NCBI GenBank assembly: GCA_029953675.1 | Contig: JAMWBK010000011.1 | Location: 1,116,001 to 1,180,000, forward strand | Reading direction: 5' to 3' | Origin: Rhodosorus marinus CCMP1338 | Lineage: Eukaryota; Plantae; Rhodophyta | Length of the DNA: 64,000 nt | Notes under the pieces: model-generated | What the model was told of the DNA's origin: nothing | The model's database searches: none | What the model saw: the letters and a program-made list of their open reading frames with translations, nothing else | Shown here: piece by piece, positions 1 to 64,000 of the stretch | How the letters are laid out: every line of letters begins with the position of its first letter | Position numbering within the stretch: the first letter of the stretch is position 1 | Program-made: the position numbers and the translations under genes

Positions 1-1406
1 CGTAGAAGATTCTGTTGCATCTCCTGGCCGGTTCGGTGCTTCCGCAGCAGCCAAATCTTCCGCTCAACGACTTTTAGGACCGGCGCTAAGCCGGTTGGAA
101 ATCTCAAGTCGACAGTTTCGGCGTTTTTCCTGCTGAGATTCTGTAACATGATGTAACCCTTGTCTCGATTGGCGACAGCGTGCACGGCCAGGTTGGGCGT
201 GTTGGAGTAGGAGTACACGAAGTCGCCCTCGATGCCTTTCAAGAGCTCAAAGTACTTCACCAAAGGCGTCCATTTTTGCTTCCTGTCTTTGCCGCCCTCA
301 GTCAATGCCCACGGATACCTGTTCCAGTGGTTACACCTGCGATCGTTTGGGTCGAGGATCAGAAACGGAATGATCTTGAGGACGCTATCGTGGATTCTTA
401 GCGTGCTCATGAACGCGCTGAAAGCCTCTGAAAGGATAAAAAAGTCGCGACTATTCAGGGGTTTGGCAGATATATAGTGCTCCTTGTTGTACCACCGGGT
501 GTCATAGCCCCCAGATTCTGTAATCATATACTTGAACGGAGCAGATCGGTTGGCGTGGTAGAAGTAGTTCTCCAGAAGGTCCAGGTTGGCGTCTTGAACC
601 GCCCCACCGGTGTTGTAAACATGCTCGGAGAAGAAGCTCAGACATCCTGCTTTCAAAGCGTTGTCGATGAAGTTCTTCGTGCGCACGCGCCAGCGGTCAA
701 AGTCATCCTGATCTGGTCTTGCCGTCGCCGCAGCTGGACCTCCAACCATGAAAAAATTATCTTTCGATGTCACGCTCGCACAGAATCGACCAGTAATCTC
801 GCCAAGTCTCGCTACCACGCTCTCTTGCTTCTCATTGGGGAGCTTGAAGTCCCTAGACCTTGTAAACGGCTCGTTGAAAGTCTCGATGTACTTTGGCGGA
901 GGATACCCTTCCTCCGCGTTGAAAAAGTATTCAAGAAACTTCGGAACCCATTTTGCCGCAGCCTCAATTCGGCTTGGTGGATCATAGAACTTTTCAATCA
1001 CATCGGCCTTGTCGACTGCTACTCGATCAGAGCTAAGAAACCGTTTCTCCAACGGATCGCACAATCTACAGGTTGTCCTTTTAGCAAATAATATCCCGTC
1101 TTCAACTGCAGAATCCATTCGGTTCGGGAAGTTGTCAGACGCGCCGAACGCGCCCTCACCGGCTGACCGACCAAACTGCACCCCCAGGTCATCCATTACG
1201 TATTCCATCATCTCCCGAGCGTTCGCTGGAGAACCGCTATTCCCATGGGCTTGGACAAACCGTGCACGGCTAAAATCCCGCTTTTCGTTCGTGACCAACG
1301 TCGCCCAAAAGTCGACCGTCACCGTCGCCCCCATGGCTCCGGAACTCAGAACCAACACCGCGGTGAGGACACCCACCAGAGCTCCCACACAGTTCCTTGG
1401 TTTCAT
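1..1406 (-). CDS. GH86-like beta-porphyranase/agarase paralog 1 (secreted; 3' end beyond window start; absent from ORF track)
   Basis: Manual translation from ATG at 1406 gives MKPRNCVGALVGVLTAVLVLSSGAMGATVTVDFWATL...KYIETFNEPF...MVGGPAAA...FSEHVYNTGGAVQDANLDLLENY...MITESGG...RYPWAL..., read open to position 1. It is collinear with the three other paralogs and has a signal peptide and both catalytic-Glu motifs. Confidence 0.88.
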   Translation of the reverse strand, partial: MKPRNCVGALVGVLTAVLVLSSGAMGATVTVDFWATLVTNEKRDFSRARFVQAHGNSGSPANAREMMEYVMDDLGVQFGRSAGEGAFGASDNFPNRMDSAVEDGILFAKRTTCRLCDPLEKRFLSSDRVAVDKADVIEKFYDPPSRIEAAAKWVPKFLEYFFNAEEGYPPPKYIETFNEPFTRSRDFKLPNEKQESVVARLGEITGRFCASVTSKDNFFMVGGPAAATARPDQDDFDRWRVRTKNFIDNALKAGCLSFFSEHVYNTGGAVQDANLDLLENYFYHANRSAPFKYMITESGGYDTRWYNKEHYISAKPLNSRDFFILSEAFSAFMSTLRIHDSVLKIIPFLILDPNDRRCNHWNRYPWALTEGGKDRKQKWTPLVKYFELLKGIEGDFVYSYSNTPNLAVHAVANRDKGYIMLQNLSRKNAETVDLRFPTGLAPVLKVVERKIWLLRKHRTGQEMQQNLL

Positions 1407-3184
1407 TTTTTTTTACCACTTCGAAGCCTTCCGAAAACTTCACCCTCGCCAAAGATAAAAAGTCATGCCATCCATTGCTCCAAACCCATAAACCAATCCG
1501 GCCAGCTATGAAAAAAAAAAACACCTCCAAAACTCGAAGAGGAAAAAAATCCCGCAAAAGCTCTTCTACACACGAACCTTGACAGGTCCACCCCCAACCT
1601 CCTATTACCATCCTATCCTTCTGCCTCCTCTCCCCCACCAAACCCGTATCCCCAACTACTCAAATCCATGCATTATATACCCTCACGACCATACCAGATC
1701 CAAACTGCCAAAAATGACATAAACTCATCCACAACCAAACACCAACTCACCACACACCCCCCCTCCCCCAAACCCTCAAGAGGAAAAAGCGCTCCAACCC
1801 CAATCCGCATTAAGCAAACATTTGCTATTCACAATATGAGAGTCAAACACCACTACCCCCGCCCACCCAAACCCCCCTACAATCCCGGCGAACGCTCTAT
1901 GAAACTCAAACCCACATCATTGACAATGTGTTTTTATATGCGACAGACTGGTTATTGGATAGGGAACCTTCCCCAAGACTCTCTCTCCTACTTTGTATAA
2001 AGTGATTCACAGTAGCTCATCACAAACAACATTTGTCGATGTAACTTCAAAATTCTGTCATCTTTTTCCTCTTCTCTCAAGAAGACTCTCGTTTTTAACT
2101 TTGTTTTAAATAATCTGACCATATTATCAAGAGAAACTAAATATGATTCACATTTATTTTGTTTAGTTTAATATTTAATTGGCCTGGGACGAAATGTGGA
2201 GTAAATATTAGTATTTTGCAGTATTTTTAATCTGTAGTATAAAATTAGTTTTGTCCATATGGATATTTTTATTTTATTTCTTGTTTTTCGAGGTGTTGTA
2301 TTTTTGTTAGTTTGTTGGCCGTTGATCGTGGAATTGTTTTTTGGAGATTTGTGGATGGGTCGAGCGGGACGGGGCGTCTAGCTTTCGTGATGGGAAACTC
2401 CCTCAGGGTTTTTTGATTAAATCGGGTTTTTTTGAAGGGTGGAGAAAAGATTGAAAAGGTGGAAAAGATTGAACTGTCTCGGTGATTTTGATTGTTTTAT
2501 TGAAATTATTGGATTTCAATTGAATTTTGGGATCGATTCTGTTAAGCAGGTTTGTCGGTTTTGGAATTAGAAAAGGGTTCGCCCTTGCCCTCTGCTGCTC
2601 CTCGGGTGAGTGTGCCTATGTGGTGGAAGAGAATCGTTACAGAAACATATGTGCAATCTCGTGGTGGACACTATGTTCAGAAATTGAATTGCTAAAAGAG
2701 AAATCTAGTGCTTAATCCTGTACGGATGGATGGGAGTTTCTCAGTTTGCGCCGCTTGTGGAGGTGGATCGATGGGTCAGGGCGTTGAAGCAAATGGGAGC
2801 GCCTATTTCGCGCGGTTGATATTTATCAACAATTTTAGAAGGACCGCGTAAAGGATTTTTTTGGTTTTGAGAGGCCCTTTCATTGTCCGAGCACTGTTCA
2901 TCGACGCAGCGGAGTTCCAATGTCCGTTCTTCCACCTCTCGACGAGCCCTTCAAGGCTAAAACATTGAAAGTCCGCTATTTGTCGCCCGTTTTTTGTTTT
3001 CCACTGGGTTATATAGCTGTCGGTAATGAGGGTTGAGGTTGGGACCGCGGAGGGATTCGTAGGATCCGTACTAGGCTTTGTCCATGTGGTTCGTGTTGAT
3101 GAGGCACCAGAAAACAGTCCTTTCGAAAAGCGATGATTGTTTAGATTAAAAAAAATGGAACGCAAGCTTCTATCTACCCATCCT

Positions 3185-5161
3185 TTAACACTGGTCCTTT
3201 CCTGTGAGTGAATTCAACAGGCAGCAAGAACCTCCCCCGCAGGTGTCTACCTCCAACAAAAAAGTGCTGATGTAACCCCCTGAATCCGGAAACTTGACCC
3301 GCACGACAGGGTTCTTTTGAGATGCGAGAAACTTGAGAGGAACCGATATTTCGTACGTCCCAAAATAGGTCTTGTGGTAGTCCCTCTTGCCGCCGGAAAT
3401 CCTCGGGTCAAAGTTGGAGAATTTCTTTCCGTTAATCCATACATCTGGCTTGTTTTTTAGACTCTCGCGTCGATTTTGAGATATCCGCACTCTCGCAACA
3501 CCCGATCGAGAAGGTAGTCTGGCAAAGGTCGCTCTTATGGCCCTTCCCTTCTCTATTCGATACGGAAAGTTTAATCGTTTTCCCTTGTCAGTGGAAACCC
3601 TCATGACGTACCGCCTGAAACGCCCAATCGATCGCTTCTCGCTCATCTTTTTCTTGAAGATCACTTGCATCACGTACATGGCCTCTGGTCGGAGAAGGAT
3701 GTTCTTTGGCACAGACTTTCTGCCCTTGTTGCTCCAAATAATCTTCCCAGCGCGAGGTATTTCCTGCTTTCGGTCTGCTCGTCCTGGCTTCCTAGCGTTA
3801 AGCCATACCTGCCGGATGATGACCTTCTTCGCTGCTCGTCCTACCCCGTAGGGAAGCCTCAAAGATGTGCGGTGGGTTTTTCTCGGATGTAGGTTCTGCA
3901 TCATGATGAACCCAGACTGGCGATTCGCCACAGCGTGGACTTTGATGTCTGCGTGTGAAGAGTGTGAGAACGCGAACCGACCGCTGACTCCCCTCAACAG
4001 CTGAAAGTACCGAAGGAGAGGAGTCCACCTGATCTTTTTGTTTCCCACTTTTTCGATCAACGACCACGGATATCGGTATTTTTTCGTACTCCGTGGATCA
4101 GTAGGATCCAGGGTCAGGAACGAGACAATCTTCTGAACGTTGTCGTGGACCCTCAGCAGCGACATGAAATTCTTGAAGTTTTCGGCAATGATCAGAAAGT
4201 CTCTGCCCGATCGAGGCGGACTGGCGACGTTCTTTCTCTTGCTGAACCACGTTTTGCTGTAGGAACCCATCTCGGAGACGACGTACTTCATGGGTTGTCT
4301 CTTCTTGTTTCTTCGAGCCGTATACGTCTCCATCAGATCCAAGTTGCCGTCGAGAACACCCCCGCCAGTATCGTAGAGATGTTGAGATACAAAGTCCAGG
4401 CATCCAGCAGACTTCGCTTGGTCAATGAAAAGCCGGACTCGTCGCTTGAAGTGGTTGAAACCCTCGTAGTGAGGCCTCGTGAAGGCTGTTGCTGGGCCGC
4501 CGATGACCATCCCTGGGTTTCTTGCCTTCACGCTTTTGCAGAGCCTTCCACATATCCTGGCAAGTCTCCGGATGACACTGACCTCAGACTCGCGACCACT
4601 CCGCCGGAACTCCCTCCACCTTATAAGGGGTTCGTTCCAGCACTCGTAGAACATGGGCTTTGGTAGTCCCTTCCCCTTGTTGAAGAACAACTCAAAGTAT
4701 CTCGGTGCAAAGCTTATAGCTGCATTGGTTTTCGCCTTACTCTTGTGGAACTCTTTCAGCACGTCGGCCCGATCTGTAGCGATTCGATGCGGATTGATGT
4801 TCTTAGTAAGCAGCGGATTGTATTTCGGATCCTTTGCGTTGATTTTCTTCTGCCCATCGCGCCTCAATCTCGCTAGACTTAGTCGTCGCGGAAAGTTGTT
4901 GGATCCGCTGAATGGTCCCTCATTTGATGATCTACTGAAAGAAACCCCTAGGTCATTGACCATATACCTCATAAATCCCCGTGCATAGATCGGAACGCCA
5001 AAGTTTCCGTGTGCGTTGACAAACTTTCTTCGGTTGAAATCTTTCTTCCCATGTGTCCTCAACGTCGTTGCAAAGTCGACGGTGATCCTCTGCGCACCAG
5101 CATGATGAGAACACGCCAAAATCAGGAGTGCTCCCAGCAGTAAAACAGATCCCAGCTTCAT
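3185..5161 (-). CDS. GH86-like beta-porphyranase/agarase paralog 2 (secreted, catalytic module only, K/R-rich), 658 aa
   Basis: Intronless ORF with a signal peptide. Motifs FYECWNEP, IGGPATAF, FVSQHLYD, NLDLMETY and VVSEMG, plus a C-terminal beta-sandwich, match the layout I recall for bacterial GH86 porphyranase A. Confidence 0.85.
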   Translation of the reverse strand: MKLGSVLLLGALLILACSHHAGAQRITVDFATTLRTHGKKDFNRRKFVNAHGNFGVPIYARGFMRYMVNDLGVSFSRSSNEGPFSGSNNFPRRLSLARLRRDGQKKINAKDPKYNPLLTKNINPHRIATDRADVLKEFHKSKAKTNAAISFAPRYFELFFNKGKGLPKPMFYECWNEPLIRWREFRRSGRESEVSVIRRLARICGRLCKSVKARNPGMVIGGPATAFTRPHYEGFNHFKRRVRLFIDQAKSAGCLDFVSQHLYDTGGGVLDGNLDLMETYTARRNKKRQPMKYVVSEMGSYSKTWFSKRKNVASPPRSGRDFLIIAENFKNFMSLLRVHDNVQKIVSFLTLDPTDPRSTKKYRYPWSLIEKVGNKKIRWTPLLRYFQLLRGVSGRFAFSHSSHADIKVHAVANRQSGFIMMQNLHPRKTHRTSLRLPYGVGRAAKKVIIRQVWLNARKPGRADRKQEIPRAGKIIWSNKGRKSVPKNILLRPEAMYVMQVIFKKKMSEKRSIGRFRRYVMRVSTDKGKRLNFPYRIEKGRAIRATFARLPSRSGVARVRISQNRRESLKNKPDVWINGKKFSNFDPRISGGKRDYHKTYFGTYEISVPLKFLASQKNPVVRVKFPDSGGYISTFLLEVDTCGGGSCCLLNSLTGKDQC

Positions 5162-5758
5162 TTAGGAGAGCTCTGTTCCACCACCGCTACAATTCTGTTC
5201 TGGTTGCTCCTCCCACCAAACCGCTTACGGGTTGCTTCCATTCGGCGGCTCAGTACGTTGAGGCAGAGTTTGATGTTTATATACCTTATCGCGAAGGGGA
5301 TTTGACGCTCCTGCCAACTCTCACATCTTTTTTTTTCGGTTGCTCTTCATTGAACACACCCGAACAACAACGAGAGGGTGTTTCCACACCATTTTCATAC
5401 CGAAAATTGTGACCCAACCACCGCACCACGTCAGCCTCCTCGTCAGCCGACTTTGACATCCTCGCGTCACCACTAAGCAGTCGGGCCAACCCCCAGCCCA
5501 AAAAACACACAGAGGATGACTCAATTCGAGACACAGTTTCTCTACCAAATTTTACTCTAGAGGGAGAACAAAAACATATCCATCGCGATTCCAGAACCCG
5601 TCAGATAATCCAAAAAACGAAGATTTTCAACTCCTGCTCATCCTCCAGGGCAAGTCCCTATCCACTACATGCTTCAGTGTCCATCAACGACCGTAGCACA
5701 GCCTAAAACCCAATTCAAGCGGAGGGAGACACTTTGCTGAAGCTTCGCTAATGAGGTT

Positions 5759-6034
5759 GGAAGGGGGGCTATGCGGAGCGAACATAGCCGCTCTGAGTCT
5801 TGCCGCCCTTAATTAAATCATAAGACACGTTCATACTCGTTGGTCTCAATCACAAAGACCACCCGCCAAAACGCCTCTTCTACGATGGTCGTACTCAAGG
5901 ACGTCTAATTCCACGGGGTAGTTGACCACTATTCGGATTCAGAGCTCAGGGAGGGGTTTGACCGGGGTATATCATTCTGTGGTTCTTTCAACACCCAGAG
6001 GGGCTATATACCGCTTCGCGTAGCCCTCCCTTCC
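5759..6034. repeat. Pair of ~40-bp imperfect inverted repeats (5759-5798 / 5993-6034), each itself a hairpin; MITE-like or structured element
   Basis: Reverse complement of the left arm is ACTCAGAGCGGCTATGTTCGCTCCGCATAGCCCCCCTTCC. The right arm is ACCCAGAGGGGCTATATACCGCTTCGCGTAGCCCTCCCTTCC. Internal stems are GGCTATG/CATAGCC and GGGCTA/TAGCCC. Confidence 0.6.
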
Positions 6035-8439
6035 CCCGCCCGCTCCCTTCCACAAAGCCACCACAGGAAAACGCTCCTGCCGATTGAATTCGTTTCGATT
6101 TCTCATCCGTTGAAACGAGTTCCTTTAAAATTCACAAAATACAAATATAACATTTATCTTTTTTGTAATTATTTCCATGGATTTTGGTCGCGTTGATCAC
6201 GAAAGGATTTATGAAAAAATAAACTCCTGTCGATGGAGTTGGTAATTTTGATTATCGAAATATTTTGCGCATTTTCGAATTGTACAGAAAAATAGGAGTT
6301 GTGGATCCTGTCACGACAGATGGCGATCTGTTTTAGGGTTAGATCGCTCTATATTTTGGGAATTCATGGACTAGATGAGTATTTAAGAAGATTATCGATT
6401 AAATTTAGATGGGGACGGATGTTGTATATTGTTTAGTTGAAACTATTGTCCACATGTGGTAATCTTACAATGTTTTTTGGGGCGGTAGCGGTGCCTAAAA
6501 ACTGTTGCATGTGTATTTTCGGATGAATTGGCGGTACGGAGAGATTGGTGGTTGGTTGGAATGGGGGTTTGGAATGATGTCGGTGGAGAAGCGTAGGGAT
6601 ACAAAGGTTCTGCATAGGGAACATGATGAGATGTGGTAGATGTGAGAGGGAAGGCCATGCGACGCTCCTAGTCAAGCTTTGAATTTGCGCGAGTTATTTT
6701 GAAACGTGTACTGTTAGTTGAAGCGAGTGGAACGGTGGGTGGGAATCGGTGAGCCTCAAAGGAAGGTACCCTGAGGCTCCCGACGACAGTAACGCCGGCG
6801 GCGTAGTGTTCTCGTGGATCACTGCATCATAGACTCGTACATGGAGCTTTGAAACTGCTCAGGGATGTTCTGAATAGGGTTCCATGGCTCAGCCTCGCGG
6901 GGAATGTGAACAGCACCGCGGCTTTCGATGCTTGAATGAGCGTCCACGAACAAATGCCTCCTCGATTCAGTATGCGGAAAAGCTCCTGAATCCACGTAAG
7001 CGCCTCGGTTTTTGATAGATCTTTAGCTGGCGATGCGTTTACTAAGCTGGGCACGTGAAAGGTTGATGGCAAAGTCCATTTGCGGCGAACATATCTGCGC
7101 ACGTTTGCCTAGAAAAGCAGATATAGGCAAATCATCCCCACTGCGATCCGAAGAACGGCTAGCTATGTACGCGGCCATGCTGTTTTTACGGGATTATGGA
7201 CATTGCAAATAACGTTTTCCTGGTTGGAATAGATGCGAATAGGGTTTCAGAGAACCATCAAGACAAACGCGCTTATGGATGTTGGGGTTCCACGTTCAGC
7301 TTGAAGGTCTTTTGTTCTTGCTTCTTGGTCAGATCAAGCAGAAACTATTACGTTGTACGAGATAATAGTCCAAACGCACGGGGGCTGAACAAACCGCAAC
7401 AGACCCCCAACGACACGATTTTAGTATGCACGTCATGTTAAGGACAATGCAACTGGGCGTTCACCAAGAAACTAGCATGTGACCACGCAGACGCGTAATA
7501 CAACCGTCGCAATCGGGAGAGCTGCTTCAGTAGAGCACGTTCAAATCGCCTGCTATATCCGATTTCCTTCCTCAGGATGCAGCCGCTGCGGTTTTCAGTG
7601 ATCCAGAATCAGAAGATAGTAGGGGAGTACTTTACGAGCTGGATCGACTGGGAGCCATGACAGAAGCCACAGGAAGATAGTACGAAGTAGCGACGAGCAC
7701 AATCGGATTCTGAACGGAAGATTGGTGGTTTCAACGTAGTCTTCTCTATTCCCGACGGTGGAGTAGACGTGAGCCGCTTCAACGAGAAGAAATTCCTTCC
7801 CGCTGATCGCGTTTGTCGTGGGTGAGTTCATTGTCAGTATTTTCATCCTCGTCGCGAGGTTGGGTCAAGTGGGTTGGGTTTTTCGGTATTCCCCGCTCTC
7901 ACAAGTGGGAAATGGCAAGGAAGGATGGTTTTCACAATTTAATGGGCAATCTGTCGGGGAATAGGCCATTCCATGGGGTCCGTTCGAACATTTGGAAAGG
8001 TGCGGAGTAAATTTTTTATGGATGTCACGGGTTTTTCGTAGGGAATGTGAAAATACGCTTGGTTTCCAGGGTTTAGGTAGGGAACAATTTGGGAATAAAG
8101 TTTGGTTTCTTGACCTACGCCGAAAACAGACTGCTTTCGCACTTTGATTCTGGGCAGAGCACGAACAAGAGTGGGGGAGCTTGGGCGTTTGCAAAGTGGT
8201 CCGCTGAGAGGATTGGGAAGCAATTCTTCGGGAAGTTGTTAAACAGAGGGCAGGGGTCCACGGAGTATGTGTAGAAAACTTACTTGAGCTCGACTCGGGC
8301 TTGGGAGCATCTCCCAGTTTGTAGATGGCTAAATTTGTTTGCAGGAAGTGGACTGATCGCTATTCTCACAAGAGCATTGGAAGGTCCAGGAGAGTGCGAA
8401 AATGGAAGCGGCTGCTTGCGCACTCAGTGTCAACAAATA

Positions 8440-9398
8440 CGGGGAGTTCCACCTCCTGCTTCGGGAAAATTTTTATATGCTACTGAGCGTGTAGAAACGC
8501 GAAATATTCCCTTCTTTGTGGACCCTTTAGCATGCACAAGTTTCTGGAATTCGTTTCTTCTATGAGAAACCCTTGACGAAAACCACAACTCCTTAGTTTT
8601 TATTTTTGAACTCACACAAGCTGGATCACTTTCGTATCGGAACTCTCTGAAAAACAGAGTTCAGCAGCGTCTTCATTCAATTCAAAAAAAGGCTTTATCG
8701 GGTTGAACCATGGAGCAACGTTTCCTCTTCTGAACTGCCAATCTGTGGCGTGTTCACTTCGTCTCCTTTCAGGACTTCAATCATCTCCTCATCGCCTTCT
8801 GAGCAACTGTCTCTCATTCAGGACTTGCCTTCCTGAATTTCTCGTTCTGGTCCGTTAAAATCGCTCCCTTCCCATGAATGCTCCAACTTCTCGATCCGCG
8901 AGAACTCCTTTCCACAGTTGATCTTCTTGGAAAGTTTCCCGCCCGACTCCTGGATATATTGAAATACTTAACAAAAAGACACGTAAACTTTACGCCCAAT
9001 AGAACAAGCGTCGTGCCCAGATCTACCATTCACAAATCCCTGAAGAAAGAAGAATCCTTATTATTGGTGGTAGTTTATTAATATGCGCATAAAACTAAAC
9101 TAATATTTAAAATAGAAATAAGTTGTTAATATTCGCATAAAACTAAAGTGGTATTAAAAATACTACTTGATACAATTTAATCTTTTTACTTTATCCAATG
9201 AATGATCGCTAGTTCACATGTTAGCCAATCATTCAATTCCACACCCACCGGTGACTGCCAACCAACTGAGCCTTTTTTTGAAGTGCTTGGTAGACTCCGC
9301 ACGATGGAAATGGGTATCGGAGCGATCGGGGAGTTCCACCTCCTGCTTTGGGGAAATTTTTTATATGCTACTGAGCGTGTAGAAACGCGAGATATTCC
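8440..9398 (+). repeat. Dispersed ~71-bp direct repeat (8440-8510 and 9327-9398)
   Basis: The segment cggggagttccacctcctgctt...ttttatatgctactgagcgtgtagaaacgcga(a/g)atattcc occurs twice with few differences. The flanks are unrelated. Confidence 0.85.
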
Positions 9399-10771
9399 GT
9401 GCTTAGACTCTCTGGCGCGGGTGGGGAAAAGATTTCCCAACGCACTATTGGATGCCGGTCTAGGGGTCAAACGCTCGAATGCGAGCTCGGGTTTCCAACA
9501 GCACCTCCTCTGGTCGGGTTCTGATCGTCGTCTGCCTACTCCCAGACCCCGCAACCCAAGTGGGTGATGGTGTGGAAACATTGAACTGATCGTTTCAACC
9601 GTTCGACTAGGAGGTTGGCATAGACGGCGGGAAATGGGCACTCTCAGCCGCTTTTCACGGCCTTGCCGTTGAGTGTGGTACGGGTATAAAGATTTGCGAT
9701 AGGCAAAAGTAGTACATCAAGCACGTGCTTAACGAAATTTTGATAGGTACGCAGCAAAATCCTTGATCATCTGTCTAATGCTTCGTGGGGTCAACAAATG
9801 TTGGTGGCAGTTTGAACCCTGCCTAGCGTTGATAATTGAATATCTTCTGGGTATCATACTTAAGCTGAGAATGTGTCGGACCTTTGCACAGATCCTCATC
9901 GGTGATATAGTCCTAGAACCTGCTTGACGCAACTCTTGGGAATTCGTAGGCTTCACCCATGGCCCAAATGAGCACAGCTCGAAGTCTCTCCGATCCACTT
10001 CTTCCCTCGGCCAAAAATGCGCTCTGCACACGGGGACAGAACAAGCGCAGGATCATTGGCGTAAGTTATGCGTATTATTTCAACAAAAGAAACGCCACAC
10101 ATAGGTCTTCACAAGCAGTGGATACTGATCATGAACTGTGGCTTGTACGTTCTACGGCCGAGGAAAACCCAGACATGTGTGGAAAACGATTCATTATCTG
10201 AAAAGCTGCTTTCTCCGTGTCCCAGTGGATCAACACAATTCATCAGGCGTGGAAAAGGTTTTCTGAGTAGCAGTGCGGCGCGAGATGTACTCATCTTCGC
10301 CAGGCCCAGCTGAACTGTTCTCCAATTTACGTACTGTGTTGCAAAAAAAGATCCTCATCAAACCCTAGTTGAATTACTTGAACGAGGAGAAAACGTCCGC
10401 CGGAATTTGTGCTCTGTAGTTCTGCATTGCACCGAGTAGAACACGGTGTGTTCAACATCATCAAGTGTACGCAACCATGCTTTCTCACGACTGGTCTTCT
10501 ACCCATCAACCACACATTAGCTGCAGCTAACTCTATTCGAGAAGATTTTATTCTAAAGTCAAACACCATCCCATAAACATCCCTGGTTTCCGAAACCAAC
10601 GCCTTTAAGCGCCACACCTTTCTTTACTTAAGGTGAATTGTTTCTCATCTCGCACACACAAAACTTCTCCCCCCCCCCCCCCCCCGGCACACCTGCTCGC
10701 ATCCAAACATGTTTTTCAGTTTAAAGAGCATACTCGGGCCTAAGTGCCGATAGTCTCCGATCAAAACCAAT

Positions 10772-11341
10772 TCATTCAACTGCCGTTACATTGCCACGGA
10801 AAATCTGCGCACGTTTTTCTTCTGAACTATTGGAACACAATTTGCAAAGAGTTTTCTGCCGTATTTTAAATCGTAGGACATCTCTCCTCTGAGCTCCTAA
10901 AGGTAGTACAGATTGTGCCTTCAATAGTTCACATTTTGGTGACGTGAGCCTTAGCTAGCATTGAACATGAAAATTTTTGCCGTGAGCCCAGTTTTCAGTG
11001 GGTGTAAACGTAATCCTGAACCGGTGAGAACTCATGGCGTGAACTGGAAAACACTTGTTCGTTGTGGGATTGAGCACGATGTTGTCGAGACCAATACGGT
11101 CGATGGCGTTGGCAACGTACGGGATGGAACTTGACACGAGTTCGGTTCTGGCTTCCTGACCGGTGGGTTCCTCGTTTGGACGCACTAGTTTTAGGAGCTG
11201 GCTTCCCTCGGTATGACGTTTGCGATTCCGCGTTGGGGTCGCGACAACATATCTGACGGGCTCTTGGCGATATTCACTAAGGAGCGAGAACCTTGCCCTT
11301 GGCGTGGTAGTTGGAAACAGACGCCAAGTGCCGCGTTTCAT
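10772..11341 (-). pseudogene. Possible decayed ORF of unknown family
   Basis: The 128-aa ORF 10955-11341 continues in the same frame for 60 more codons past a single TAG, to TGA at 10772. No recognisable motif. Confidence 0.25.
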
Positions 11342-14146
11342 CGATCAAATCTTGCACCGACGCGGTCGGTATCCAATGCGTCCAACACTTTTCCATGCAT
11401 CAAATTCCAATCTCTCTTAAAGATTGAACAACCGTTTGCTTCCCGAATTTACTTTTTCGTAGATTCTAATCACCACTTAGTAAGTGCACGAACTGTGGCT
11501 ACGTTTTGATAGCAAAGTCTTAAACATTTTCTAAATTAGATGATAATCTAACCAATGGATGATCTTCAATTGGCGAAGTCACGTATTCGAAGATTTTGGG
11601 TTGGTTCAGTCCTAGAAATCGATATTGGTACTAATTTGTATAGTTTTTCAATTCCAATGCATTGAAATTGGTTGCGTAGGTCTCAAGGAGATGTGCTTTA
11701 ACAGCCAATGATTACGTCTCGAACAGTAAATTTTCACTATTTATATAGATGATAGTTGGGAATGCGCCAACGGTCGAAAGAGGTCAAAATCGAATGCCGG
11801 TTGTAAAGGATGTTTTTAAGTACAATATATGTCTTGAGAAGCTTATAATGTTTTCGGGACAATTCATCGATCTCGACAGCAGACACCTTTCGCTTTCGAT
11901 CCGACGGGAATTACAAAAAAAGAATTGGGTGCGATGAGCTAATGAAGACTGTCCAATTCTTCGATTATACTGGAAATTGGAAATCTTTCCGGCCCAGTCT
12001 CTCGTGACCAGCTATGGTGGTAATTTTTCCTGGCCATGGGCTTTCGTTTAATCTCCGTTCTTTCCTCCCCCCCTCAACAAAGCCTCAGTCACTAAAAACT
12101 GCTTGGTATTACTTTAAGAATATTAACCAACCCGAGGTTTATTGCGGAGAACTAAGGGGTCTAGAAAAATTAAGCCGACGCGCCTTACGATCGATTCGGG
12201 AGGGCAGTTTGTATCCGAGGTATATGACCACAGTGCCTCTACTTCATAGTTTGTTTGCCAATTGATCCTAGTTTTCAAGAGGACCAAGACCGGTTTTCCT
12301 TTGCACACCATTTTTAGGACACGGACACCTCTTATTTAGACAATTACCGACAAATTAAAAACCTGGATCGGACGCCCTTCACATGCATAGATCTTTTAGA
12401 TTAATACTTTCCTTTATTCCCAACGTTTTCTGTGATGGTGTTGCCAAATTTAAGATGAGGATTTTAATCTAGATCGATACCTATAATGAGTAAAACTTTC
12501 ACTGTTTGTTTGGAATGGGTACAAAATAGATAAAAAGGAATATCCTTATGCCGTTTGGAGAATAAATTTCGATTGTCTGCGGCGGGAATTTGATACCATT
12601 GGATTGAGGAAGAGCTTGAAAAGAGGCCGGTACGTGGGCTGCATCTGAAACTTGCAGTCGAGCGCAGATGAAGCGATTCCCTTCAGCTAAGCTGTCAGCA
12701 GGGAGCTGGGTATGTACGAAAAACACCAAATGAGGTGATAGGGGCTATCAACAAAGAGGGTAGGGTACCGAGCGACATAAATCTGGGAAGTACAATTTCA
12801 GGAGTTTTTGAGGTGGTTTTGGAACTTTGCAGAGGGAAGGTATGACGGGTGAGAAACTGCGTTTGATTCTCCTTATGCAACCCAACCGTGCAGGAAGAAA
12901 TAGAACTTGGTTTAGAGACGAACGCGCAATGCTAGGGAAGAAGTTTTCCGTTAATAGAAAACTGCTTGAGGGGTGGCGATGGTACGGAAATCGAAACTTT
13001 AATTAAAGAACAAAAACATCATTTCTCTGATGGTTTCTGGGAAGCAGTATGGCCTAATCTGACGACCTGTTTTTTGGGGGGGGGTCTGAGAAGCCAACTA
13101 AAAATTTGCCTGGACCCGGCAATTCCATATACTGGAAATTACAATAAATTCCAAGGTTTTTGCCTTTTTTACTGGTTGGCTGGTGCGCATAATGCAAGTC
13201 CTTTTTGGATTTCGCTGTTAATATGGGGGTGGGATTGAAAGTTCCAAGCTGAAGAGAGGAGGAACTTTGGTTTTGCTTGTGTGACATACAGCGTCTATGA
13301 AAAAAATAGTAAAACAAAACCTTGGGTAGGGAGGGATTCGAGGACGGATGGGGAGGGTGAATTGTGTTTGGGCAAGTTGACGATTGAGTTTTCTGGGCTG
13401 ATAATGACGATGTTGTATGAGGATCTGGTCCTAAAGAAGGACAACCGGCTCGCGGATTGAGCGAGCGTATGAAAAAGCATAGTTTTCCATAGCCTTCCCG
13501 CATTTGTATCCGAATTTTTTCGTCTCGGTGTTGGTGGAGAGATCTAGTTCTTGGAATTGGTCGTTCTTATTCTTCGCTTAATGAATTTTGTGAGTTTTCC
13601 TTTTTTGCACTGACAGGGAGCAAAGTGTGTCTGTTCTGTGAGCACCAAGAGCGCAAGGCCAGCGGGGTGGAAGAGGGGGAGCCACGTTTGTTTTTATAAT
13701 TTCGAGTTTTCTGTCGGTTCATTTGCTTTCGTTCCATAATGGGAAAGGACCACCAAGCCGCACAACACAGAGCTACATTCCCTACATTCCCATTGCAACA
13801 AACACAAAAGGAAAACCAAAAAAATTGTTTATAAGCATCACTAGAAAACACACGCCCATCGATCTGCCACAATGGAAGGGGAGGAGAGAGAGGAACGGTT
13901 GTAGGAGCGTGAAGACGAGTTTGTTTGGTGCGTTTGGTGAGAGGGTCACAGCGCGTGTTCTCGCTCAGAAACTGCGCCGGAGAGGATATGCTAATGATGC
14001 ATCGAAGTGGGCCTTCAAGAAGCCCTGATTTGTAAGGTTAGCCTGTAAATTTTAGGGAAAAACCTGTATTTATTGAGACGGGTTGGATTGCGTTGTGGAG
14101 GGGTTTGGAGTTTTTGAGGGAGCATATTTGAATAGGACAGCCTGTC

Positions 14147-17100
14147 ATGGCGATTTTTAAGGGAATGTGGTTATCGACAGCTGTCATTGCGGCGCTTTTG
14201 TTGTCGATTGTACAGTGCCAGCGTACGAACCGATTTGAGGCCATTGTGAGGGTAGACTTTGGGACGACGTTGCAGACTGGCGATGTGTCGAGGTTCTCGA
14301 GAAGGAGGTTCATTAACGGGCATGGGAATTTCAAGCCCAACGCGAGGATCCCGGAGGAGATGTTGGATTACCTTACCGAGGAGCTCAAGGTTTCGTTCAG
14401 TCGTTCGAGCGCTGGGCCGTTTCGGGGTGGCAACTTTCCCGACAGGACGACTTCAGCGCAGATTGAGACGGACGGACAGAAAGATCTGTTCCTGAAGACG
14501 TGCAAGTCGTGTAATCGATATCGACTGAGGTTCGTCAGCGACGAAAGGATCGTAACTGACAGTCCGTACCTCATACCAGAGCTGACGAAGACCAGCGCTA
14601 CCACAGCGGCGGCCGCAAAGTACGCCGGAAGGTACTTCAAGCACTTCTTCACTGAGGACGATCGATTCCCAAAGCCAAAGTACTATGAATGTTACAACGA
14701 GCCAATGGGAAAGGCTCGAGAGCTGAAGAAAAAGGGGGAGTCAGACTTTGAATTTGTCAGCAGGATCTCCCAGTTTTGCTCGGACATCTGTGTCGAGGTT
14801 ATGAAGGAAAATCCGGACATGATGGTTGGTGGACCTGCCGCCGCCTTCACGAGGCCCTACTTCAAGGAGTTTGGCCTCTTCAATTCACGAATGAGGAACT
14901 GGATGGACGTGGCCGCAAAGACGAAATGCCAAACGTTCGTGTCGGAGCACCTCTACAACATCGGAGGAACCGTAGCGGACGCAAACATGGACCTGATCGA
15001 GTCGTACTCCGCGTGGCTGAGCGCGGATGGGAAGCCACAAAAGTACATCGTGAGTGAGATGGGTCAGTACGTTTCGAAGTGGTACAATAAGAGTGGATCG
15101 GCGATGGAGGCGCTGCCGGCAAGGGACTTCTCGATCATGCACGAAGCGATGCGAGTCCTGTTGTCGATGATGAGAGTGCCGGACAACGTCCTCCAGGTGG
15201 TTACTTTTATCAATCTAGAGACCATGGCAGATCGGGATATCACGAACGGTAATCGGTATCCGTGGAGTCTGATCGAAGAGAAGAGCAACGGGCGACTAGA
15301 GTGGTCACCGCTGATCAGATACTTTGAGATCTTGGAGGGTATGGATGGAGACTTTGTGTACTCCAGTTCAGACCACATGGACATCACTGTCCACGCCGTT
15401 GCGACGATGAAAGAAGGCTACATTATTATGCAGAACATCGGTTCGCGTAATGTGACCGTCACACTCGAATTCCCGTACGGCAGGGACATGATCAAGGGCT
15501 ACGAGAGAAGACGGTTGGGACTCATACAGAGGGAAAGGACCAAAGCTGAGCGGGATCAGCTGCTTAGATTTGGTGGGGACTTGCTTTGGGACACGGAACG
15601 TGTGGATGCGAACCCGGGTTTCACGACCCAGCTTCCGGATGAGATTATGGTGGAGGAGGACGAAATAACCGTCCTGAAGGTGGTATTCGATGATCCGTCG
15701 AGGGACAACAGGAGAGTCCAGAGAACCAGGCACTACCCCACGAGAATACGAGACCATACAGGAAAAGAGCCCGACTTCCCCGCGCCAATTAGCAAGAACC
15801 GGAAGATTGACTACTACTTCGAGGATGTCCCCAACACTCCCGGCGGTATGGTGGATATCAGAATCTCCCACTCGAGAAAATTTGGGCTATCGGAGAAGCC
15901 CAAGGTGTTCGTGAACAATGTAGAAGTGCCACAGGAGGACTTTAGCGACGACGTCGCAGGCGGATTCAAGCTGTTCGATGAAAACTTTTACGGCGTGTTT
16001 CTGGTTCATTATCATCTTGAGGACCTCGCGTCGAAGACTAGACCGAAGATCTCAGTCGAGTACCCAGACGATGGGGGGCTTATGGTCACGGTAGTTCTGG
16101 AAGTGACCGAATGCACCCGGTCCTCTTGCTGCGTCTTACAACACAGAAAGAACCAGGAGCCATGTAACATTCCCACCGGGGATGTGTTTACTGGGCGGAT
16201 ACGACCGAATCCCACACCCGTACCTGAGCCTACACCAACTCCGACGCCGAGGCCCGAGACTGAGGGCAACCAAGTGCTTTTGGACACGAACTTTGAATCG
16301 AGTTCTTCAAAGGCTTGGAGTCGATCCGGCGGTGCCAAGAAGCAGACAAAAACCAAGCACGGAGGCCAACGTGCCATGGAGCTGCCCTTGGGCGAAGCTG
16401 AGATAAGCCAAGAAGTGGAATTGCTTAGAGGCAAGCGCTATCGCCTGAGGTGCTATTACCTAGGGCGAGTGAAATTGAGCGTTTTCGACTCGGACGGTGC
16501 GGTCGTAGTTGGTGAAAATGAGGCCGTTGAAATTCCGTCTTCGGGCAACAGTAATAGCGCGTGGCACCGGGCCGTGCAGATATTCGACATTAGAAAGTCC
16601 GGAGCTTACAGAATTTTGATCCGTACAAAAGAGAACAACAGCGGGTATGTTGATACATGTGACCTGTATCGGATCGAGAGGCTCGGCACGCCGACGCCGT
16701 CCCCAACGCCTACGCCCACTCCGATGCCTCGAATTGTCGGAGACCAGATTTTCGATAGTCCTGGCTTTGAGTCCAGTTCGAATCCATGGGACAGGAACAA
16801 CGGTGCGAGCTATGAGAGGGCCAGCAGTCTGGTTTACAAGGGCTCCCGCAGCCTCAAGCTTGAAAAGTTCCAATCGACAACTGAGCAGTCAGTGGCGCTT
16901 CGCAAGGGAGGACGGTACCGGTTCAAGTGCTTCGTTCAGGGAGTCGTGAGGATCAAGGTGCGGCTGGGGTCGAAGACGATTGCAAGGACCACTAGTGCAG
17001 ACCTGGAGCCCTTCGAGGGAGGGCCGTGGAGCACGGTGGCCATGGTTTTTACCGTCGACTCGTACGATGATTATACCTCGCAAATCGAGAACACTAGGAA

Positions 17101-19381
17101 CCAACCAGCCTATATCGACGCCTGCACGCTTTACCACGTCGACAAAATTCCGCCGGAGAGTCCCGAGCCGACATCGAGACCCGAACCGACCACTGCCCCG
17201 AGAGAAACCGGCAGGCAGCTCCTAGCCAACGGCTCGTTCGAAGAGAGAACTGGTTGGACGTTGAAGCGGGGCGCAAAGTATCAAAAGCGGGATGAGTACG
17301 CGTTCGTCGGAGGCGATAGCGTTCAGCTTGTGGACGGATCCACCGTCGAGCAGACGGTTGCCCTTCGTGAAGGAGGAAGGTACAGAATGAGGTGTCATTC
17401 CATTGGGGATATTCGTATGGAGGTACTTGACGGTACGCGCTCCGTTACACGATCGAAGGACAGAGACATAACTCAAATTGGAGATGGCCCATGGAACGTT
17501 CTGTCCATGGATTTCAACATCAACAAGTACGACGACTTCAAGGTTAGCGTGTGGAATTTCAGGACGGAATTTGTCTACCTTGATGAATGCACGTTGTACC
17601 ACTTGGACAGGGTTCCACCGAGGACACCGACACCAGAACCAACCCCGGTGGAGACGCCAGTTCCAGTAGTGGGAGATCAACTGCTTAAGAATAGTGGTTT
17701 CGAAGGAGCCTATTCCTGGACGAGGGTGATGGCTGCCTACTTCTCGACGAACGGGGATTTTGTGCAGCGGGGCAAGCAAAGCATGAGGCTGAACAATGGC
17801 TCATCGAACATCAGGCAGAGGGTCGAACTGCGGGCGGGTGGAACGTACCGGCTGCAATGCTATGTGATTGGAAAGGTACAAGCGGAGATTCGTCGGGCCG
17901 GGGCAGCGCTTGCAAGATCGGGGGCCGGGGAGGTTGTTCTGGTTGGGAATGGTCCGTTCAGTCTACTGACCATGGACTTTGATGTTACGAAATATGGGAT
18001 ACACAGCTTGGTGTTGGCAAACGAACAGAATGACCGTTCGTTTGTTGATAGCTGCTCACTGTATAGCGTAGGGGAAACTCCACCACCGACGCAAACACCC
18101 GAGCCTACTCCGAGCGAGACCACCGCGACTACACCAAAACCTACTCCGAGCGAGACCACCACGAAGACGCCTAATCCCACTCCGAGCGAGACCACCGCGA
18201 CGACACCAAAGCCTACTCCGAGCCAGACCACCGCGACACCAAAGCCGACTCAGAGCGAGACCACCACGAAGACTCCTAATCCTACTCCAAGCGAGACCAC
18301 GACGAAGACTCCTAATCCTACTCCGACCGAGACCACGACGAAGACTCCTAATCCTACTCCGACCGAGACCACGGGACCAGTCGTGGGCGATCAGATCCTT
18401 GAGAACAATGGATTCGAGACGCGCCGTGATTGGGATTTCAAGCAAGGTGCTAGCCTTCAGGCAAGCGCAGAGTATGTGTTGAACGGGCTCAGAAGCTTGG
18501 TCCTTCCTGTCTATAGGTCAGGCGTTGAACAAACTGTGAGACTTCGAGCTGGTGGCAAATACAGACTCGTGTGCTTTACGCAGGGTGACGTAAGGATGAA
18601 GGCTTTCCTTGGTTCTCGTTTGCTTGCGAGATCGAACGAAGCGAATCGAAGAATCTGGCAAGGAGGCCCCTGGGAAACTATCAGGATGATCTTTGATGTC
18701 AACACATACGCTGACGTGAAAGTGGACGTCTACAACGGCAAGAACACAGCCGCCCGCGTGGACTCCTGTGTTCTCTATCACTTGAACGTTGTACCCCCCC
18801 CGGAGCCCACTGGGAACCCAACTGTGAACCCAACTGCGAACCCAACTGTGAAACCATCCGTTGAGCCCACGCCGGAGCCAACTCAGACCGAGACTCAGGG
18901 CCCAGATGTTACTGAAACAGAGGCTCAAACCGCACAGGCGTCAGCTACTCCTGATGTAGTGATCGTGACAGACGGAAGGGAACTATTGAGTAATCCAGGA
19001 TTTGAGGAGGGCGACGAGGACTGGACGGTTGTTTCAAGGAGGGCATGGTTCGGGGCTGTTGAGCCGAAAATAGACGGCAGTCGACGCTTGCGCCTCCTCC
19101 AATATGCCGCGGCTGTCGAACAGGCGGTTAGCCTTGACCCTGGCAGATATAGACTGTCGTGCTACGTGATCGGACCCGTCGTTTTGAAGATTTTCAGAGG
19201 AGATGAGCAACTGTTCAAGAGCCTGCCGCTGAACAAGAAGCTTTACCTTGATGGACCATGGAGCACGCTCTTCGTGAGCTTCCGAATCACTTCAGCGGAA
19301 GACTTGAAGCTGCGAATCTTTAACTCTCAGAATTCTGACAGCTTCGTTGATGGCTGCTCCCTTACCGCCGTTGCGCGCTAG
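14147..19381 (+). CDS. GH86-like paralog 3: signal peptide + catalytic module + 6 CBM-like modules with P/T linkers, 1744 aa
   Basis: Intronless ORF with YYECYNEP, VGGPAAAF, SEHLYN and IVSEMG motifs. Six ~135-aa repeats start with G(N/D/R)(Q/E)xxxxxxFE and have a CBM4/9/16/22-like signature (NxxFE...G...Q.V.L..G..Y...C...D.C). Confidence 0.88.
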   Translation: MAIFKGMWLSTAVIAALLLSIVQCQRTNRFEAIVRVDFGTTLQTGDVSRFSRRRFINGHGNFKPNARIPEEMLDYLTEELKVSFSRSSAGPFRGGNFPDRTTSAQIETDGQKDLFLKTCKSCNRYRLRFVSDERIVTDSPYLIPELTKTSATTAAAAKYAGRYFKHFFTEDDRFPKPKYYECYNEPMGKARELKKKGESDFEFVSRISQFCSDICVEVMKENPDMMVGGPAAAFTRPYFKEFGLFNSRMRNWMDVAAKTKCQTFVSEHLYNIGGTVADANMDLIESYSAWLSADGKPQKYIVSEMGQYVSKWYNKSGSAMEALPARDFSIMHEAMRVLLSMMRVPDNVLQVVTFINLETMADRDITNGNRYPWSLIEEKSNGRLEWSPLIRYFEILEGMDGDFVYSSSDHMDITVHAVATMKEGYIIMQNIGSRNVTVTLEFPYGRDMIKGYERRRLGLIQRERTKAERDQLLRFGGDLLWDTERVDANPGFTTQLPDEIMVEEDEITVLKVVFDDPSRDNRRVQRTRHYPTRIRDHTGKEPDFPAPISKNRKIDYYFEDVPNTPGGMVDIRISHSRKFGLSEKPKVFVNNVEVPQEDFSDDVAGGFKLFDENFYGVFLVHYHLEDLASKTRPKISVEYPDDGGLMVTVVLEVTECTRSSCCVLQHRKNQEPCNIPTGDVFTGRIRPNPTPVPEPTPTPTPRPETEGNQVLLDTNFESSSSKAWSRSGGAKKQTKTKHGGQRAMELPLGEAEISQEVELLRGKRYRLRCYYLGRVKLSVFDSDGAVVVGENEAVEIPSSGNSNSAWHRAVQIFDIRKSGAYRILIRTKENNSGYVDTCDLYRIERLGTPTPSPTPTPTPMPRIVGDQIFDSPGFESSSNPWDRNNGASYERASSLVYKGSRSLKLEKFQSTTEQSVALRKGGRYRFKCFVQGVVRIKVRLGSKTIARTTSADLEPFEGGPWSTVAMVFTVDSYDDYTSQIENTRNQPAYIDACTLYHVDKIPPESPEPTSRPEPTTAPRETGRQLLANGSFEERTGWTLKRGAKYQKRDEYAFVGGDSVQLVDGSTVEQTVALREGGRYRMRCHSIGDIRMEVLDGTRSVTRSKDRDITQIGDGPWNVLSMDFNINKYDDFKVSVWNFRTEFVYLDECTLYHLDRVPPRTPTPEPTPVETPVPVVGDQLLKNSGFEGAYSWTRVMAAYFSTNGDFVQRGKQSMRLNNGSSNIRQRVELRAGGTYRLQCYVIGKVQAEIRRAGAALARSGAGEVVLVGNGPFSLLTMDFDVTKYGIHSLVLANEQNDRSFVDSCSLYSVGETPPPTQTPEPTPSETTATTPKPTPSETTTKTPNPTPSETTATTPKPTPSQTTATPKPTQSETTTKTPNPTPSETTTKTPNPTPTETTTKTPNPTPTETTGPVVGDQILENNGFETRRDWDFKQGASLQASAEYVLNGLRSLVLPVYRSGVEQTVRLRAGGKYRLVCFTQGDVRMKAFLGSRLLARSNEANRRIWQGGPWETIRMIFDVNTYADVKVDVYNGKNTAARVDSCVLYHLNVVPPPEPTGNPTVNPTANPTVKPSVEPTPEPTQTETQGPDVTETEAQTAQASATPDVVIVTDGRELLSNPGFEEGDEDWTVVSRRAWFGAVEPKIDGSRRLRLLQYAAAVEQAVSLDPGRYRLSCYVIGPVVLKIFRGDEQLFKSLPLNKKLYLDGPWSTLFVSFRITSAEDLKLRIFNSQNSDSFVDGCSLTAVAR
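18085..18375 (+). repeat. Intragenic 36-bp (12-aa) tandem repeat, TPSETT(A/T)(T/K)TP(K/N)P x ~8
   Basis: Seen in both DNA and translation, between CBM-like modules 4 and 5. Confidence 0.85.
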
Positions 19382-20276
19382 TCGGTATCGACCCAGGAGC
19401 AGATGGCAAGCGAGCGTGTAAACTAGTTACTGATATCTTAATCAAGTAAATAAGAAAACATTCGATTGATTTCACGGGACTATGAACGTTGATTCAAATG
19501 ACCACGGCGCAGCACTCTATCTCCAGACGCGCCAAGTTTGTAGATGCGGAGTCCGTTTCCTGGAATTTTCAGGACTCGCTTGCGTCTTCTGACGATTGTG
19601 GTGCCAACCGGTAGAGGACAATCACCACCTCATATGCGAACACACACACTTCACCAGAGCGGCTACCTATTTTTTTTGACCGGTGGCTCACCGGCACTCC
19701 TACAGGAGGACCCCGGTGATCGAGAACTATTTCGGAAAGGTGGGGTGAGGGGCTATAGATAGATGCTCATCCCTTCCCGCTATATCCAAAACAAGGATTA
19801 AAAATTATCGTTTATTTAATGGAATAGACCTACATAACGCATTTGGTCTATATTAAGCAGGCTTAGCATAGAACGTATTTATTTCAGATCGATGTGGCAA
19901 TGAGCTAATCTCCACATAGCTCAAGCAGGAGCAAGGAGCAGGAATTTCTTAGTACCCAACCGAGGGAAGGTACCTTTTCAAACCGTTGCAAATGGAGAGC
20001 GCACAGACGTGTATGGAAAACCTGCACACTGACTGGAGCATGATTCGCGTACTCAGCGGGAAGATCTCTGTAGCCCCTTGCAGAATCCTTAGTATTAACA
20101 AGTTTTTGACCGACGTCCGGAGCTCTCTTCACCGTTCGTTTCCCATGAGCTATATCTCCATAGTACACTATCCGACTCTGTGGTCGGGCTGGCGCTCAGA
20201 GTTCATACCTGCGTGGAAGACGGTGGGTTAGTTTGAGCTTGAGTTAAGATACAACCAGAGACGTAAGTGATAGCAC

Positions 20277-23200
20277 TTACATAGCACAGCTGTCTACGTA
20301 GGTCCAGCTCGCCCGTTCCGTCTTGACGCTGACGATGTAGTTGCCATCATCGGGGGCCGTAAAATGGAGAGTCCGCTTCTCCCATCTGGTATCAAGGGAT
20401 TCGGTTCTACGATCAGTAATCACCATCACGACTCCATTTTGAATTATCCTCATGAAAACACTGGTCCTCTTCAGAAAAACACACGAAAGACTGTACTCGC
20501 CTCCCGCCTCAAGCACGACCCTCTGCTGGGCTTCGCTCATGCCAATTCGGAGTCTCAAGCTGTGGGTTCCTTGATAAACGGTTAGACTGTCGATAACCGC
20601 ACTTCCGATGAAATTCCATGGAGCAGGCTTGCCATCGTCAAAGCCTGCATTCACGAGGATCTGACCATCAACAACCGGAGTGGTGGGAACTGGTTTCTCA
20701 GAGGGACTGAGCGTTGCCGTTGGTGAGGGCGTACCCTCCGATGGCGATGTCGTGGGAGGATTCGTAGGCCGTGGCGTCGAAAGCTCTGTAGGTACCGGTG
20801 TCGGGGAATCCGTCTGCATCGGCGTCGGAGGAATCGTTGGCACTGCCGTTGGAAGGTCCGTAGGCACTGCCGTTGGAGGTTCCGTAGGCATTGCCGTTGG
20901 AGGTTCCGTAGGCAATGCCGTTGGAGGTTCCGTAGGCACTGCCGTTGGCGGATCAGTAGGTTCTGGCGTTGGGGAATCAGTAGGCTCTGGTACATCGACC
21001 TCGAAGACTTGAGCTTGGTCGACATACACGAGGTGGCCTCGTGAACTTCCAAAGCTGACCTTGTAAGTAGCCCTCGAGTCCGTTACAAACGACATCCCAT
21101 GCTCCTGCCAGCTGGGTGCTATTCTGTTCTGCGATTTTTCCTGGAACACCACGCCGCTTCCGTCACTGACGCTGATCATCAAAACACCAGGACCATAGAC
21201 CATCACTCGAATCGCATACGTAGCACCCTTTAGCAATTCCACCTCCTGCGACACGCTGCTTGTGTCGAAATCCAATTTGCACGACCTGGAACCTTCGAAA
21301 TTTCGGATTGTATCGTACCTAGCAGCACCCTCTAAGACCCATCTCTCGGATCCGCCTCCAGGTCCAAACCCTGGTGCCAAGAACAGCTGCAATGATCCGT
21401 TTGGAATCTCTGGCAATGGAGATGGCGTCGGAGTGAGCTCCGGCGTCGGAGAGCTAGTTTGTGATGGAGTTGGTCGAGGCGTATCCGTTGGAATGAATAC
21501 CGTCTCCTCCAGCGAGCAGTCATCGACAACTGCAAAGCTTGAAAATTCGGTGAACAGATTGATCTCGTACACTCCCTGCCTCAATGTCGTAAACAGCAGA
21601 GTCCTCTTCGTCCACACGGGGCCCGAATCACTGGGATCACTCTCGTTTCGAGCGATCTCCTCCCCGTTCACATCGACGCTCATTATCAGCTCCCTGTTGT
21701 TGCTCACGAAACACGTCAGCAGAAACTGTCTATTCCGCCGGAGGGCTGCTTCCTGTTTCACCCTCGAAACAGAGCGGGTCGGGAGTCTCACGCTTCTGGC
21801 TCCACTTCGTACCAGACTTGTTTCCACTCTTGCCGAACCCGAGAATACCCACGGTCCTTTTGTCCCCTTCTCAAAGTCCGGGTCCAACAACAGCGGTGCG
21901 ACTGTCGGCGTTGGCGATGGCGTTGGCGTTGGCGTTGGCGTTGGCGTTGGCGTTGGTGTTGGCGTTGGTGTTGGTGTTGGCGTTGGTGTTGGCGTTGGTG
22001 TTGGCGTTGGTGTTGGCGTCGGTGTCGGCGTTGGTGTTGGCGTTGGCGTTGGCGTTGGTGTTGGCGTCGGTGTCGGCGTTGGCGTCGGAGTTGGCGTTGG
22101 TGTTGGCGTTGGTGTTGGCGTCGGTGTCGGCGTTGGTGTTGGCGTTGGCGTTGGCGTTGGTGTTGGCGTCGGTGTCGGCGTTGGCGTCGGAGTTGGCGTT
22201 GGCGTCCGCACGAATTCAAGAAGCGAGCAGTCATCGACAATAGCGAAATCTGTAGGATCGGTGGACAGCTTGATCGTGTGGTCGCCACTTCGACTACTCG
22301 TCCAGGAAAGCGTTCTCCTCGCCCATCCGTCGGCATCTCCCGGCGGTGGATTGGATCTCGCAACGACGTTTCCACTACCTATCAATTCCATGATCAGAGG
22401 CAAATTCCTCCTAACTCTACATTCAAGTGTGTACTCGTACAACTCCGTTAGCGACACCACTTGTGTCGCCGAGTTCTGGCCCACTCGAAGCCGAAGACTA
22501 AAGAACCCATCAAGAACAACGTCAGGATCAAAGTAACCGTTCTCGACAACCCAGTTGCCCTGAGTGTTCAGCTCAAAGCTAGGATCCGCCAGAATCTGGG
22601 CTGGAGGCAGTGCAGTTGGCAATTCCGTCGGGCCAGGGCTCTGAGTAGCCTCAGGATTCACCTCATTCAGCGTACAAAAGTCAATAAAGGCCGAATCGTC
22701 CCTTCCGTTGCTAAGGCTCACAATGTGTAGACCGTTGTTTCTAGCTTCGAATTCCACGATTCTCTCACCCCATCTGGTAGTCAGCTGATTCCAATTTCTG
22801 TTGTCCGATACAACGATCTCTCCAGTTAATTCACGAGCCACGCTGATTATAAACGGACTGTTGTTCAGCACTATACATCGGATCCTATATGTGCCGTCCT
22901 TCTCCAGCTGCAAAGACTGTGAAGCGGAACCAATTCCGGGTGGAAGCCGTAGGCTTCGACTACCTTCAAACACCGTGTTTGTTTCAATCCTCGCGTTCCC
23001 AGTGTACACCCAATCTGGCCGGCTAGCCTTCTCAAAACCTGGATCCAGCAGCAGCTGAGGGCCCAGGGATGTGGTGACTTCCGTTGGCTCTGGCCCCATC
23101 GTTGGAGTGGGAGTCTCCACGCTCTCTGTAGTCTCAAACACAGTACAGTAGTCCACCAATGCGGACTCTAAGTCTCCGTTCAGTATGGCAAACTCGTGTG

Positions 23201-26048
23201 GTCCGTTCTTCGGGGCCTCGAATATGACCTGCTTGTAAGCCCAATCTGTACCCACCACTGGAGTCACCCAGTTTGCTGTGTTCGACGCTACCGTTTCCCC
23301 CCGCGAGCTTCGCACCACCAAGTCTAGATCACCACCTTCCACCAGGTAGCATCGGTACCTATAGTTCCTTCCTTTCTCCAGTGGAGCCCTTTCACTCGCC
23401 TCCGCGTCTCCCATTGGAAGCCTCATGCTCATCGTCCCCTCAAGCGCGTTCGATTCATAGAACGCGGCAGTACCTTTCAGGCTCCACTTCGCTGGGGCGA
23501 GATCTTCAAAGCTTGGATTGTCTATCAGCTGCTCACCCACGGTACTGGGATCATTTGGGGGCTTCCAGTTGCTTACTGGAATCGGTGTGCTCTGTGCAGC
23601 ATCTCCAACGAATGTCGGTACAAGAGACTGCGGATAAAGGGTACAAGCATCAGCACTTCCGGCCTGGGACGCTGTCGTCGACAGAGTTAGCTCGTAAATG
23701 TCCTTGTCGGTCGAGTAGAAATCCATCTGTTTTAGTCTCCACGTGGACCCATCGATAGCGGTTGAAGGGCCTTCCTCGTCAACCAACATGAGGAACAGGT
23801 TCGACTGCTTGCGGATGTAAAAGTTCACAGATCCACGCACATGACAAACGAGTCGGTAGCCCAGGTTGGCCTTAAGGTAGATCACCTGCATCGCCTCTGC
23901 AGTTTCTTGGCCGAGCCTCAAGCTGCTTCCGCCCCAGTAGGCCGATGTGGTTGAAATAGATGCACCACCGGACAGCTCCCAGTCGTCCGAACCCTTCTCA
24001 AAGCTCGGATTCTTCAACCTCTGTCCGGTCTCGGGAATCGTCCTAGGCTGATCCCTAGGGTCGTTTGCTGGCTCTGGACAGGCGAATGGTGAGGCTCTGC
24101 CTCCGAGAAGACAGCAGGAACCACCGCTGCATTCATCGACCTCGATCGTCACGGTACTAACGTACCCAGATGAATCGGGGTATAGAACATCAACGTACGG
24201 GCTGGGGTTTGAGTTCAGTATAAGAACCCCTACGGGAATCACGAACACCCCAAAGTACATGCTGTTGTCGTTGCGACCGCCTCCAGGGATCCTCTCGTTA
24301 ACTGATGGTACCTCCTCTCCGTTGATGAAGATCCTGGGACGCGGCTCTTTGCTCCGAACCCGCGCATGCGCTACCCTGATATACGCCATGGCGTTCTTGG
24401 AAGAAGGTATGTCCGCAAAGTAGAATCGGATCGATTCGTCCTTTCGGATCGGCACGGGAAATTCCACACCATTCCCAGTCGCGTCAGTCACCCGCTGAAG
24501 ATAATGTCTCGATCGCTCGACTGTTCTACGGTCTATAATGGGCTTCTTAAACATCACTTCGAGTACCGTCATTCCCTCCGGACGCATACGAATCGTCTCT
24601 GGAATCGCATTCATCGTCTCGTTCGACCACATCACCTTGCCTGGTCGGCGAATATTCTGCCTTTCATCCTCATCCGTCGAGTCCTCATCTCTCAACCAGA
24701 GCCTCCTCTCTACGACGGTTTCAACCTCCTCGATTCCATACGGAAAGTTGAGCGCGACGTCGTAGCTTGTCTCCGCGTGAGTGTTCTGAAGCATTACATA
24801 GCCTCTGTCCGAGTTCGCCACGGCATGGACTTTGATATCTGTTTCTGGAGAGTAGGAGTAGGTAAAAGAGCCCTCGATACCTCTCAACAGCTCCCAGTAG
24901 TACAGAAACGGAGTGTAGATATATTCTTCATCAGAGGTCTTCTCAACGATCGACCAGGGATAAGGGTTCTCCATGCGCTGCTTCGCTGTGGTGATCTCCA
25001 GCGTATGAAAGCAGATGAGCTTGATCAGGTTATCATGGACTCGGAGCTGACTCATCATGATCTGGAAGCACTCCTTCATGATCACAAAGTACCTTCCTCC
25101 CAAGGGCTCGCTCGAGATTCTCGTACTCTTGCTGTACCAGCTTCTTTGGTACGCTCCAGACTCAGTGATCGCGTACGGCATCACCTTTTTGGGGGTATGC
25201 ACACTATTGACATATGTATAGGTCTCGACAAGGTCTATGTTCGCATCCTGTACGGATCCACCTCCGTCGTAGATATGTTCACTGACAAAGCCGAGACAGT
25301 CATCTTGCATGGTGGTGTCCAGCCAGAGCTTCATTCTGTTTCTGAAGAGGGCAAATTCTTGATGATGCGGCTTTGCGTTTGCAGCCGTAGGACCACCGAC
25401 TAGGATGTCTGGATGCTCTGCAGTAACGCTCTTGCAGATCTCGTTGCATTGCTCGGCGATTCGAGTGTTTACGTCAATTTCTGTCTCGTCGGGACGGCCT
25501 TCAAGCTTGAGCGTCTTCCATTTGTTGAAGGGCTCGTTGAAACACTCGTAGTAACCAGGTCTGGGATACCGCACCGAGTCATCGAAGAACCACGTGAAGA
25601 AGTCCGCTGTGTACTTGCGAGCCGATTGTGTGAGCGATTGGCTGTTGATCCACTGCCTCATAACCACAGCATCGTCGGTGACAAATCTTTCTCTCGTAAT
25701 GAATCGTCTACGGTTCGCATCGGAGTTCTCATTGGACTTGAACTTCACGTCTTGGTCCCCATCAGCTTGCGCAGTGTCCAACGCATTCGGAAAGTTATCC
25801 GAACCTCCAAATGGTCCACCAGCTGTCCTTCCAAAATGAACTCGTAGCTCGTCGGCGAAATACTCCATCTTATCCTCGATTACCCTGACTACAGAATAGT
25901 CTCCATGGGCGTTGATGAGCCGCTCCCTGTTGAATTCGGATACGCCATTTGTGCTCAACGTGGTCCAAAAGTCCACATCTACCTCCACTGCGGTGCTCCA
26001 TTCCGCAAAAAGTATGAGCACCACCAGAACCCCTTGCCGGATACCCAT
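20277..26048 (-). CDS. GH86-like paralog 4: signal peptide + catalytic module + 7 CBM-like modules with P/T linkers, 1923 aa
   Basis: Intronless ORF with [31 protein letters not shown] and AITESG motifs. Seven repeats start with (Q/P)xLxxPxFE-like sequences. It lies tail-to-tail with paralog 3. Confidence 0.88.
20815..20965 (-). repeat. Intragenic 24-bp (8-aa) repeat PTA(V/L/M)PT(E/D/I)(P/L) linker
   Basis: ggcactgccgttggaggttccgta-like units; translation [24 protein letters not shown]... Confidence 0.8.
21907..22206 (-). repeat. Coding hexanucleotide array of 50 units encoding (TP)~50
   Basis: GG(C/T/A)GT(T/C) hexamers on the + strand, translating to about 100 aa of TPTP... in paralog 4. 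Confidence 0.95.
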
Positions 26049-27928
26049 TGTCCACGCAGACTTTCCAACGTATGTCCAAATCCTCGTCCTGCAGAACTAA
26101 AATCCCCGTCTACACATTCCCCCCTCCAATCTCAAATCTGCTCCTCTCGAGTCAGGTAAAAGACTCATTCCTCCGCGATCCGCACTCTCCCTTCGTGCCT
26201 CTCCAGGCCCTTATCTCCCTACCCTCAACTCTCTTCAATCCTGTAGGAACTTTTATCCTTGGGGACCTGAGGCAATTAACCCAGAAAGACCTTGTCTTGT
26301 TACGAGACGTGGTGAACTATAACATCAGTGAAGATGACGTGTATGGAGGCCCTTGAGGTTTTGGGCTGTTCTCCCCTCCAAAATATCAACCCACTTCAAA
26401 ATTCTGTGAAGTTAAGAAGTCGATGACCTTTTTCATGCGGATCAGTTCACAATTTTTCGAAAGTTTTGACCGAAGGCGAGAGGGCCGCGTATCGAGCGCC
26501 TTGAAAATTGGTTTGTTGTCTTGAAAAGCCTCTCCCGTGCAACCAGATTTCCAGATAAAATAAATCAGCGTTGCAAAAATGAATCACAAGTTCCGCAAGA
26601 GAGATCGGCATTTTGGGGAGGATGCGATGAACCTCTGTTTAGTTTTGGACTGCCTCGGCAACCAAACCGTACGGCCCTGGCCTTTCCCAGTAGCCGTTCA
26701 AGAAGAGTTTCCTCATCGAATCTTGTTTTTTCATTATCAAGACGAGCTTTGTTTACTAAGAAGCGTCGCACGAGAGAAAACTACTCATCCGCTTCCTACG
26801 GGGTCTTCCTCACCGCGTGAAGCAAACCCTTCCCAATCTGTAGCATTCCATTGCCGTCTCTACCAAAATACTTAACACATAAAACCAAACAAAAATACCC
26901 GTTTCACTAAATTCCCTGATTTCATTTCAGAAAACCAACGTTGATAAGGAATAACAGCGAACTTGGTTGGTCCAATTTAAATTTATAAGTAATATAAAAA
27001 ATGTAATGAACTAAAACTCTTTTATATTTTATAGACAGGGGATAATTATACCCTATATTTATACGAATATTTATAAGGGATAGTTCAGTTCATTTACTGT
27101 ATGATTGGTTAATGTTTCATATATTATTATATAAATATAGATTATGGTTTAATTTTTCTGCTAGACGTAATTTTTGCACTGGAAAATATTTTCAAAAATT
27201 CTCTTTGTTATTTTGAAGAAACAGCCAACCATTCACTTTCCTCTCTAATTTGTTCCCATTTCCTTCTTTTGGTCACGTCCACATCAATGATAGAAGATGA
27301 TATTTCTACCCCTTACAATTTACTTGTGCTTGCATAGTAGACGTAATTTTATACTTTACTTCAATATATGTCAGCTGTAGAAATGGAAGATAGGAGGGGG
27401 GTAGAATTTTGTTCGTGTTTTTTGGCCGAAAAATTACGTGGAGGATTGTGTTTCTTGCTACTTTTTGCATCACGATTCACTCTCTTCGTTTAATGAATAA
27501 TGTTTGATGAATAAAGAAGTCTGAAGAGGGACTTTTAATAAAGTCTCTGCGCAAAATGGCATCTGAATCATTTAGTTGTAAACCTTTAAAGGCAATATTG
27601 GGCCCAGGGGGATGCGGTCCTAGAACAACAAATATGGACGATCTGAACAACGATCAAAATGTAAAAACTACGATGCATGTTTCGATCTTATTAGAATTGT
27701 TTGGATCAAACAAAAGCGTATTCTAGAACTTTATTTCTATTTTATTTTGTATTTCCAGGATTTTGATGTTGTTATGAATCAAATTTGTGTGTATGAGTCT
27801 AGTCTGGTGGGTTGGGTGTCGGGGTTATAACGGTGTTTGTATCGGTAATTTGTTTAGGAGTGTTTGGTAAGCAGGTTGCAAACCGCTACTCGTAGGACTT
27901 GACAGGGCGCGCTGGGGTAAATAGATAA

Positions 27929-28023
27929 GATAAAGTGTTAGTCTTGGAATTGTAAGTAGATCGAAAGTGTTAGTCTGTGAGGGGGGTAGATCGAAAGTGT
28001 TAGCGTTGATCGAAAAGTGTTAG
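27929..28023 (+). repeat. Four spaced copies of GAT(CG)AAAGTGTTAG
   Basis: Copies end at 27941, 27973, 28003 and 28023, separated by unrelated spacers. Confidence 0.75.
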
Positions 28024-29743
28024 GCTCCTTTGGGCTTTGGAATAGACCGAATGCTTTTCCATACATACCCCTCTTGGATGGAGACGAGTCCTCGATTCAC
28101 AACCCGGCGGTTTGGCTTCGATTTTGCTAAAAACAAAATTGCCGTTTCGTAACCGAAATTTGATCGGATAAAAGGTCAAATTCAGTTGCGCTTCAGTGTG
28201 GTGAGGTTGAAATTTTAAGCTTGTCAATAGGGTTGTCCTATCAGGCTGCTTGAATCCATTATTTCGTTCATCAGTGTCTCCTCGACCCACCGCCAATGAC
28301 TTATCGGGTTGGCTCATTCAATCGGCCACTATGAAGGGCTACCAAATCAGCACCACGGGCAATCATCTGCCCGCAACCGTAGCTTGACTTTTGTCAGACT
28401 ACGAGCAATCGCACAAACAAAAAGACCAGGTTTTCTCTCAAGAGGCACTTCTTTTCGCGCCAAAGTCAGCAGTGGTAGTCTCTGCCAACCTCGCGTTCAA
28501 CTGCGTTTTGCATTGATATGCACCGGGCACCCATGGATACGGGAGCATGATGAGGCAATGCGGTTTCGACATCCTTGCGCGGCGTTGCTGGTCGGTTCCT
28601 ATTTCTCGTAGCGCGCAACGTGCTAGGGGAAATCCTGTCGCTGATTTTCGGTCCAGCGAGCAATGATAAACACGCTCAGTCATCTACCAGGAAACAGCAG
28701 CGCGAATTGAAAACCGGTCAAAGTCCCATGCGCATCGAATACTTTGTCTGCATGCCTACAAGTCGTGATCAATAGTAAAAGTTTTTCCGTGGTGAATCAG
28801 TTGCAACCCTGAAACAAATTCCACAAAAGCAGCAACGACATGCAAAAATCATAGTTGAGCCACTCCCGCCCGATGAATAAGTGTCCACTCCATATTCCAA
28901 TTCAAGAGAAAAGTCGATTGTCGTTGGGGAAGCAGGTTATGCTTGTTTGTCCTGTGACTTTGGATGTGAGCTCCGTTCTATGCTCTACACAGAACTTCTT
29001 GCTGGAATTACTTCATTTCAATTGCCCGGACGTAGTCGTGCTTGGATACGCTCTCCTGACCACTCGAATGTCGCTCTGGCTGCCTGTCCTTGTGAGGGCG
29101 CGATAGGATTTCCACTTCACCACATAGAAAAGGATTTCGAGGTGTGTCTTGAGAGTCCACTAGCATGTAGATACTTCCTTGACCACAAGATCAACGCTCA
29201 TTTCTGATATACACACACGCCTGGACGTTGTGATTTGGTCGAAACACTCATTTCAGAGCACTGACCACATCCGTTAGGTCAAGGGAGGGCTATTGATCTT
29301 GATCGTTCACAGGCCTTCTCGCAATAACCATCGTCGACACGAACAGCAAACAATCTTGCACCGGCCTTGTCTAAACAGGAGCAAATCCAGATTCTGAAGC
29401 AGTTTGGTCGGTTAAGTGTGACATCATCAAGCAAGACTAGCAATTAACTCGCCTTGGACCGTTTCAACCACCTCGGATTGCGTACGTCAGCTCTTAAACT
29501 TTAGTTCTTTCGCGTGTTTTTGACCGACGAGGCGCTTCAATCCATACGAGCAACCAAAAACTACCCTGAAGCGTGATGTACAACTGTACGATATAAGTAC
29601 TAAGTCGTTACAATCGAATGACAGCACTGAGGTTTTTGAGACTAACCCGCCGAGGTCGTTGGAGTTGGTGAGGAGGAGGCTGGGACTTGTGTTTGAAATA
29701 GAATAGGAAGTGTACTTGTTCGTCTTTTTGTTGGTGGCTTAAG

Positions 29744-31345
29744 ATGTCCGTGACTCTGCATGTATATGATCTATCTCAAGGCATGGCTTCTCAGATGTCG
29801 CCTGCCCTGTTGGGTAAGCAGATTGGAGGAATCTGGCATACTGGGATTGTCGCTTTCGGAAGGGAGTACTACTTTGGGGGAGGGATTTGTGTTGATGCGC
29901 CGGGAACGACTCCGTATGGGTCCCCCGTTGAGGAGCATGTGATTGGAAGTACGAGCAAGAGCTCGGAGGAGTTTTTGGCGTTCCTGAGGTCGGTTAGCTC
30001 GAGGTTTACGATGGAAACGTACAACCTGTTCGAGCACAACTGTAACAACTTCTCAGACGAGTGCTCACGGTTCCTAACTGGGAAAGGAATTCCTGAGTAT
30101 ATTCTAAATCTTCCCTCGGAAGTCCTTTCGACGAGCATGGGCCAAATGATTCGTCCCATGATCGATTCCATGCAGAACGGTATTCGAGATGCATCGATCG
30201 GACATGAGGTGAACCTCGGGAACGGTCTCGCCTCTGCACCAGTAGCAAAGTAGGTCATGAAACTCATACTGCACATAAAACTTTGTTCACTGTTCTTATT
30301 ACGCTAAACTGTTCTCTCGCGTCCAGGTCAGCCCCTAGGTACCCGGCCCTCGACGCCCTCCACCGCGCCAAAATCCAGCTCGCAAAAGCGAACAGGGACG
30401 CCATCAAGAAGAAACTAAGAGAACTCGACGACTCAACCGATCCAGAATCAATACAGAGCCTCTTCAGTTACCTCGAAACTTCAAGTCCGGCAAACGCCTT
30501 CCCAGCTCTCGACCTCATCAGGTTGCATGCTCTCAACCCCACTCTCTCGAAGACCATCCAGGCGAGGTGACAACCAGTGCATCAGACAATCTGTCCTTAC
30601 AAACAGACAGACTGTCGATTTACACTTGGACAGACTGTCTTTAGGAATGATTATTGTTTTGCAGAAAATAATCTGCGGTATTTCGAGTATTGAAATGAAT
30701 TGTTTTTGGACGCTTTTGCTCAACCACAACATTAGGTTGAAGTGGATGTTAGAGCGGTATGTGCTGATGAAAGGTACAGGTGTGGGGGAACGGGCGAGCT
30801 GCATGATGGTCTTGAGGACTGCAGTGAATCTTCTATTTGTTGGAGAGGTTTCCGGAGTCCTTTTGGGAGGAGATTCGGAGGTTTTGGTGGATGCTGCTGT
30901 GGAGGGGTTGCAGCATGGGCATGCTCAGGTGAGGATGCTAGTTGTGACTGTTGATTCTCATAAATGGGATTTCGTCTTGGAAGTTGGAACTTGACTATAC
31001 TGGACTGACGGCGCTTGATTCCGGTCTCTGCGATGGTCTTAGGTTCGCATGGCGGCAGTGTCGCTTGTTTTAAATATTGCCATATCGGTGAGGCATGGTA
31101 CGCCACTCGATGAATCGAGTTCAGTGAGACTTGTATGCGCCCTTGCTGAGAGGCTTGCAGAGGAAACGACGAGCTCGTCTGAGGTTGGGATGCTGCTCGG
31201 AGCGATTGCGGCGTTTTCTGAAGGAGATGAGGACTCCAAGCTGCTTGCCAAGACGCTGGATATTGACGCTCAGTCGATTGCAAAGCGTGAAGCTGGGAGT
31301 CTCTCCGCGGCAGCGCTTCAGTTGCAAGAGCTGCTTAATGGATAA
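29744..31345 (+). CDS. PPPDE/DeSI-family deubiquitinase/deSUMOylase with C-terminal PUL domain (4 exons; introns 30250-30326, 30567-30735, 30929-31042)
   Basis: Catalytic WHTGIV and YNLFEHNCNNFS motifs. GT-AG introns restore FPALDLIRL and Q|VRMAAVSLVLN PUL-like segments. Confidence 0.88.
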
Positions 31346-31394
31346 TTGAGTACACGGTACAGTTTTTTTGGAATTCTCCAACCAACTGATTGCG

Positions 31395-32040
31395 CTACTT
31401 CGTCAGCGCGCTCGCTCTGCCCCTGGCGAACTCCTTCTCACTTGGAGATGATGGCGCCGGCGACAAGTCGAGACTGGCAGAATCAGATGAATAGTGCACG
31501 GCTACATGCGACAACCCACGGGATTCAATCCCAGCGTAAGTGGAGGAAAACAAGCCTAAGATGATATTCTGCAGAGGTGCTCCATCGAAGATCCTGTGGA
31601 CAATCCCACGTCCGCTAGAGATCCCAGGGTGGATATCCCTCTGCATAGCTGGCACCTCACTCGTATTTCTCAGAACCCGGGGTTTTCTGAGGAACTGTGC
31701 AGCTCGTTTGGCCAAGATCGTGAAGAATTCCTGGAGACCATGACATATCCACATCCGCAAGGAGTCAATCACTACCACTACACTACTGTTGTATCCTGAT
31801 CTTCTAGCCAAGTCTCTTTCATCGAAAACCAGGTTTGTGCCTAGGGGATGTTCTCAGATGACTTTCGTTTATAGGAAAAGGAGGATGACTCCAAGGTGAC
31901 GTTCTGGACGCCACCGCCTACTACCTGAGCTAGATTAACAAGTAAACTGTCCGATCCGCCCTTCGACCGCAAAAGCAAGCACACCATCTCGGCTTCATCG
32001 CGCTGTATGTCCGTTTCTATACCGCCGATGACTAAACGAA
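31395..32040 (-). CDS. Possible spliced gene of unknown function
   Basis: 138-aa ORF plus an upstream open segment (VIGGIETDIQRDEAEMVCLLL...) ending at a GTAGT donor. The model is unresolved and no family was recognised. Confidence 0.25.
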
Positions 32041-32352
32041 TTTCGCACCAGCAGTCATCTTGCTAAATGTAACGTTTCCGTGGCTATCTCGGTCCACCAA
32101 AGCAATAGATCGCTGCGTGTTCCACCCATCTAGCCCATGAAACCCATGACAGTTCTAGGCTTTGCAAGGGGGAGTCGGAGGACACGGTTTCTTCACGAGC
32201 GGGGTAGACTTCAGGACATGTTGTTCGGATTGGGGATCTGGAGCTCTGGCGCCTCTCTTCCGAATGCCATCTCTTGTGTGAGGAATCTTCTGGTCTCGTA
32301 GAGCTCAGAAAGCGCTGAAGTTTCGACAGTTGGGCTACCGGCTTGCGGGTTT

Positions 32353-33275
32353 ATGGCATTTGCAGGGTCGTTTGGAGCGGGAAAGCGCGGAGCAAAGCGC
32401 GGAGCAAAGCACGAGGTATGTAGTGCTGCGTGTGGAAGGATTGAAGTCCTGTATGAGGACGAGTGGATGCTGGCTGTGGATAAGCCTGGGTCCATGTTGA
32501 TGCACAGGAACATCAAGCTGACACGTGGGAAGGAGGAGAAGTATGTAATTGATGAGCTGAAGAAGCAGCAGAACGATAAGGAAATATACGTCGTTCACCG
32601 ACTGGATAGAGCAACCAGTGGGGTTGTGCTTTTCGCTCGGAGCCCGGAGGTGGTCACTGAACTACAGCGGATGCTTTCCCTTGAAGAAGCTCAGAAAACG
32701 TACCTTGCCCTAGTCCGCGGTTTCACACCGGAGCAATGGGTCAACGACAACCCGCTAACAGACCACGATAGCAAGAAGAAAGTACGGAGAACTGCAAATA
32801 CATCATTTGAGCGACTTCTGACGCTCCAGGCGTCGCGGCTGTCACTCGTTAGAGCGACGCCTAAGACGGGGAGAACAAACCAGATCAGAAGGCACCTCGC
32901 TGGTGACAGAAACCACATCATCGGGGACGTCAAATACGGCAAAGGACGTGACAATCAGTTCATGAGGGATCGGTACGTGCAGGAAAGGACAGAGACAGAT
33001 TCATCTTTTCCGAAATCGCTTAAGACTCCCCCCCCCCCGGTCGCTAATGGTTGCGAAATCACTCCAAATCTTGCAGGTATGGGCTTCCTAGACTATTTCT
33101 ACACGCAAGAAGGCTAACAATACGTCATCCGAGAACTTCCGAGCTCATGACCATTGAAGCACCGCTGCCCCTTGACCTCTTCGACTTTTTGGCGGCGCTG
33201 CCCGATTTTTCAGCTTACACTCATCCTCCTATTACTGATCTAGGTGTTTCTATTGGCAAACATGTTTCCTTATAA
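32353..33275 (+). CDS. RluA-family RNA pseudouridine synthase, probably plastid-targeted (intron 32973-33076)
   Basis: VDKPGSML, HRLDRATSG (catalytic Asp), KTGRTNQIRRH, IIGDVKYG and, after splicing, RLFLHA. N-terminus MAFAGSF... resembles a transit peptide. Confidence 0.92.
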
Positions 33276-33299
33276 TGATTATTATCCAATTAATGTACT

Positions 33300-34450
33300 G
33301 TAAACTCTGCATAAACTCGTTCAAGCCTTCTGATTGGCAGGTTCTGTTCGACGATGCCGGTGGAGCATTGCGAAGGGTTTTTGCTAGATCTGTGTGCTCG
33401 CAGATGCCACGGGTTGATACTGGGTGCGAGACTGCCTATGAGTGGAAGCAAAAACCACAAAAATCCTCCGTAGCTCAAAGTCAATGAAATTTAAATGTCC
33501 ATATGTGAGGACGATCGTCACCGTATCTGTGAAGTCCAGCTCACAGTCAGTGGCGCAGGAGTAGACTGTAGAGTGATAGACATTCGCGCATTCAGTCTCT
33601 TCTACAGACCTTAGTTGTAGCCTCGATGATGCCGGGTTGACTCGAACATGATAGGTTAGCGAGAGAGACGGCAAGAATACTAAGCGTATCCCAAGGACGC
33701 AAATATACCGTCGTACGTTGAAGACAATGCGCTGCAAAGAAATCAGTTATGCTAATCCATAGTACCCGTCTAACTTGCTATAAGCCGATTCTCTCCAATT
33801 GGTCCTTAAGAACTTGCTCAAGGTTTTTCAGTTCGAACTTTCTTCTTGGCCATCTGACTCGATGGGCACTAAGATCAAAGTCGACTTCACGGCTTCACAG
33901 CCAGTGACCAGATCAATTTTTGTAGTACAGCTGAAGGTTAGTTCCCCTTTAGCGCTGAAGGCTACGTGCGTAAAACCACCACCGGAAATGATGTTCTTAA
34001 TTTGAAAAAAGGAATGGAGAAGAAGAGCACGAATACGTCGGCATCTGCTGTCTGAGGCCGGACTCTGCAGGAAATTAACGCTAGAGTGAGATACTGCTGG
34101 TAATCAGAGAGCAGAGCAGGCACTGTAAAATCTACCCCAGCAAACAAAACCACTCATCTTATATTCGATAAGAAAGTCAACAATCTGCGAACTAAGTACT
34201 CTTTCCTGTTCCGGATTGGACAAGAGAAAAGAGAACCTTACAATGCACGAAGGGGGGAAAGGCTGCTCTCTGATTCTTTCTGCTTGCGCAGGTATGGAGC
34301 TGAAGATAGCACTGAATGAAGACGCATCACTACCCCAGGTACGAACTTGCAGATTTCGCACCCATTCCCAGCACATACTTGTGCCGCGGGTATTCCCAGC
34401 CGGAAGCAGAGCACCATAAACTACTTCCACTGGTCAAGCATCCTCGCTCC
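33300..34450 (-). CDS. Probable multi-exon gene of unknown function
   Basis: Several open segments (ERVLSSQIVDFLIEYKMSGFVCWG; RIRALLLHSFFQIKNIISGGGFTHVAFSAKGELTFSC...) are bounded by GTAG/GTAC donors and TGCAG acceptors. Boundaries are approximate and no family was recognised. Confidence 0.3.
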
Positions 34451-36043
34451 ATTACAGACAGGCCTGACCACCCAAGCATGCACGCGGGTCGGCTGGGTCA
34501 AGAACATTACAATCCAGCCGAGTCTTCCGACGAATGCTGGATCAAGCTTAGGGTCCAAACCTTTGCTCATTCTCAGCTTGTGGCACGCCCATTCAAAAGC
34601 CAAATCCAGTTTTCGCGATGAGGATACCTAGGTTGCCTAGTACCTGAACGAAGCTCAACGGTCAAGCCTTTCCAAGCAGCATGTCATCCTCCCACCGGCA
34701 CATAACGGATCTGCCCTGCCAGTCAAGATATTGAGGCTTTTCAAGTCAATCATTATTTAATCAAATCAGTCCAAACGTATAAATCTTCCGTAACGTCCAT
34801 GATGATCAAAACGCAATATATTTTAGATTTTTCTTCTTCTGTACCGCCGAAATATCTTTAACTATTACGAGTAAAGTTCGTACACGCGTCCTAAAATTAC
34901 TGAACTTCTTTTTTCCTCGCTATTTATTGGTTGTAACGTGAAACGAGATAATATTTTAGACGAATGAAACAACCGGCTGCTTTTATGTATTTTTGAAATA
35001 AAAACAATTATCCAAAGTTAAGGAAAAGTCTTCGGTTTGTTATTGGGGGTAGAAGGAAATGACAAATAGTTCTTTATTCTTTGAAATGCGAAGATATCGT
35101 GCGGCTAATTATACTCAAGGGGGAGAGGCTAAATCCGTGTACATTAAATTTATCATTAGGGGAGGTGTAGGATTTGCTAATTTCTGCTTTGACGAGGATT
35201 TTGTTTTCGCTTTTCTAATATGTAGTACGCAATGACTGCGAAGGAGAGAGGGAGGCGGGGGGGGGGGAGGAAGGTTTGTTTCTATTCTAGCTCTGTGAAG
35301 ATTAAGATTTTTTTGAGGGGTTTTCGAGTATGTCGCGTTAGAACGTATCTGGAGATGCTGGCTCTCGGTCTCTCCGTCCTTTGGGGTGCTTTCCAGCTCG
35401 TGAAAGATCTGCACTGAGCGACATGATAACATCTAGAAGCAAGTCGGTTTGCTGCGTGAATCGCCTCACACGAAGACCCTGCTTTTCTATCTTGCTTTTC
35501 TGATCATTCAGCCCTTTTCTCTCCACCCTCCCCTTCCTCCCCCCCCTCCCCCACCAACCCCTATCCCCTCTCAGCCAGGGCCGCTTCAAATAGGTTCAGT
35601 CATGTTCGGGCAACGGAGAAGGTCTGCAGAATCCATCTAAAACCTCACCTACTTTCCCTCCCTGATCGTTCCGTCAACCTGTCTCACCCCACAAACCAGA
35701 AAGCGGCACAAAGGCCAAGGACAAGCCATCCAGCTCGGAAGGCGTTCGTCGATTCTCTTCAATTGATGCTCTGTTGAATCGATTTCTCTATCAAAGCTCA
35801 AGAGCTAGGCAGCATTAGAATTCCTTTCCCTCTCAAAGTCGAGATCAAAAACTTTGATCAATACTGTCAGGAGAGCAAAGCTGTGCTTGTGGAGTCTAAT
35901 GCAGTAAAGAAACGGTTTTTGGTGGGTGAGGTTAACGGCGAGCTGGGTGTATAGACTGAGGAATTTGTTCATTGGCAAGGCTTCCTTATCTGTTTTGTTT
36001 CTGGGGAGGATTGAGGAACAGAGCAGAATTGGTTTTCGTCAGG

Positions 36044-38688
36044 ATGGTTGTTTTCCATGGGACTTTGGACGTAACTGTGAAGGAAGCTCGAGGGCTTCAC
36101 GGGGGTGGGTGCTGTAGCCCGGTTCCTGACCCTTACGTGAAGGCTTACCTTGGGAAAGCTGATTTGTTCAAGACTGATCGGAAGGAGGATACTCTTGAGC
36201 CGAAATGGGAGGAGAATTTTTCTCTGCAGATAGCGACACACACGGAGGATCTGGTGTTCAAGGTGAAGAGCAGCACCAAGCCGATGGGAGTAGTGAAGAT
36301 TAAGGCCGAGAACGTCATGAAGGAGCTGTCAATTGACAAGTGGTATACACTCACGCATGAACATCTAAAAAGAAACTGTGGTGAGCTTCATTTGGCTATC
36401 AACTTCATTCCTGCAAGTAGCCTCGAGGGTGGTGACCTGGAGGTTAAGAGGACCTACTTCCCGATGAGAAAGGGCTGCAAGGTGAGGATGTACCAGGACG
36501 CTGTTGTCTACGAAAATCAGCTGCCTCAAGCGCCACTCTCGAATGGAAATCTCTACTCCAATGGAAGCTGCTGGGAGGAACTGTACCAGGCGCTCGGGAG
36601 GGCAGAGAAGTTCATCTACGCGACTGGATGGTCGTTCTGGGTCCATACCGTCCTGATTCGAAAACAGTACAATGAAGATTCTCACTTTGGAAACCTGCTT
36701 GCGAAGAAAGCTGAGAGCGGATTAACCGTTCTCATGCTCATCTGGGACGATCAGACCTCCGGCGGGTTCATGAGTAAAGAAGGAATGATGGGAACGAAGG
36801 ACGAGGAGACGCGCGAGTTCTTCAGTAAATCCAAGGTTAACGCACAGCTCGTGGCGAGGGAAACCGATTCAAAGACCACCGGAGCTATTAAGAAGGCGTT
36901 TTCGAGCAGTGTTTACACTCACCACCAGAAATCGATCATTTTCGATCGAGTGGATGAGAACACGGGCAAGAGGAAGATCGCCGCCTTCGTTGGAGGACTT
37001 GACGTTACCACCGGCCGCTACGACAGTCCAGATCACCGGCTCTTCTCGACGCTGAAGGTAAGCCAAACCCGCAGCACGTATCGCTGATTCCTTCGTCTTC
37101 TGTCGTGCGCACCAACGCCTTTTTTTCGCTTTGCTTTGGAAAGTCTAAAACCAAGTTGTTGTGACCTGCCTTTTAAAATGCAGACCGACGAGCACAAGGA
37201 CGATTTTTACAGCAACTGCATCACTGGCGTAACCCCGAAAGGACCCCGGGAACCGTGGCATGACATCCATGGTCAAGTTGAGGGACCCATCGCAAGGGAC
37301 GTCATGAGAAACTTTGAAGAGCGGTGGAGGAAACAGGCATCCGCGCACGTTGGTAGCTTGATCAAGCCTGAGGAGCTTGATATCATCGCCGAGGGTGACG
37401 AGGCCAAGGTTACGGAGGAGTCAGACCCCGAGACCTGGAACGTCCAGTACTTTAGATCAATCGATGAGCGCTCTGCTGTGTTCGAGAGGGATCCGAAGAA
37501 GGACAGAGAAGTTTTCTTCAGCAAGAAGGGCCGGTGAGCACGTCCGCTGTTCATTTGGAAATATGCCCGCTTTTCCTTCTACACGGAGCTTCGTTTTCGC
37601 CTGACCCCTCGTGATTGTTTCCGTTTGCGAACAACCCGCGCACTACAGGCCAATCGATGCGAGCATTCAAACTGCTTATGCGCACTACATCAGGACCGCA
37701 CAAAAATTCATCTACATCGAGAATCAGTACTTCCTTGGAAGCAGCAGCGAGTGGCGGAAGAGCATGTTCAAGGATTCCCTGGCAAACATGGAGGGTGCTA
37801 CGCATATTGTCCCGATGGAGATCACGCTGAAGATTGTTCAAAAGATCAAAGCTGGTGAGCATTTTTGTGCGTACATCGTCGTACCGTTGTTCCCAGAGGG
37901 ACTCCCGGAGAGCGGAGCTGTCCAGGAGATTCTTTGCTGGCAGAGGAACACCGTGCAGCTCATGTACCATCACATCTCGGAGGCCCTGAAGCAGAACAAG
38001 GACAAGCACCCTGGAAAGCAGGCGACTGATTTCTTGACCATTTTCACGGTCGGAAACAGAGAGTACCCACCGGAGGATGCTATGGATGATGAAGTTGCGA
38101 AGCAGGGCAGACACATGATCTATGTCCACTCCAAGATGATCATCGTTGATGACACGTAAGCATTTCCCCATTTACCTGCCGCAAGTCTATTGGCCAGCCG
38201 GCTGATCTTCTGTCAACGTACGTCTCTTCTTGCCAACCTCTATACGTTTCAGAGTCATTCTGATGGGTTCCGCGAACATTAACCAGCGGTCGATGGATGG
38301 CGGAAGAGACACTGAGATGGCCTTTGGAGCTCACCAGCCCAACTACACTGTTCAAATGTCGGGAGGGGAGCTTCCGAAAGGACAAGTTCATGGCTTCCGT
38401 ATGTCTCTTTTCGCTGAGCACCTCGGCGCCAAGCTGGAACCGTGGATGACCAACCCCAGCCTGCCGGAGGCGATGCGTACCGCTCGGGACCTCGCTGAGA
38501 AGAACTGGAAGGTGTACGCGGATACAAACGTGCAGGAAATGCCGGGACATCTCATGCTTTATCCTTATCAGATAGATTCTGTCAATGGCACCGTGTTCGC
38601 CGACCCGTTGAATACGAACTTCCCCGGAACAGAAGCCAGCGTGATGGGCAAAGAGCAAAGGTTCATGCCAGACTCTGCCACGATGTAG
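36044..38688 (+). CDS. PLD: Phospholipase D with N-terminal C2 domain (plant PLD-alpha-like; introns 37058-37183, 37534-37648, 38156-38252)
   Basis: C2 domain (FHGTLDVTV...PDPYVK...PKWEE), two HKD motifs (HHQKSIIFD, HSKMIIVDD), REPWHDIH, IYIENQYFLGS and GSANINQRSMDGGRDTE. Confidence 0.95.
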
Positions 38689-39416
38689 GCTACTTTCCGC
38701 TGTGTGTCGAGCAAGAAGGCCTCCCATCGAGCACACCGATTTTGACCATGGACAGGCACGCCTGACTGTTTACGTTTTGCCCAGTAGATGAAGAAAATTA
38801 AACACACCTTTTGATTAGGAAGGCCCATCAAAATCGAATGCACAAAAACCTCGAGGCAGCTGGACGAACCGCACTGAACTAGTTTGGTAGTCTGCCGATT
38901 GGCTCCAGGTTGACTTGAGAACGGGATGTGGGCTGGCAATGAGGTGCATAATTTCGCTATGCAGACGCCCGTCTCGTAATTAGATGTGGCAAAGGCGATT
39001 GTAATCACAACAACACGCAAAAGGCAGCTATCGCGAAAACGACCAAGCACAAAACGCCCCTGTCCATTCCACATAGAGAGGCCCCTCTGCGCGGAACACT
39101 CCATTTCAGCTTTCAGTAAGCCCAAAAAAACAGTAAGCAATGTTGAGGGGAAACACTTTATGTCCACTGAACATGCATAAATGCAAACCATGAATTACAG
39201 GATGTAATACACAGAGTCTATTCAGGTATGTAGAACACAGTTTGAGCTTCAAGATCTCCCAGCTGTGTGTGTGAAGAGCTCATGCGAAACGGAAGTATAC
39301 AAAGTACACAGAAGTCACAATCCCAAAGCTACTTCGTAAAAAATCTAATTATTTAGATCGCTATAAAACTACTACCAAAAGTATTTAAATTGCTATAATC
39401 TCGTTCACGTATTAAT

Positions 39417-39488
39417 GTTCCTGTAGTATAGGGGTCAGTACACCCGCCTGTCACGCGGGAGACCCGGGTTCAATTCCCGGCGGGATCG
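39417..39488 (+). tRNA. trnD: tRNA-Asp(GTC)
   Basis: Cloverleaf: anticodon arm CCCGC-CTGTCAC-GCGGG (GTC at 39450-39452), T arm CCGGG-TTCAATT-CCCGG, G73 discriminator, and downstream T tracts. Confidence 0.95.
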
Positions 39489-39991
39489 CTTTCCTTTTGC
39501 GGTGGCCTTTTTATTTTTCGTTGGACAATGACGTCCAAGAATCAGCACTCATCAAACCAAACTAGGCGATACATGAAAAAGCAAGAATGCCCTTGAGGCG
39601 ATGATTTATTGTGGAGGTCATTTGGACTAGACCCGAAAATTGATGCAGACACCTCGAGAGAAAGGAGGTGGGTCAAGGTTCACCCCAATAGGATCCTCGT
39701 GAATTGGATAACCAAATAAGCCAAAGAGCCTCAACTTGGATTTATCGGTCGGTCATTTTCAAGTGAAGATCGCTAGCTAGTGCCTAAGGAAATGACATGG
39801 TTCTTAATCACTTCCAATCGTACTGCGCTCGAAGAGTTGAGAACTTTACTGAATATGCATATGTTGTCTACCTAGCAGGAGATATCTTGTAGAACAGAGT
39901 CCGACGCAAGAGGAAGGTGAAAGGGTGAAGGAGTCCGCCCACGACTGGGTAGGGTTTTCTCTTCGGGCTCTCACGTAGTCCCAGTTGCGCC

Positions 39992-40030
39992 TAGTCGGAC
40001 TATTGCATGTCAACAACAATAGTCCGACTA
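39992..40030. other. Perfect 14-bp inverted repeat (hairpin) just 3' of the small secreted-protein gene
   Basis: tagtcggactattg-N11-caatagtccgacta. Confidence 0.85.
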
Positions 40031-40055
40031 AGCACAGCTACTGTTGACTACACTA

Positions 40056-40391
40056 TTAGTAGTCCAGAGGTTCAACTGACTGTACAATTCCTATTCGTCG
40101 CTCCATATCGTTTGCGCTTTCATCGCCAGACCCGCCACCGCCGTGGGTAAAAAAAAATCTATCGCCATCTTTTATAGCCAGAGTTTCGTCCTCTTCGGCA
40201 TCTTGGGAATCTGACTGCTCTTCGGAAGAGCTCGGAGGCTGCTCCCGGCTCTGTCTTATCGAAGAGAATCTTAAATTTGCCTCCGCATCCAGAACCCGTA
40301 GCTCAGTTCTTCCCTTCACTGGGACAGATAAAACAACGTCCTGACCCAAAAGAACCGCGACCAAAAACAGAATACCGAACAACCGATTCAT
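40056..40391 (-). CDS. Small secreted acidic protein of unknown function (111 aa)
   Basis: ATG at 40391. Signal peptide MNRLFGILFLVAVLLGQDVVLS is followed by an S/E/D-rich region. Confidence 0.6.
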   Translation of the reverse strand: MNRLFGILFLVAVLLGQDVVLSVPVKGRTELRVLDAEANLRFSSIRQSREQPPSSSEEQSDSQDAEEDETLAIKDGDRFFFTHGGGGSGDESANDMERRIGIVQSVEPLDY

Positions 40392-41565
40392 CTCACTCAA
40401 TTTCACGGGGACTGTATACCTAACAGAGAGATTACGCACGCTGAGATTCAACCAAATGTAATCCTAGTCCTTATATAGACTGTTTAGGACCTTCCACTTT
40501 GTCCAACAACTTGATGGGCATCGACCCCCCCGATGCCCACTTTGTTAGCAGCCGATCGGGTCAATGACGCAAACCTGACAGTAAATCTACAATAATAATA
40601 ATAAAACTGAGTCACCTCAAAATTTCTTAGCTAATATAATATTCAAAATAATTGTTTAGTAAAACTGTTTAGAGGTATAAACCGATTCGTGCATAGTAAT
40701 TGGTGAAGATGAAAACTTCTGGCCAATCATAAGTCCAAATGGTTTATCTTACACTCATTGGGATTTGTTTTGGTTTATTTTGTAATTGTTTGCATGTGGT
40801 TTTTGGTTAGCCCAAATATGTAATGTGCGGGGCATTGGGGACCGGTTACTGACAACCTCGATGTCTCTGGCTCGATGTGCCGCCTCGAATCGACTTCGCA
40901 CAAGTAAGGGAAGCATTGATGGTACAAGTTCGACTAAAATACGCCCGAAAGGTTGCACACCTTTCAGCACGACGAAGTTCTGCATTCTCGCCTCTTGACG
41001 TGTCGCGAATAGAATTTTGCAGCAAAAGGCCACCCACCGCTTTATTGCGGTGGTCTTGGTCAAGTTTTCTGCCAGTATTCGCACACGTCCGCACAACACC
41101 TCCTTCAGCTCAACGATTCAACCACGAAACGAACACCATCAAACTTGCTCGCTCCAGCCGGCGCCACTGCTGTCTTGTTCTCGAACTGCCATCCCTTCAG
41201 TTTTAATTCTTAGCTTCACACTGTATTCAAAACTCTGTTTGTCCCTGTTTCACAAACCATCAAGGGACTCCACTTTCACAGTCCAGTCTTGCAATATGAT
41301 CTCTTCCACATCAAAAGCTGCTGCCAACTACAAGCTAGTACATTCTAAATTTTTGTACTATATAAGAAAAATATACTACTTTAGTACAGTTTGTATTATG
41401 TACAAATATTAGTACCACACGGGAGACAATGTATGCTTTTAGAGACGCCGCGTCGATAGAGTTTGGGAAGGCTGTTCGAGAAGCTCCTCCGTCGTTTTGG
41501 TTCGTGTCTACTTCGAATCATCTTTTATGTAGAATCCTCTTCTTCGTTTAGTTGCTTCGAAGAAG

Positions 41566-42230
41566 ATGGATACTAGTAGATGGATATGTCTGTACCCAAG
41601 TTATCTAGACTCTGCCAAGACAATTGACAAGGTGAGGGTCAGGCGTTTTGGCCAGGCCTCCTCTCTATGGCGGTTGAATGCTTTCTGGGTTCTTATCGTT
41701 ATTTTCTGTATCTTTGTGACTTCTGATATGTTGCTGGGTTTAGGGGAGGAAAATTGCCAAGGCAAAGGCGGTGGATGCTCCCCATGCTGAGGAAGTCTAC
41801 GCTACGGTCAGGTTTATGGGATTTGAGGCGGTGCTTGAGAAGAAGTACTACTCGAAAAACTTTCATTATTCCACTGACCTGTATTCGCGTGGGAGAATTC
41901 GTGTAAAGCTGTTCGATGAGAACAAGAAACCAATCCGGCCCGAGATTGGAAGCCGTAAGTTGGTCTATTGTGGAGTCCAAAGCAAAAACGGGTATATTGA
42001 TCCTGACTCTCTTTCGCTTCATATACGTCGTATCATTTTTCTGCTCCGGCTTCACAGGAAGGGCTCTGTTTGTTCAGGTCGCTAATAACATTCCAAAGTA
42101 TCGAGAAAAGTATGGAAGAAAAGTAGACCAACTGAGCCAAGCGATGACGGCTCCCGCGGCAACTGCCTCAGGAGGCTCCTCGAAGAAGGCTGGCAAAAGC
42201 AATAAGAAGGGTGGAAAGAAGAAGAAGTAG
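41566..42230 (+). CDS. SRP19: Signal recognition particle 19 kDa protein (introns 41632-41743, 41955-42057)
   Basis: WICLYPSYLDSAKTIDK|GRKIAK, RGRIRVKLF, R|RALFVQVANNIP and a basic GKKKK tail. Confidence 0.93.
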
Positions 42231-42582
42231 AATGACGAAATTCCGAAATTCCCACCTACCAGAAAACTGGATAACCTCTCTGCGCTCTGATGACTCAAAT
42301 TAGTCTATTTTATCAATTCGCTTGAAAGGTTCGATCATCGAAAGGAAAACGATGTAACCCTTTTCTGTACACAGTCGCACCCAAGCCGAAGGTGTCAAAA
42401 CTCCGGCAAAGACTGCAAGATATGGTTAGTCTTCATACTAAAACATGAGAAGGTGCTACGACCAAAGAATGTCGAGCCATGCGAATCCCTAGTAGACGCT
42501 CCTATCTTTCCGGTTGGTTCAAAACTGATGTTGCTCAGTGTTCTCTCCGCCTATGCTCCCAGCTTTGCGCCTCAAAATAAGT

Positions 42583-43711
42583 CTACATAATCAATGACTG
42601 AACTGATATTCGCTTTTGATTCGTCGTGTGGTTGCTACTATCAGTGACGCCCGTCTCCTCTGTTTCTGATGGCTCCTCGTCTCGCATTTCAGCATCGACC
42701 GCGGTTGAGTCCTTTGCTCCTTCCTCTCGATCCTCAGCTCCTCTACCATCCCTCTTGTCCAATTCCATTGGCTCAAACACATCCGTAGCCTCTTCCTTGG
42801 ACCCAACAGTCACCGTCGTACCATCGTTAGCCGCATCAGCTTTTGGAAAATGTTCCTTCCGAGCCAATGGACTCATCACATGACCCGAGCTAATCACTTC
42901 TTCGTTTCCCTCACCTGCCTGTTTCTCTTCATTCTCTTCCTCCTCCTCTTCATCGTCGTAGTCCTCCTCATCTTCCTCTTGGGCTTTGGCTTTCCCTTCC
43001 GCTAACGCCAGTCCACGAGCGACCGCAGCCTGTCTAGTCTCTTCCGACATCTCCTTTACCGGTTCGCTGTCCTTTACCTCCTGTACGGATGGACTTGGTT
43101 TCGGCAACGACTTGGCAGATGAGTCCAAGGCGTCTTTGTTGTGCTTCATCTCAGTCTCCATCTTTGGCGGTCTGCCTCTCTTCTTCTTCAAAGATGGATC
43201 ACTAGGTACGCTCGAACGTTCACGCTTGACTGTCTTCTTCACGGGTTTCTTCTCCTGTAGCGGGCCTAGTTCTGGTACCTTTGATCGATGTAGCAATGTC
43301 CGTACTTTCTCAGTGTGCGCTGATCAAGTCGTTGTCGAGGAAGGCAGAAAGTTCTTACCTTCGAGAAAGTCTCGCGAAGAAAGTCATACGATTCCTCCCG
43401 GGTGACACACTCCTTTAAGTGCTGGGGAGTGATCGATTTTGACGACCTCTCCTCAGCTATGGCCGCGCTCTTTCTCATCAAATCCTCAATAATCAACTCT
43501 AGTGCCTTGCTCACCTTCGATCGACCGGACCGGGAACATGAACAAAAACAACAATCAGAACAAACAAACACAGAACAAAACTCAGATCGAGAACAGCAAA
43601 GCATACCAGAACAGGCGTCGAAGTAGCAATCTTGCCAACGTCCTCATCTGCCTGCATGATCTTCTTGATCCTCGCAGGCGGAAACGCACTCGCAACCTTT
43701 CTTCTTCCCAT
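42583..43711 (-). CDS. DRAP1: NC2-alpha (DRAP1/Bur6) histone-fold protein with long acidic/basic C-terminal tail (introns 43515-43606, 43279-43358)
   Basis: FPPARIKKIMQADEDVGKIATSTPVL|VSKALELIIEDL...ITPQHLKECV...YDFLRETFSK|VPE. Confidence 0.92.
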
Positions 43712-44475
43712 CCTCCCTCTCTTCCTCCCAGACTTCACCGCGCTCTCTTTCTCCCACGGGATTCCTTTCCAGATGTTTTCAACGGCAGAAGTCCCAGACC
43801 AGAGAATGTCCCTTCCTCCACAGACCAGAACTGATACTATTACAATAGAACTATCCCACTATCCCTCTCGCCAAAACCCCACAAGTCCGCTCCCAAACCA
43901 AAACCCCGTTTTCTGTAATACTCAAAGGCCAATAAGTCAATTCATATATTTTCGAAATCTTTAGACCATAATCGCTTATTCCGTATCTTTAGTCCGAATT
44001 TATCTTTAACTACTCTGGATATACGAGTAGAGTATGATTTGGGTGGAGTTTGAAGATCAGTGATGAACGTGGTGTGCTGTCGATTTTGTGAGATTTGTGT
44101 GTGTTGAGGTACCCCGTTGGTGTGCCCTGTTGGTCCACCCCGCCTGTGTGTTTGACGTTGATTCATGCTCCGTGTTAAAGATTGAATCTTAGTTAGTGGC
44201 CACGATACTTCAGCTACGACTGGTATGCACGGCAATGGTTGATCAATGCCGCGCATAGTAGGAGTGGAGTCTTCTTTTTTTTCACCTCAGCCTTCCTCTC
44301 TGAGGAGCATAACTAAAGTCCAATGAGCTGTAGACGTGGACTGGACAACTAGTAAAGTTAACAGGGTCCTTTTTTTGGTTGAATCATATCCTCTTTAGTT
44401 TAGTGTACATTTTGTCGCGCGACCCGAACCATAAGCTTGTGGTGGGTCTACGCCTATCTAATGGTGTTGACTATC

Positions 44476-45330
44476 TCATGCAGATTCCACTGGGATCACA
44501 TATTCAACCTCGGCTACACGTGGAGCGGAGATCGTTAGAATGCCGTTCTTTAGACCAGCCCTAACTTTTTCGACGTCTACTTGCCCTGGAGTGTAGAACG
44601 AGTATTCGTACTGACGCTGAGAGTCTTCAACAATCATTTTGAAAGCGTGCTTAACCCGGTTCAGGCTAATTTGCTCCTTGGAAACGCCGGGTACTCTTAT
44701 TGAAGTCGAAAACGATCCCTCCTCCTCCTCTACACTGTCTTCAATAGCGACAGAAGTCGGTGATATCTTCGGCACGCTCACAGTTAATACACCGTTCCTG
44801 CAGATTGCCGCGATATCGTCCGCCGAAGCGTCCTTTGGGATTCTGTAATCGTCGGAGAAGTTCCTGAAGTACTGGTTGTTCTCGGCGGTCACCTTGATCA
44901 CCAGTGTGTTTCCATTAACTGTCACCGCGACATTGTCCTTGCTGGCTCCGGGAACCTGATATGCGAGCTTGTAGTCGCTTTCTCCTGGTTCACCAGAATC
45001 CTGAACGATCACATCTCGTGCAGCTTTCTCGGTTTGCTTCGGCACCGTTATCTGCAAAACTCCATTGCTCATCACCGCCTTTGCTTCCTCATGGACTGCA
45101 TTCTTCGGAAGAGCAAATCTTTGATCAAACTGGAACTTTGCGTCTTCTTTTCCAGCCTTGATGTCAAGCTTGTTTCCCACGATTTTCAGCTCCACGGCTT
45201 CTCGACCAACACCGGCCAGTACAATCGTAAACGTGTACCCGGATTCCGTCTCCTCCTGAGACATCCTCGCCCTCGGTCCATACCTCACACTGTCAAACAG
45301 CATCGGCAATCGGAATAGGTCTAGCTCCAT
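44476..45330 (-). CDS. Small heat-shock protein with three tandem alpha-crystallin domains (284 aa)
   Basis: Three repeats end in SNGVLQITVPK, RNGVLTVSVPK and KNGILTISAPR, each preceded by a (A/P)G(V/A)xxxxx segment. ATG at 45330. Confidence 0.9.
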   Translation of the reverse strand: MELDLFRLPMLFDSVRYGPRARMSQEETESGYTFTIVLAGVGREAVELKIVGNKLDIKAGKEDAKFQFDQRFALPKNAVHEEAKAVMSNGVLQITVPKQTEKAARDVIVQDSGEPGESDYKLAYQVPGASKDNVAVTVNGNTLVIKVTAENNQYFRNFSDDYRIPKDASADDIAAICRNGVLTVSVPKISPTSVAIEDSVEEEEGSFSTSIRVPGVSKEQISLNRVKHAFKMIVEDSQRQYEYSFYTPGQVDVEKVRAGLKNGILTISAPRVAEVEYVIPVESA

Positions 45331-45447
45331 TATTTTGTTCGCGTTCGTCTCAAAACACTTGTCTCTCTTCACACAAATTGTCCTCTGATCCATTCTTTGC
45401 CCGAAACTATTTGCTACCGGACTCCACAAATACCTCCATGACCACCC

Positions 45448-45800
45448 TATTTATATCCTTACGAACCCTAGCACTGCCAGTAAACCCATCCAGACGGACC
45501 CCAGTCCTCCATTCGCTCTCGAACAATCTGCAGAGATCGATTCCTTAACCAAAACAATATCCAGATCAAAATTAACTAAGAAACACGTAATTCTCAAAGT
45601 TGCGCAGCGTTTCAAGAAAAATCTAGTGGCATCTAAAATCTTCAAAAAAAGCCTTTCTAACTGTTCTGGAAATGAACAACTATTTCTAGATCTTATTAGA
45701 GACTATATATATTGAATATGAGTAAAATCGTATGTTTTGTTGTTCGGTAGTTCTTTTTATAGAATATTTTAGATCATTCTGGTACTTTCTAGAAGTCTCT
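45448..45800 (-). promoter_or_regulatory. Hsp20 promoter: TATA box (45448-45455) and heat-shock-element cores TTCnnGAA at 45611, 45664 and 45787
   Basis: TATAAATA lies on the minus strand about 120 bp upstream of the ATG. ttcaagaa, ttctggaa and ttctagaa match the established HSF nTTCnnGAAn unit. Confidence 0.6.
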
Positions 45801-46443
45801 TCCCTCGGGCGCTTTTTCGGGGCTAAGATTTGGATGGAGGTGATTGGCTGGGATGGATCGAGGTTGGTCGGTTTTTCCGAGAGGGTTTGTCCAGATGCTC
45901 TTACTAGTGAGTTTGCGCTCATGAACCAAGTGGAGTATTTGCCTCATGTTCTGGAGAACCACGCTAACTACTTTGTTTTTGGGCATCTGTAATGTGAAAC
46001 ACTGCGGATTGTTGGGAGTCAAAACAGTGGGGATGTGGCCCGTCTCCGGGCATGCGAATGAGAAGCGGGGAGTTGGTTTTAGTTCCTGCGTGGTCTTTTT
46101 TGCTGAGGGTTGAGATGAGTCGGCACGTGCCATGAATCCAGGGAATTTTCGTCGTCGTTGTATGGTTTTTGGTGTGGGAAGATCAACGCTGATACCTCGT
46201 GCTACTGGACACGTGCATTCTCCCCCGCTCCGACCACAGCCGCGCGTTGAACTGAACAATAGAGAACAATCTACGACCCGGATCAACATTCGAACTGGAA
46301 AGCCGTCACTTTCTCTGGTGATAATCGGGGCAGGTCATACGCTATAATACAAGGGTGGGATATCAAGTGCTGAACAAATGATTGCCGGCAACGTTTCAGC
46401 GGCAGAACATAATGAAAAAAAAATAAATCGTTGGCAAAATAAT

Positions 46444-47658
46444 TTAGTTCTTTACGGTATGAATCGCTCTGATCAAGTCCATGGCCTCTTCAACGTCCTG
46501 AACGACGTAGTCAGCCGGGTCTTTCGGATCGTTGTCGAGGTTTCCATTGAACACCCCGGTGCGGACGAGAATGCTCTTGTAACTCTTTCCTGCACGGTTC
46601 GCACCCGCAATGTCACTTCTGGGATTGTCCCCAATGGCGTAGATCGTCTCAGGTACAGTCCCTGATTTGGATTGTGCCGCCAACCGCCTCTCAGTAGTCC
46701 GGTACGCGGGAGGAAAAGGCTTCCCGAAACTCTTCACCTCAAGCTCACGCCCGGTTGTCTCTCTAAACAGCATTTCCAAACATCTCATGAAAGCCCCTGG
46801 ACCGAGTCTGGGATTCCGGAATCCAGTCGCAAAGACGAAATCATAGTTGCAGCAGTAGAGATCAACCATCTGCTCGTCCATGCTGCTACCAACTCGTCCG
46901 TCAGATCTTAAAACGTCAAGGATCACCTGCAGATCTTCGTGCCAGTCTGTCGAGTTCTCAATCACAACAACTGCAGACACTTTCTCTTCTTCCGCGGCAA
47001 TCACGAGGTCTGGGTCTTCATAGGCCGTCAACTTTCTTCCAGGATAGAGCTTCCGTGCCAACAGTACCGAGTTAGGTTCACCTTTCTACCAGTTGATAGA
47101 ACAGACATCAGATATTCTACGCATTCTTACCTTATTGGGAACCAAGTACGGTCGCTTTTGGGCGTATTCACGGACCGTCTGAACGTTTTTGAAGCCCTTG
47201 AAAAAGAGAATGTCTCTGACGTCTCCAGTTGAAAACCCCGTGACGAGAACCAAGCCTTGCTTCACCTCATCGGGAAGGTCACTAAGCGGCGTGTGAGCAC
47301 ATATCATTCTATCTGCCCGGATTTCAGGGCCCAGAACGCTACTGAGATAGTCGGCTCTAACAGATTCCAAGTCCATCGCGTTGTTCGTCAAGAACACATG
47401 TGGAACACCATACTCCTCACAGTACTCAACAGCCTCCTTACCTCCTTTCAGACGCTGTCTTCCATGAAGCAAGACACCATCAATATCAAAAACCACTCCG
47501 AAATCCTCCATTTCCACCACCTTCGCCCCCAATTTTCTCCGAAACCCACCCCCCGGCACCGAAGTCAAAGACTCAACTCCTGGCTCAGCACAAAAACACG
47601 CAGATCTATTCCCTCTTCTAAGTTGAAAAGACACACTGACAAATCCAGAACCATTCAT
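46444..47658 (-). CDS. HAD-superfamily class IIA hydrolase (CECR5/HDHD5-like), probably organelle-targeted (intron 47086-47130)
   Basis: FDIDGVLL, FLTNN, FGKP and IGDNPRSDIAGAN motifs; N-terminal presequence MNGSGFVSV... Confidence 0.9.
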
Positions 47659-48099
47659 CACCTTCTCAATTCCTCCTTCCAAACCTCAATCATCCTCTCA
47701 AGCTCCCACTCTTCCCCTCCTTTGTGCTCGACCAACCCAGTCCATTCCATCCTTTTCCCAACACGAAATGACTCTTTATATCGTTTTTCAACGTTTTCAT
47801 AATTAAAAAAAAGTCCTGTTCAATCGACAGCCACAAAGCAGAATTCCGATATCGGGTTTTACTATATTTTCATAGTACCCCCTAAAATATAGTATATTTA
47901 CATTTTATTATATTGGATTTAGTAAATTTTAGAGCTCTACGTTAAGTTTTTGTTTTATTTCAAGATGGTTAAGCCAATATATTCTAGATACATATATTTC
48001 GTCTCTAATGATTTGTTAAGATTATTTGTTTCACTTTGTTTTTGTGAAGTGCGTTTAAATTCTATATTTAGACGATTTCAGTTTGGATGCCGGGTAGGG

Positions 48100-48785
48100 C
48101 TTTTTGGCATAATCTATGCTTTCGCTTGGTGAGGGTTTGGAAGTCCTATCGCATTGGCGGCAGTTTGGTCTACGGATGGATGTTCTTGAGCCAACCGACA
48201 GGATTGATGCTAAAAGATGAAAGCTGCTGGATGTCTATCCATTCACATGAACTGAGCATTCGATTTTCGTTCCCGGATTCGACAATCTATCTGATTTTCC
48301 TTACGAATGACATAGGGCAACCTACACACTCTCTGACCGCGATAGATGTGGCGTTTTACTGGTCACGTGCAAGACTGGATGAGGATCTCGTTTGCATAGG
48401 TGGGTCCCACTTTTTGAGCTTGAAAGCGAAGTGCCCATGCGACGAATGAGATCAGTCCTGAGCCATGCTACTCGTTTGAGTGACTCGCTCTCTTGTCCAA
48501 CTACACAAGAACGACAGCGGCACATTTCTAGTTATCCGCGAAGGACGCGTGTAGAACGATTCCCCAATATAAAATTTACAGTTCCTTGCGGGCTTGCCTA
48601 GCTCAATACACGACGTCTCTTTCGCATCCGGGTCGTATGACCATGAGGAAAGGTATTTGCTCGACCGAATACTAAATTTACTTAACGACTTACAAATTAA
48701 AATGTACACTGCTTCCTTGTGTGGCAGGAGAACAATCCTGATGAGCTTAGCAGACGGCCTGCTCGAGAAAATTGAGAGCTCGTGA
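48100..48785 (+). CDS. Possible spliced gene of unknown function
   Basis: Protein-like open segments (SIHSHELSIRFSFPDSTIYLIFL...; YDHEERYLLDRILNLLNDLQIKMY...). Model unresolved. Confidence 0.25.
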
Positions 48786-50262
48786 TTTCCACTCTTCAGG
48801 GTATTTGTCAAAAAGAGCACAGTGAATAGCATCCTTCGCAGCCCAGAACGCCTTGACGTCGCACGTTGCCGCCTCATAGATGGCCTCACCGTGAGAGATG
48901 GGTACAACCTGTACGGGAACAAGCAGTCGAGTTAGATGACTCCGCCATCCTTGTACGCTAGGTCTTATGTGCACTGCTTACTTCGTCAGAAGTGCCATGA
49001 AGTACGAACAGCGGGCATTTCACATTCTTCACAGCATCAACGGCGCCGGTATTCCGAAAGCTATGACCAGCTCGGATCAAAAGAATCCTCGAAAAGTACC
49101 AAAAGGTCAGCCTTCGCATGATATGATGCTGATTTTGTGACAGATAGTTCTTCAAAGTCCTGTACAGTTGAGCGAGGCGGCCACGGTGAACACTCAGTAT
49201 TGCAGCGAGAAAGGCAAAAGGTTCCTCTTCAGGCAGCTTTTCTTGACTAGGACGTACTCATTCAAATGAAGGCGGAACAGATCAGCGGGCCTGGTAAACG
49301 GGTTCTCAGCGATGATTGCGTCAATCGAGCCGGGGTAAATCCCTTCCGCCAGTATCGCACTCGAAGCGCCGGTTGACGTGCCGACGACCACGACTCGCTC
49401 CGCTCCTCGTGCCTTTCGCAGATACCTAACTGCCGAAAGCACGTCCAACCTGAGGGTTTCGACAAGCCAACGTTAGCGGAAAGCAATCAAGAGTCACAGA
49501 TGAAGCTTGATGAACTCACTTTTCTCTGCGTCCATACGAGAATCCAAGTCCTTGGCCGTCACTAAGACCGTGTTCCGATAGGTCAAACATGAGGATGGGG
49601 TATCCTGCCTCCGCGAAGATCTCCGAGTGCCTGAGAAAGGCCCTTCGATCGCGTCCGGCGCCATGGACGCATACAATCATGATTTTCTCACGGCTCTTGT
49701 TTTCTACAAAGTCGGGCACTGGAACAAACCAGCCACGAAGTGTTCTACCATCGGCGCCTTGAAACTCTACGTCTTCAAACTCAAGCTGGAGGTCCTCAAG
49801 CGGATTGTGAACGCAGTGCTTCCAGTAACTCGGCTGAGCTTTGAGGCTAAGGCCTGTCCGGTACCATGGCGGTTTCATAGCAACTTCTGTTGCAAAGTAG
49901 GCAACAAGCGTAACGTACCACAGCAGGAAGGAAACTATGTATAGAAGCAAAATCTTCAGCGGGATGAAGAAAAGGGGGAAGAGAAGAGGCAGACCAATCG
50001 CCAAGATCATGAACATGGGCCGAAACAGCAGATGGGGAGTGGAAATAAACTCCTCCGCTTCTGCCGCAACGGACTTCAGCTCCGTCTTGATCTTCCCCTT
50101 CACCTCCCCAAGAAAATTCTTCTGCGCATCAGTCAGCGAGTTGAACGACCTCGACCTCACATTCCTCAACGAAGCCAACGCCCTCTCAGACCCAGCCTTC
50201 AACTCCTTCGCCACAGAAGGCGCCCCGCGCCTTCTAATCTCTCCTACAGAATACACATCCAT
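48747..50262 (-). CDS. Membrane-anchored alpha/beta hydrolase (ABHD-like), 4 exons
   Basis: Two hydrophobic segments, then VHGAGRDR, nucleophile elbow GTSTG, LHGTSDE|VVPISHG (Asp) and DAIHCA (His), joined through GT-AG introns. Confidence 0.88.
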
Positions 50263-51340
50263 TCCACCTTTCCTATTTCCAAAAACCAAACAAACTCCTC
50301 CAAACAAAAAAAAAAACCCAAATCCTCTCTACTCCCTACACCTAAATACCAACCTACCCTCCACAACCCCAATTCCTATTCACAAATTTACACCTTTCCC
50401 ATCCATCATACCAAAACCTCCCTCCACCATCTCCCTCCTCCCCATACCACAATTCCCTTCAACTCAATCCTCCCAAAGCTCCTTCCTCCTCTCACTACTA
50501 TTTATACAAAAATTCTCCCCCCCCCCCCCTTCCCCAACAACTGAAACGCCCGCATAAAATTTCATAGATGGATGAAGTCATCCGTCTGATAAGGACACAA
50601 AACCCTCCAAATTTTGGCAAAGCAGATGTTTTCTCTTTGTCCTTTCGATCAAAAAAATAAACGAAAAAGTTGTTCCAAAAACTAACGAAACAAACAGAAC
50701 TTTGGAGAACGGTAGGAAGGAAGCCACCTCCACCCCCACCCCCAAAACACTGCTAATTTCAATGAAAGCCATAACATTTCATATAAATAATAGGCTCTGT
50801 TTACTAGAGTATGTTTATATGTCATATACAAATTCAATCTTTATATAATATTGACAGATATTATATGATATTTTACTATTGTGTGAGGTATATAGATTGA
50901 ATAATGAGGTGACAGGTTTGAGATTTGTTTTTTTGAATTTGTTAAGGGAGTGGTTATTTTATTGTATTTTTGCGGTCGGGAGATATTGTTTATTTGAAAT
51001 GTTTTGAATGAGCTTCGATTTTGAGGTAATAATTTCGTTTTTTCTTGGAGAAACTTTGTTGTTTGGTGTATAGTTTTGTAAGATTTGGGATCTGAGTTGG
51101 AAGGTTCTCGAGATGTTTTTTGGGTGATTTTTGGAGAGAGGAACAATCTTTAATGAGTGATTGGTTGAATGGGGAATAAACAGAAGATTCTTGCCAATCA
51201 TAAGGTCTGTGATAGGGTTGTTCTATGTTGGTAGACCAATCGGGAGGAAATGCGTGCTCCCCGGCGAAAGGATACTTGAATATTTAATTGTAAACTCCAG
51301 CCTGGCAAAAGTACAGAACTCTCAAACTGTATCTGAGACC

Positions 51341-51430
51341 TGGGTGGGACCTGTTGGGACACGTTGGGACACGTTGGGACACGTTGGGACACGTTGGGAC
51401 ACGTTGGGACACGTTGGGACACGTTGGGAC
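51341..51430 (+). repeat. 10-bp minisatellite (ACGTTGGGAC) x7 perfect plus 2 degenerate units
   Basis: Perfect units span 51361-51430, preceded by ctgttgggac and tgggtgggac. Confidence 0.97.
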
Positions 51431-52204
51431 AGTCCGGACAAAGTTGATGGCAGGCCCATGACGTTGAAAGCGTTTGAACTGAGACGCTGGAAACTTTTGT
51501 ACATAGAATAGCTAGGAAAACAATGGCCGGGGTGTCGTCCGTACGAAAGAAGCTTGGAGCTGGGATGCAATGGTAAGCCCAAATCTCGCTTCCCGCCAGG
51601 TTTCCCCTGCCCTGCTTTTCACAGACGGCGCCCAGCTCTAGGACGCCACAGGTACACCCAATGGTTTCGGGGGAACCCACCTACCCACAGCCACGAGAGC
51701 ACTGCTAACCATTCTCCCCCACCACAACACCACAACTCAAAAAACAAAAAAAAACAAGTTTCCAATGATAATGATCTATATATCAATCACTACACGCCCA
51801 CCCAAAAACATCCATCCCTGAATTAACAAAGAAAAAACCACAACAATCATTATAAGATAATCATCCAATCCTTCGTCTTAAATTAATAATTTGGATTGAT
51901 CCAGTCATTATCAAACTTGCAGGAGATTTTCGGATTTCGCTCTCTCGTCGGTGCACTGAAACTCTTTGTCGCAATGGTCGATTTGCTTGTTCGATTCTGA
52001 TGGCGACTTAGGGTTTGGCATACTGAATGGCGATTTGGTTGTTTTTTGGGGGATGGGGAGGGGGGAAACTGGTGATATGAGCAAGCTTGGGATCAGAACA
52101 GACTCAGCTGTTGGTATTAAGAGGAACGGAGAGAGAGTTACCATCCTGTTTGAGTTAAATTTTTGTTCTGCTTTCTTTGGTGTTTTATATTTTTGGTTGA
52201 GAAG

Positions 52205-52928
52205 ATGGCGTTTGTGTTTCACGGAGTTGGAGGTGTTTCGGGACGGACTCGTCAGAGGAGAGTGTGTCAGAGGCGTGTGGGTGTGGTTAGGCATGTGGAG
52301 GAAGGCCCGGAGGATTATATTGCGTTAGGAATTGCGGTATGTTATAAGGAGAGGGTGAGGGGTGAGCTCGAGGAAGTTGTTGTCGTGGAGCCTTTGAGCT
52401 CGGCGACGCTTGAGAATATAAGCTCCATGGACGTGCCCACGAGGTACGGCTCGGCGCGTGTAAGAGACGATCTGAGTATTGTAGTCTCTTGTTCTCACCC
52501 TAGCTTGTCTTTGTTATCTCTGCGTGAAGCTATAAGAAGATTATGGGTATAAAACTTGGCGAGGTCCCCGAGCAAGTTAACGATCTCCCTGGCTCGTTCA
52601 TCGACGGGGACAGAGCAGTTTGGGGTGAAAACTTTCAGGAACGGGCAAACGCAGCTGCTCGAACGTTCCTACGACGCCCGGAAGCCAAGCTCGTAAGTTG
52701 ATAACAGCAACTCAAAACTCAAGTGGTCGTCTTGCTGACGCGTGATCGGTCTGCGATGTTTCAATGCATTAGCTGGACTTGGGAGAAATCAGCACAAAGA
52801 TCCAGTTCTCAACGGAAAGAAAGCGCATCTTAGACTCCACGTGGGAGCCGAACTTTGATGATAATGTCAAGCAGGATATTTCAATCGACGTCTACAATCG
52901 TGAAGCCGATGATCTTGCAAACTCGTAG
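52205..52928 (+). CDS. Conserved cyanobacterial-type hypothetical protein with plastid transit peptide (introns 52444-52529, 52693-52772)
   Basis: MAFVF... transit peptide. DYIALGIAVC...VVEPLSSATLE...VPTS|Y...FQERANAAARTF...STERKRIL...DNVKQ resembles a cyanobacterial unknown-function family as I recall it. Confidence 0.8.
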
Positions 52929-53155
52929 CCGTTCTAGGTCTGTTGGGGGGGATGCTCAGTCCTTCATCAAAACGTCTTGTGCCAACAGCAGCTTGACTCA
53001 AAAATCGATCGACTTGAAAAAGAATTCATACTTCCGGTGACTGAAGTGGCGTAATAAATGATGGGTTTTATGTGCTTGCTTTGAGATCTACAGTTGCAGC
53101 GTGCCCTTTCGAGCCCTAGTCCTCTCGGAAAACAAACGGCATCGGGAGAAAACGG

Positions 53156-54997
53156 TCATGACTCCGCACCTATTGCCGTGGCTTGCTTATTCCCTTCAGT
53201 ATCTACAGTGGTAGTCAGCCGCTTGTCGTTTGCTGGCTGCTCCTGCTCCTTTTTGTCTCCGTTCGCTTCCACCGTAGATGTGCCCGTACCAGATCGCTGG
53301 GTGTCCGCCAGCTGAGATTCAAGCTTGGTTGAGGCCTGAGACAAGTCTTCCGTCTTCGTAGACGTGGGATCCATACTCTGGTCGGGTGAGGCGGAGGTCT
53401 TGTCTTCGACCTCTCCATCGGCTGCCTTTTCCGGTGATTTGGAACCATCGCCGTCTGTGATGTCAAAAGAGGGATTAGAACAGGTAAGCCTTATTTCCAG
53501 CTTGCTGCTGTGCGAAGCGTATCCAAAACTACCTTGTGACTTGGGGCTGACTTCTTCGTCGTTCTTCTCACCAACGGCAGATTTTTCCTCGTCAGCGGAT
53601 TGCTGCAAACGAAAAGCAAAACGGGACAACAAGTTTTTCAGAAACAAGGCGTTCATGAAAACGTCGGGAAGAGACACTCTCAGTATTCACCTAGAGCTTC
53701 CTACCTTGTCCTTGTCCAACAGGGCTACCCATTGCGTTCTCAGTTGTTTACACAATCCGGCAATGGCACTGCTTCGTTTTCCGGATCGAGCGTCCACTTT
53801 ACGAACGGGCCGTCCAGCTTGACATTCCTTCAGCATCTCCACGGTTACCGACCAAGCCAGAAGCTTTGACAGAGAATCCAATACATCTTCCTCGCATTTT
53901 CGAGCGGCATTTTCAGAGTTGCTCATCGCCCGTATCCGTGCGTTGAATTTTGATGCCAGTTCGCCTGCGGTCTTTCGCCGGACAACCAAAACAGCATCCG
54001 GAAATAAAAACGGACGTTTTCAGTTCGCCTGGACTACTCTAATGGAAGGGTTTGCCGGAAAGCCTCGAGCTCTTTCGAAACCCTCGGGGTCTGACTGCCA
54101 ATCTGAAGTTTTCCGTACCTTTCTGTGCTCAGCCGCGGCATCTGACTTTTCGTCATAGGCGTGTCCATACTGTTTCAGCAACTTAAGTTCTTCTGAGAGC
54201 TCATTCTTTGTGACCGGCAGGGAGCAAGGATTCGTAGAAATGCTGAATTCAGTCATCGGAGGCGCGGGAGGGACGTAGGCCGAGTACTCATTTCGCCGGG
54301 TGGATCGACTGAGCTTCAGCTCTTCTTTAAGCCGCTTTATCTCGCTCTTAAGGGTTGACACTTGTTTCTCCAGTCTCTGAACTTTGTCATGATTGGACGA
54401 CTTGATCTTCACCGTCTTCTTCGGCGTCGACTTCTCCACCTCCTCTATTATCTCGTCCTCGCTGGACTCTGTTGCAGCTTCTTCAGCTTCAACCTTCGCC
54501 GTCGTGGAACGCCTTCGAGACTTTTTCGGTTCTTCTTTATCTACAGAGTCGCCGCCTAAAGACTTCTTCGGCTTCTTCGCGGCAGGAGCATGTTCTCGCT
54601 TCTGTTCTGCACCTCTCTTTGTCGCTACCCTGCCCTCAGCGAGAGCCAAAATATCGTCGGGGTCGGCAACGGTCACCTCCATTGTCTCGTCCGCCTGCTT
54701 CTTCTGGACTTCTCCTGCTTCCTCGATCGCTTCCTTGATCAGATCATAACTTCGATGAGTCGGCTTGATCTTCTCCATCACCGTCGTCGTATTGATAGAA
54801 TTAAAAGGCAACAGGTTGTTTTTAACAGGTATCCACGCCGATTGCGAATCGTTGAAAAAATTCACCCAAATCTTTCCACCTTTTTTCCACATTTTCTGCT
54901 TCACATTACGAGACACCGTCGCAGGCCACCACGGATATCCAGACACCTTGGCCCATACCAAATCACCAATCTTCACATCATCCTCCTCCTTCCCCAT
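53156..54997 (-). CDS. PWWP-domain chromatin protein with coiled coil and TFIIS-N-like helical bundle (3 exons)
   Basis: IGDLVWAKVSGYPWWPA...VNFFND and LSKLLAWSVTVEMLKECQAGRPVRK...LRTQW. The first intron is probably 53972-54118 (uncertain); the second follows DKDK|gtagga. Confidence 0.82.
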
Positions 54998-56532
54998 TCT
55001 GCCACAAAATAGCGCATCCACTCCAAAAACCAGCTAAAAAAGGATCCAAACACAAACAAAGAAGAAGAAAAAAAAACAACAAACAACCTCCAACCCTCTC
55101 CAAAGCCCCCTCAATCCATATTCCCCACCCCCTCAGTCCCGATCCACAAAAACAAAGCCCAAACCAGATTTCTACAGCACCTCCCAGCAAAATAGGTTCC
55201 GCCACAATCACCAAATCATTGCCCTTTCCCTCACAAATACTACCTTCCTTCTTTCACCCCCTCCGCCCCCCAAAGGCTACTTCAATCCTTCATCACCCCA
55301 ACCACTCCATTGTTTCATATGACCCTCCTCCGTGTACTCGTCTATAGACCTCCCCCAACAAAAGCATTCGGCTTAGTATTGTAAATCCTTTTTTAACTTG
55401 CCATTTCGTTTAACATCTCACAAAGCTCTCCCGCGCCATTCAAAAAATCCTTATTTTAAACAACATATCGATATAATTTTGATTCTTTGGTTACCATAAT
55501 TAGATGAATACGGATATATTTAGATATAAAATATCGATATATTCGTTTTAAGTTGTTTTAAACCAGTTATAGTGTCAAAATTAAGAGTAATGGAAAAGAT
55601 TTTGGAAGCTTTGCAAGATGTAGATGATAATTGATCTAAATATTGTTTTGAGCTTCCCAGATAAGGAAATGAGGAATGTGCAGGGAGTCCTTTTTCATTG
55701 GGGACGAAATTGAAATTGTCTGGAGTTGTTATTCGTCAAAGTACACATTGGTATTCGTTCGTTGTAAATCTGTGTCTTTATGTATGCTAAATTAGCTAGT
55801 TTTGGATATTTTGTAATAATTTTTGGTGTAAATAGAGAGATTTTCTCTATTTAGATTTTCCAATGTAGAAAATTTATTTTTTATTCTTTTAGTAACGTTT
55901 GGAAATGGGAACTTGACTTCAAAATTAAGACCAGTGTAGATAAAATTTTAGTGCGTTGTAGAAGACTAGACCAGAACTGACCTGAGGTTTTCTGACCATC
56001 CTGCTTATCGTTGAACGTTTGTGTGAAGCAGTTGTCAGCGCTCTGGCTAGGAGCTTCGTGTAGAACAGCACAAGTAAGAAGCACTAGATGCTGCGGACAA
56101 GTAGCCCTCGGCAAGAGGATGGATTTCCCGTTGTTCTTGGACTTGGACTCCCGTCTGGATTTTTGACTTTCGCCGTCATCGGCTGTCCACCGTTTTTCTC
56201 CCCGTAACAGATGTCGAGACCACGACCTAGTATGACTTACCGGCTTGATCTATTCATCTAGCCCGCTGTGCAGATGTCAACGTGTTGGTCCACCCAAAAC
56301 CAGACGATCTCCCAGGTTGTTTTGCTATCCACTAGCCCCCGACGTTGTTTGGCTTTTGTCGTCGCGCCCAAGTCCAGTACTCTACTTGAACTTGTTTTGC
56401 GTCTCTACATTTTTGGATCGATTGCCAACGACCTGAGGCCAGCTCACCAGCCGACGTTTGGACCTCGCATATGGTCTCGTTGTCGTTGACTTCCTCCTAT
56501 AGCGCGCGAGATGGAACACACAGTCTGATCCG

Positions 56533-57075
56533 GTGCTAGGTAACAAGACGGGCCTTGGCGACTCACCAGCTCCCGTTGCTTTCTTTGAAGTAGCAGATAT
56601 GGAAAAAGTAGGAGGCCCAGACTTGGTTCCCAAGCGACCTGGAGCGAGGACACTCCTAACTGTTTCCGGAAGGCGTATCGGGCTTGTCCGGACCGCCGAT
56701 GGAAACCTCCATGCGTTGGACGCGATCTGTTACCATATGGGTGGTCCGTTAGTCGCTAGTGGTGACCTCGAAGAGATTGGAACGCGTCAGTGTTTGAAAT
56801 GTCCCTGGCACAAGTACCTCCTTGACATTCGAACTGGGGAAGGGCTGTATCGAGATCTTGACTTCACGTGGAGTTCTAAGGGAGTAGGTGCATGAACAAT
56901 GGCTGTGCCTGCAGCGAGAGTTTTTTTCTGAACTGGATGTGAAAATGACTTTTATCCCTAGGTCAAGCAAAGAATCCACGAGGTTGAAGAAAGGTCGACA
57001 GGAGTTTTCGTCCGTTTGAAGGAAGAAGGAAGCATAGAAAGTGACAGCTACGCTAGAAAAAAGGAAGTGGCATAG
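56533..57075 (+). CDS. Rieske [2Fe-2S] domain protein (RFESD-like; start uncertain; intron 56884-56961)
   Basis: DAICYHMGGPL...KCPWHKY ligand motifs and spliced KG|VKQRIHEV...SDSYA. Confidence 0.85.
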
Positions 57076-57705
57076 ATGAACATCTCCGCGTTCGTCGGCA
57101 GCGCTTCGGTCTCAGGACCTCGAAGGAGAATAACCGGTCGTTGTCAGAGACGTGCTCGGACCCCGCTTATGTGCCAGGTCCGAACTTGGGAAACAATTCT
57201 TTGTCTATCGTCGATCCGATGTTTCTAAAATCTGTACGCTCCCTTCTCGCGTACAGTCGGAAGCTGAGGATAAGCTAGGAATCTCCTTTACTTGTGGAAA
57301 GTGCGACACGCGGATCTCTAAGAAGGTGAAACGCCAGTCGTATACCGAAGGAGTCGTGATCATTGAGTGCCCGACTTGCAAAAGGTTTGTATCCGTCACG
57401 TAGACTAGTCCGAACAATTACAGAGCGCTTGATCGGCTGATCTCAATAGCATGTACATCTCCTTCATCAATCCCAGTCGGCACCTCATCGCGGATAATCT
57501 CGGCTGGTACAAGGACTGGACTGGTTCAACCATGGGCAACATCGAGCAGCTGGCGGACAAACTTGGACAGAAAGTTATAAGAGTGGATCCGTCAAAGTTT
57601 AATCTCGAGGTTTGCAAGCAGCCCTTCCCGGCACTGATGAAGTGAAGAAGGTTCTTAGCTTTTTGACATGGCTTTCTTTCACAGGGCACTGATGGAGCCG
57701 AGTAG
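57076..57705 (+). CDS. zf-DNL (Zim17/Tim15/HEP-type) Hsp70 escort protein, probably plastid-targeted; ends at 57705 if a third intron 57610-57684 is spliced, otherwise 57645
   Basis: MNISAFVGS... transit peptide, FTCGKCDTR...SYTEGVVIIECPTCK and RHLIADNLGW (DNL motif). Introns 57178-57256 and 57385-57476. Confidence 0.88.
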
Positions 57706-58312
57706 TAGTCTGCTGAGGTTGGGTGCGTCGAGCAGTTCGAGCGTAAAGACCACTATGTCCAATGGCGTTGGAGACCTGGTCGTATCTCGTACAATTTTAT
57801 ATACAGAGGCTGGTCAGTTAAGGAATGCCGAGTCCTTTACCGACTGTGCAGGAACTCACTGGATAAAATGCCCCAGTGATATTGGACGATGTCAAGCAAA
57901 AGTACCCTGTCGACTTTTTGCCCAGCCAGGAGAGGAAGATCGGTTACTCGTCAAACAAGGACCAGGCTGTAAGAACCCTGATAAACTCTTTCTAGACGGG
58001 CCGTGCTATGTCTTTCGCCTGAATTCACAGCGTTCTGGGTTGGAAGTTGTTTGCCGTGATTCTATCTCGCTCGTATCAGTTCATCCCCAGGCTTGTCGAT
58101 CATGTTCACTAGACGATCATCGAACATTTGTTTCCGGCCTCTTAGCAAGGTTGCACTCGGAAACGCACACGCAAGTGTTTCTCGCGTACCAGTCGTTGTC
58201 GTAGCCCGGCCTTACAACGTGCTCCTGGTCCCGAGAACAAGCTGTCTTACAATCACGCAAACACGAACAAGGTATTTGGGTTTTTTGTTATACTACTACA
58301 GATCGCTCTATC

Positions 58313-59470
58313 TCAAGCTACTTCGTCGAGAATAGCTCGCATCGCTCCGCAGGAAGCGTCAAAGAGCTTTTTCTCCTCCTCGCTCATGGGAATCGGGAGA
58401 ATGGCCTCAATTCCGGATCTTCCAAGGACTGCCGGTTGGGACACACACACGTTTGCTTCCTTTTCCCGAACGGAGAGCGGGAACACAAGTCTTTCGTTCA
58501 GAAAGATGCAGTCGACCATCGTGGCAACGCAAGCGCCAATGCCGTGGTAGGTAGCGCCTTTCTTCGCGATGATCTCGTAAGCGCGATTGCGGGCATCAGC
58601 TTCTGCCTGCTTGAGGAACTCCGGGGTCAGTTCCGGGAAACTCGAGAATGGAACTCCACCAACCGTCGCAGTACTCGTAGCAGCAAACTGACTGTCGCCA
58701 TGCTCGCCCAGCACAAAGGCGTTTACTGCGGACGGGGAAACCTATGATCGGGAAAACTCTTTCAGTCTCCTACCCACAAGCCCGTGTTCATATCATCCAG
58801 TCGAAGTACTTGTCCAAACAATGATCGTCATCTGCTCACCTTGAGTTTGTGCGAGATCGCGATTCTGAATCGCTGCGAATCCAGGAAGGTTCCTGATCCA
58901 AAGACTTGGCTCCGCTCTAGCCCGGATAGTTTCTGAGCGAGATAGGTTAGCACATCGCAAGGATTAGACACGACCAGTATAACCGCATCAGGGTTGAGAG
59001 GCTCCATGGACTTGAAGATGCTCTTCAAAATAGCGTAGTTCCTTCCAATTAGACTAGTCCTCGGCTCTCCCGGTTTCTGACCGACTCCAGCCGTAATAAC
59101 GATAACGTCAGCCTGACCAGCCTCTTCATAAGTAGCATGCTTGCATCGTACGCCGGTCACAAACCCGGCGTCCTGAAGGTCAAGAGCTTCTCCTTCGCAA
59201 CGGTCTTCCGCGATATCGACGAGGAGAACCTCGGAACAGGCCTTGAGCAGGATGCAGTTTGATGCACATGCAGCTCCAACTCCGCCTATTAAGTTTTTGA
59301 CACATTCAAGACGTATGTTCAGCTCAAATCACCAATCGAATAAGAACCTTTGGGCTTACGATCTCACCGGCCCCGATCACCGCAACGGTATTATACTTCT
59401 CCTCAAGAGGATTGTAACTAAACTCGTTCAGAGAAGATAACTTTCTACTTAATACCGCGTTATCGGACAT
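58313..59470 (-). CDS. LDH: L-lactate dehydrogenase (3 exons)
   Basis: VIGAG|GVG, ITAGVGQKPGEPR (Gln at the LDH specificity position), VVSNPCDV, GSGTFLDSQR, GEHGDS and KKGATYHGIG. Confidence 0.93.
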
Positions 59471-59743
59471 GATTATTCCTTAGAATCCTCGTAAATAAAA
59501 TACGAACTTTCCTGCCTTTTACCTCAGACCGTTGCTTCAGCTCTCCTCCAGTCCAACCTGCTCCTTCCCCAATTCCACCACAGCGGATTAAACTCGATTT
59601 TGAAGGCGAAACCATGAGCCATCTAAGTTTAGTATTTATCTAAAATAATTTCGAAGATATTCGACGACAAAGTCCGTTACCGGGAAACATTGAAGATATG
59701 AATTTTCGCAACTAGATTAAGAGTCATATCCGTATTCTCCATC

Positions 59744-59976
59744 TTTATAATTTATTACCACTTTTATCTTTGATATAGATGATACATTGAGGTGTCTCTT
59801 AATATATATACTAGGTCTCCAGCATGATATGGATGTTGAGTGGTATTTATATGTCACTAGCATTTTATAATTTATTAGAACTTTTATCTTTTATATGGAT
59901 GATATGTTGAGGTGTCTCTTAAAACATATTCGGTCTCCGCGCATGATTTGGATGTTGAGTGGTATTCATATGTCAC
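59744..59976. repeat. Degenerate tandem duplication with ~120-bp period upstream of LDH
   Basis: 59744-59857 and 59864-59976 share tttataatttatta...cttttatcttt...ttgaggtgtctcttaa...ggtctcc...gcatgat.tggatgttgagtggtatt.atatgtcac. Confidence 0.9.
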
Positions 59977-61611
59977 CAAGTGTTTTTGCTAATCTCAACG
60001 AATATATTTGAAATTAGGAATAAACATATTACATGGATGTTCTGAGCGTTTGGACGCTTAGAGAGAGAATATGTTTTTGGATGTAACACTGGGGTAAGTA
60101 TCGTGAATCGTTTCGTTGAAATGAGTGAGCAGAGTGTCAGGCTACCAGCACTAAAAGAGGGTGGAATCCAATGACAACTGTCCTTTTAATCCAAAGAACA
60201 GAAGGCATGTGACTGAGATAGCGAAGTTCGTTCTTACTCCGAACGCTGTGCTTGTAGCCAATGGTAGAGTATATTGACTAATCCGCGTAAAAACGTAAGG
60301 CCAGGGTTGAGAGCACGAAGTCTGAAGAATGTCTTCAATGCGAGCGGTTGATTTCCTAGCAAACGCTGACGAGTGTGGCGAGGTTTTGAGGTGCGATGCA
60401 GTAGATTTTACTCGCGTACTAAAGGTTTTAGAACGGAAGCGCACAGCCGGGTTGCTACTTAAAGGGCACGGAGTTCCACGAGCTTGGACAATCAGAGACC
60501 TTCAGAGAATTTCTAATCGGTACCCCTCCGTGGATACGGGACTCTGTGATTGAAGTTCGGAGCAGCTCCAACTCATGAGGTCGGTCAGGCGGAATTCTTG
60601 ATTGTGAATTTTAACATGGCATGCGGTCGCGTGAGGACATGGAAGTAAACAATGAGTCCCTCCTTGATTACCAGTTGGAAGGAGGGAGGGTGGAACTTTG
60701 GTTGTTGGTTCATCACTAGAAAATAACGTATAGGAGCGAAACATGGCGCCACTCCGAAAGCATAGATGTCGATACCCCGTTGGGATGGCATGTGCATGAA
60801 TCTCGAGAGTTCAAGTGATCAATGCTTATCCTAAGAGTGCAAAATTACGGATGCTCTTAACCTCCAACTCTCGTGGGAACATGCATGACTCAACTCCCTA
60901 GCAACACGTCGCACGGTGGAAGGTCTCCGCAGTCCCTTTCGGGACTTAGTTGTACTCTTTACGTTTTGACTCATCCGTAAGCGAGCCCCTTGCCAACTAA
61001 CCGTTTTTCACAACGCTTTACCACGCAGCGGAGTCCGTCTTCTACATTAAAAACGTTAGCCTCAGCCCATTTCTACCAGTACTGTCAGTACAATCCCCGC
61101 ATAAGCCAATCAAACCATACCCAAATCAACTTAACCCAACAATACCTATCCACGCGTCTCATTTCACCTCACCACCCAATCACCAAACTCCCGACATCGC
61201 ATTCACCTATTTTTGGAAAAACATAAAATGACTGATACGAACTTTATGTTTCAAAAATATAAATCCCCGCTGAGATTGCCAACCATTTAATGTGTAACAC
61301 CTGTCCTATCGAGTCATAATGACTGTGTATCCCGTATTATTAAATCAATTATTAACACGTGTCTTTCAAATATAAATAATGATTGGCGGTAGTTTAGCCC
61401 ATTTCGTTGGTCGATGGCGTTCATAGCAATAGCTCCCCTTGAACGTTTATATGGAGGTGGACATGCACACCTGTTGCTTTGGAGTGGGTGAAGATGAAGG
61501 GTTGGAGGATTGCGAGGGAGTAGAGAGAGGATGCGACAAGTCTTAGCTGTCTAGTAGAATCTGAAAGCTTTGGTTTATATTTGAGGATTGCGTAGGAGTC
61601 GTGTTGAGAAG

Positions 61612-62234
61612 ATGGGAGGTAGTGGGTTAAAGGTTGTGTTGTTCTGTCTGTTTGCGGGGTGCTTGTTCACTAGTGACTGCGAGGCCAAGAGGCCGAAGCA
61701 TACGAAGTATTATGAAGTTCTGGAAGTAGACCCGGAGGCGTCTATGGGTAAGTGAATGGGGAAGGCTGTTGGGCTAGACAATGCAGGAGAACGTGCTAAC
61801 GAACTTGTTTTCCATGCCGTATGCGTCTGGTTCTTTGCTCTGGGATAGAAGCGGTGAAGAAGTCCTACAGAGCGCTGGCAAAGGAGTACCACCCTGATCG
61901 TCGGCCGAACGATCCCGATGCTATCAAAAAGTTTCAGACCATTGCTGACGGTAAATACTGGACACCTCCGATGGTTTGTCTTGGTTTCTTGTCTTCGCTT
62001 AACCGTATTTGTCTCTTGTGATATCAATTAGCTTATGAAGTACTCAGTGACGAGAAAAAGAGACTGATATACGATGAGGAGGGCGAAGCTGGGTTAAAGG
62101 GATCGCGGTTCGAGTGGACTAAGAGAACCTGGAGCAACGCCCGGCAGCGAGCTGGAGCCGCCGTGAAGAAGATATGGAGTTTCGGGTTCAAATTCTTTAA
62201 TATCCAATTCGACTTTGAATTCACAGCTAAGTAG
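61612..62234 (+). CDS. Small J-domain (DnaJ) protein with signal peptide, probably ER (3 exons)
   Basis: Signal peptide, then YYEVLEV...KKSYRALAKEYHPDR...FQTIAD|AYEVLSDEKKRLIYD, with the HPD motif intact. Confidence 0.9.
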
Positions 62235-63042
62235 CCTGTGAAACGGCTCACCACGGGAGAATTTTTTCTGTTTATATCAACAATCATTTCTTATAGGTTC
62301 ACAGGGCTTCCCGCAAAAGACAAAACTCCCATTAAACGGGAGTACAAACCCCATCCAGAGTTATTACCTCGGGACCAAGACCTCTGTTTCTCCTCTCAGG
62401 AACCTGCAGATATCGTTGCTTCCATATTCTACACCACTATGTCAGTCCGAACTTGGCCTCGCTAGTAGTAGCCAACTCTAGTGCCCTAGACATGCCCACT
62501 AAGGGGAGCGGTCGTTCACCAGGAGACATCTTTGAGGAGCGAATGACTCGGGCCACTCAAGCCGTGCGCTATCGGTAATAAAGGAAGAGCCCCAGCTTCG
62601 GTGTCTCCGACGAGATTCTGAAGCTGCATTCTGCCGCCTTTTGTAGCTTCGAGCCGCCACGCACACTGTTTAAAGACGGAACCTAACTTGCACCTAGCGA
62701 GATCTACGCCCACAGGATTCCCTAGAAGACGAGTCAACATCCGTCCAAAACGGGAAGCTGGTTTTTACAATACCCATTTGCTTTAACAGACGGCAAGGCT
62801 CGGTGTTGAAATAAAACAGCGCCGAGTGTCCATATCCTCTTAGTCAAGACATGGCCATTGCACTAGCCCTGGCGATCGTCGATTCTGTCAGCGTTTTTGT
62901 GTTTCTTGGATACACGAACAAATGAACCAACGAGGTCCCTACTAGGACATGCTTAATGGAATACGTAGAACTGGGGATCAAGGAGACTTGGAGCAACACA
63001 GAATAGCTTTCTGCTTCCAGTTACTAAGACTAGGTCGGTTCA

Positions 63043-63093
63043 CTGCGGGATTCCTTCCGTGATGGCTACGATCAGCGTCATCTCCGCGTTTAC
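63043..63093 (-). pseudogene. Inverted fragment copied from the neighbouring succinyl-CoA ligase alpha exon 2
   Basis: The reverse complement matches 63903-63953 at 47/51 nt (VNAEM(T/P)[11 protein letters not shown]), then stops. Confidence 0.85.
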
Positions 63094-63463
63094 GAATCCT
63101 CCATACCTCCTGCAGCGACGGGGGTAACCACCGTGGTAACGCATTCGCAACATTCGCGACCATTTTTTCATCGTCTTGACGAATTGAAGAAGTTGGACAC
63201 ATACGGAGCAACAAGTGAGCAAACAGCTCACGCGTCTAGTCACAGAGGCCGAAACGAGACTGCTTCGCGCCGTTTCATCAATTCCTTACCAGAATCTGAT
63301 ATTTCATTCTTGTCCAGTTAGCCAATGTCTAACGGATATTTTTCGATCGATATTGGATAGCGTGGCAATGTTTTATATGGAGTTCTGGGGTGGCGGGGGT
63401 GGTGAAGGTAGCTGACCAGCTTCAGTCGCTATTGGATTTTTGCACTTTTTTCGTGTATTCAAT

Positions 63464-64000
63464 ATGGCAATTACTGGATATTTGATGCGTCCGCTTCATC
63501 GCGGAAGCTGTCTTCCGAGACCATGGAGGAATTTGAGCAGTTCAGCTGAATCTGGGCTGCCGATGCCGTACGTGGATAAGACGACGAAGGTGCTTATTCA
63601 AGGGTTTACTGGGAAGCAGGGCACGTTCCATTCAGAGCAGGCGATTTCTTATGGGACTAATGTTGTAGGAGGAACGAATCCGAAGAAGGCTGGCTCACTT
63701 CATCTTGATAGACCTGTGTTTGCCAGCGTCGAAGAGGTATGTCTTGGCTTTCCCATCGATACGGGATCTCTTTGATATATTGTTGTTCAGTATCTGTCTT
63801 CCTCACTTCTTTGTAATATTCAAGGCGATAAAAGAAACCGGCGCGAATGCGTCAGCAATCTACGTACCACCCTCTGGTGCCGCAGCTGCAATCGAGGAGG
63901 CGGTGAACGCGGAGATGCCGCTGATCGTAGCCATCACAGAAGGAATCCCACAGCGTGATATGGTCAGGGTCAAGGCACTAATGAAGGCCAGTCGAAAGTC
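63464..64000 (+). CDS. SUCLG1: Succinyl-CoA ligase alpha subunit, mitochondrial (intron 63737-63824; 3' end beyond window)
   Basis: [34 protein letters not shown]...VEE|[16 protein letters not shown]...[14 protein letters not shown], with an N-terminal presequence. Confidence 0.96.

Follow-up and report, generated by a model that had tools for sequence, protein, structure and literature searches.

An expanded GH86 (agarase/porphyranase-type) gene family in the red alga Rhodosorus marinus, with a probable role in remodelling the alga's own sheath

Introduction

Family GH86 is read in the literature searched as a bacterial tool for digesting red-algal walls. Why, then, should a red alga itself carry a cluster of GH86-like genes, where did they come from, and on what would their products act? 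The locus that raises these questions lies in Rhodosorus marinus CCMP1338, a unicellular red alga of the class Stylonematophyceae, on the 1.44 Mb contig JAMWBK010000011.1 (assembly GCA_029953675.1). Built from long reads, the assembly reaches chromosome level (PMC10250338); we analysed a stretch of 64,000 nucleotides of this contig, hereafter the window. A sequence-only reading of the window, made without knowledge of its source, had proposed four intronless, secreted GH86-like paralogs in a eukaryotic, probably red algal, genome, derived from a bacterial gene that had expanded locally.

Red algae with a galactan-cleaving hydrolase of their own have been described for another family. CcGH16-3 of Chondrus crispus is a β-porphyranase of inferred bacterial origin (PMC9771727). 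For GH86, the literature searched contained no paper linking the family to any red alga and no characterised red-algal clusters, and the R. marinus genome paper (PMC10250338) mentions neither agarase, porphyranase, glycoside hydrolases nor CAZy.

Results

Four paralogous genes

All four paralogous reading frames are present as first described, and we refer to them as W1 to W4. W2 (3185..5161, minus strand) is the minimal form, a protein of 658 aa with no carbohydrate-binding module (CBM) array, comprising a leader (aa 1–23), a (β/α)8 barrel and two β-sandwich domains. W1 (1..1406, codons 3–1406, minus strand) has a complete N-terminus (ATG 1406–1404) and stays open for 468 codons to the window edge, with its C-terminal part beyond the window start. 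W3 (14147..19381, plus strand, 1744 aa) and W4 (20277..26048, minus strand, 1923 aa) are longer, with their GH86 modules at 14147–16126 and 24069–26048, respectively. Across the N-terminal ~660 aa the four are 38–42% identical in pairs, with 103 invariant columns. W1 and W2 share 42% identity, and the closest match of W1 is a Rhodosorus MMETSP protein (P0002, 47%). No further GH86 fragments were found elsewhere in the 64-kb window by tblastn.

Each reading frame is continuous and GH86-homologous throughout, so that none of the four requires an intron. A hydrophobic core is present at the N-terminus of all four (best 10-mer Kyte-Doolittle value 2.9–3.3), followed by small residues, and a hydrophobicity scan found no later transmembrane-like segment in any of them. 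Judged from hydrophobicity, each appears to begin with a cleavable signal peptide, as the sequence-only reading had it.

Family membership and catalytic residues

The assignment to GH86 agrees in sequence and in fold with three solved enzymes of the family. A phmmer search of the PDB with W2 returned 5TA1 (BuGH86, 7.6e-21), 8H97 (Aga86A_Wa, 2.3e-19) and 4AW7 (BpGH86A, 6.2e-12), with 5TA1/5TA0 at ~1e-20 and the alignment spanning residues 146–638; all PDB sequence matches with strong E-values were to GH86. With HMMER and the porphyranase Pfam models, BPA_C was above its curated cut-off in W2 (6.9e-12), W3 and W4 (5.6e-10), and Porphyrn_cat_1 in W4 only (1.6e-06). A profile of the four paralogs retrieved proteins called agarase, β-agarase and β-porphyranase A. 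The AF2 model of W2 (pLDDT 92.5, pTM 0.93) was matched by Foldseek to 5TA1 (TM 0.80/0.84), 8H97 (0.78/0.83) and 4AW7 (0.72/0.83) over ~670 columns, and to other clan GH-A families at a TM of 0.56 or less. Other families of the clan (GH39, GH5, GH79) were considered and rejected, since GH86 gave the best matches in both sequence and fold.

The glutamates of the NEP and (T/S)E(S/M)G motifs, reported earlier as intact, are present in all four proteins. The predicted acid/base and nucleophile, on the coding strand of each gene, are E179 (870–872) and E297 (516–518) in W1 (FNEPF/ITESG; minus), E177 (4631–4633) and E297 (4271–4273) in W2 (WNEPL/VSEMG; minus), E185 (14699–14701) and E304 (15056–15058) in W3 (YNEPM/VSEMG; plus), and E172 (25533–25535) and E296 (25161–25163) in W4 (FNEPF/ITESG; minus). 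E297 of W2 aligns with the position changed between 5TA1 and 5TA0 (E322Q), the latter being the nucleophile mutant of BuGH86 (PMC5849685). Both catalytic glutamates are kept in 15 of 15 red-algal and at least 98 of 99 other sequences, and N176, E177, H261, Y263, R77 and E297 (W2 numbering) in all 15 and at least 97 of the 99. C208, in contrast, occurs in every red-algal sequence and in none of the 99 others, and a C-x4-CC motif follows the last domain in clade A of the red-algal branch.

The red-algal clade is only ~20–25% identical to characterised GH86 enzymes (~18–20% in structural alignment), so that specificity is not transferable from those enzymes. At the −2 subsite, T82 and M396 of the agarase BuGH86 stand against F77 and S326 of the porphyranase BpGH86A (PMC5849685). 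The HMMER alignment leaves the T82 region uncovered, and chain position 399 is not Met, so M396 is unplaced.

CBM-like modules of W3 and W4

Six CBM-like modules of ~133 aa each follow the GH86 module in W3 (16265–19378, plus strand) and seven in W4 (20280–24026, minus strand), in both cases with Pro/Thr-rich linkers between them. The linker between modules 4 and 5 of W4 (21907..22205, minus strand) is a (Thr-Pro)n stretch of ~100 aa encoded by ~50 tandem GGCGTT units (TRF, repeat family D1), and its counterpart between modules 4 and 5 of W3 (18082..18372, plus strand) is T/P/E/K-rich, with eight 36-nt units and ~105 aa (TRF, family D2). The whole W4 protein matches CBM_4_9 (PF02018) with E 2.3e-11 and a score of 44.7 bits (cut-off 25.9); scanned one by one, 1 of the 13 modules matches at E<0.001 (E 9.7e-4). 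A profile of all 13 retrieved PDB chains with such modules, 4Q8K (2.8e-10), 8XMZ (1.1e-05), 4XUP and 2XOM. These matches suggest CBM4/9-like β-sandwiches, which are putative glycan binders. They resemble CBM4/9/16/22/61-type modules, as in 4XUP (xylanase C) and 2XOM (an arabinogalactan endo-β-1,4-galactosidase module), and differ from them in that each keeps a Cys pair (YRLxC ... DxCxL). Among the matches listed, a similar module occurs in just 2 of 134 non-algal hits.

Annotation and transcripts

The public annotation omits two of the four genes and truncates the other two, dropping the catalytic barrel. An annotated product of W1 was not found in the protein collection, nor was a gene record with its product for W2. 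The public model of W3 (P0007, 1297 aa) begins only at Met448, which leaves out the barrel, and that of W4 (1266 aa) spans only 20277–24554 of the window; other GH86 models in the same annotation are fragmentary too.

Transcript data give a fuller picture. Full-length GH86+CBM proteins are present in the MMETSP transcriptomes of both Rhodosorus and Bangiopsis, and two transcriptome-derived Rhodosorus proteins (P0002 and P0004) combine GH86 with CBM modules in a single polypeptide. In addition, a 2.28-kb transcript-like contig from another sample or strain (L001) is colinear, free of gaps, with positions 5254–3117 of the window at 89.9% nucleotide identity, which also agrees with the intronless structure proposed for W2. 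The dN/dS between W2 and its orthologue on this contig is 0.12. The MMETSP homologues and the W2 orthologue both speak for expression of the family.

Genomic setting

The assembly match and the spliced neighbours confirm that the window is red algal. Genes adjoining the cluster encode PPPDE, C2/PLD, PWWP, HSP20 and LDH proteins, and the neighbours carry GT-AG introns, as had been claimed; the C2/phospholipase-D-like gene, for instance, is spread over four ORFs (35972–38688) with boundaries GTAAG...CAG and GTGAG...CAG. The genome as a whole has 24,821 introns in 8,392 genes, or ~3 per gene on average (PMC10250338). The GH86 genes have a GC content of 0.50–0.54 and a GC3 of ~0.6, and their codon usage is host-like (RSCU against neighbours, r = 0.80). 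Spacers between genes in the window measure 0.9–9 kb. A paralog on a different contig (P0005) is likewise single-exon and surrounded by eukaryotic genes. None of the agarolytic downstream partners GH117, GH50 and GH2 was seen within the window. We regard it as nearly certain that the four genes belong to GH86 and reside in the nuclear genome of a red alga.

Distribution and phylogeny

The family search returned 444 hits among 1.84 billion representatives. From the best 150 of these we built a neighbour-joining tree, midpoint-rooted and with no outgroup, in which 15 full-length red-algal sequences form a monophyletic clade with a bootstrap of 100/100, sister to all 99 other sequences and not nested among them. 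Names were looked up for 29 of the best 150 hits, about half of which carried one: among these, the named clade members are all Rhodosorus or Bangiopsis, and the named relatives outside it are Bacteroidota, Verrucomicrobiota and Gammaproteobacteria. The clade splits into two subgroups that are ~25% identical to each other. In the R. marinus genome itself the family occupies about 9 loci spread over 5 contigs, and two of the genes W1 to W4 have their closest relatives beyond the window.

These data point to a single old transfer of GH86 from a bacterium to an alga, followed by expansion; the direction of transfer is read from taxonomic distribution and not from nesting. A bacterial origin of the red-algal genes is, in our judgement, likely. 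In this reading, a marine bacterium would have passed a single GH86 gene to an ancestor of Rhodosorus and Bangiopsis. Once fully ameliorated, the gene would have been copied in tandem and scattered through the genome, giving about 9 loci. The earlier proposal of local expansion covers only part of this history, given the loci on other contigs and the relatives beyond the window. The depth of the red-algal clade, the low identity of its subgroups and its position as sister to bacterial sequences leave room for the converse, in which GH86 arose in early red algae for their own galactan matrix and was later captured by bacteria; we give this only a slim chance.

Discussion

Are these genes what they appear to be? 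Absence of introns and an otherwise bacterial family might suggest bacterial contamination or a chimeric misassembly. That is ruled out by the spliced eukaryotic neighbours, which flank the genes on a long-read contig of 1.44 Mb, by the host-like codons and by the colinear transcript-like contig of another strain. The intergenic spacing is also unlike bacterial gene packing, homologues lie on four other contigs and in the transcriptomes of two genera, and C208 is specific to the clade, so that the chance of contamination is negligible. Equally far-fetched is membership of another clan GH-A family that resembles GH86 (GH39, GH30, GH51, GH79): weak GH39 matches do occur in Pfam and the PDB (E 0.0085 to 0.4), but GH86 matches are better by 15–20 orders of magnitude, and only GH86 structures match across three domains (TM 0.72–0.84). 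W3 and W4 might instead be expressed as in GenBank, as non-catalytic CBM-array proteins whose upstream GH86 parts are untranslated relics, and the start points of the public models would fit this. We consider it very improbable, because the upstream codons (447 in W3 and ~500 in W4) are open, in frame and start with a leader, and the parts they encode keep all invariant GH86 residues at the identity seen among the paralogs. The joined modules of P0002 and P0004, and the fragmentary state of the other GH86 models, argue against it too.

The probable role of the products is to remodel the galactose-rich sheath of the alga itself. They would be exported through the secretory pathway and work as retaining endo-β-galactanases, with the Glu of NEP as acid/base and that of (S/T)E(S/M)G as nucleophile. 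The substrate would be the cell-bound, galactose-rich sulfated polysaccharide sheath, whose cutting may serve cell expansion, division, separation of daughter cells or sheath turnover. Polyvalent binding may anchor the multi-module W3 and W4 in the matrix, and the 658-aa form may diffuse freely. Such a substrate is plausible since the class makes galactose-rich bound polysaccharide: in Stylonematophyceae the polysaccharide is cell-bound only, with Gal at 58–87 mol% in three of five species and 78% in Bangiopsis (PMC9031348). The Rhodosorus polymer is a sulfated heteropolysaccharide of Glc, Gal, Xyl and GalA (PMC12073197). An agar- or porphyran-like β-1,4-Gal linkage in this polymer is a prediction. 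We come down, narrowly, in favour of action on the alga's own sheath, and lean somewhat towards the explanation as a whole, in which ancient red-algal GH86 paralogs remodel it.

Two other roles were weighed. Many Stylonematophyceae grow as epiphytes, and the enzymes could be secreted against foreign red-algal galactans, for attachment to or penetration of macroalgae or for scavenging sugar; every characterised GH86 enzyme is a catabolic agarase or porphyranase, and enzymes that attack insoluble external substrates typically carry CBMs in tandem, spaced by long linkers. Rhodosorus, however, is a phototrophic unicell cultured without algal hosts, GH117, GH50 and GH2 were not seen in the window, and the class itself produces galactose-rich bound polysaccharide. 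A family that has grown to about 9 loci in a reduced genome (8,392 genes), and that is kept under purifying selection, suits a housekeeping wall role better, and we hold the use of foreign galactans to be unlikely. More doubtful still is that the enzymes are mainly transglycosylases, which would cut and re-ligate the sheath galactan as plant XTH does with xyloglucan. Clan GH-A enzymes with two glutamates work by a retaining mechanism, the chemical prerequisite of transglycosylation; both residues are intact here, the red-algal clade is divergent with residues of its own, and the wall-anchoring architecture fits. Against this, no GH86 transglycosylase is known, and sequence does not separate hydrolysis from transfer.

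Compared with bacterial GH86 enzymes (BuGH86, Aga86A_Wa and BpGH86A), the Rhodosorus proteins have the same barrel and two Ig-like β-sandwiches, the same NEP acid/base, E322-equivalent nucleophile and core residues, and a putative N-terminal export signal. They differ in being encoded in the nucleus of a eukaryote, outside any polysaccharide utilisation locus, in their own cysteines, up to 7 tandem CBM-like modules and (TP)n linkers, and in a presumed role in own-matrix remodelling rather than catabolism. The GH16 enzymes of Chondrus crispus (CcGH16-3), Porphyra and Gracilariopsis are a parallel in biology: these red algae, too, have their own galactan-cleaving hydrolase, related to agarases and porphyranases of marine bacteria, likewise interpreted as the outcome of an old horizontal transfer and duplication and proposed to remodel the extracellular matrix (PMC9771727). 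The fold there is a β-jelly roll, whereas the GH86 enzymes of Rhodosorus are TIM barrels; the hosts there are Florideophyceae and Bangiophyceae, here Stylonematophyceae; and Chondrus has three GH16 genes against about 9 GH86 loci. GH16 activity is experimental, whereas that of Rhodosorus GH86 is predicted.

That a red alga has a GH86 family of its own, expanded, under constraint and transcribed, alters the view of GH86 as a bacterial instrument. With GH16 already described, red algae have now kept galactanases of bacterial type in two independent instances, here in an early-branching and little-studied class. With genes missed or truncated, annotation-based CAZyme censuses of Rhodosorus undercount GH86. 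For glycan biotechnology, the family is a source of eukaryotic, disulfide-stabilised GH86 enzymes and of a CBM-like module of a new kind. It also predicts that the sheaths of Stylonematophyceae hold an agar- or porphyran-like β-1,4-galactosidic linkage, and would offer a handle on how a cell grows and divides inside a bound galactan sheath.

GH86 genes, leaders and family assignment

Four paralogous genes lie in the left 26 kb of the window: W1 (3–1406, minus strand; 468 codons, with its frame open to the window edge), W2 (3185–5161, minus; 658 aa), W3 (14147–19381, plus; 1744 aa) and W4 (20277–26048, minus; 1923 aa). When the four are aligned, their first ∼660 residues share 38–42% mutual identity with 103 invariant columns, and they carry the motifs FNEPF/ITESG, WNEPL/VSEMG, YNEPM/VSEMG and FNEPF/ITESG. 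The open reading frames, their coordinates and the NEP and (T/S)E(S/M)G glutamates are all as the sequence-only reading had described them, and a tblastn search found no extra GH86 fragments or pseudogenes elsewhere in the 64-kb window. Each N-terminus has a short run of charged residues, then a hydrophobic core (best 10-mer Kyte–Doolittle value 2.9–3.3) and then small residues, and a hydrophobicity scan found no transmembrane-like segment after this leader in any of the four. Secretion of W1–W4 is a well-founded prediction from these hydrophobic leaders.

Searched against all PDB chains, W2 gave strong scores solely for GH86 enzymes, the best being Bacteroides uniformis BuGH86 (PDB IDs: 5TA1 and 5TA0; ∼1e-20) and Aga86A_Wa (8H97; 2e-19), with the B. 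plebeius porphyranase BpGH86A (4AW7) at 6e-12 and GH39 xylosidases next at E >0.05. The Pfam BPA_C model (porphyranase C-terminal domain) scored above cut-off in W2, W3 and W4, as did Porphyrn_cat_1 in W4. An AlphaFold model of W2 built from the four-paralog alignment was unusable (pLDDT 46.7) and was replaced by one built from a 61-sequence alignment (pLDDT 92.5, pTM 0.93). Foldseek aligned this model with the three solved GH86 enzymes at TM-scores of 0.72–0.84 over ∼670 columns, as against 0.56 at most for GH30, GH39, GH51 and GH79.

The VSEMG glutamate of W2 aligns with the one residue at which 5TA1 and 5TA0 differ, the site of the E322Q nucleophile mutation in BuGH86 (PMC5849685). The −2 subsite residues that separate agarase (Thr82 and Met396 in BuGH86) from porphyranase (Phe77 and Ser326 in BpGH86A; PMC5849685) gave no assignment to either specificity: the HMMER alignment stops short of the Thr82 region, and the residue at chain position 399 is not Met. 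Across 114 aligned sequences, the glutamate of NEP, the nucleophile, Arg77, Glu173, Asn176, Gly222, His261 and Tyr263 are present in all 15 red-algal sequences, and the same eight residues occur in at least 97 of the 99 others. Sequence matches, fold and catalytic residues together therefore lead us to reject membership of another family, such as GH39, and the proposed GH86 identity holds.

Nuclear location and public annotation

An exhaustive profile search recovered a protein (P0007, 1297 aa) identical to residues 448–1744 of W3, whose gene lies on JAMWBK010000011.1, a 1.44-Mb contig of the long-read nuclear assembly GCA_029953675.1. Position 1 of the window is base 1,116,001 of this contig record. 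The R. marinus CCMP1338 assembly comprises 31.2 Mb, 8,392 genes and 24,821 introns (PMC10250338). In the right half of the window the genes are ordinary eukaryotic ones, coding for a PPPDE peptidase, a pseudouridine synthase, a C2-domain phospholipase-D-like protein, a triple HSP20 protein, a HAD hydrolase, a PWWP protein, a Rieske protein and a lactate/malate dehydrogenase. The phospholipase-D-like gene (35972–38688, plus) has at least four exons, and the two introns that were read are short and GT–AG (∼37058–37182 and ∼37535–37649). The GH86 genes resemble these neighbours in GC content (0.50–0.54), GC3 (∼0.6) and relative codon usage (r = 0.80). With spliced eukaryotic neighbours and matching composition, contamination or chimeric assembly was rejected, and the claim of a red-algal host stands, the genes being placed in the Rhodosorus nuclear assembly among intron-bearing eukaryotic genes.

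Several other features of the window were recorded. A single tRNA-Asp (GTC) gene lies just 3′ of the phospholipase-D-like gene (39417–39489, plus), and the HSP20 open reading frame (44476–45429, minus) encodes three tandem HSP20/alpha-crystallin domains in one polypeptide, which is uncommon for small heat-shock proteins. The 9-kb spacer between W2 and W3 (5162–14146) yielded no gene, Pfam-matching open reading frame, transposon domain or Rfam RNA, and holds no annotated gene. It is unusually long against a genome mean of ∼3.7 kb per gene, and contains a 57-nt direct repeat pair (8460–8516 and 9348–9404, 91% identical).

In the public annotation W1 and W2 lack a product, the W3 model starts at Met448 (1297 aa) and the W4 model (1266 aa) is confined to 20277–24554, both models being without the barrel; thus none of the four catalytic barrels is annotated. 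The regions concerned are 14147–15487 and 24555–26048, plus 1–1406 and 3185–5161. Other annotated family members in R. marinus are likewise fragmentary. On a 3.19-Mb contig, KAJ8905638.1 (N-terminal 154 aa; locus tag NDN08_002144) and KAJ8905636.1 (C-terminal 266 aa; NDN08_002142) seem to be parts of a single W3-like GH86 gene. KAJ8900832.1 (P0003) is missing the middle of its barrel. Models elsewhere in the genome also look fragmentary. The automatic UniProt name ‘Beta-porphyranase A C-terminal domain-containing protein’ shows that the domain is detectable in databases. In the literature searched, we found no paper linking GH86 to Rhodosorus, Bangiopsis, Stylonematophyceae or Porphyridium; the GH86 papers examined that mention ‘red alga’ or ‘Rhodophyta’ concern bacteria or gut microbiota, and the R. 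marinus genome paper (PMC10250338) does not mention these enzymes.

Gene structure, transcription and constraint

None of W1–W4 requires an intron, in keeping with the intronless state first proposed. A 2.28-kb contig (L001) from JGI sample 3300016967 is colinear with window positions 5254–3117 at 89.9% identity and without gaps, taking in both untranslated flanks of W2. We take this sample series to hold MMETSP culture transcriptomes. The W2 orthologue encoded on this contig is 93% identical, and the dN/dS of the pair (0.12) indicates clear purifying selection on W2. A paralog on contig 6 (P0005), beside XPG, Cpn10 and cyclin genes, is also a single exon. Family members are transcribed, and two transcriptome-derived Rhodosorus proteins, P0002 (977 aa, called complete) and P0004 (1226 aa), have the GH86 body and appended CBM-like modules in one chain. 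Judged by sequence comparison, the GH86 enzymes W1–W4 are intact, carry export-type leaders and evolve under purifying selection.

Phylogeny and origin

In a word-indexed protein search W2 had a single relative and W1 had none, and the exhaustive profile search was used instead, giving only 444 matches at E ≤1e-3 among 1.84 billion representative proteins. In a neighbour-joining tree of the full-length matches, 15 sequences form a clade (bootstrap 100/100), inside which a subclade holds all four window genes (100/100). Every named member is from the R. marinus genome (KAJ8900832.1, KAJ8904124.1 and KAJ8904075.1), Rhodosorus MMETSP0011 transcripts or Bangiopsis sp. CCMP1999. The annotated Rhodosorus fragments KAJ8905636.1, KAJ8905638.1 and KAJ8903300.1 were too short for the tree and were placed by BLAST beside W3 and P0003. 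The remaining members come from Logan runs SRR22824290 and SRR22824282, in which four single-gene contigs (L004–L008, 3.6–5.6 kb) encode clade proteins P0006, P0010, P0011 and P0019. These span both subgroups of the red-algal clade, P0010 and P0011 additionally have the Pfam ‘Porph_assoc’ domain, and their source is probably another stylonematophycean alga; the literature search gave no paper that cites either run.

The R. marinus genome holds ∼9 GH86 loci on five contigs. The closest relative of W3 (P0003, 52%) is on a different contig, and that of W1 (P0002, 47%) is a strain transcript without an annotated counterpart; therefore, the window cluster comprises old tandem copies that form part of a dispersed family and not the entire expansion. 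The local expansion that had been proposed is borne out for the tandem copies but not for the family as a whole.

Outside the clade, all named sequences are bacterial: Flammeovirga, Saccharicrinis, Marinoscillum and a Rikenellaceae metagenome-assembled genome (Bacteroidota), Lentimonas (Verrucomicrobiota) and Agaribacterium (Gammaproteobacteria). Patterns derived from the four paralogs were too clade-specific to give any confirmed match when bacterial and archaeal genomes were scanned with them. One old transfer from a marine bacterium to an ancestor of Rhodosorus and Bangiopsis is the economical reading; its direction is not proven, since midpoint rooting leaves the algal clade next to the bacterial sequences and not nested among them.

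Clade-specific cysteines and appended modules

Compared with bacterial GH86, the algal clade has Cys208 (15 of 15 sequences, against 0 of 99 others), Cys254 (12 of 15) and, in the inner clade, a C-x4-CC(-x10-C) motif after the last sandwich. These cysteines fit disulfide formation in the eukaryotic secretory pathway.

W3 carries six and W4 seven appended modules of ∼133 aa with Pro/Thr-rich linkers between them, and at least 90% of these 13 modules conserve a Cys pair. Profile comparisons point to the CBM4/9-type β-sandwich group: whole W4 matches Pfam CBM_4_9 at 2.3e-11 and the module profile matches 4Q8K (2.8e-10), 8XMZ, 4XUP and 2XOM, while single modules barely reach the Pfam model. Other algal-clade members have 0–3 copies, and only 2 of 134 non-algal matches have any. 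One W4 linker (21907–22205) consists of ∼50 tandem, near-perfect GGCGTT units encoding ∼100 residues of (TP)n, and a W3 linker consists of eight 36-nt units. At the GGCGTT array, length polymorphism or compression during assembly is likely.

Likely function

W1–W4 would act outside the cell as retaining endo-β-galactanases, and their substrate may be the alga's own matrix. Polysaccharide in Stylonematophyceae is only cell-bound and is rich in galactose, which makes up 78 mol% for Bangiopsis subsimplex, 87% for Rhodaphanes and 58% for Chroothece (PMC9031348). The one polymer reported for Rhodosorus itself is a sulfated Glc/Gal/Xyl/GalA polysaccharide (PMC12073197), so the exact linkage is a prediction. 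Within a reduced genome, the GH86 genes have multiplied and been conserved, and Chondrus crispus has a β-porphyranase of inferred horizontal origin, CcGH16-3 (PMC9771727). The galactose-rich bound polysaccharide, this retention and the GH16 precedent lead us to favour the alga's own matrix over foreign agar or porphyran, an unlikely target. That the enzymes transglycosylate rather than hydrolyse seems somewhat less probable again. Least credible of these three alternatives is that W3 and W4 yield CBM-only products: the public models do leave out the barrel, but P0002 and P0004 join both parts in transcribed Rhodosorus proteins.

The overall identification, of intronless, bacterial-type GH86 genes in a red alga, is supported; the physiological role is a prediction. 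Like CcGH16-3, these would be bacterial-type galactanases kept by a red alga, a concept already set by the GH16 precedent. The Rhodosorus GH86 proteins are a eukaryotic form of an established enzyme family, unusual in their multi-module architecture.

Follow-up and report, generated by a model that had tools for sequence, protein, structure and literature searches.

Members of the carbohydrate-binding module family CBM16 bind glucomannan/cellulose and kappa-carrageenan (PMC5802718), and one of them has been reported to bind porphyran (Mei et al. 2024, as cited in PMC11678492), so that galactans of red algae are among the CBM16 ligands; judging from the matching titles, the structure 8XMZ is probably that same CBM16. 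A 'CBM16-like' domain is also found at the N-terminus of aly-SJ02 (4Q8K; PL18/PL7 alginate lyases), where it is cleaved at maturation and has been proposed to act as a folding aid, sugar binding not being reported (PMC5651945), and the metagenomic alginate lyase P0064 carries two related modules. Tandem arrays of 5-10 homologous modules per chain occur in bacterial multi-CBM_4_9 proteins (metagenomic P0006, P0008, P0009 and P0010, and Paenibacillus WP_379185539). On the catalytic side, the reference systems are the bacterial GH86 beta-agarases and beta-porphyranases (BuGH86 5TA0/5TA1 and the Aga86A-type 8H97), and no description of GH86 genes in red-algal nuclear genomes was found in the open literature searched. 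Here we analyze a red-algal locus in which a GH86-like region and arrays of six and seven modules are encoded in the same reading frames, and compare it with these systems.

GH86-like paralogs of Rhodosorus marinus

The window, by which we denote the whole 64,000-nt stretch analyzed, is nuclear DNA of Rhodosorus marinus (GCA_029953675.1, contig JAMWBK010000011.1) with eukaryotic neighboring genes. The following paralogs and catalytic regions were delineated in it:

1..1406 (-): paralog 1, N-terminal part; 986-aa ORF continuing past the left end of the window, with 2 modules at its end
3185..5161 (-): paralog 2, GH86-like, 658 aa, 0 modules
14147..19381 (+): paralog 3 (p3), uninterrupted ORF of 1744 aa with a signal-like N-terminus, a GH86-like region (about aa 1-680) and 6 modules
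14147..16246 (+): p3 GH86-like catalytic region; TIM barrel with NEP and SEMG Glu motifs, then two beta-sandwich domains (Pfam Porphyrn_cat_1, BPA_C)
20277..26048 (-): paralog 4 (p4), uninterrupted ORF of 1923 aa with a signal-like N-terminus, a GH86-like region and 7 modules
24030..26048 (-): p4 GH86-like catalytic region; NEP and TESG motifs, Porphyrn_cat_1, BPA_C

Module copy number across neighboring paralogs forms the series 0, 1, 2, 6, 7, and every paralog has a hydrophobic N-terminus together with the NEP and (S/T)E-x-G motifs. Searched against PDB sequences, the catalytic region of p3 matches BuGH86 5TA1 (E 6e-29) and the beta-agarase 8H97 (E 1e-21). The alignment of p3/p4 with the bacterial enzymes takes in the barrel as well as the two beta-sandwich domains and conserves the NEP and nucleophile-Glu motifs, the difference being that the host is here a eukaryote. 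We therefore regard p3 and p4 as predicted secreted modular GH86-like (agarase/porphyranase-like) enzymes, in agreement with an earlier, sequence-only reading that had placed the modules on a eukaryotic galactanase-type enzyme. The catalytic barrel is missing from both GenBank models. That of p3 starts only at Met448; that of p4 is spliced and, at 1266 aa, truncated. GH86 together with modules is encoded by MMETSP Rhodosorus transcripts, as is the p4 C-terminus; full-length p3 or p4 transcripts were not seen among them.

A similar arrangement outside Rhodosorus is provided by GH86-like proteins of Stylonematophyceae (Purpureofilum apyrenoidigerum transcript P0078 and Logan assembly protein P0070), in which a GH86-like region is likewise followed by homologous modules. 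These proteins differ in having only two modules each, without the Cys pair described below, and an extra C-terminal domain of no assigned type.

Module array, conserved positions and expansion

A module HMM run on the six frames of the window returned the 13 modules of p3 and p4 and no others, listed here with two repeat-bearing linkers:

16268..16678 (+): p3 module 1, 137 aa
16742..17143 (+): p3 module 2, 134 aa; AlphaFold (AF2) model
17213..17608 (+): p3 module 3, 132 aa
17675..18073 (+): p3 module 4, 133 aa
18074..18388 (+): p3 long Thr/Pro-rich linker between modules 4 and 5, 105 aa; 36-bp unit repeated ~8 times (8 x 12-aa repeat)
18389..18787 (+): p3 module 5, 133 aa
18977..19378 (+): p3 module 6, 134 aa, C-terminal
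23625..24026 (-): p4 module 1, 134 aa
23127..23534 (-): p4 module 2, 136 aa
22656..23060 (-): p4 module 3, 135 aa
22209..22601 (-): p4 module 4, 131 aa
21900..22208 (-): p4 (Thr-Pro)~50 linker between modules 4 and 5, 103 aa; hexamer repeated ~50 times
21498..21899 (-): p4 module 5, 134 aa
20994..21392 (-): p4 module 6, 133 aa; the sole module without either Cys, same fold
20280..20666 (-): p4 module 7, 129 aa, C-terminal; best single Pfam CBM_4_9 match

Both the count of thirteen tandem modules of ~135 aa put forward in the sequence-only reading (six in p3 and seven in p4, about 129-137 aa) and its coordinates, which lie within a few bases of these boundaries, are thus reproduced. An HMM built from the p3 modules alone recovers 7/7 p4 modules (E 1e-19 to 9e-9, scaled to 1e6 sequences), and the p4 HMM recovers the p3 modules in the reverse search (E 1e-23 to 1e-11), which indicates that the repeat is not due to chance. 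The modules had also been described as spaced by extended linkers, and the intervening stretches measure 18-109 aa, with 37-98% Pro/Thr/Ser.

Pairwise identity among the 13 modules is 19-44%. Their alignment contains six invariant positions (F9, W17, G33, L39, L52 and D129) and six near-invariant ones (Q48, Y58, C62, W99, F106 and C131), which together correspond to the motif originally proposed. Related bacterial domains likewise conserve F, E, W, Q, Y and D of this motif, and FE..W..Q..Y..D is the general signature of the CBM4/9/16/22 superfamily. The residues conserved among the modules represent a superfamily-wide core and are therefore uninformative about the ligand.

The Cys pair, initially attributed to every module, is present in 12 of the 13; p4 module 6 has V and A at these positions, and its ortholog in another strain likewise lacks both Cys. 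Because the two Cys co-occur, and one module lost both together, we infer a strand-to-strand disulfide, which would form in the secretory pathway. Among the best 150 of 1572 homologues the pair is essentially confined to Rhodosorus, with F/A/V/G/L and V/I/F at the corresponding positions of the sampled non-Rhodosorus domains.

In a neighbor-joining tree, p3 M2-M6 and p4 M2-M7 form separate clusters, and the modules appear to have multiplied independently inside p3 and p4. Comparison between strains shows no indels in the modules, whose identity is about 80%, against a 40-aa difference in one long linker; p4 module 7 is under purifying selection (dN/dS 0.11 versus a related strain). The module is also found on other Rhodosorus GH86 paralogs and on NDN08_000645, a trypsin-like (S1) peptidase with a PT linker and two modules. 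Three features are particular to Rhodosorus: the Cys pair (in this sample), the expansion to 6-7 copies that took place independently within each gene, and the further use of the module on other proteins, namely an S1 peptidase and other GH86 paralogs.

Fold and family membership

AF2 models were obtained for p3 module 2 (pLDDT 95.9) and p4 module 6 (pLDDT 93.5). The top Foldseek matches of these two models are 8XMZ (porphyran-binding CBM), CBM16 (2ZEY/2ZEX/3OEA), CBM61 (2XOM), CBM4-2 and CBM22, with TM scores of about 0.64-0.79 and E-values down to 1e-8; Cry and Vip3 protoxin domains and hapalindole-type cyclases, which have the same fold and non-CBM roles, are also returned. For the two modules modeled, structure prediction thus recovers a CBM-type beta-sandwich, and a new fold is ruled out by the TM scores to CBM16, CBM61, CBM4 and CBM22. 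Solved structures share 12-20% identity with the modules. Among PDB sequences, the module profile best matches the N-terminal domain of 4Q8K (E 2.8e-10), followed by 8XMZ (E 1.7e-5) and by CBM22, CBM61 and CBM16 (E 5e-4 to 3e-3).

Pfam CBM_4_9 (PF02018) matches p4 with 44.7 bits (gathering threshold 25.9); it has no match in p3 as a whole, nor, at E<=1, in 11 of the 13 modules scanned singly. Aligned with bacterial PF02018-positive domains using hhalign, the module profile reaches 99.1% probability (E 4e-19, 129 columns). Profile search returns 1572 related proteins, mostly bacterial among those sampled, the sampled non-Rhodosorus top matches being strongly PF02018. These results bear out the initial assignment to CBM4/9/16/22-type jelly-rolls and reduce the 'candidate new carbohydrate-binding family' of the same reading to a divergent subfamily. 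On sequence and model evidence, the modules are best described as a divergent, putatively disulfide-bearing, lineage-specific branch of the CBM4/9/16/22 (Pfam CBM_4_9 / CenC) superfamily; they stand closest to CBM16 and to the 'CBM16-like' modules of marine bacteria that degrade polysaccharides.

With CBM16 (8XMZ and the Caldanaerobius polysaccharolyticus Man5A modules CBM16-1/-2, 2ZEW/2ZEX/2ZEY/2ZEZ/3OEA/3OEB), the Rhodosorus modules share the beta-jelly-roll (TM 0.71-0.78), a size of about 135-145 aa, an alignable N-terminal N-x-G-F-E...W segment, Q..L..Y strand and C-terminal D strand, and attachment to enzymes whose substrates are glycans of algae or plants (a predicted substrate in Rhodosorus). 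They differ in sequence (identity 13-19%; profile E from 1.7e-5 for 8XMZ to 5e-3 for Man5A), in being eukaryotic and arrayed in sets of 6-7, and in the Cys pair, absent from sampled bacterial relatives. The aly-SJ02 domain is the best PDB sequence match, over ~110 residues, but PL18/PL7 'CBM16-like' domains are N-terminal and occur in one or two copies, whereas the Rhodosorus modules are C-terminal, linker-separated, conserved and present in 6-7 copies. The bacterial multi-CBM_4_9 proteins share the tandem arrangement and the F-E/W/Q/Y/D signature, but lack the Cys pair and match PF02018 strongly (E 1e-41 to 1e-87); P0006, P0008, P0009 and P0010 present no recognized catalytic domain on scan, the domains they do carry being of the dockerin, MAM, MBG or cadherin-like type. 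Since Pfam detects no cohesin or dockerin domains in p3/p4, the 'cellulosome-like' chain suggested earlier is without support.

Proposed function and alternatives

We consider it rather likely that the p3/p4 modules are CBM4/9/16/22 jelly-rolls that anchor secreted GH86-like enzymes multivalently in the sulfated polysaccharide matrix of the alga itself. Red microalgae have a sulfated polysaccharide capsule, the outer portion of which goes into solution in the medium (PMC9693049); the matrix composition of Rhodosorus was not found in the literature searched. Under this model, the Cys pair would have been gained in Rhodosorus at two core positions occupied by hydrophobic residues in sampled bacterial relatives, and the module would then have multiplied within each gene independently. 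Extended Pro/Thr-rich linkers, probably O-glycosylated, would display 6-7 weakly binding modules, the avidity of which may hold the enzyme in the alga's own capsule or wall, where the GH86-like domain could conceivably cut galactan-type linkages for wall remodeling, daughter-cell release or capsule shedding. An S1 peptidase and other GH86 paralogs carry the module as well, which suggests that it acts as a tag by which secreted proteins in general are targeted to the matrix.

A foreign target is unlikely in our view. The modules would in that case bind agar/porphyran-type galactans from other red algae, the exopolysaccharide of bacterial biofilms or polysaccharide in solution, serving nutrition or anti-epibiont defense, as could be expected from the solved GH86 members matched (Bacteroides and marine bacterial agarases), from the porphyran-binding annotation of the closest structural neighbor and from the related modules in bacteria, where they are carried by alginate lyase, GH30 and T9SS-secreted proteins directed against algal polymers of foreign origin. 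However, Rhodosorus is photosynthetic and encased in its own polysaccharide capsule, a tandem-expanded family conserved in Purpureofilum (Stylonematophyceae) fits a housekeeping wall role, and a module on a protease fits own-matrix localization better than foraging.

It is similarly improbable that the modules are not lectins at all, but folding aids/pro-domains, inert spacers or protein-protein interaction domains of an extracellular protein layer. A chaperone role would leave unexplained the 6-7 diverged copies under purifying selection, the long linkers, the C-terminal site far from the barrel and the presence on an unrelated protease. The cleaved aly-SJ02 domain, with its proposed folding role, and the Cry and Vip3 protoxin domains returned by Foldseek speak for such roles, but among structural relatives whose ligand is known, those nearest to the modules are genuine CBMs (8XMZ, CBM16, CBM61, CBM4, CBM22).

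Compared with anchoring through a divergent CBM4/9/16/22 branch, a truly new, separately numbered CBM family specific for red-microalgal sulfated xylo-galacto-glucuronan, a specificity unseen in CBM16/4/9/22, is very unlikely: the Pfam-negative modules, the low identity and modest profile E-values (1e-5 to 5e-3) to solved CBM16, CBM22 and CBM61 and the lineage-specific Cys pair of this sample favor it, but PF02018 homology is secure, domain bit scores grade without a gap from Rhodosorus (62-150) through Purpureofilum (64) to bacteria (up to 54), and CAZy family creation requires a characterized founding member, of which there is none here. Two Rhodosorus relatives are already named 'CBM-cenC domain-containing protein' in UniProt.

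Module arrays of two convergent reading frames

Two long, uninterrupted and convergent open reading frames (ORFs) encode proteins of 1744 aa (p3; 14147-19381, forward strand) and 1923 aa (p4; 20277-26048, reverse strand). Their translations contain 13 modules, each 129-137 aa long; p3 has six and p4 seven, numbered from M1 at the N-terminal side of each protein. A six-frame scan of the whole window with a module HMM returned those 13 and no others. The sequence-only reading had described 13 tandem modules with a shared motif; the modules start within a few bases of the positions it gave, and their alignment reproduces the motif. An HMM built from the p3 modules alone recovers all p4 modules with E-values, scaled to 1e6 sequences, of 1e-19 to 9e-9; in the reverse test, one built from the p4 modules alone recovers those of p3 (1e-23 to 1e-11). 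This cross-validation rules out chance or low-complexity repetition as their source. Pairwise identity between modules is low (19-44%), with columns F9, W17, G33, L39, L52 and D129 invariant in the 13-module alignment and Q48, Y58, C62, W99, F106 and C131 nearly so.

The linkers are 18-109 aa long with a Pro/Thr/Ser content of 37-98%, and microsatellite-like DNA is found in both genes.

Linker tracts with microsatellite-like DNA
18082-18372, forward strand (p3): Thr/Pro-rich linker repeat, 36-bp unit x 8
21907-22205, reverse strand (p4): (Thr-Pro)~50 linker tract, hexamer GGCGTT x 50

Linker length is probably polymorphic: between strains, the long M6-M7 linker of p4 differs by 40 residues, and the modules are ~80% identical with no indels. 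Comparison of p4 M7 with an 85%-identical transcript contig (dS 0.55, dN 0.06, dN/dS 0.11) is indicative of purifying selection on the modules. In a neighbour-joining tree, M2-M6 of p3 and M2-M7 of p4 cluster separately and both M1 modules fall near the base, so the arrays grew long ago, by independent duplication within each gene. Two long ORFs also lie antisense to p4 (21262-22536, forward strand, 424 aa; 24366-25403, forward strand, 345 aa); these are most likely by-products of a biased, repeat-rich coding strand and not genes.

Fold, superfamily membership and the cysteine pair

AlphaFold (AF2) models built on a 14-sequence alignment for p3 M2 (pLDDT 95.9, pTM 0.88) and for p4 M6, which has no Cys (pLDDT 93.5), are all-beta with 10-11 strands; both are predicted, not solved, structures. 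Foldseek matches them in the PDB to CBM16, CBM61, CBM4 (CBM4-2) and CBM22 domains at TM 0.64-0.79 and probability 1.00. The matches include 8XMZ, titled 'novel porphyran-binding carbohydrate binding module', for which a literature search returned nothing relevant; the CBM16 of Man5A from C. polysaccharolyticus; and CBM-like domains from the Cry and Vip3 protoxins. The structure-prediction check that had been proposed for these modules predicts a CBM-type fold for both of those modelled. Searched against PDB sequences, the module profile gives E 2.8e-10 for 4Q8K, the 'CBM16-like' domain at the N-terminus of the alginate lyase aly-SJ02, and 1.7e-5 for 8XMZ; the matches to CBM22 and CBM61 (5e-4 to 7e-4) and to CBM16-1/-2 of Man5A (2e-3 to 5e-3) are weak and similar to one another, which makes the modules no more than candidate members of CAZy CBM16.

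Generic family models capture the modules only in part. Pfam CBM_4_9 (PF02018) scores 44.7 bits on whole p4, with a cut-off of 25.9 and its best stretch in M7; it has no match in p3 at E<=1, and it finds two of the 13 isolated modules (best E 9e-4) and misses the other 11. An NCBIfam scan gave weak related families only (NTTRR-F1 and choice-of-anchor C). Alignment with hhalign of the 13-module profile to 26 bacterial domains from PF02018-positive proteins yields 99.1% probability and E 4.3e-19 over 129 columns, which makes homology to the CBM4/9/16/22 superfamily secure. Profile-profile homology, a modelled jelly-roll fold of ~130-160 aa and the signature residues together place the modules in the PF02018 superfamily. 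Those residues (F-E, W, Q, Y and D) are present across the 13 modules and in ~80-97% of bacterial domains: among 522 domains from outside the Rhodosorus group, F is found in 486, E in 489, W in 500, Q in 411 and Y in 508, and the C-terminal D in nearly all that extend to its column. The motif corresponds to the superfamily core and not to a new signature. By analogy with CBM4/16/22 structures, the Glu near the start and the Asp near the end of each module probably belong to the structural Ca2+ site.

The claim of a new protein family is weaker than first put forward, since fold and superfamily are both well known. Another reading, which overlaps with the model preferred below, is that the modules are a CBM family in their own right with a novel specificity. 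It is in keeping with the 11 modules missed by Pfam; with superfamily homology secure, we hold it to be quite improbable. Among named families, the nearest are CBM16 and, from marine alginate lyases, the 'CBM16-like' modules, and two Rhodosorus relatives already bear the UniProt name 'CBM-cenC domain-containing protein'. Ligands of CBM16 include cellulose/glucomannan and kappa-carrageenan (PMC5802718), as well as porphyran according to Mei et al. 2024, as cited in PMC11678492.

An exhaustive profile search of representative proteins returned 1572 proteins at E<=1e-3 and 271 at <=1e-10, many of them with 2-10 tandem module copies. It was through this search that the family came to light, and not through word-indexed searching, which returned a single protein for the module alignment (a 128-aa metatranscriptome fragment ~90% identical to p4 M7) and only two Rhodosorus paralogs for the catalytic domain, whether queried alone or as a 7-sequence profile, with no GH86 relatives from bacteria or other eukaryotes among them. 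Outside Rhodosorus, the best matches score strongly against PF02018 (E 1e-41 to 1e-87), and their companions are DUF642, dockerin, MAM or T9SS-tail domains, alginate lyase, or a GH30 C-terminal domain. Arrays of 6-10 homologous modules also occur in bacterial proteins. An analogy with cellulosomes had been drawn for the arrays; we reject it, as a Pfam scan of p3 and p4 found no cohesin and no dockerin at E<=1, and among the homologues a dockerin occurs in one bacterial protein only (P0008).

What sets the Rhodosorus modules apart is a pair of cysteines, both present in 12 of the 13 modules and both absent from p4 M6, as well as from its ortholog in another strain. In domains from outside Rhodosorus the two columns are hydrophobic (F/A/V/G/L at one, V/I/F at the other). 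Domains with both Cys occur in 12 homologues from the Rhodosorus genome or MMETSP transcriptomes (P0003, P0004, P0007, P0011, P0012, P0015, P0021, P0024, P0030, P0042, P0046 and P0052) and, beyond named Rhodosorus proteins, in the short JGI fragment P0083 and in one domain of P0032 (2033 aa). The paired gain at two core positions, the paired loss in p4 M6 and the same absence in its ortholog lead us to infer that the two cysteines form a disulfide. The modules are a divergent, lineage-specific branch, probably stabilised by a disulfide, of a superfamily that is known and very large; they are not a new kind of module.

The GH86-like region and its gene cluster

In p3 and p4 alike, the N-terminal ~680 residues are GH86-like. 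Pfam finds PF18206 and PF18040 there, which correspond to the pair of beta-sandwich domains in beta-porphyranase A, and phmmer against PDB sequences matches the Bacteroides uniformis GH86 5TA1 (E 5.9e-29) and the GH86 beta-agarase 8H97 (E 1.1e-21). The similarity spans the barrel and both beta-sandwich domains, in keeping with membership of GH86. The motifs NEP and (S/T)E-x-G, which align to those of BuGH86, are conserved in the four paralogs of the window, in three other Rhodosorus homologues and in P0070, a 1043-aa protein from a Logan assembly; judging from the family, the Glu of NEP would act as acid/base and that of (S/T)E-x-G as nucleophile, the clan GH-A pair. Fold class, enzyme type and modular architecture had all been identified correctly in the sequence-only reading.

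Every paralog has a hydrophobic, signal-peptide-like N-terminal segment and a continuous ORF. There are four such genes in the window and at least five when the DNA just to its left is counted, with module copy numbers of 1, 2, 0, 6 and 7 along the cluster.

Paralogs flanking p3 and p4 in the cluster
~6-8.5 kb left of the window, within record positions 1,104,446-1,125,744: further paralog, 823 aa, 1 module
1-1406, reverse strand, continuing left: paralog 1, 986-aa continuous ORF, 2 terminal modules, C-terminus annotated separately as NDN08_007292
3185-5161, reverse strand: paralog 2, complete GH86-like protein of 658 aa with signal-like start and catalytic motifs, no module

Public gene models obscure this arrangement. 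The GenBank model of p3 starts at Met448 (1297 aa) and that of p4 is a spliced product of 1266 aa covering 20277-24554 only; both leave out the GH86 barrel. The two genes are really continuous ORFs with signal-like starts, and the public models are N-terminally truncated, which explains why an exact look-up of full-length p3 returned no match. The Cys-paired module is also found in several short gene models adjoining the window, at least two of which are really C-termini of GH86 paralogs; that of the 823-aa paralog corresponds to an annotated protein of 176 aa, either NDN08_007290 or NDN08_007291 (the two products are identical).

The GH86-like family extends to Purpureofilum apyrenoidigerum, which like R. 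marinus, a unicellular red alga, belongs to the Stylonematophyceae. Its protein P0078 and the Logan protein P0070 combine a GH86-like region with two homologous modules that do not have the Cys pair. Both proteins carry an additional C-terminal domain of ~110 aa with no Pfam match. Within one literature collection we found no open paper on GH86 genes in red-algal nuclear genomes (Rhodosorus, Porphyridium, Rhodophyta). Part of the value of the finding lies in a eukaryotic GH86-like gene family that has been little noticed so far, and that raises the questions of how red algae remodel galactan-rich walls and of whether these genes are of bacterial origin.

Proposed function and genomic setting

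Red microalgae are surrounded by a sulfated polysaccharide capsule, the outer layer of which is continually released (PMC9693049). The overall picture that we consider probable is that of a GH86-like enzyme held by avidity and remodelling the galactan of the alga's own capsule: a single module would bind polysaccharide weakly and the array strongly, the array would hold the enzyme within the capsule, and the GH86-like domain would remodel a galactan-containing polymer there. What the sequences themselves show is a secreted-type architecture, a GH86-like region with intact catalytic motifs, constrained modules of a CBM superfamily and length-variable P/T-rich linkers. Elsewhere in the Rhodosorus genome, on a 2.47-Mb contig, NDN08_000645 (P0024) encodes a trypsin-like S1 peptidase with a PT-repeat linker ahead of two Cys-paired modules; NDN08_000651 (P0003), another GH86-like gene, with a single module, lies a few genes from it. 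Finding the module on a peptidase suggests that it tags secreted proteins in general, as an 'address tag' directed at the matrix of the alga itself.

A more specific proposal, which we advance only tentatively, is that the Cys-paired module is a disulfide-stapled red-microalgal CBM lineage recognising the sulfated heteropolysaccharide capsule, a general extracellular-matrix address tag on GH86-like hydrolases and an S1 protease with which the alga remodels its own wall. We know of no CBM described for such a capsule in unicellular red algae. If this proposal is true, the modules would become a new CAZy CBM family on characterisation and the first probe for red-microalgal matrix, and the enzymes they are attached to would rank as the first functional GH86 members from a eukaryote. 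A foreign polysaccharide as the target would be in keeping with the porphyran-binding module 8XMZ among the structural matches; set beside the address tag suggested by the S1 peptidase, it strikes us as unlikely.

Sulfated polysaccharides of red microalgae are poorly characterised and of commercial interest. If the modules have the alga's own capsule as their target, as the remodelling model has it, they would provide small, specific and ready-made probes for these polymers, and would illustrate how a eukaryote adapted a bacterial-type CBM through a disulfide, P/T linkers and copy-number amplification. The tandem cluster, with 0, 1, 2, 6 or 7 modules per gene, offers a natural series for relating CBM valency to enzyme action in a gel, with paralog 2 as a natural 'zero-CBM' control.

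The window is nuclear DNA, its eukaryotic context being apparent from several neighbouring ORFs.

Other ORFs in the window
32353-33117, forward strand: pseudouridine synthase
35972-37087, forward strand: C2-domain protein
44476-45429, reverse strand: HSP20-domain protein, three matched stretches
49516-50307, reverse strand: no Pfam match
54020-55021, reverse strand: PWWP-domain protein

Bacterial contamination is ruled out by these C2, PWWP, HSP20 and pseudouridine-synthase neighbours on a 1.44-Mb contig and by relatives in Rhodosorus transcriptomes. A related 1013-bp DNA record (L001, JGI 3300016967) has 85% DNA identity to the 3' end of p4 (window 20278-20972), which suggests as its source a Rhodosorus-like strain or species that has diverged. 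Given this value and the ~80% protein identity of the MMETSP0011 ortholog, strains labelled 'R. marinus' appear to be quite divergent.
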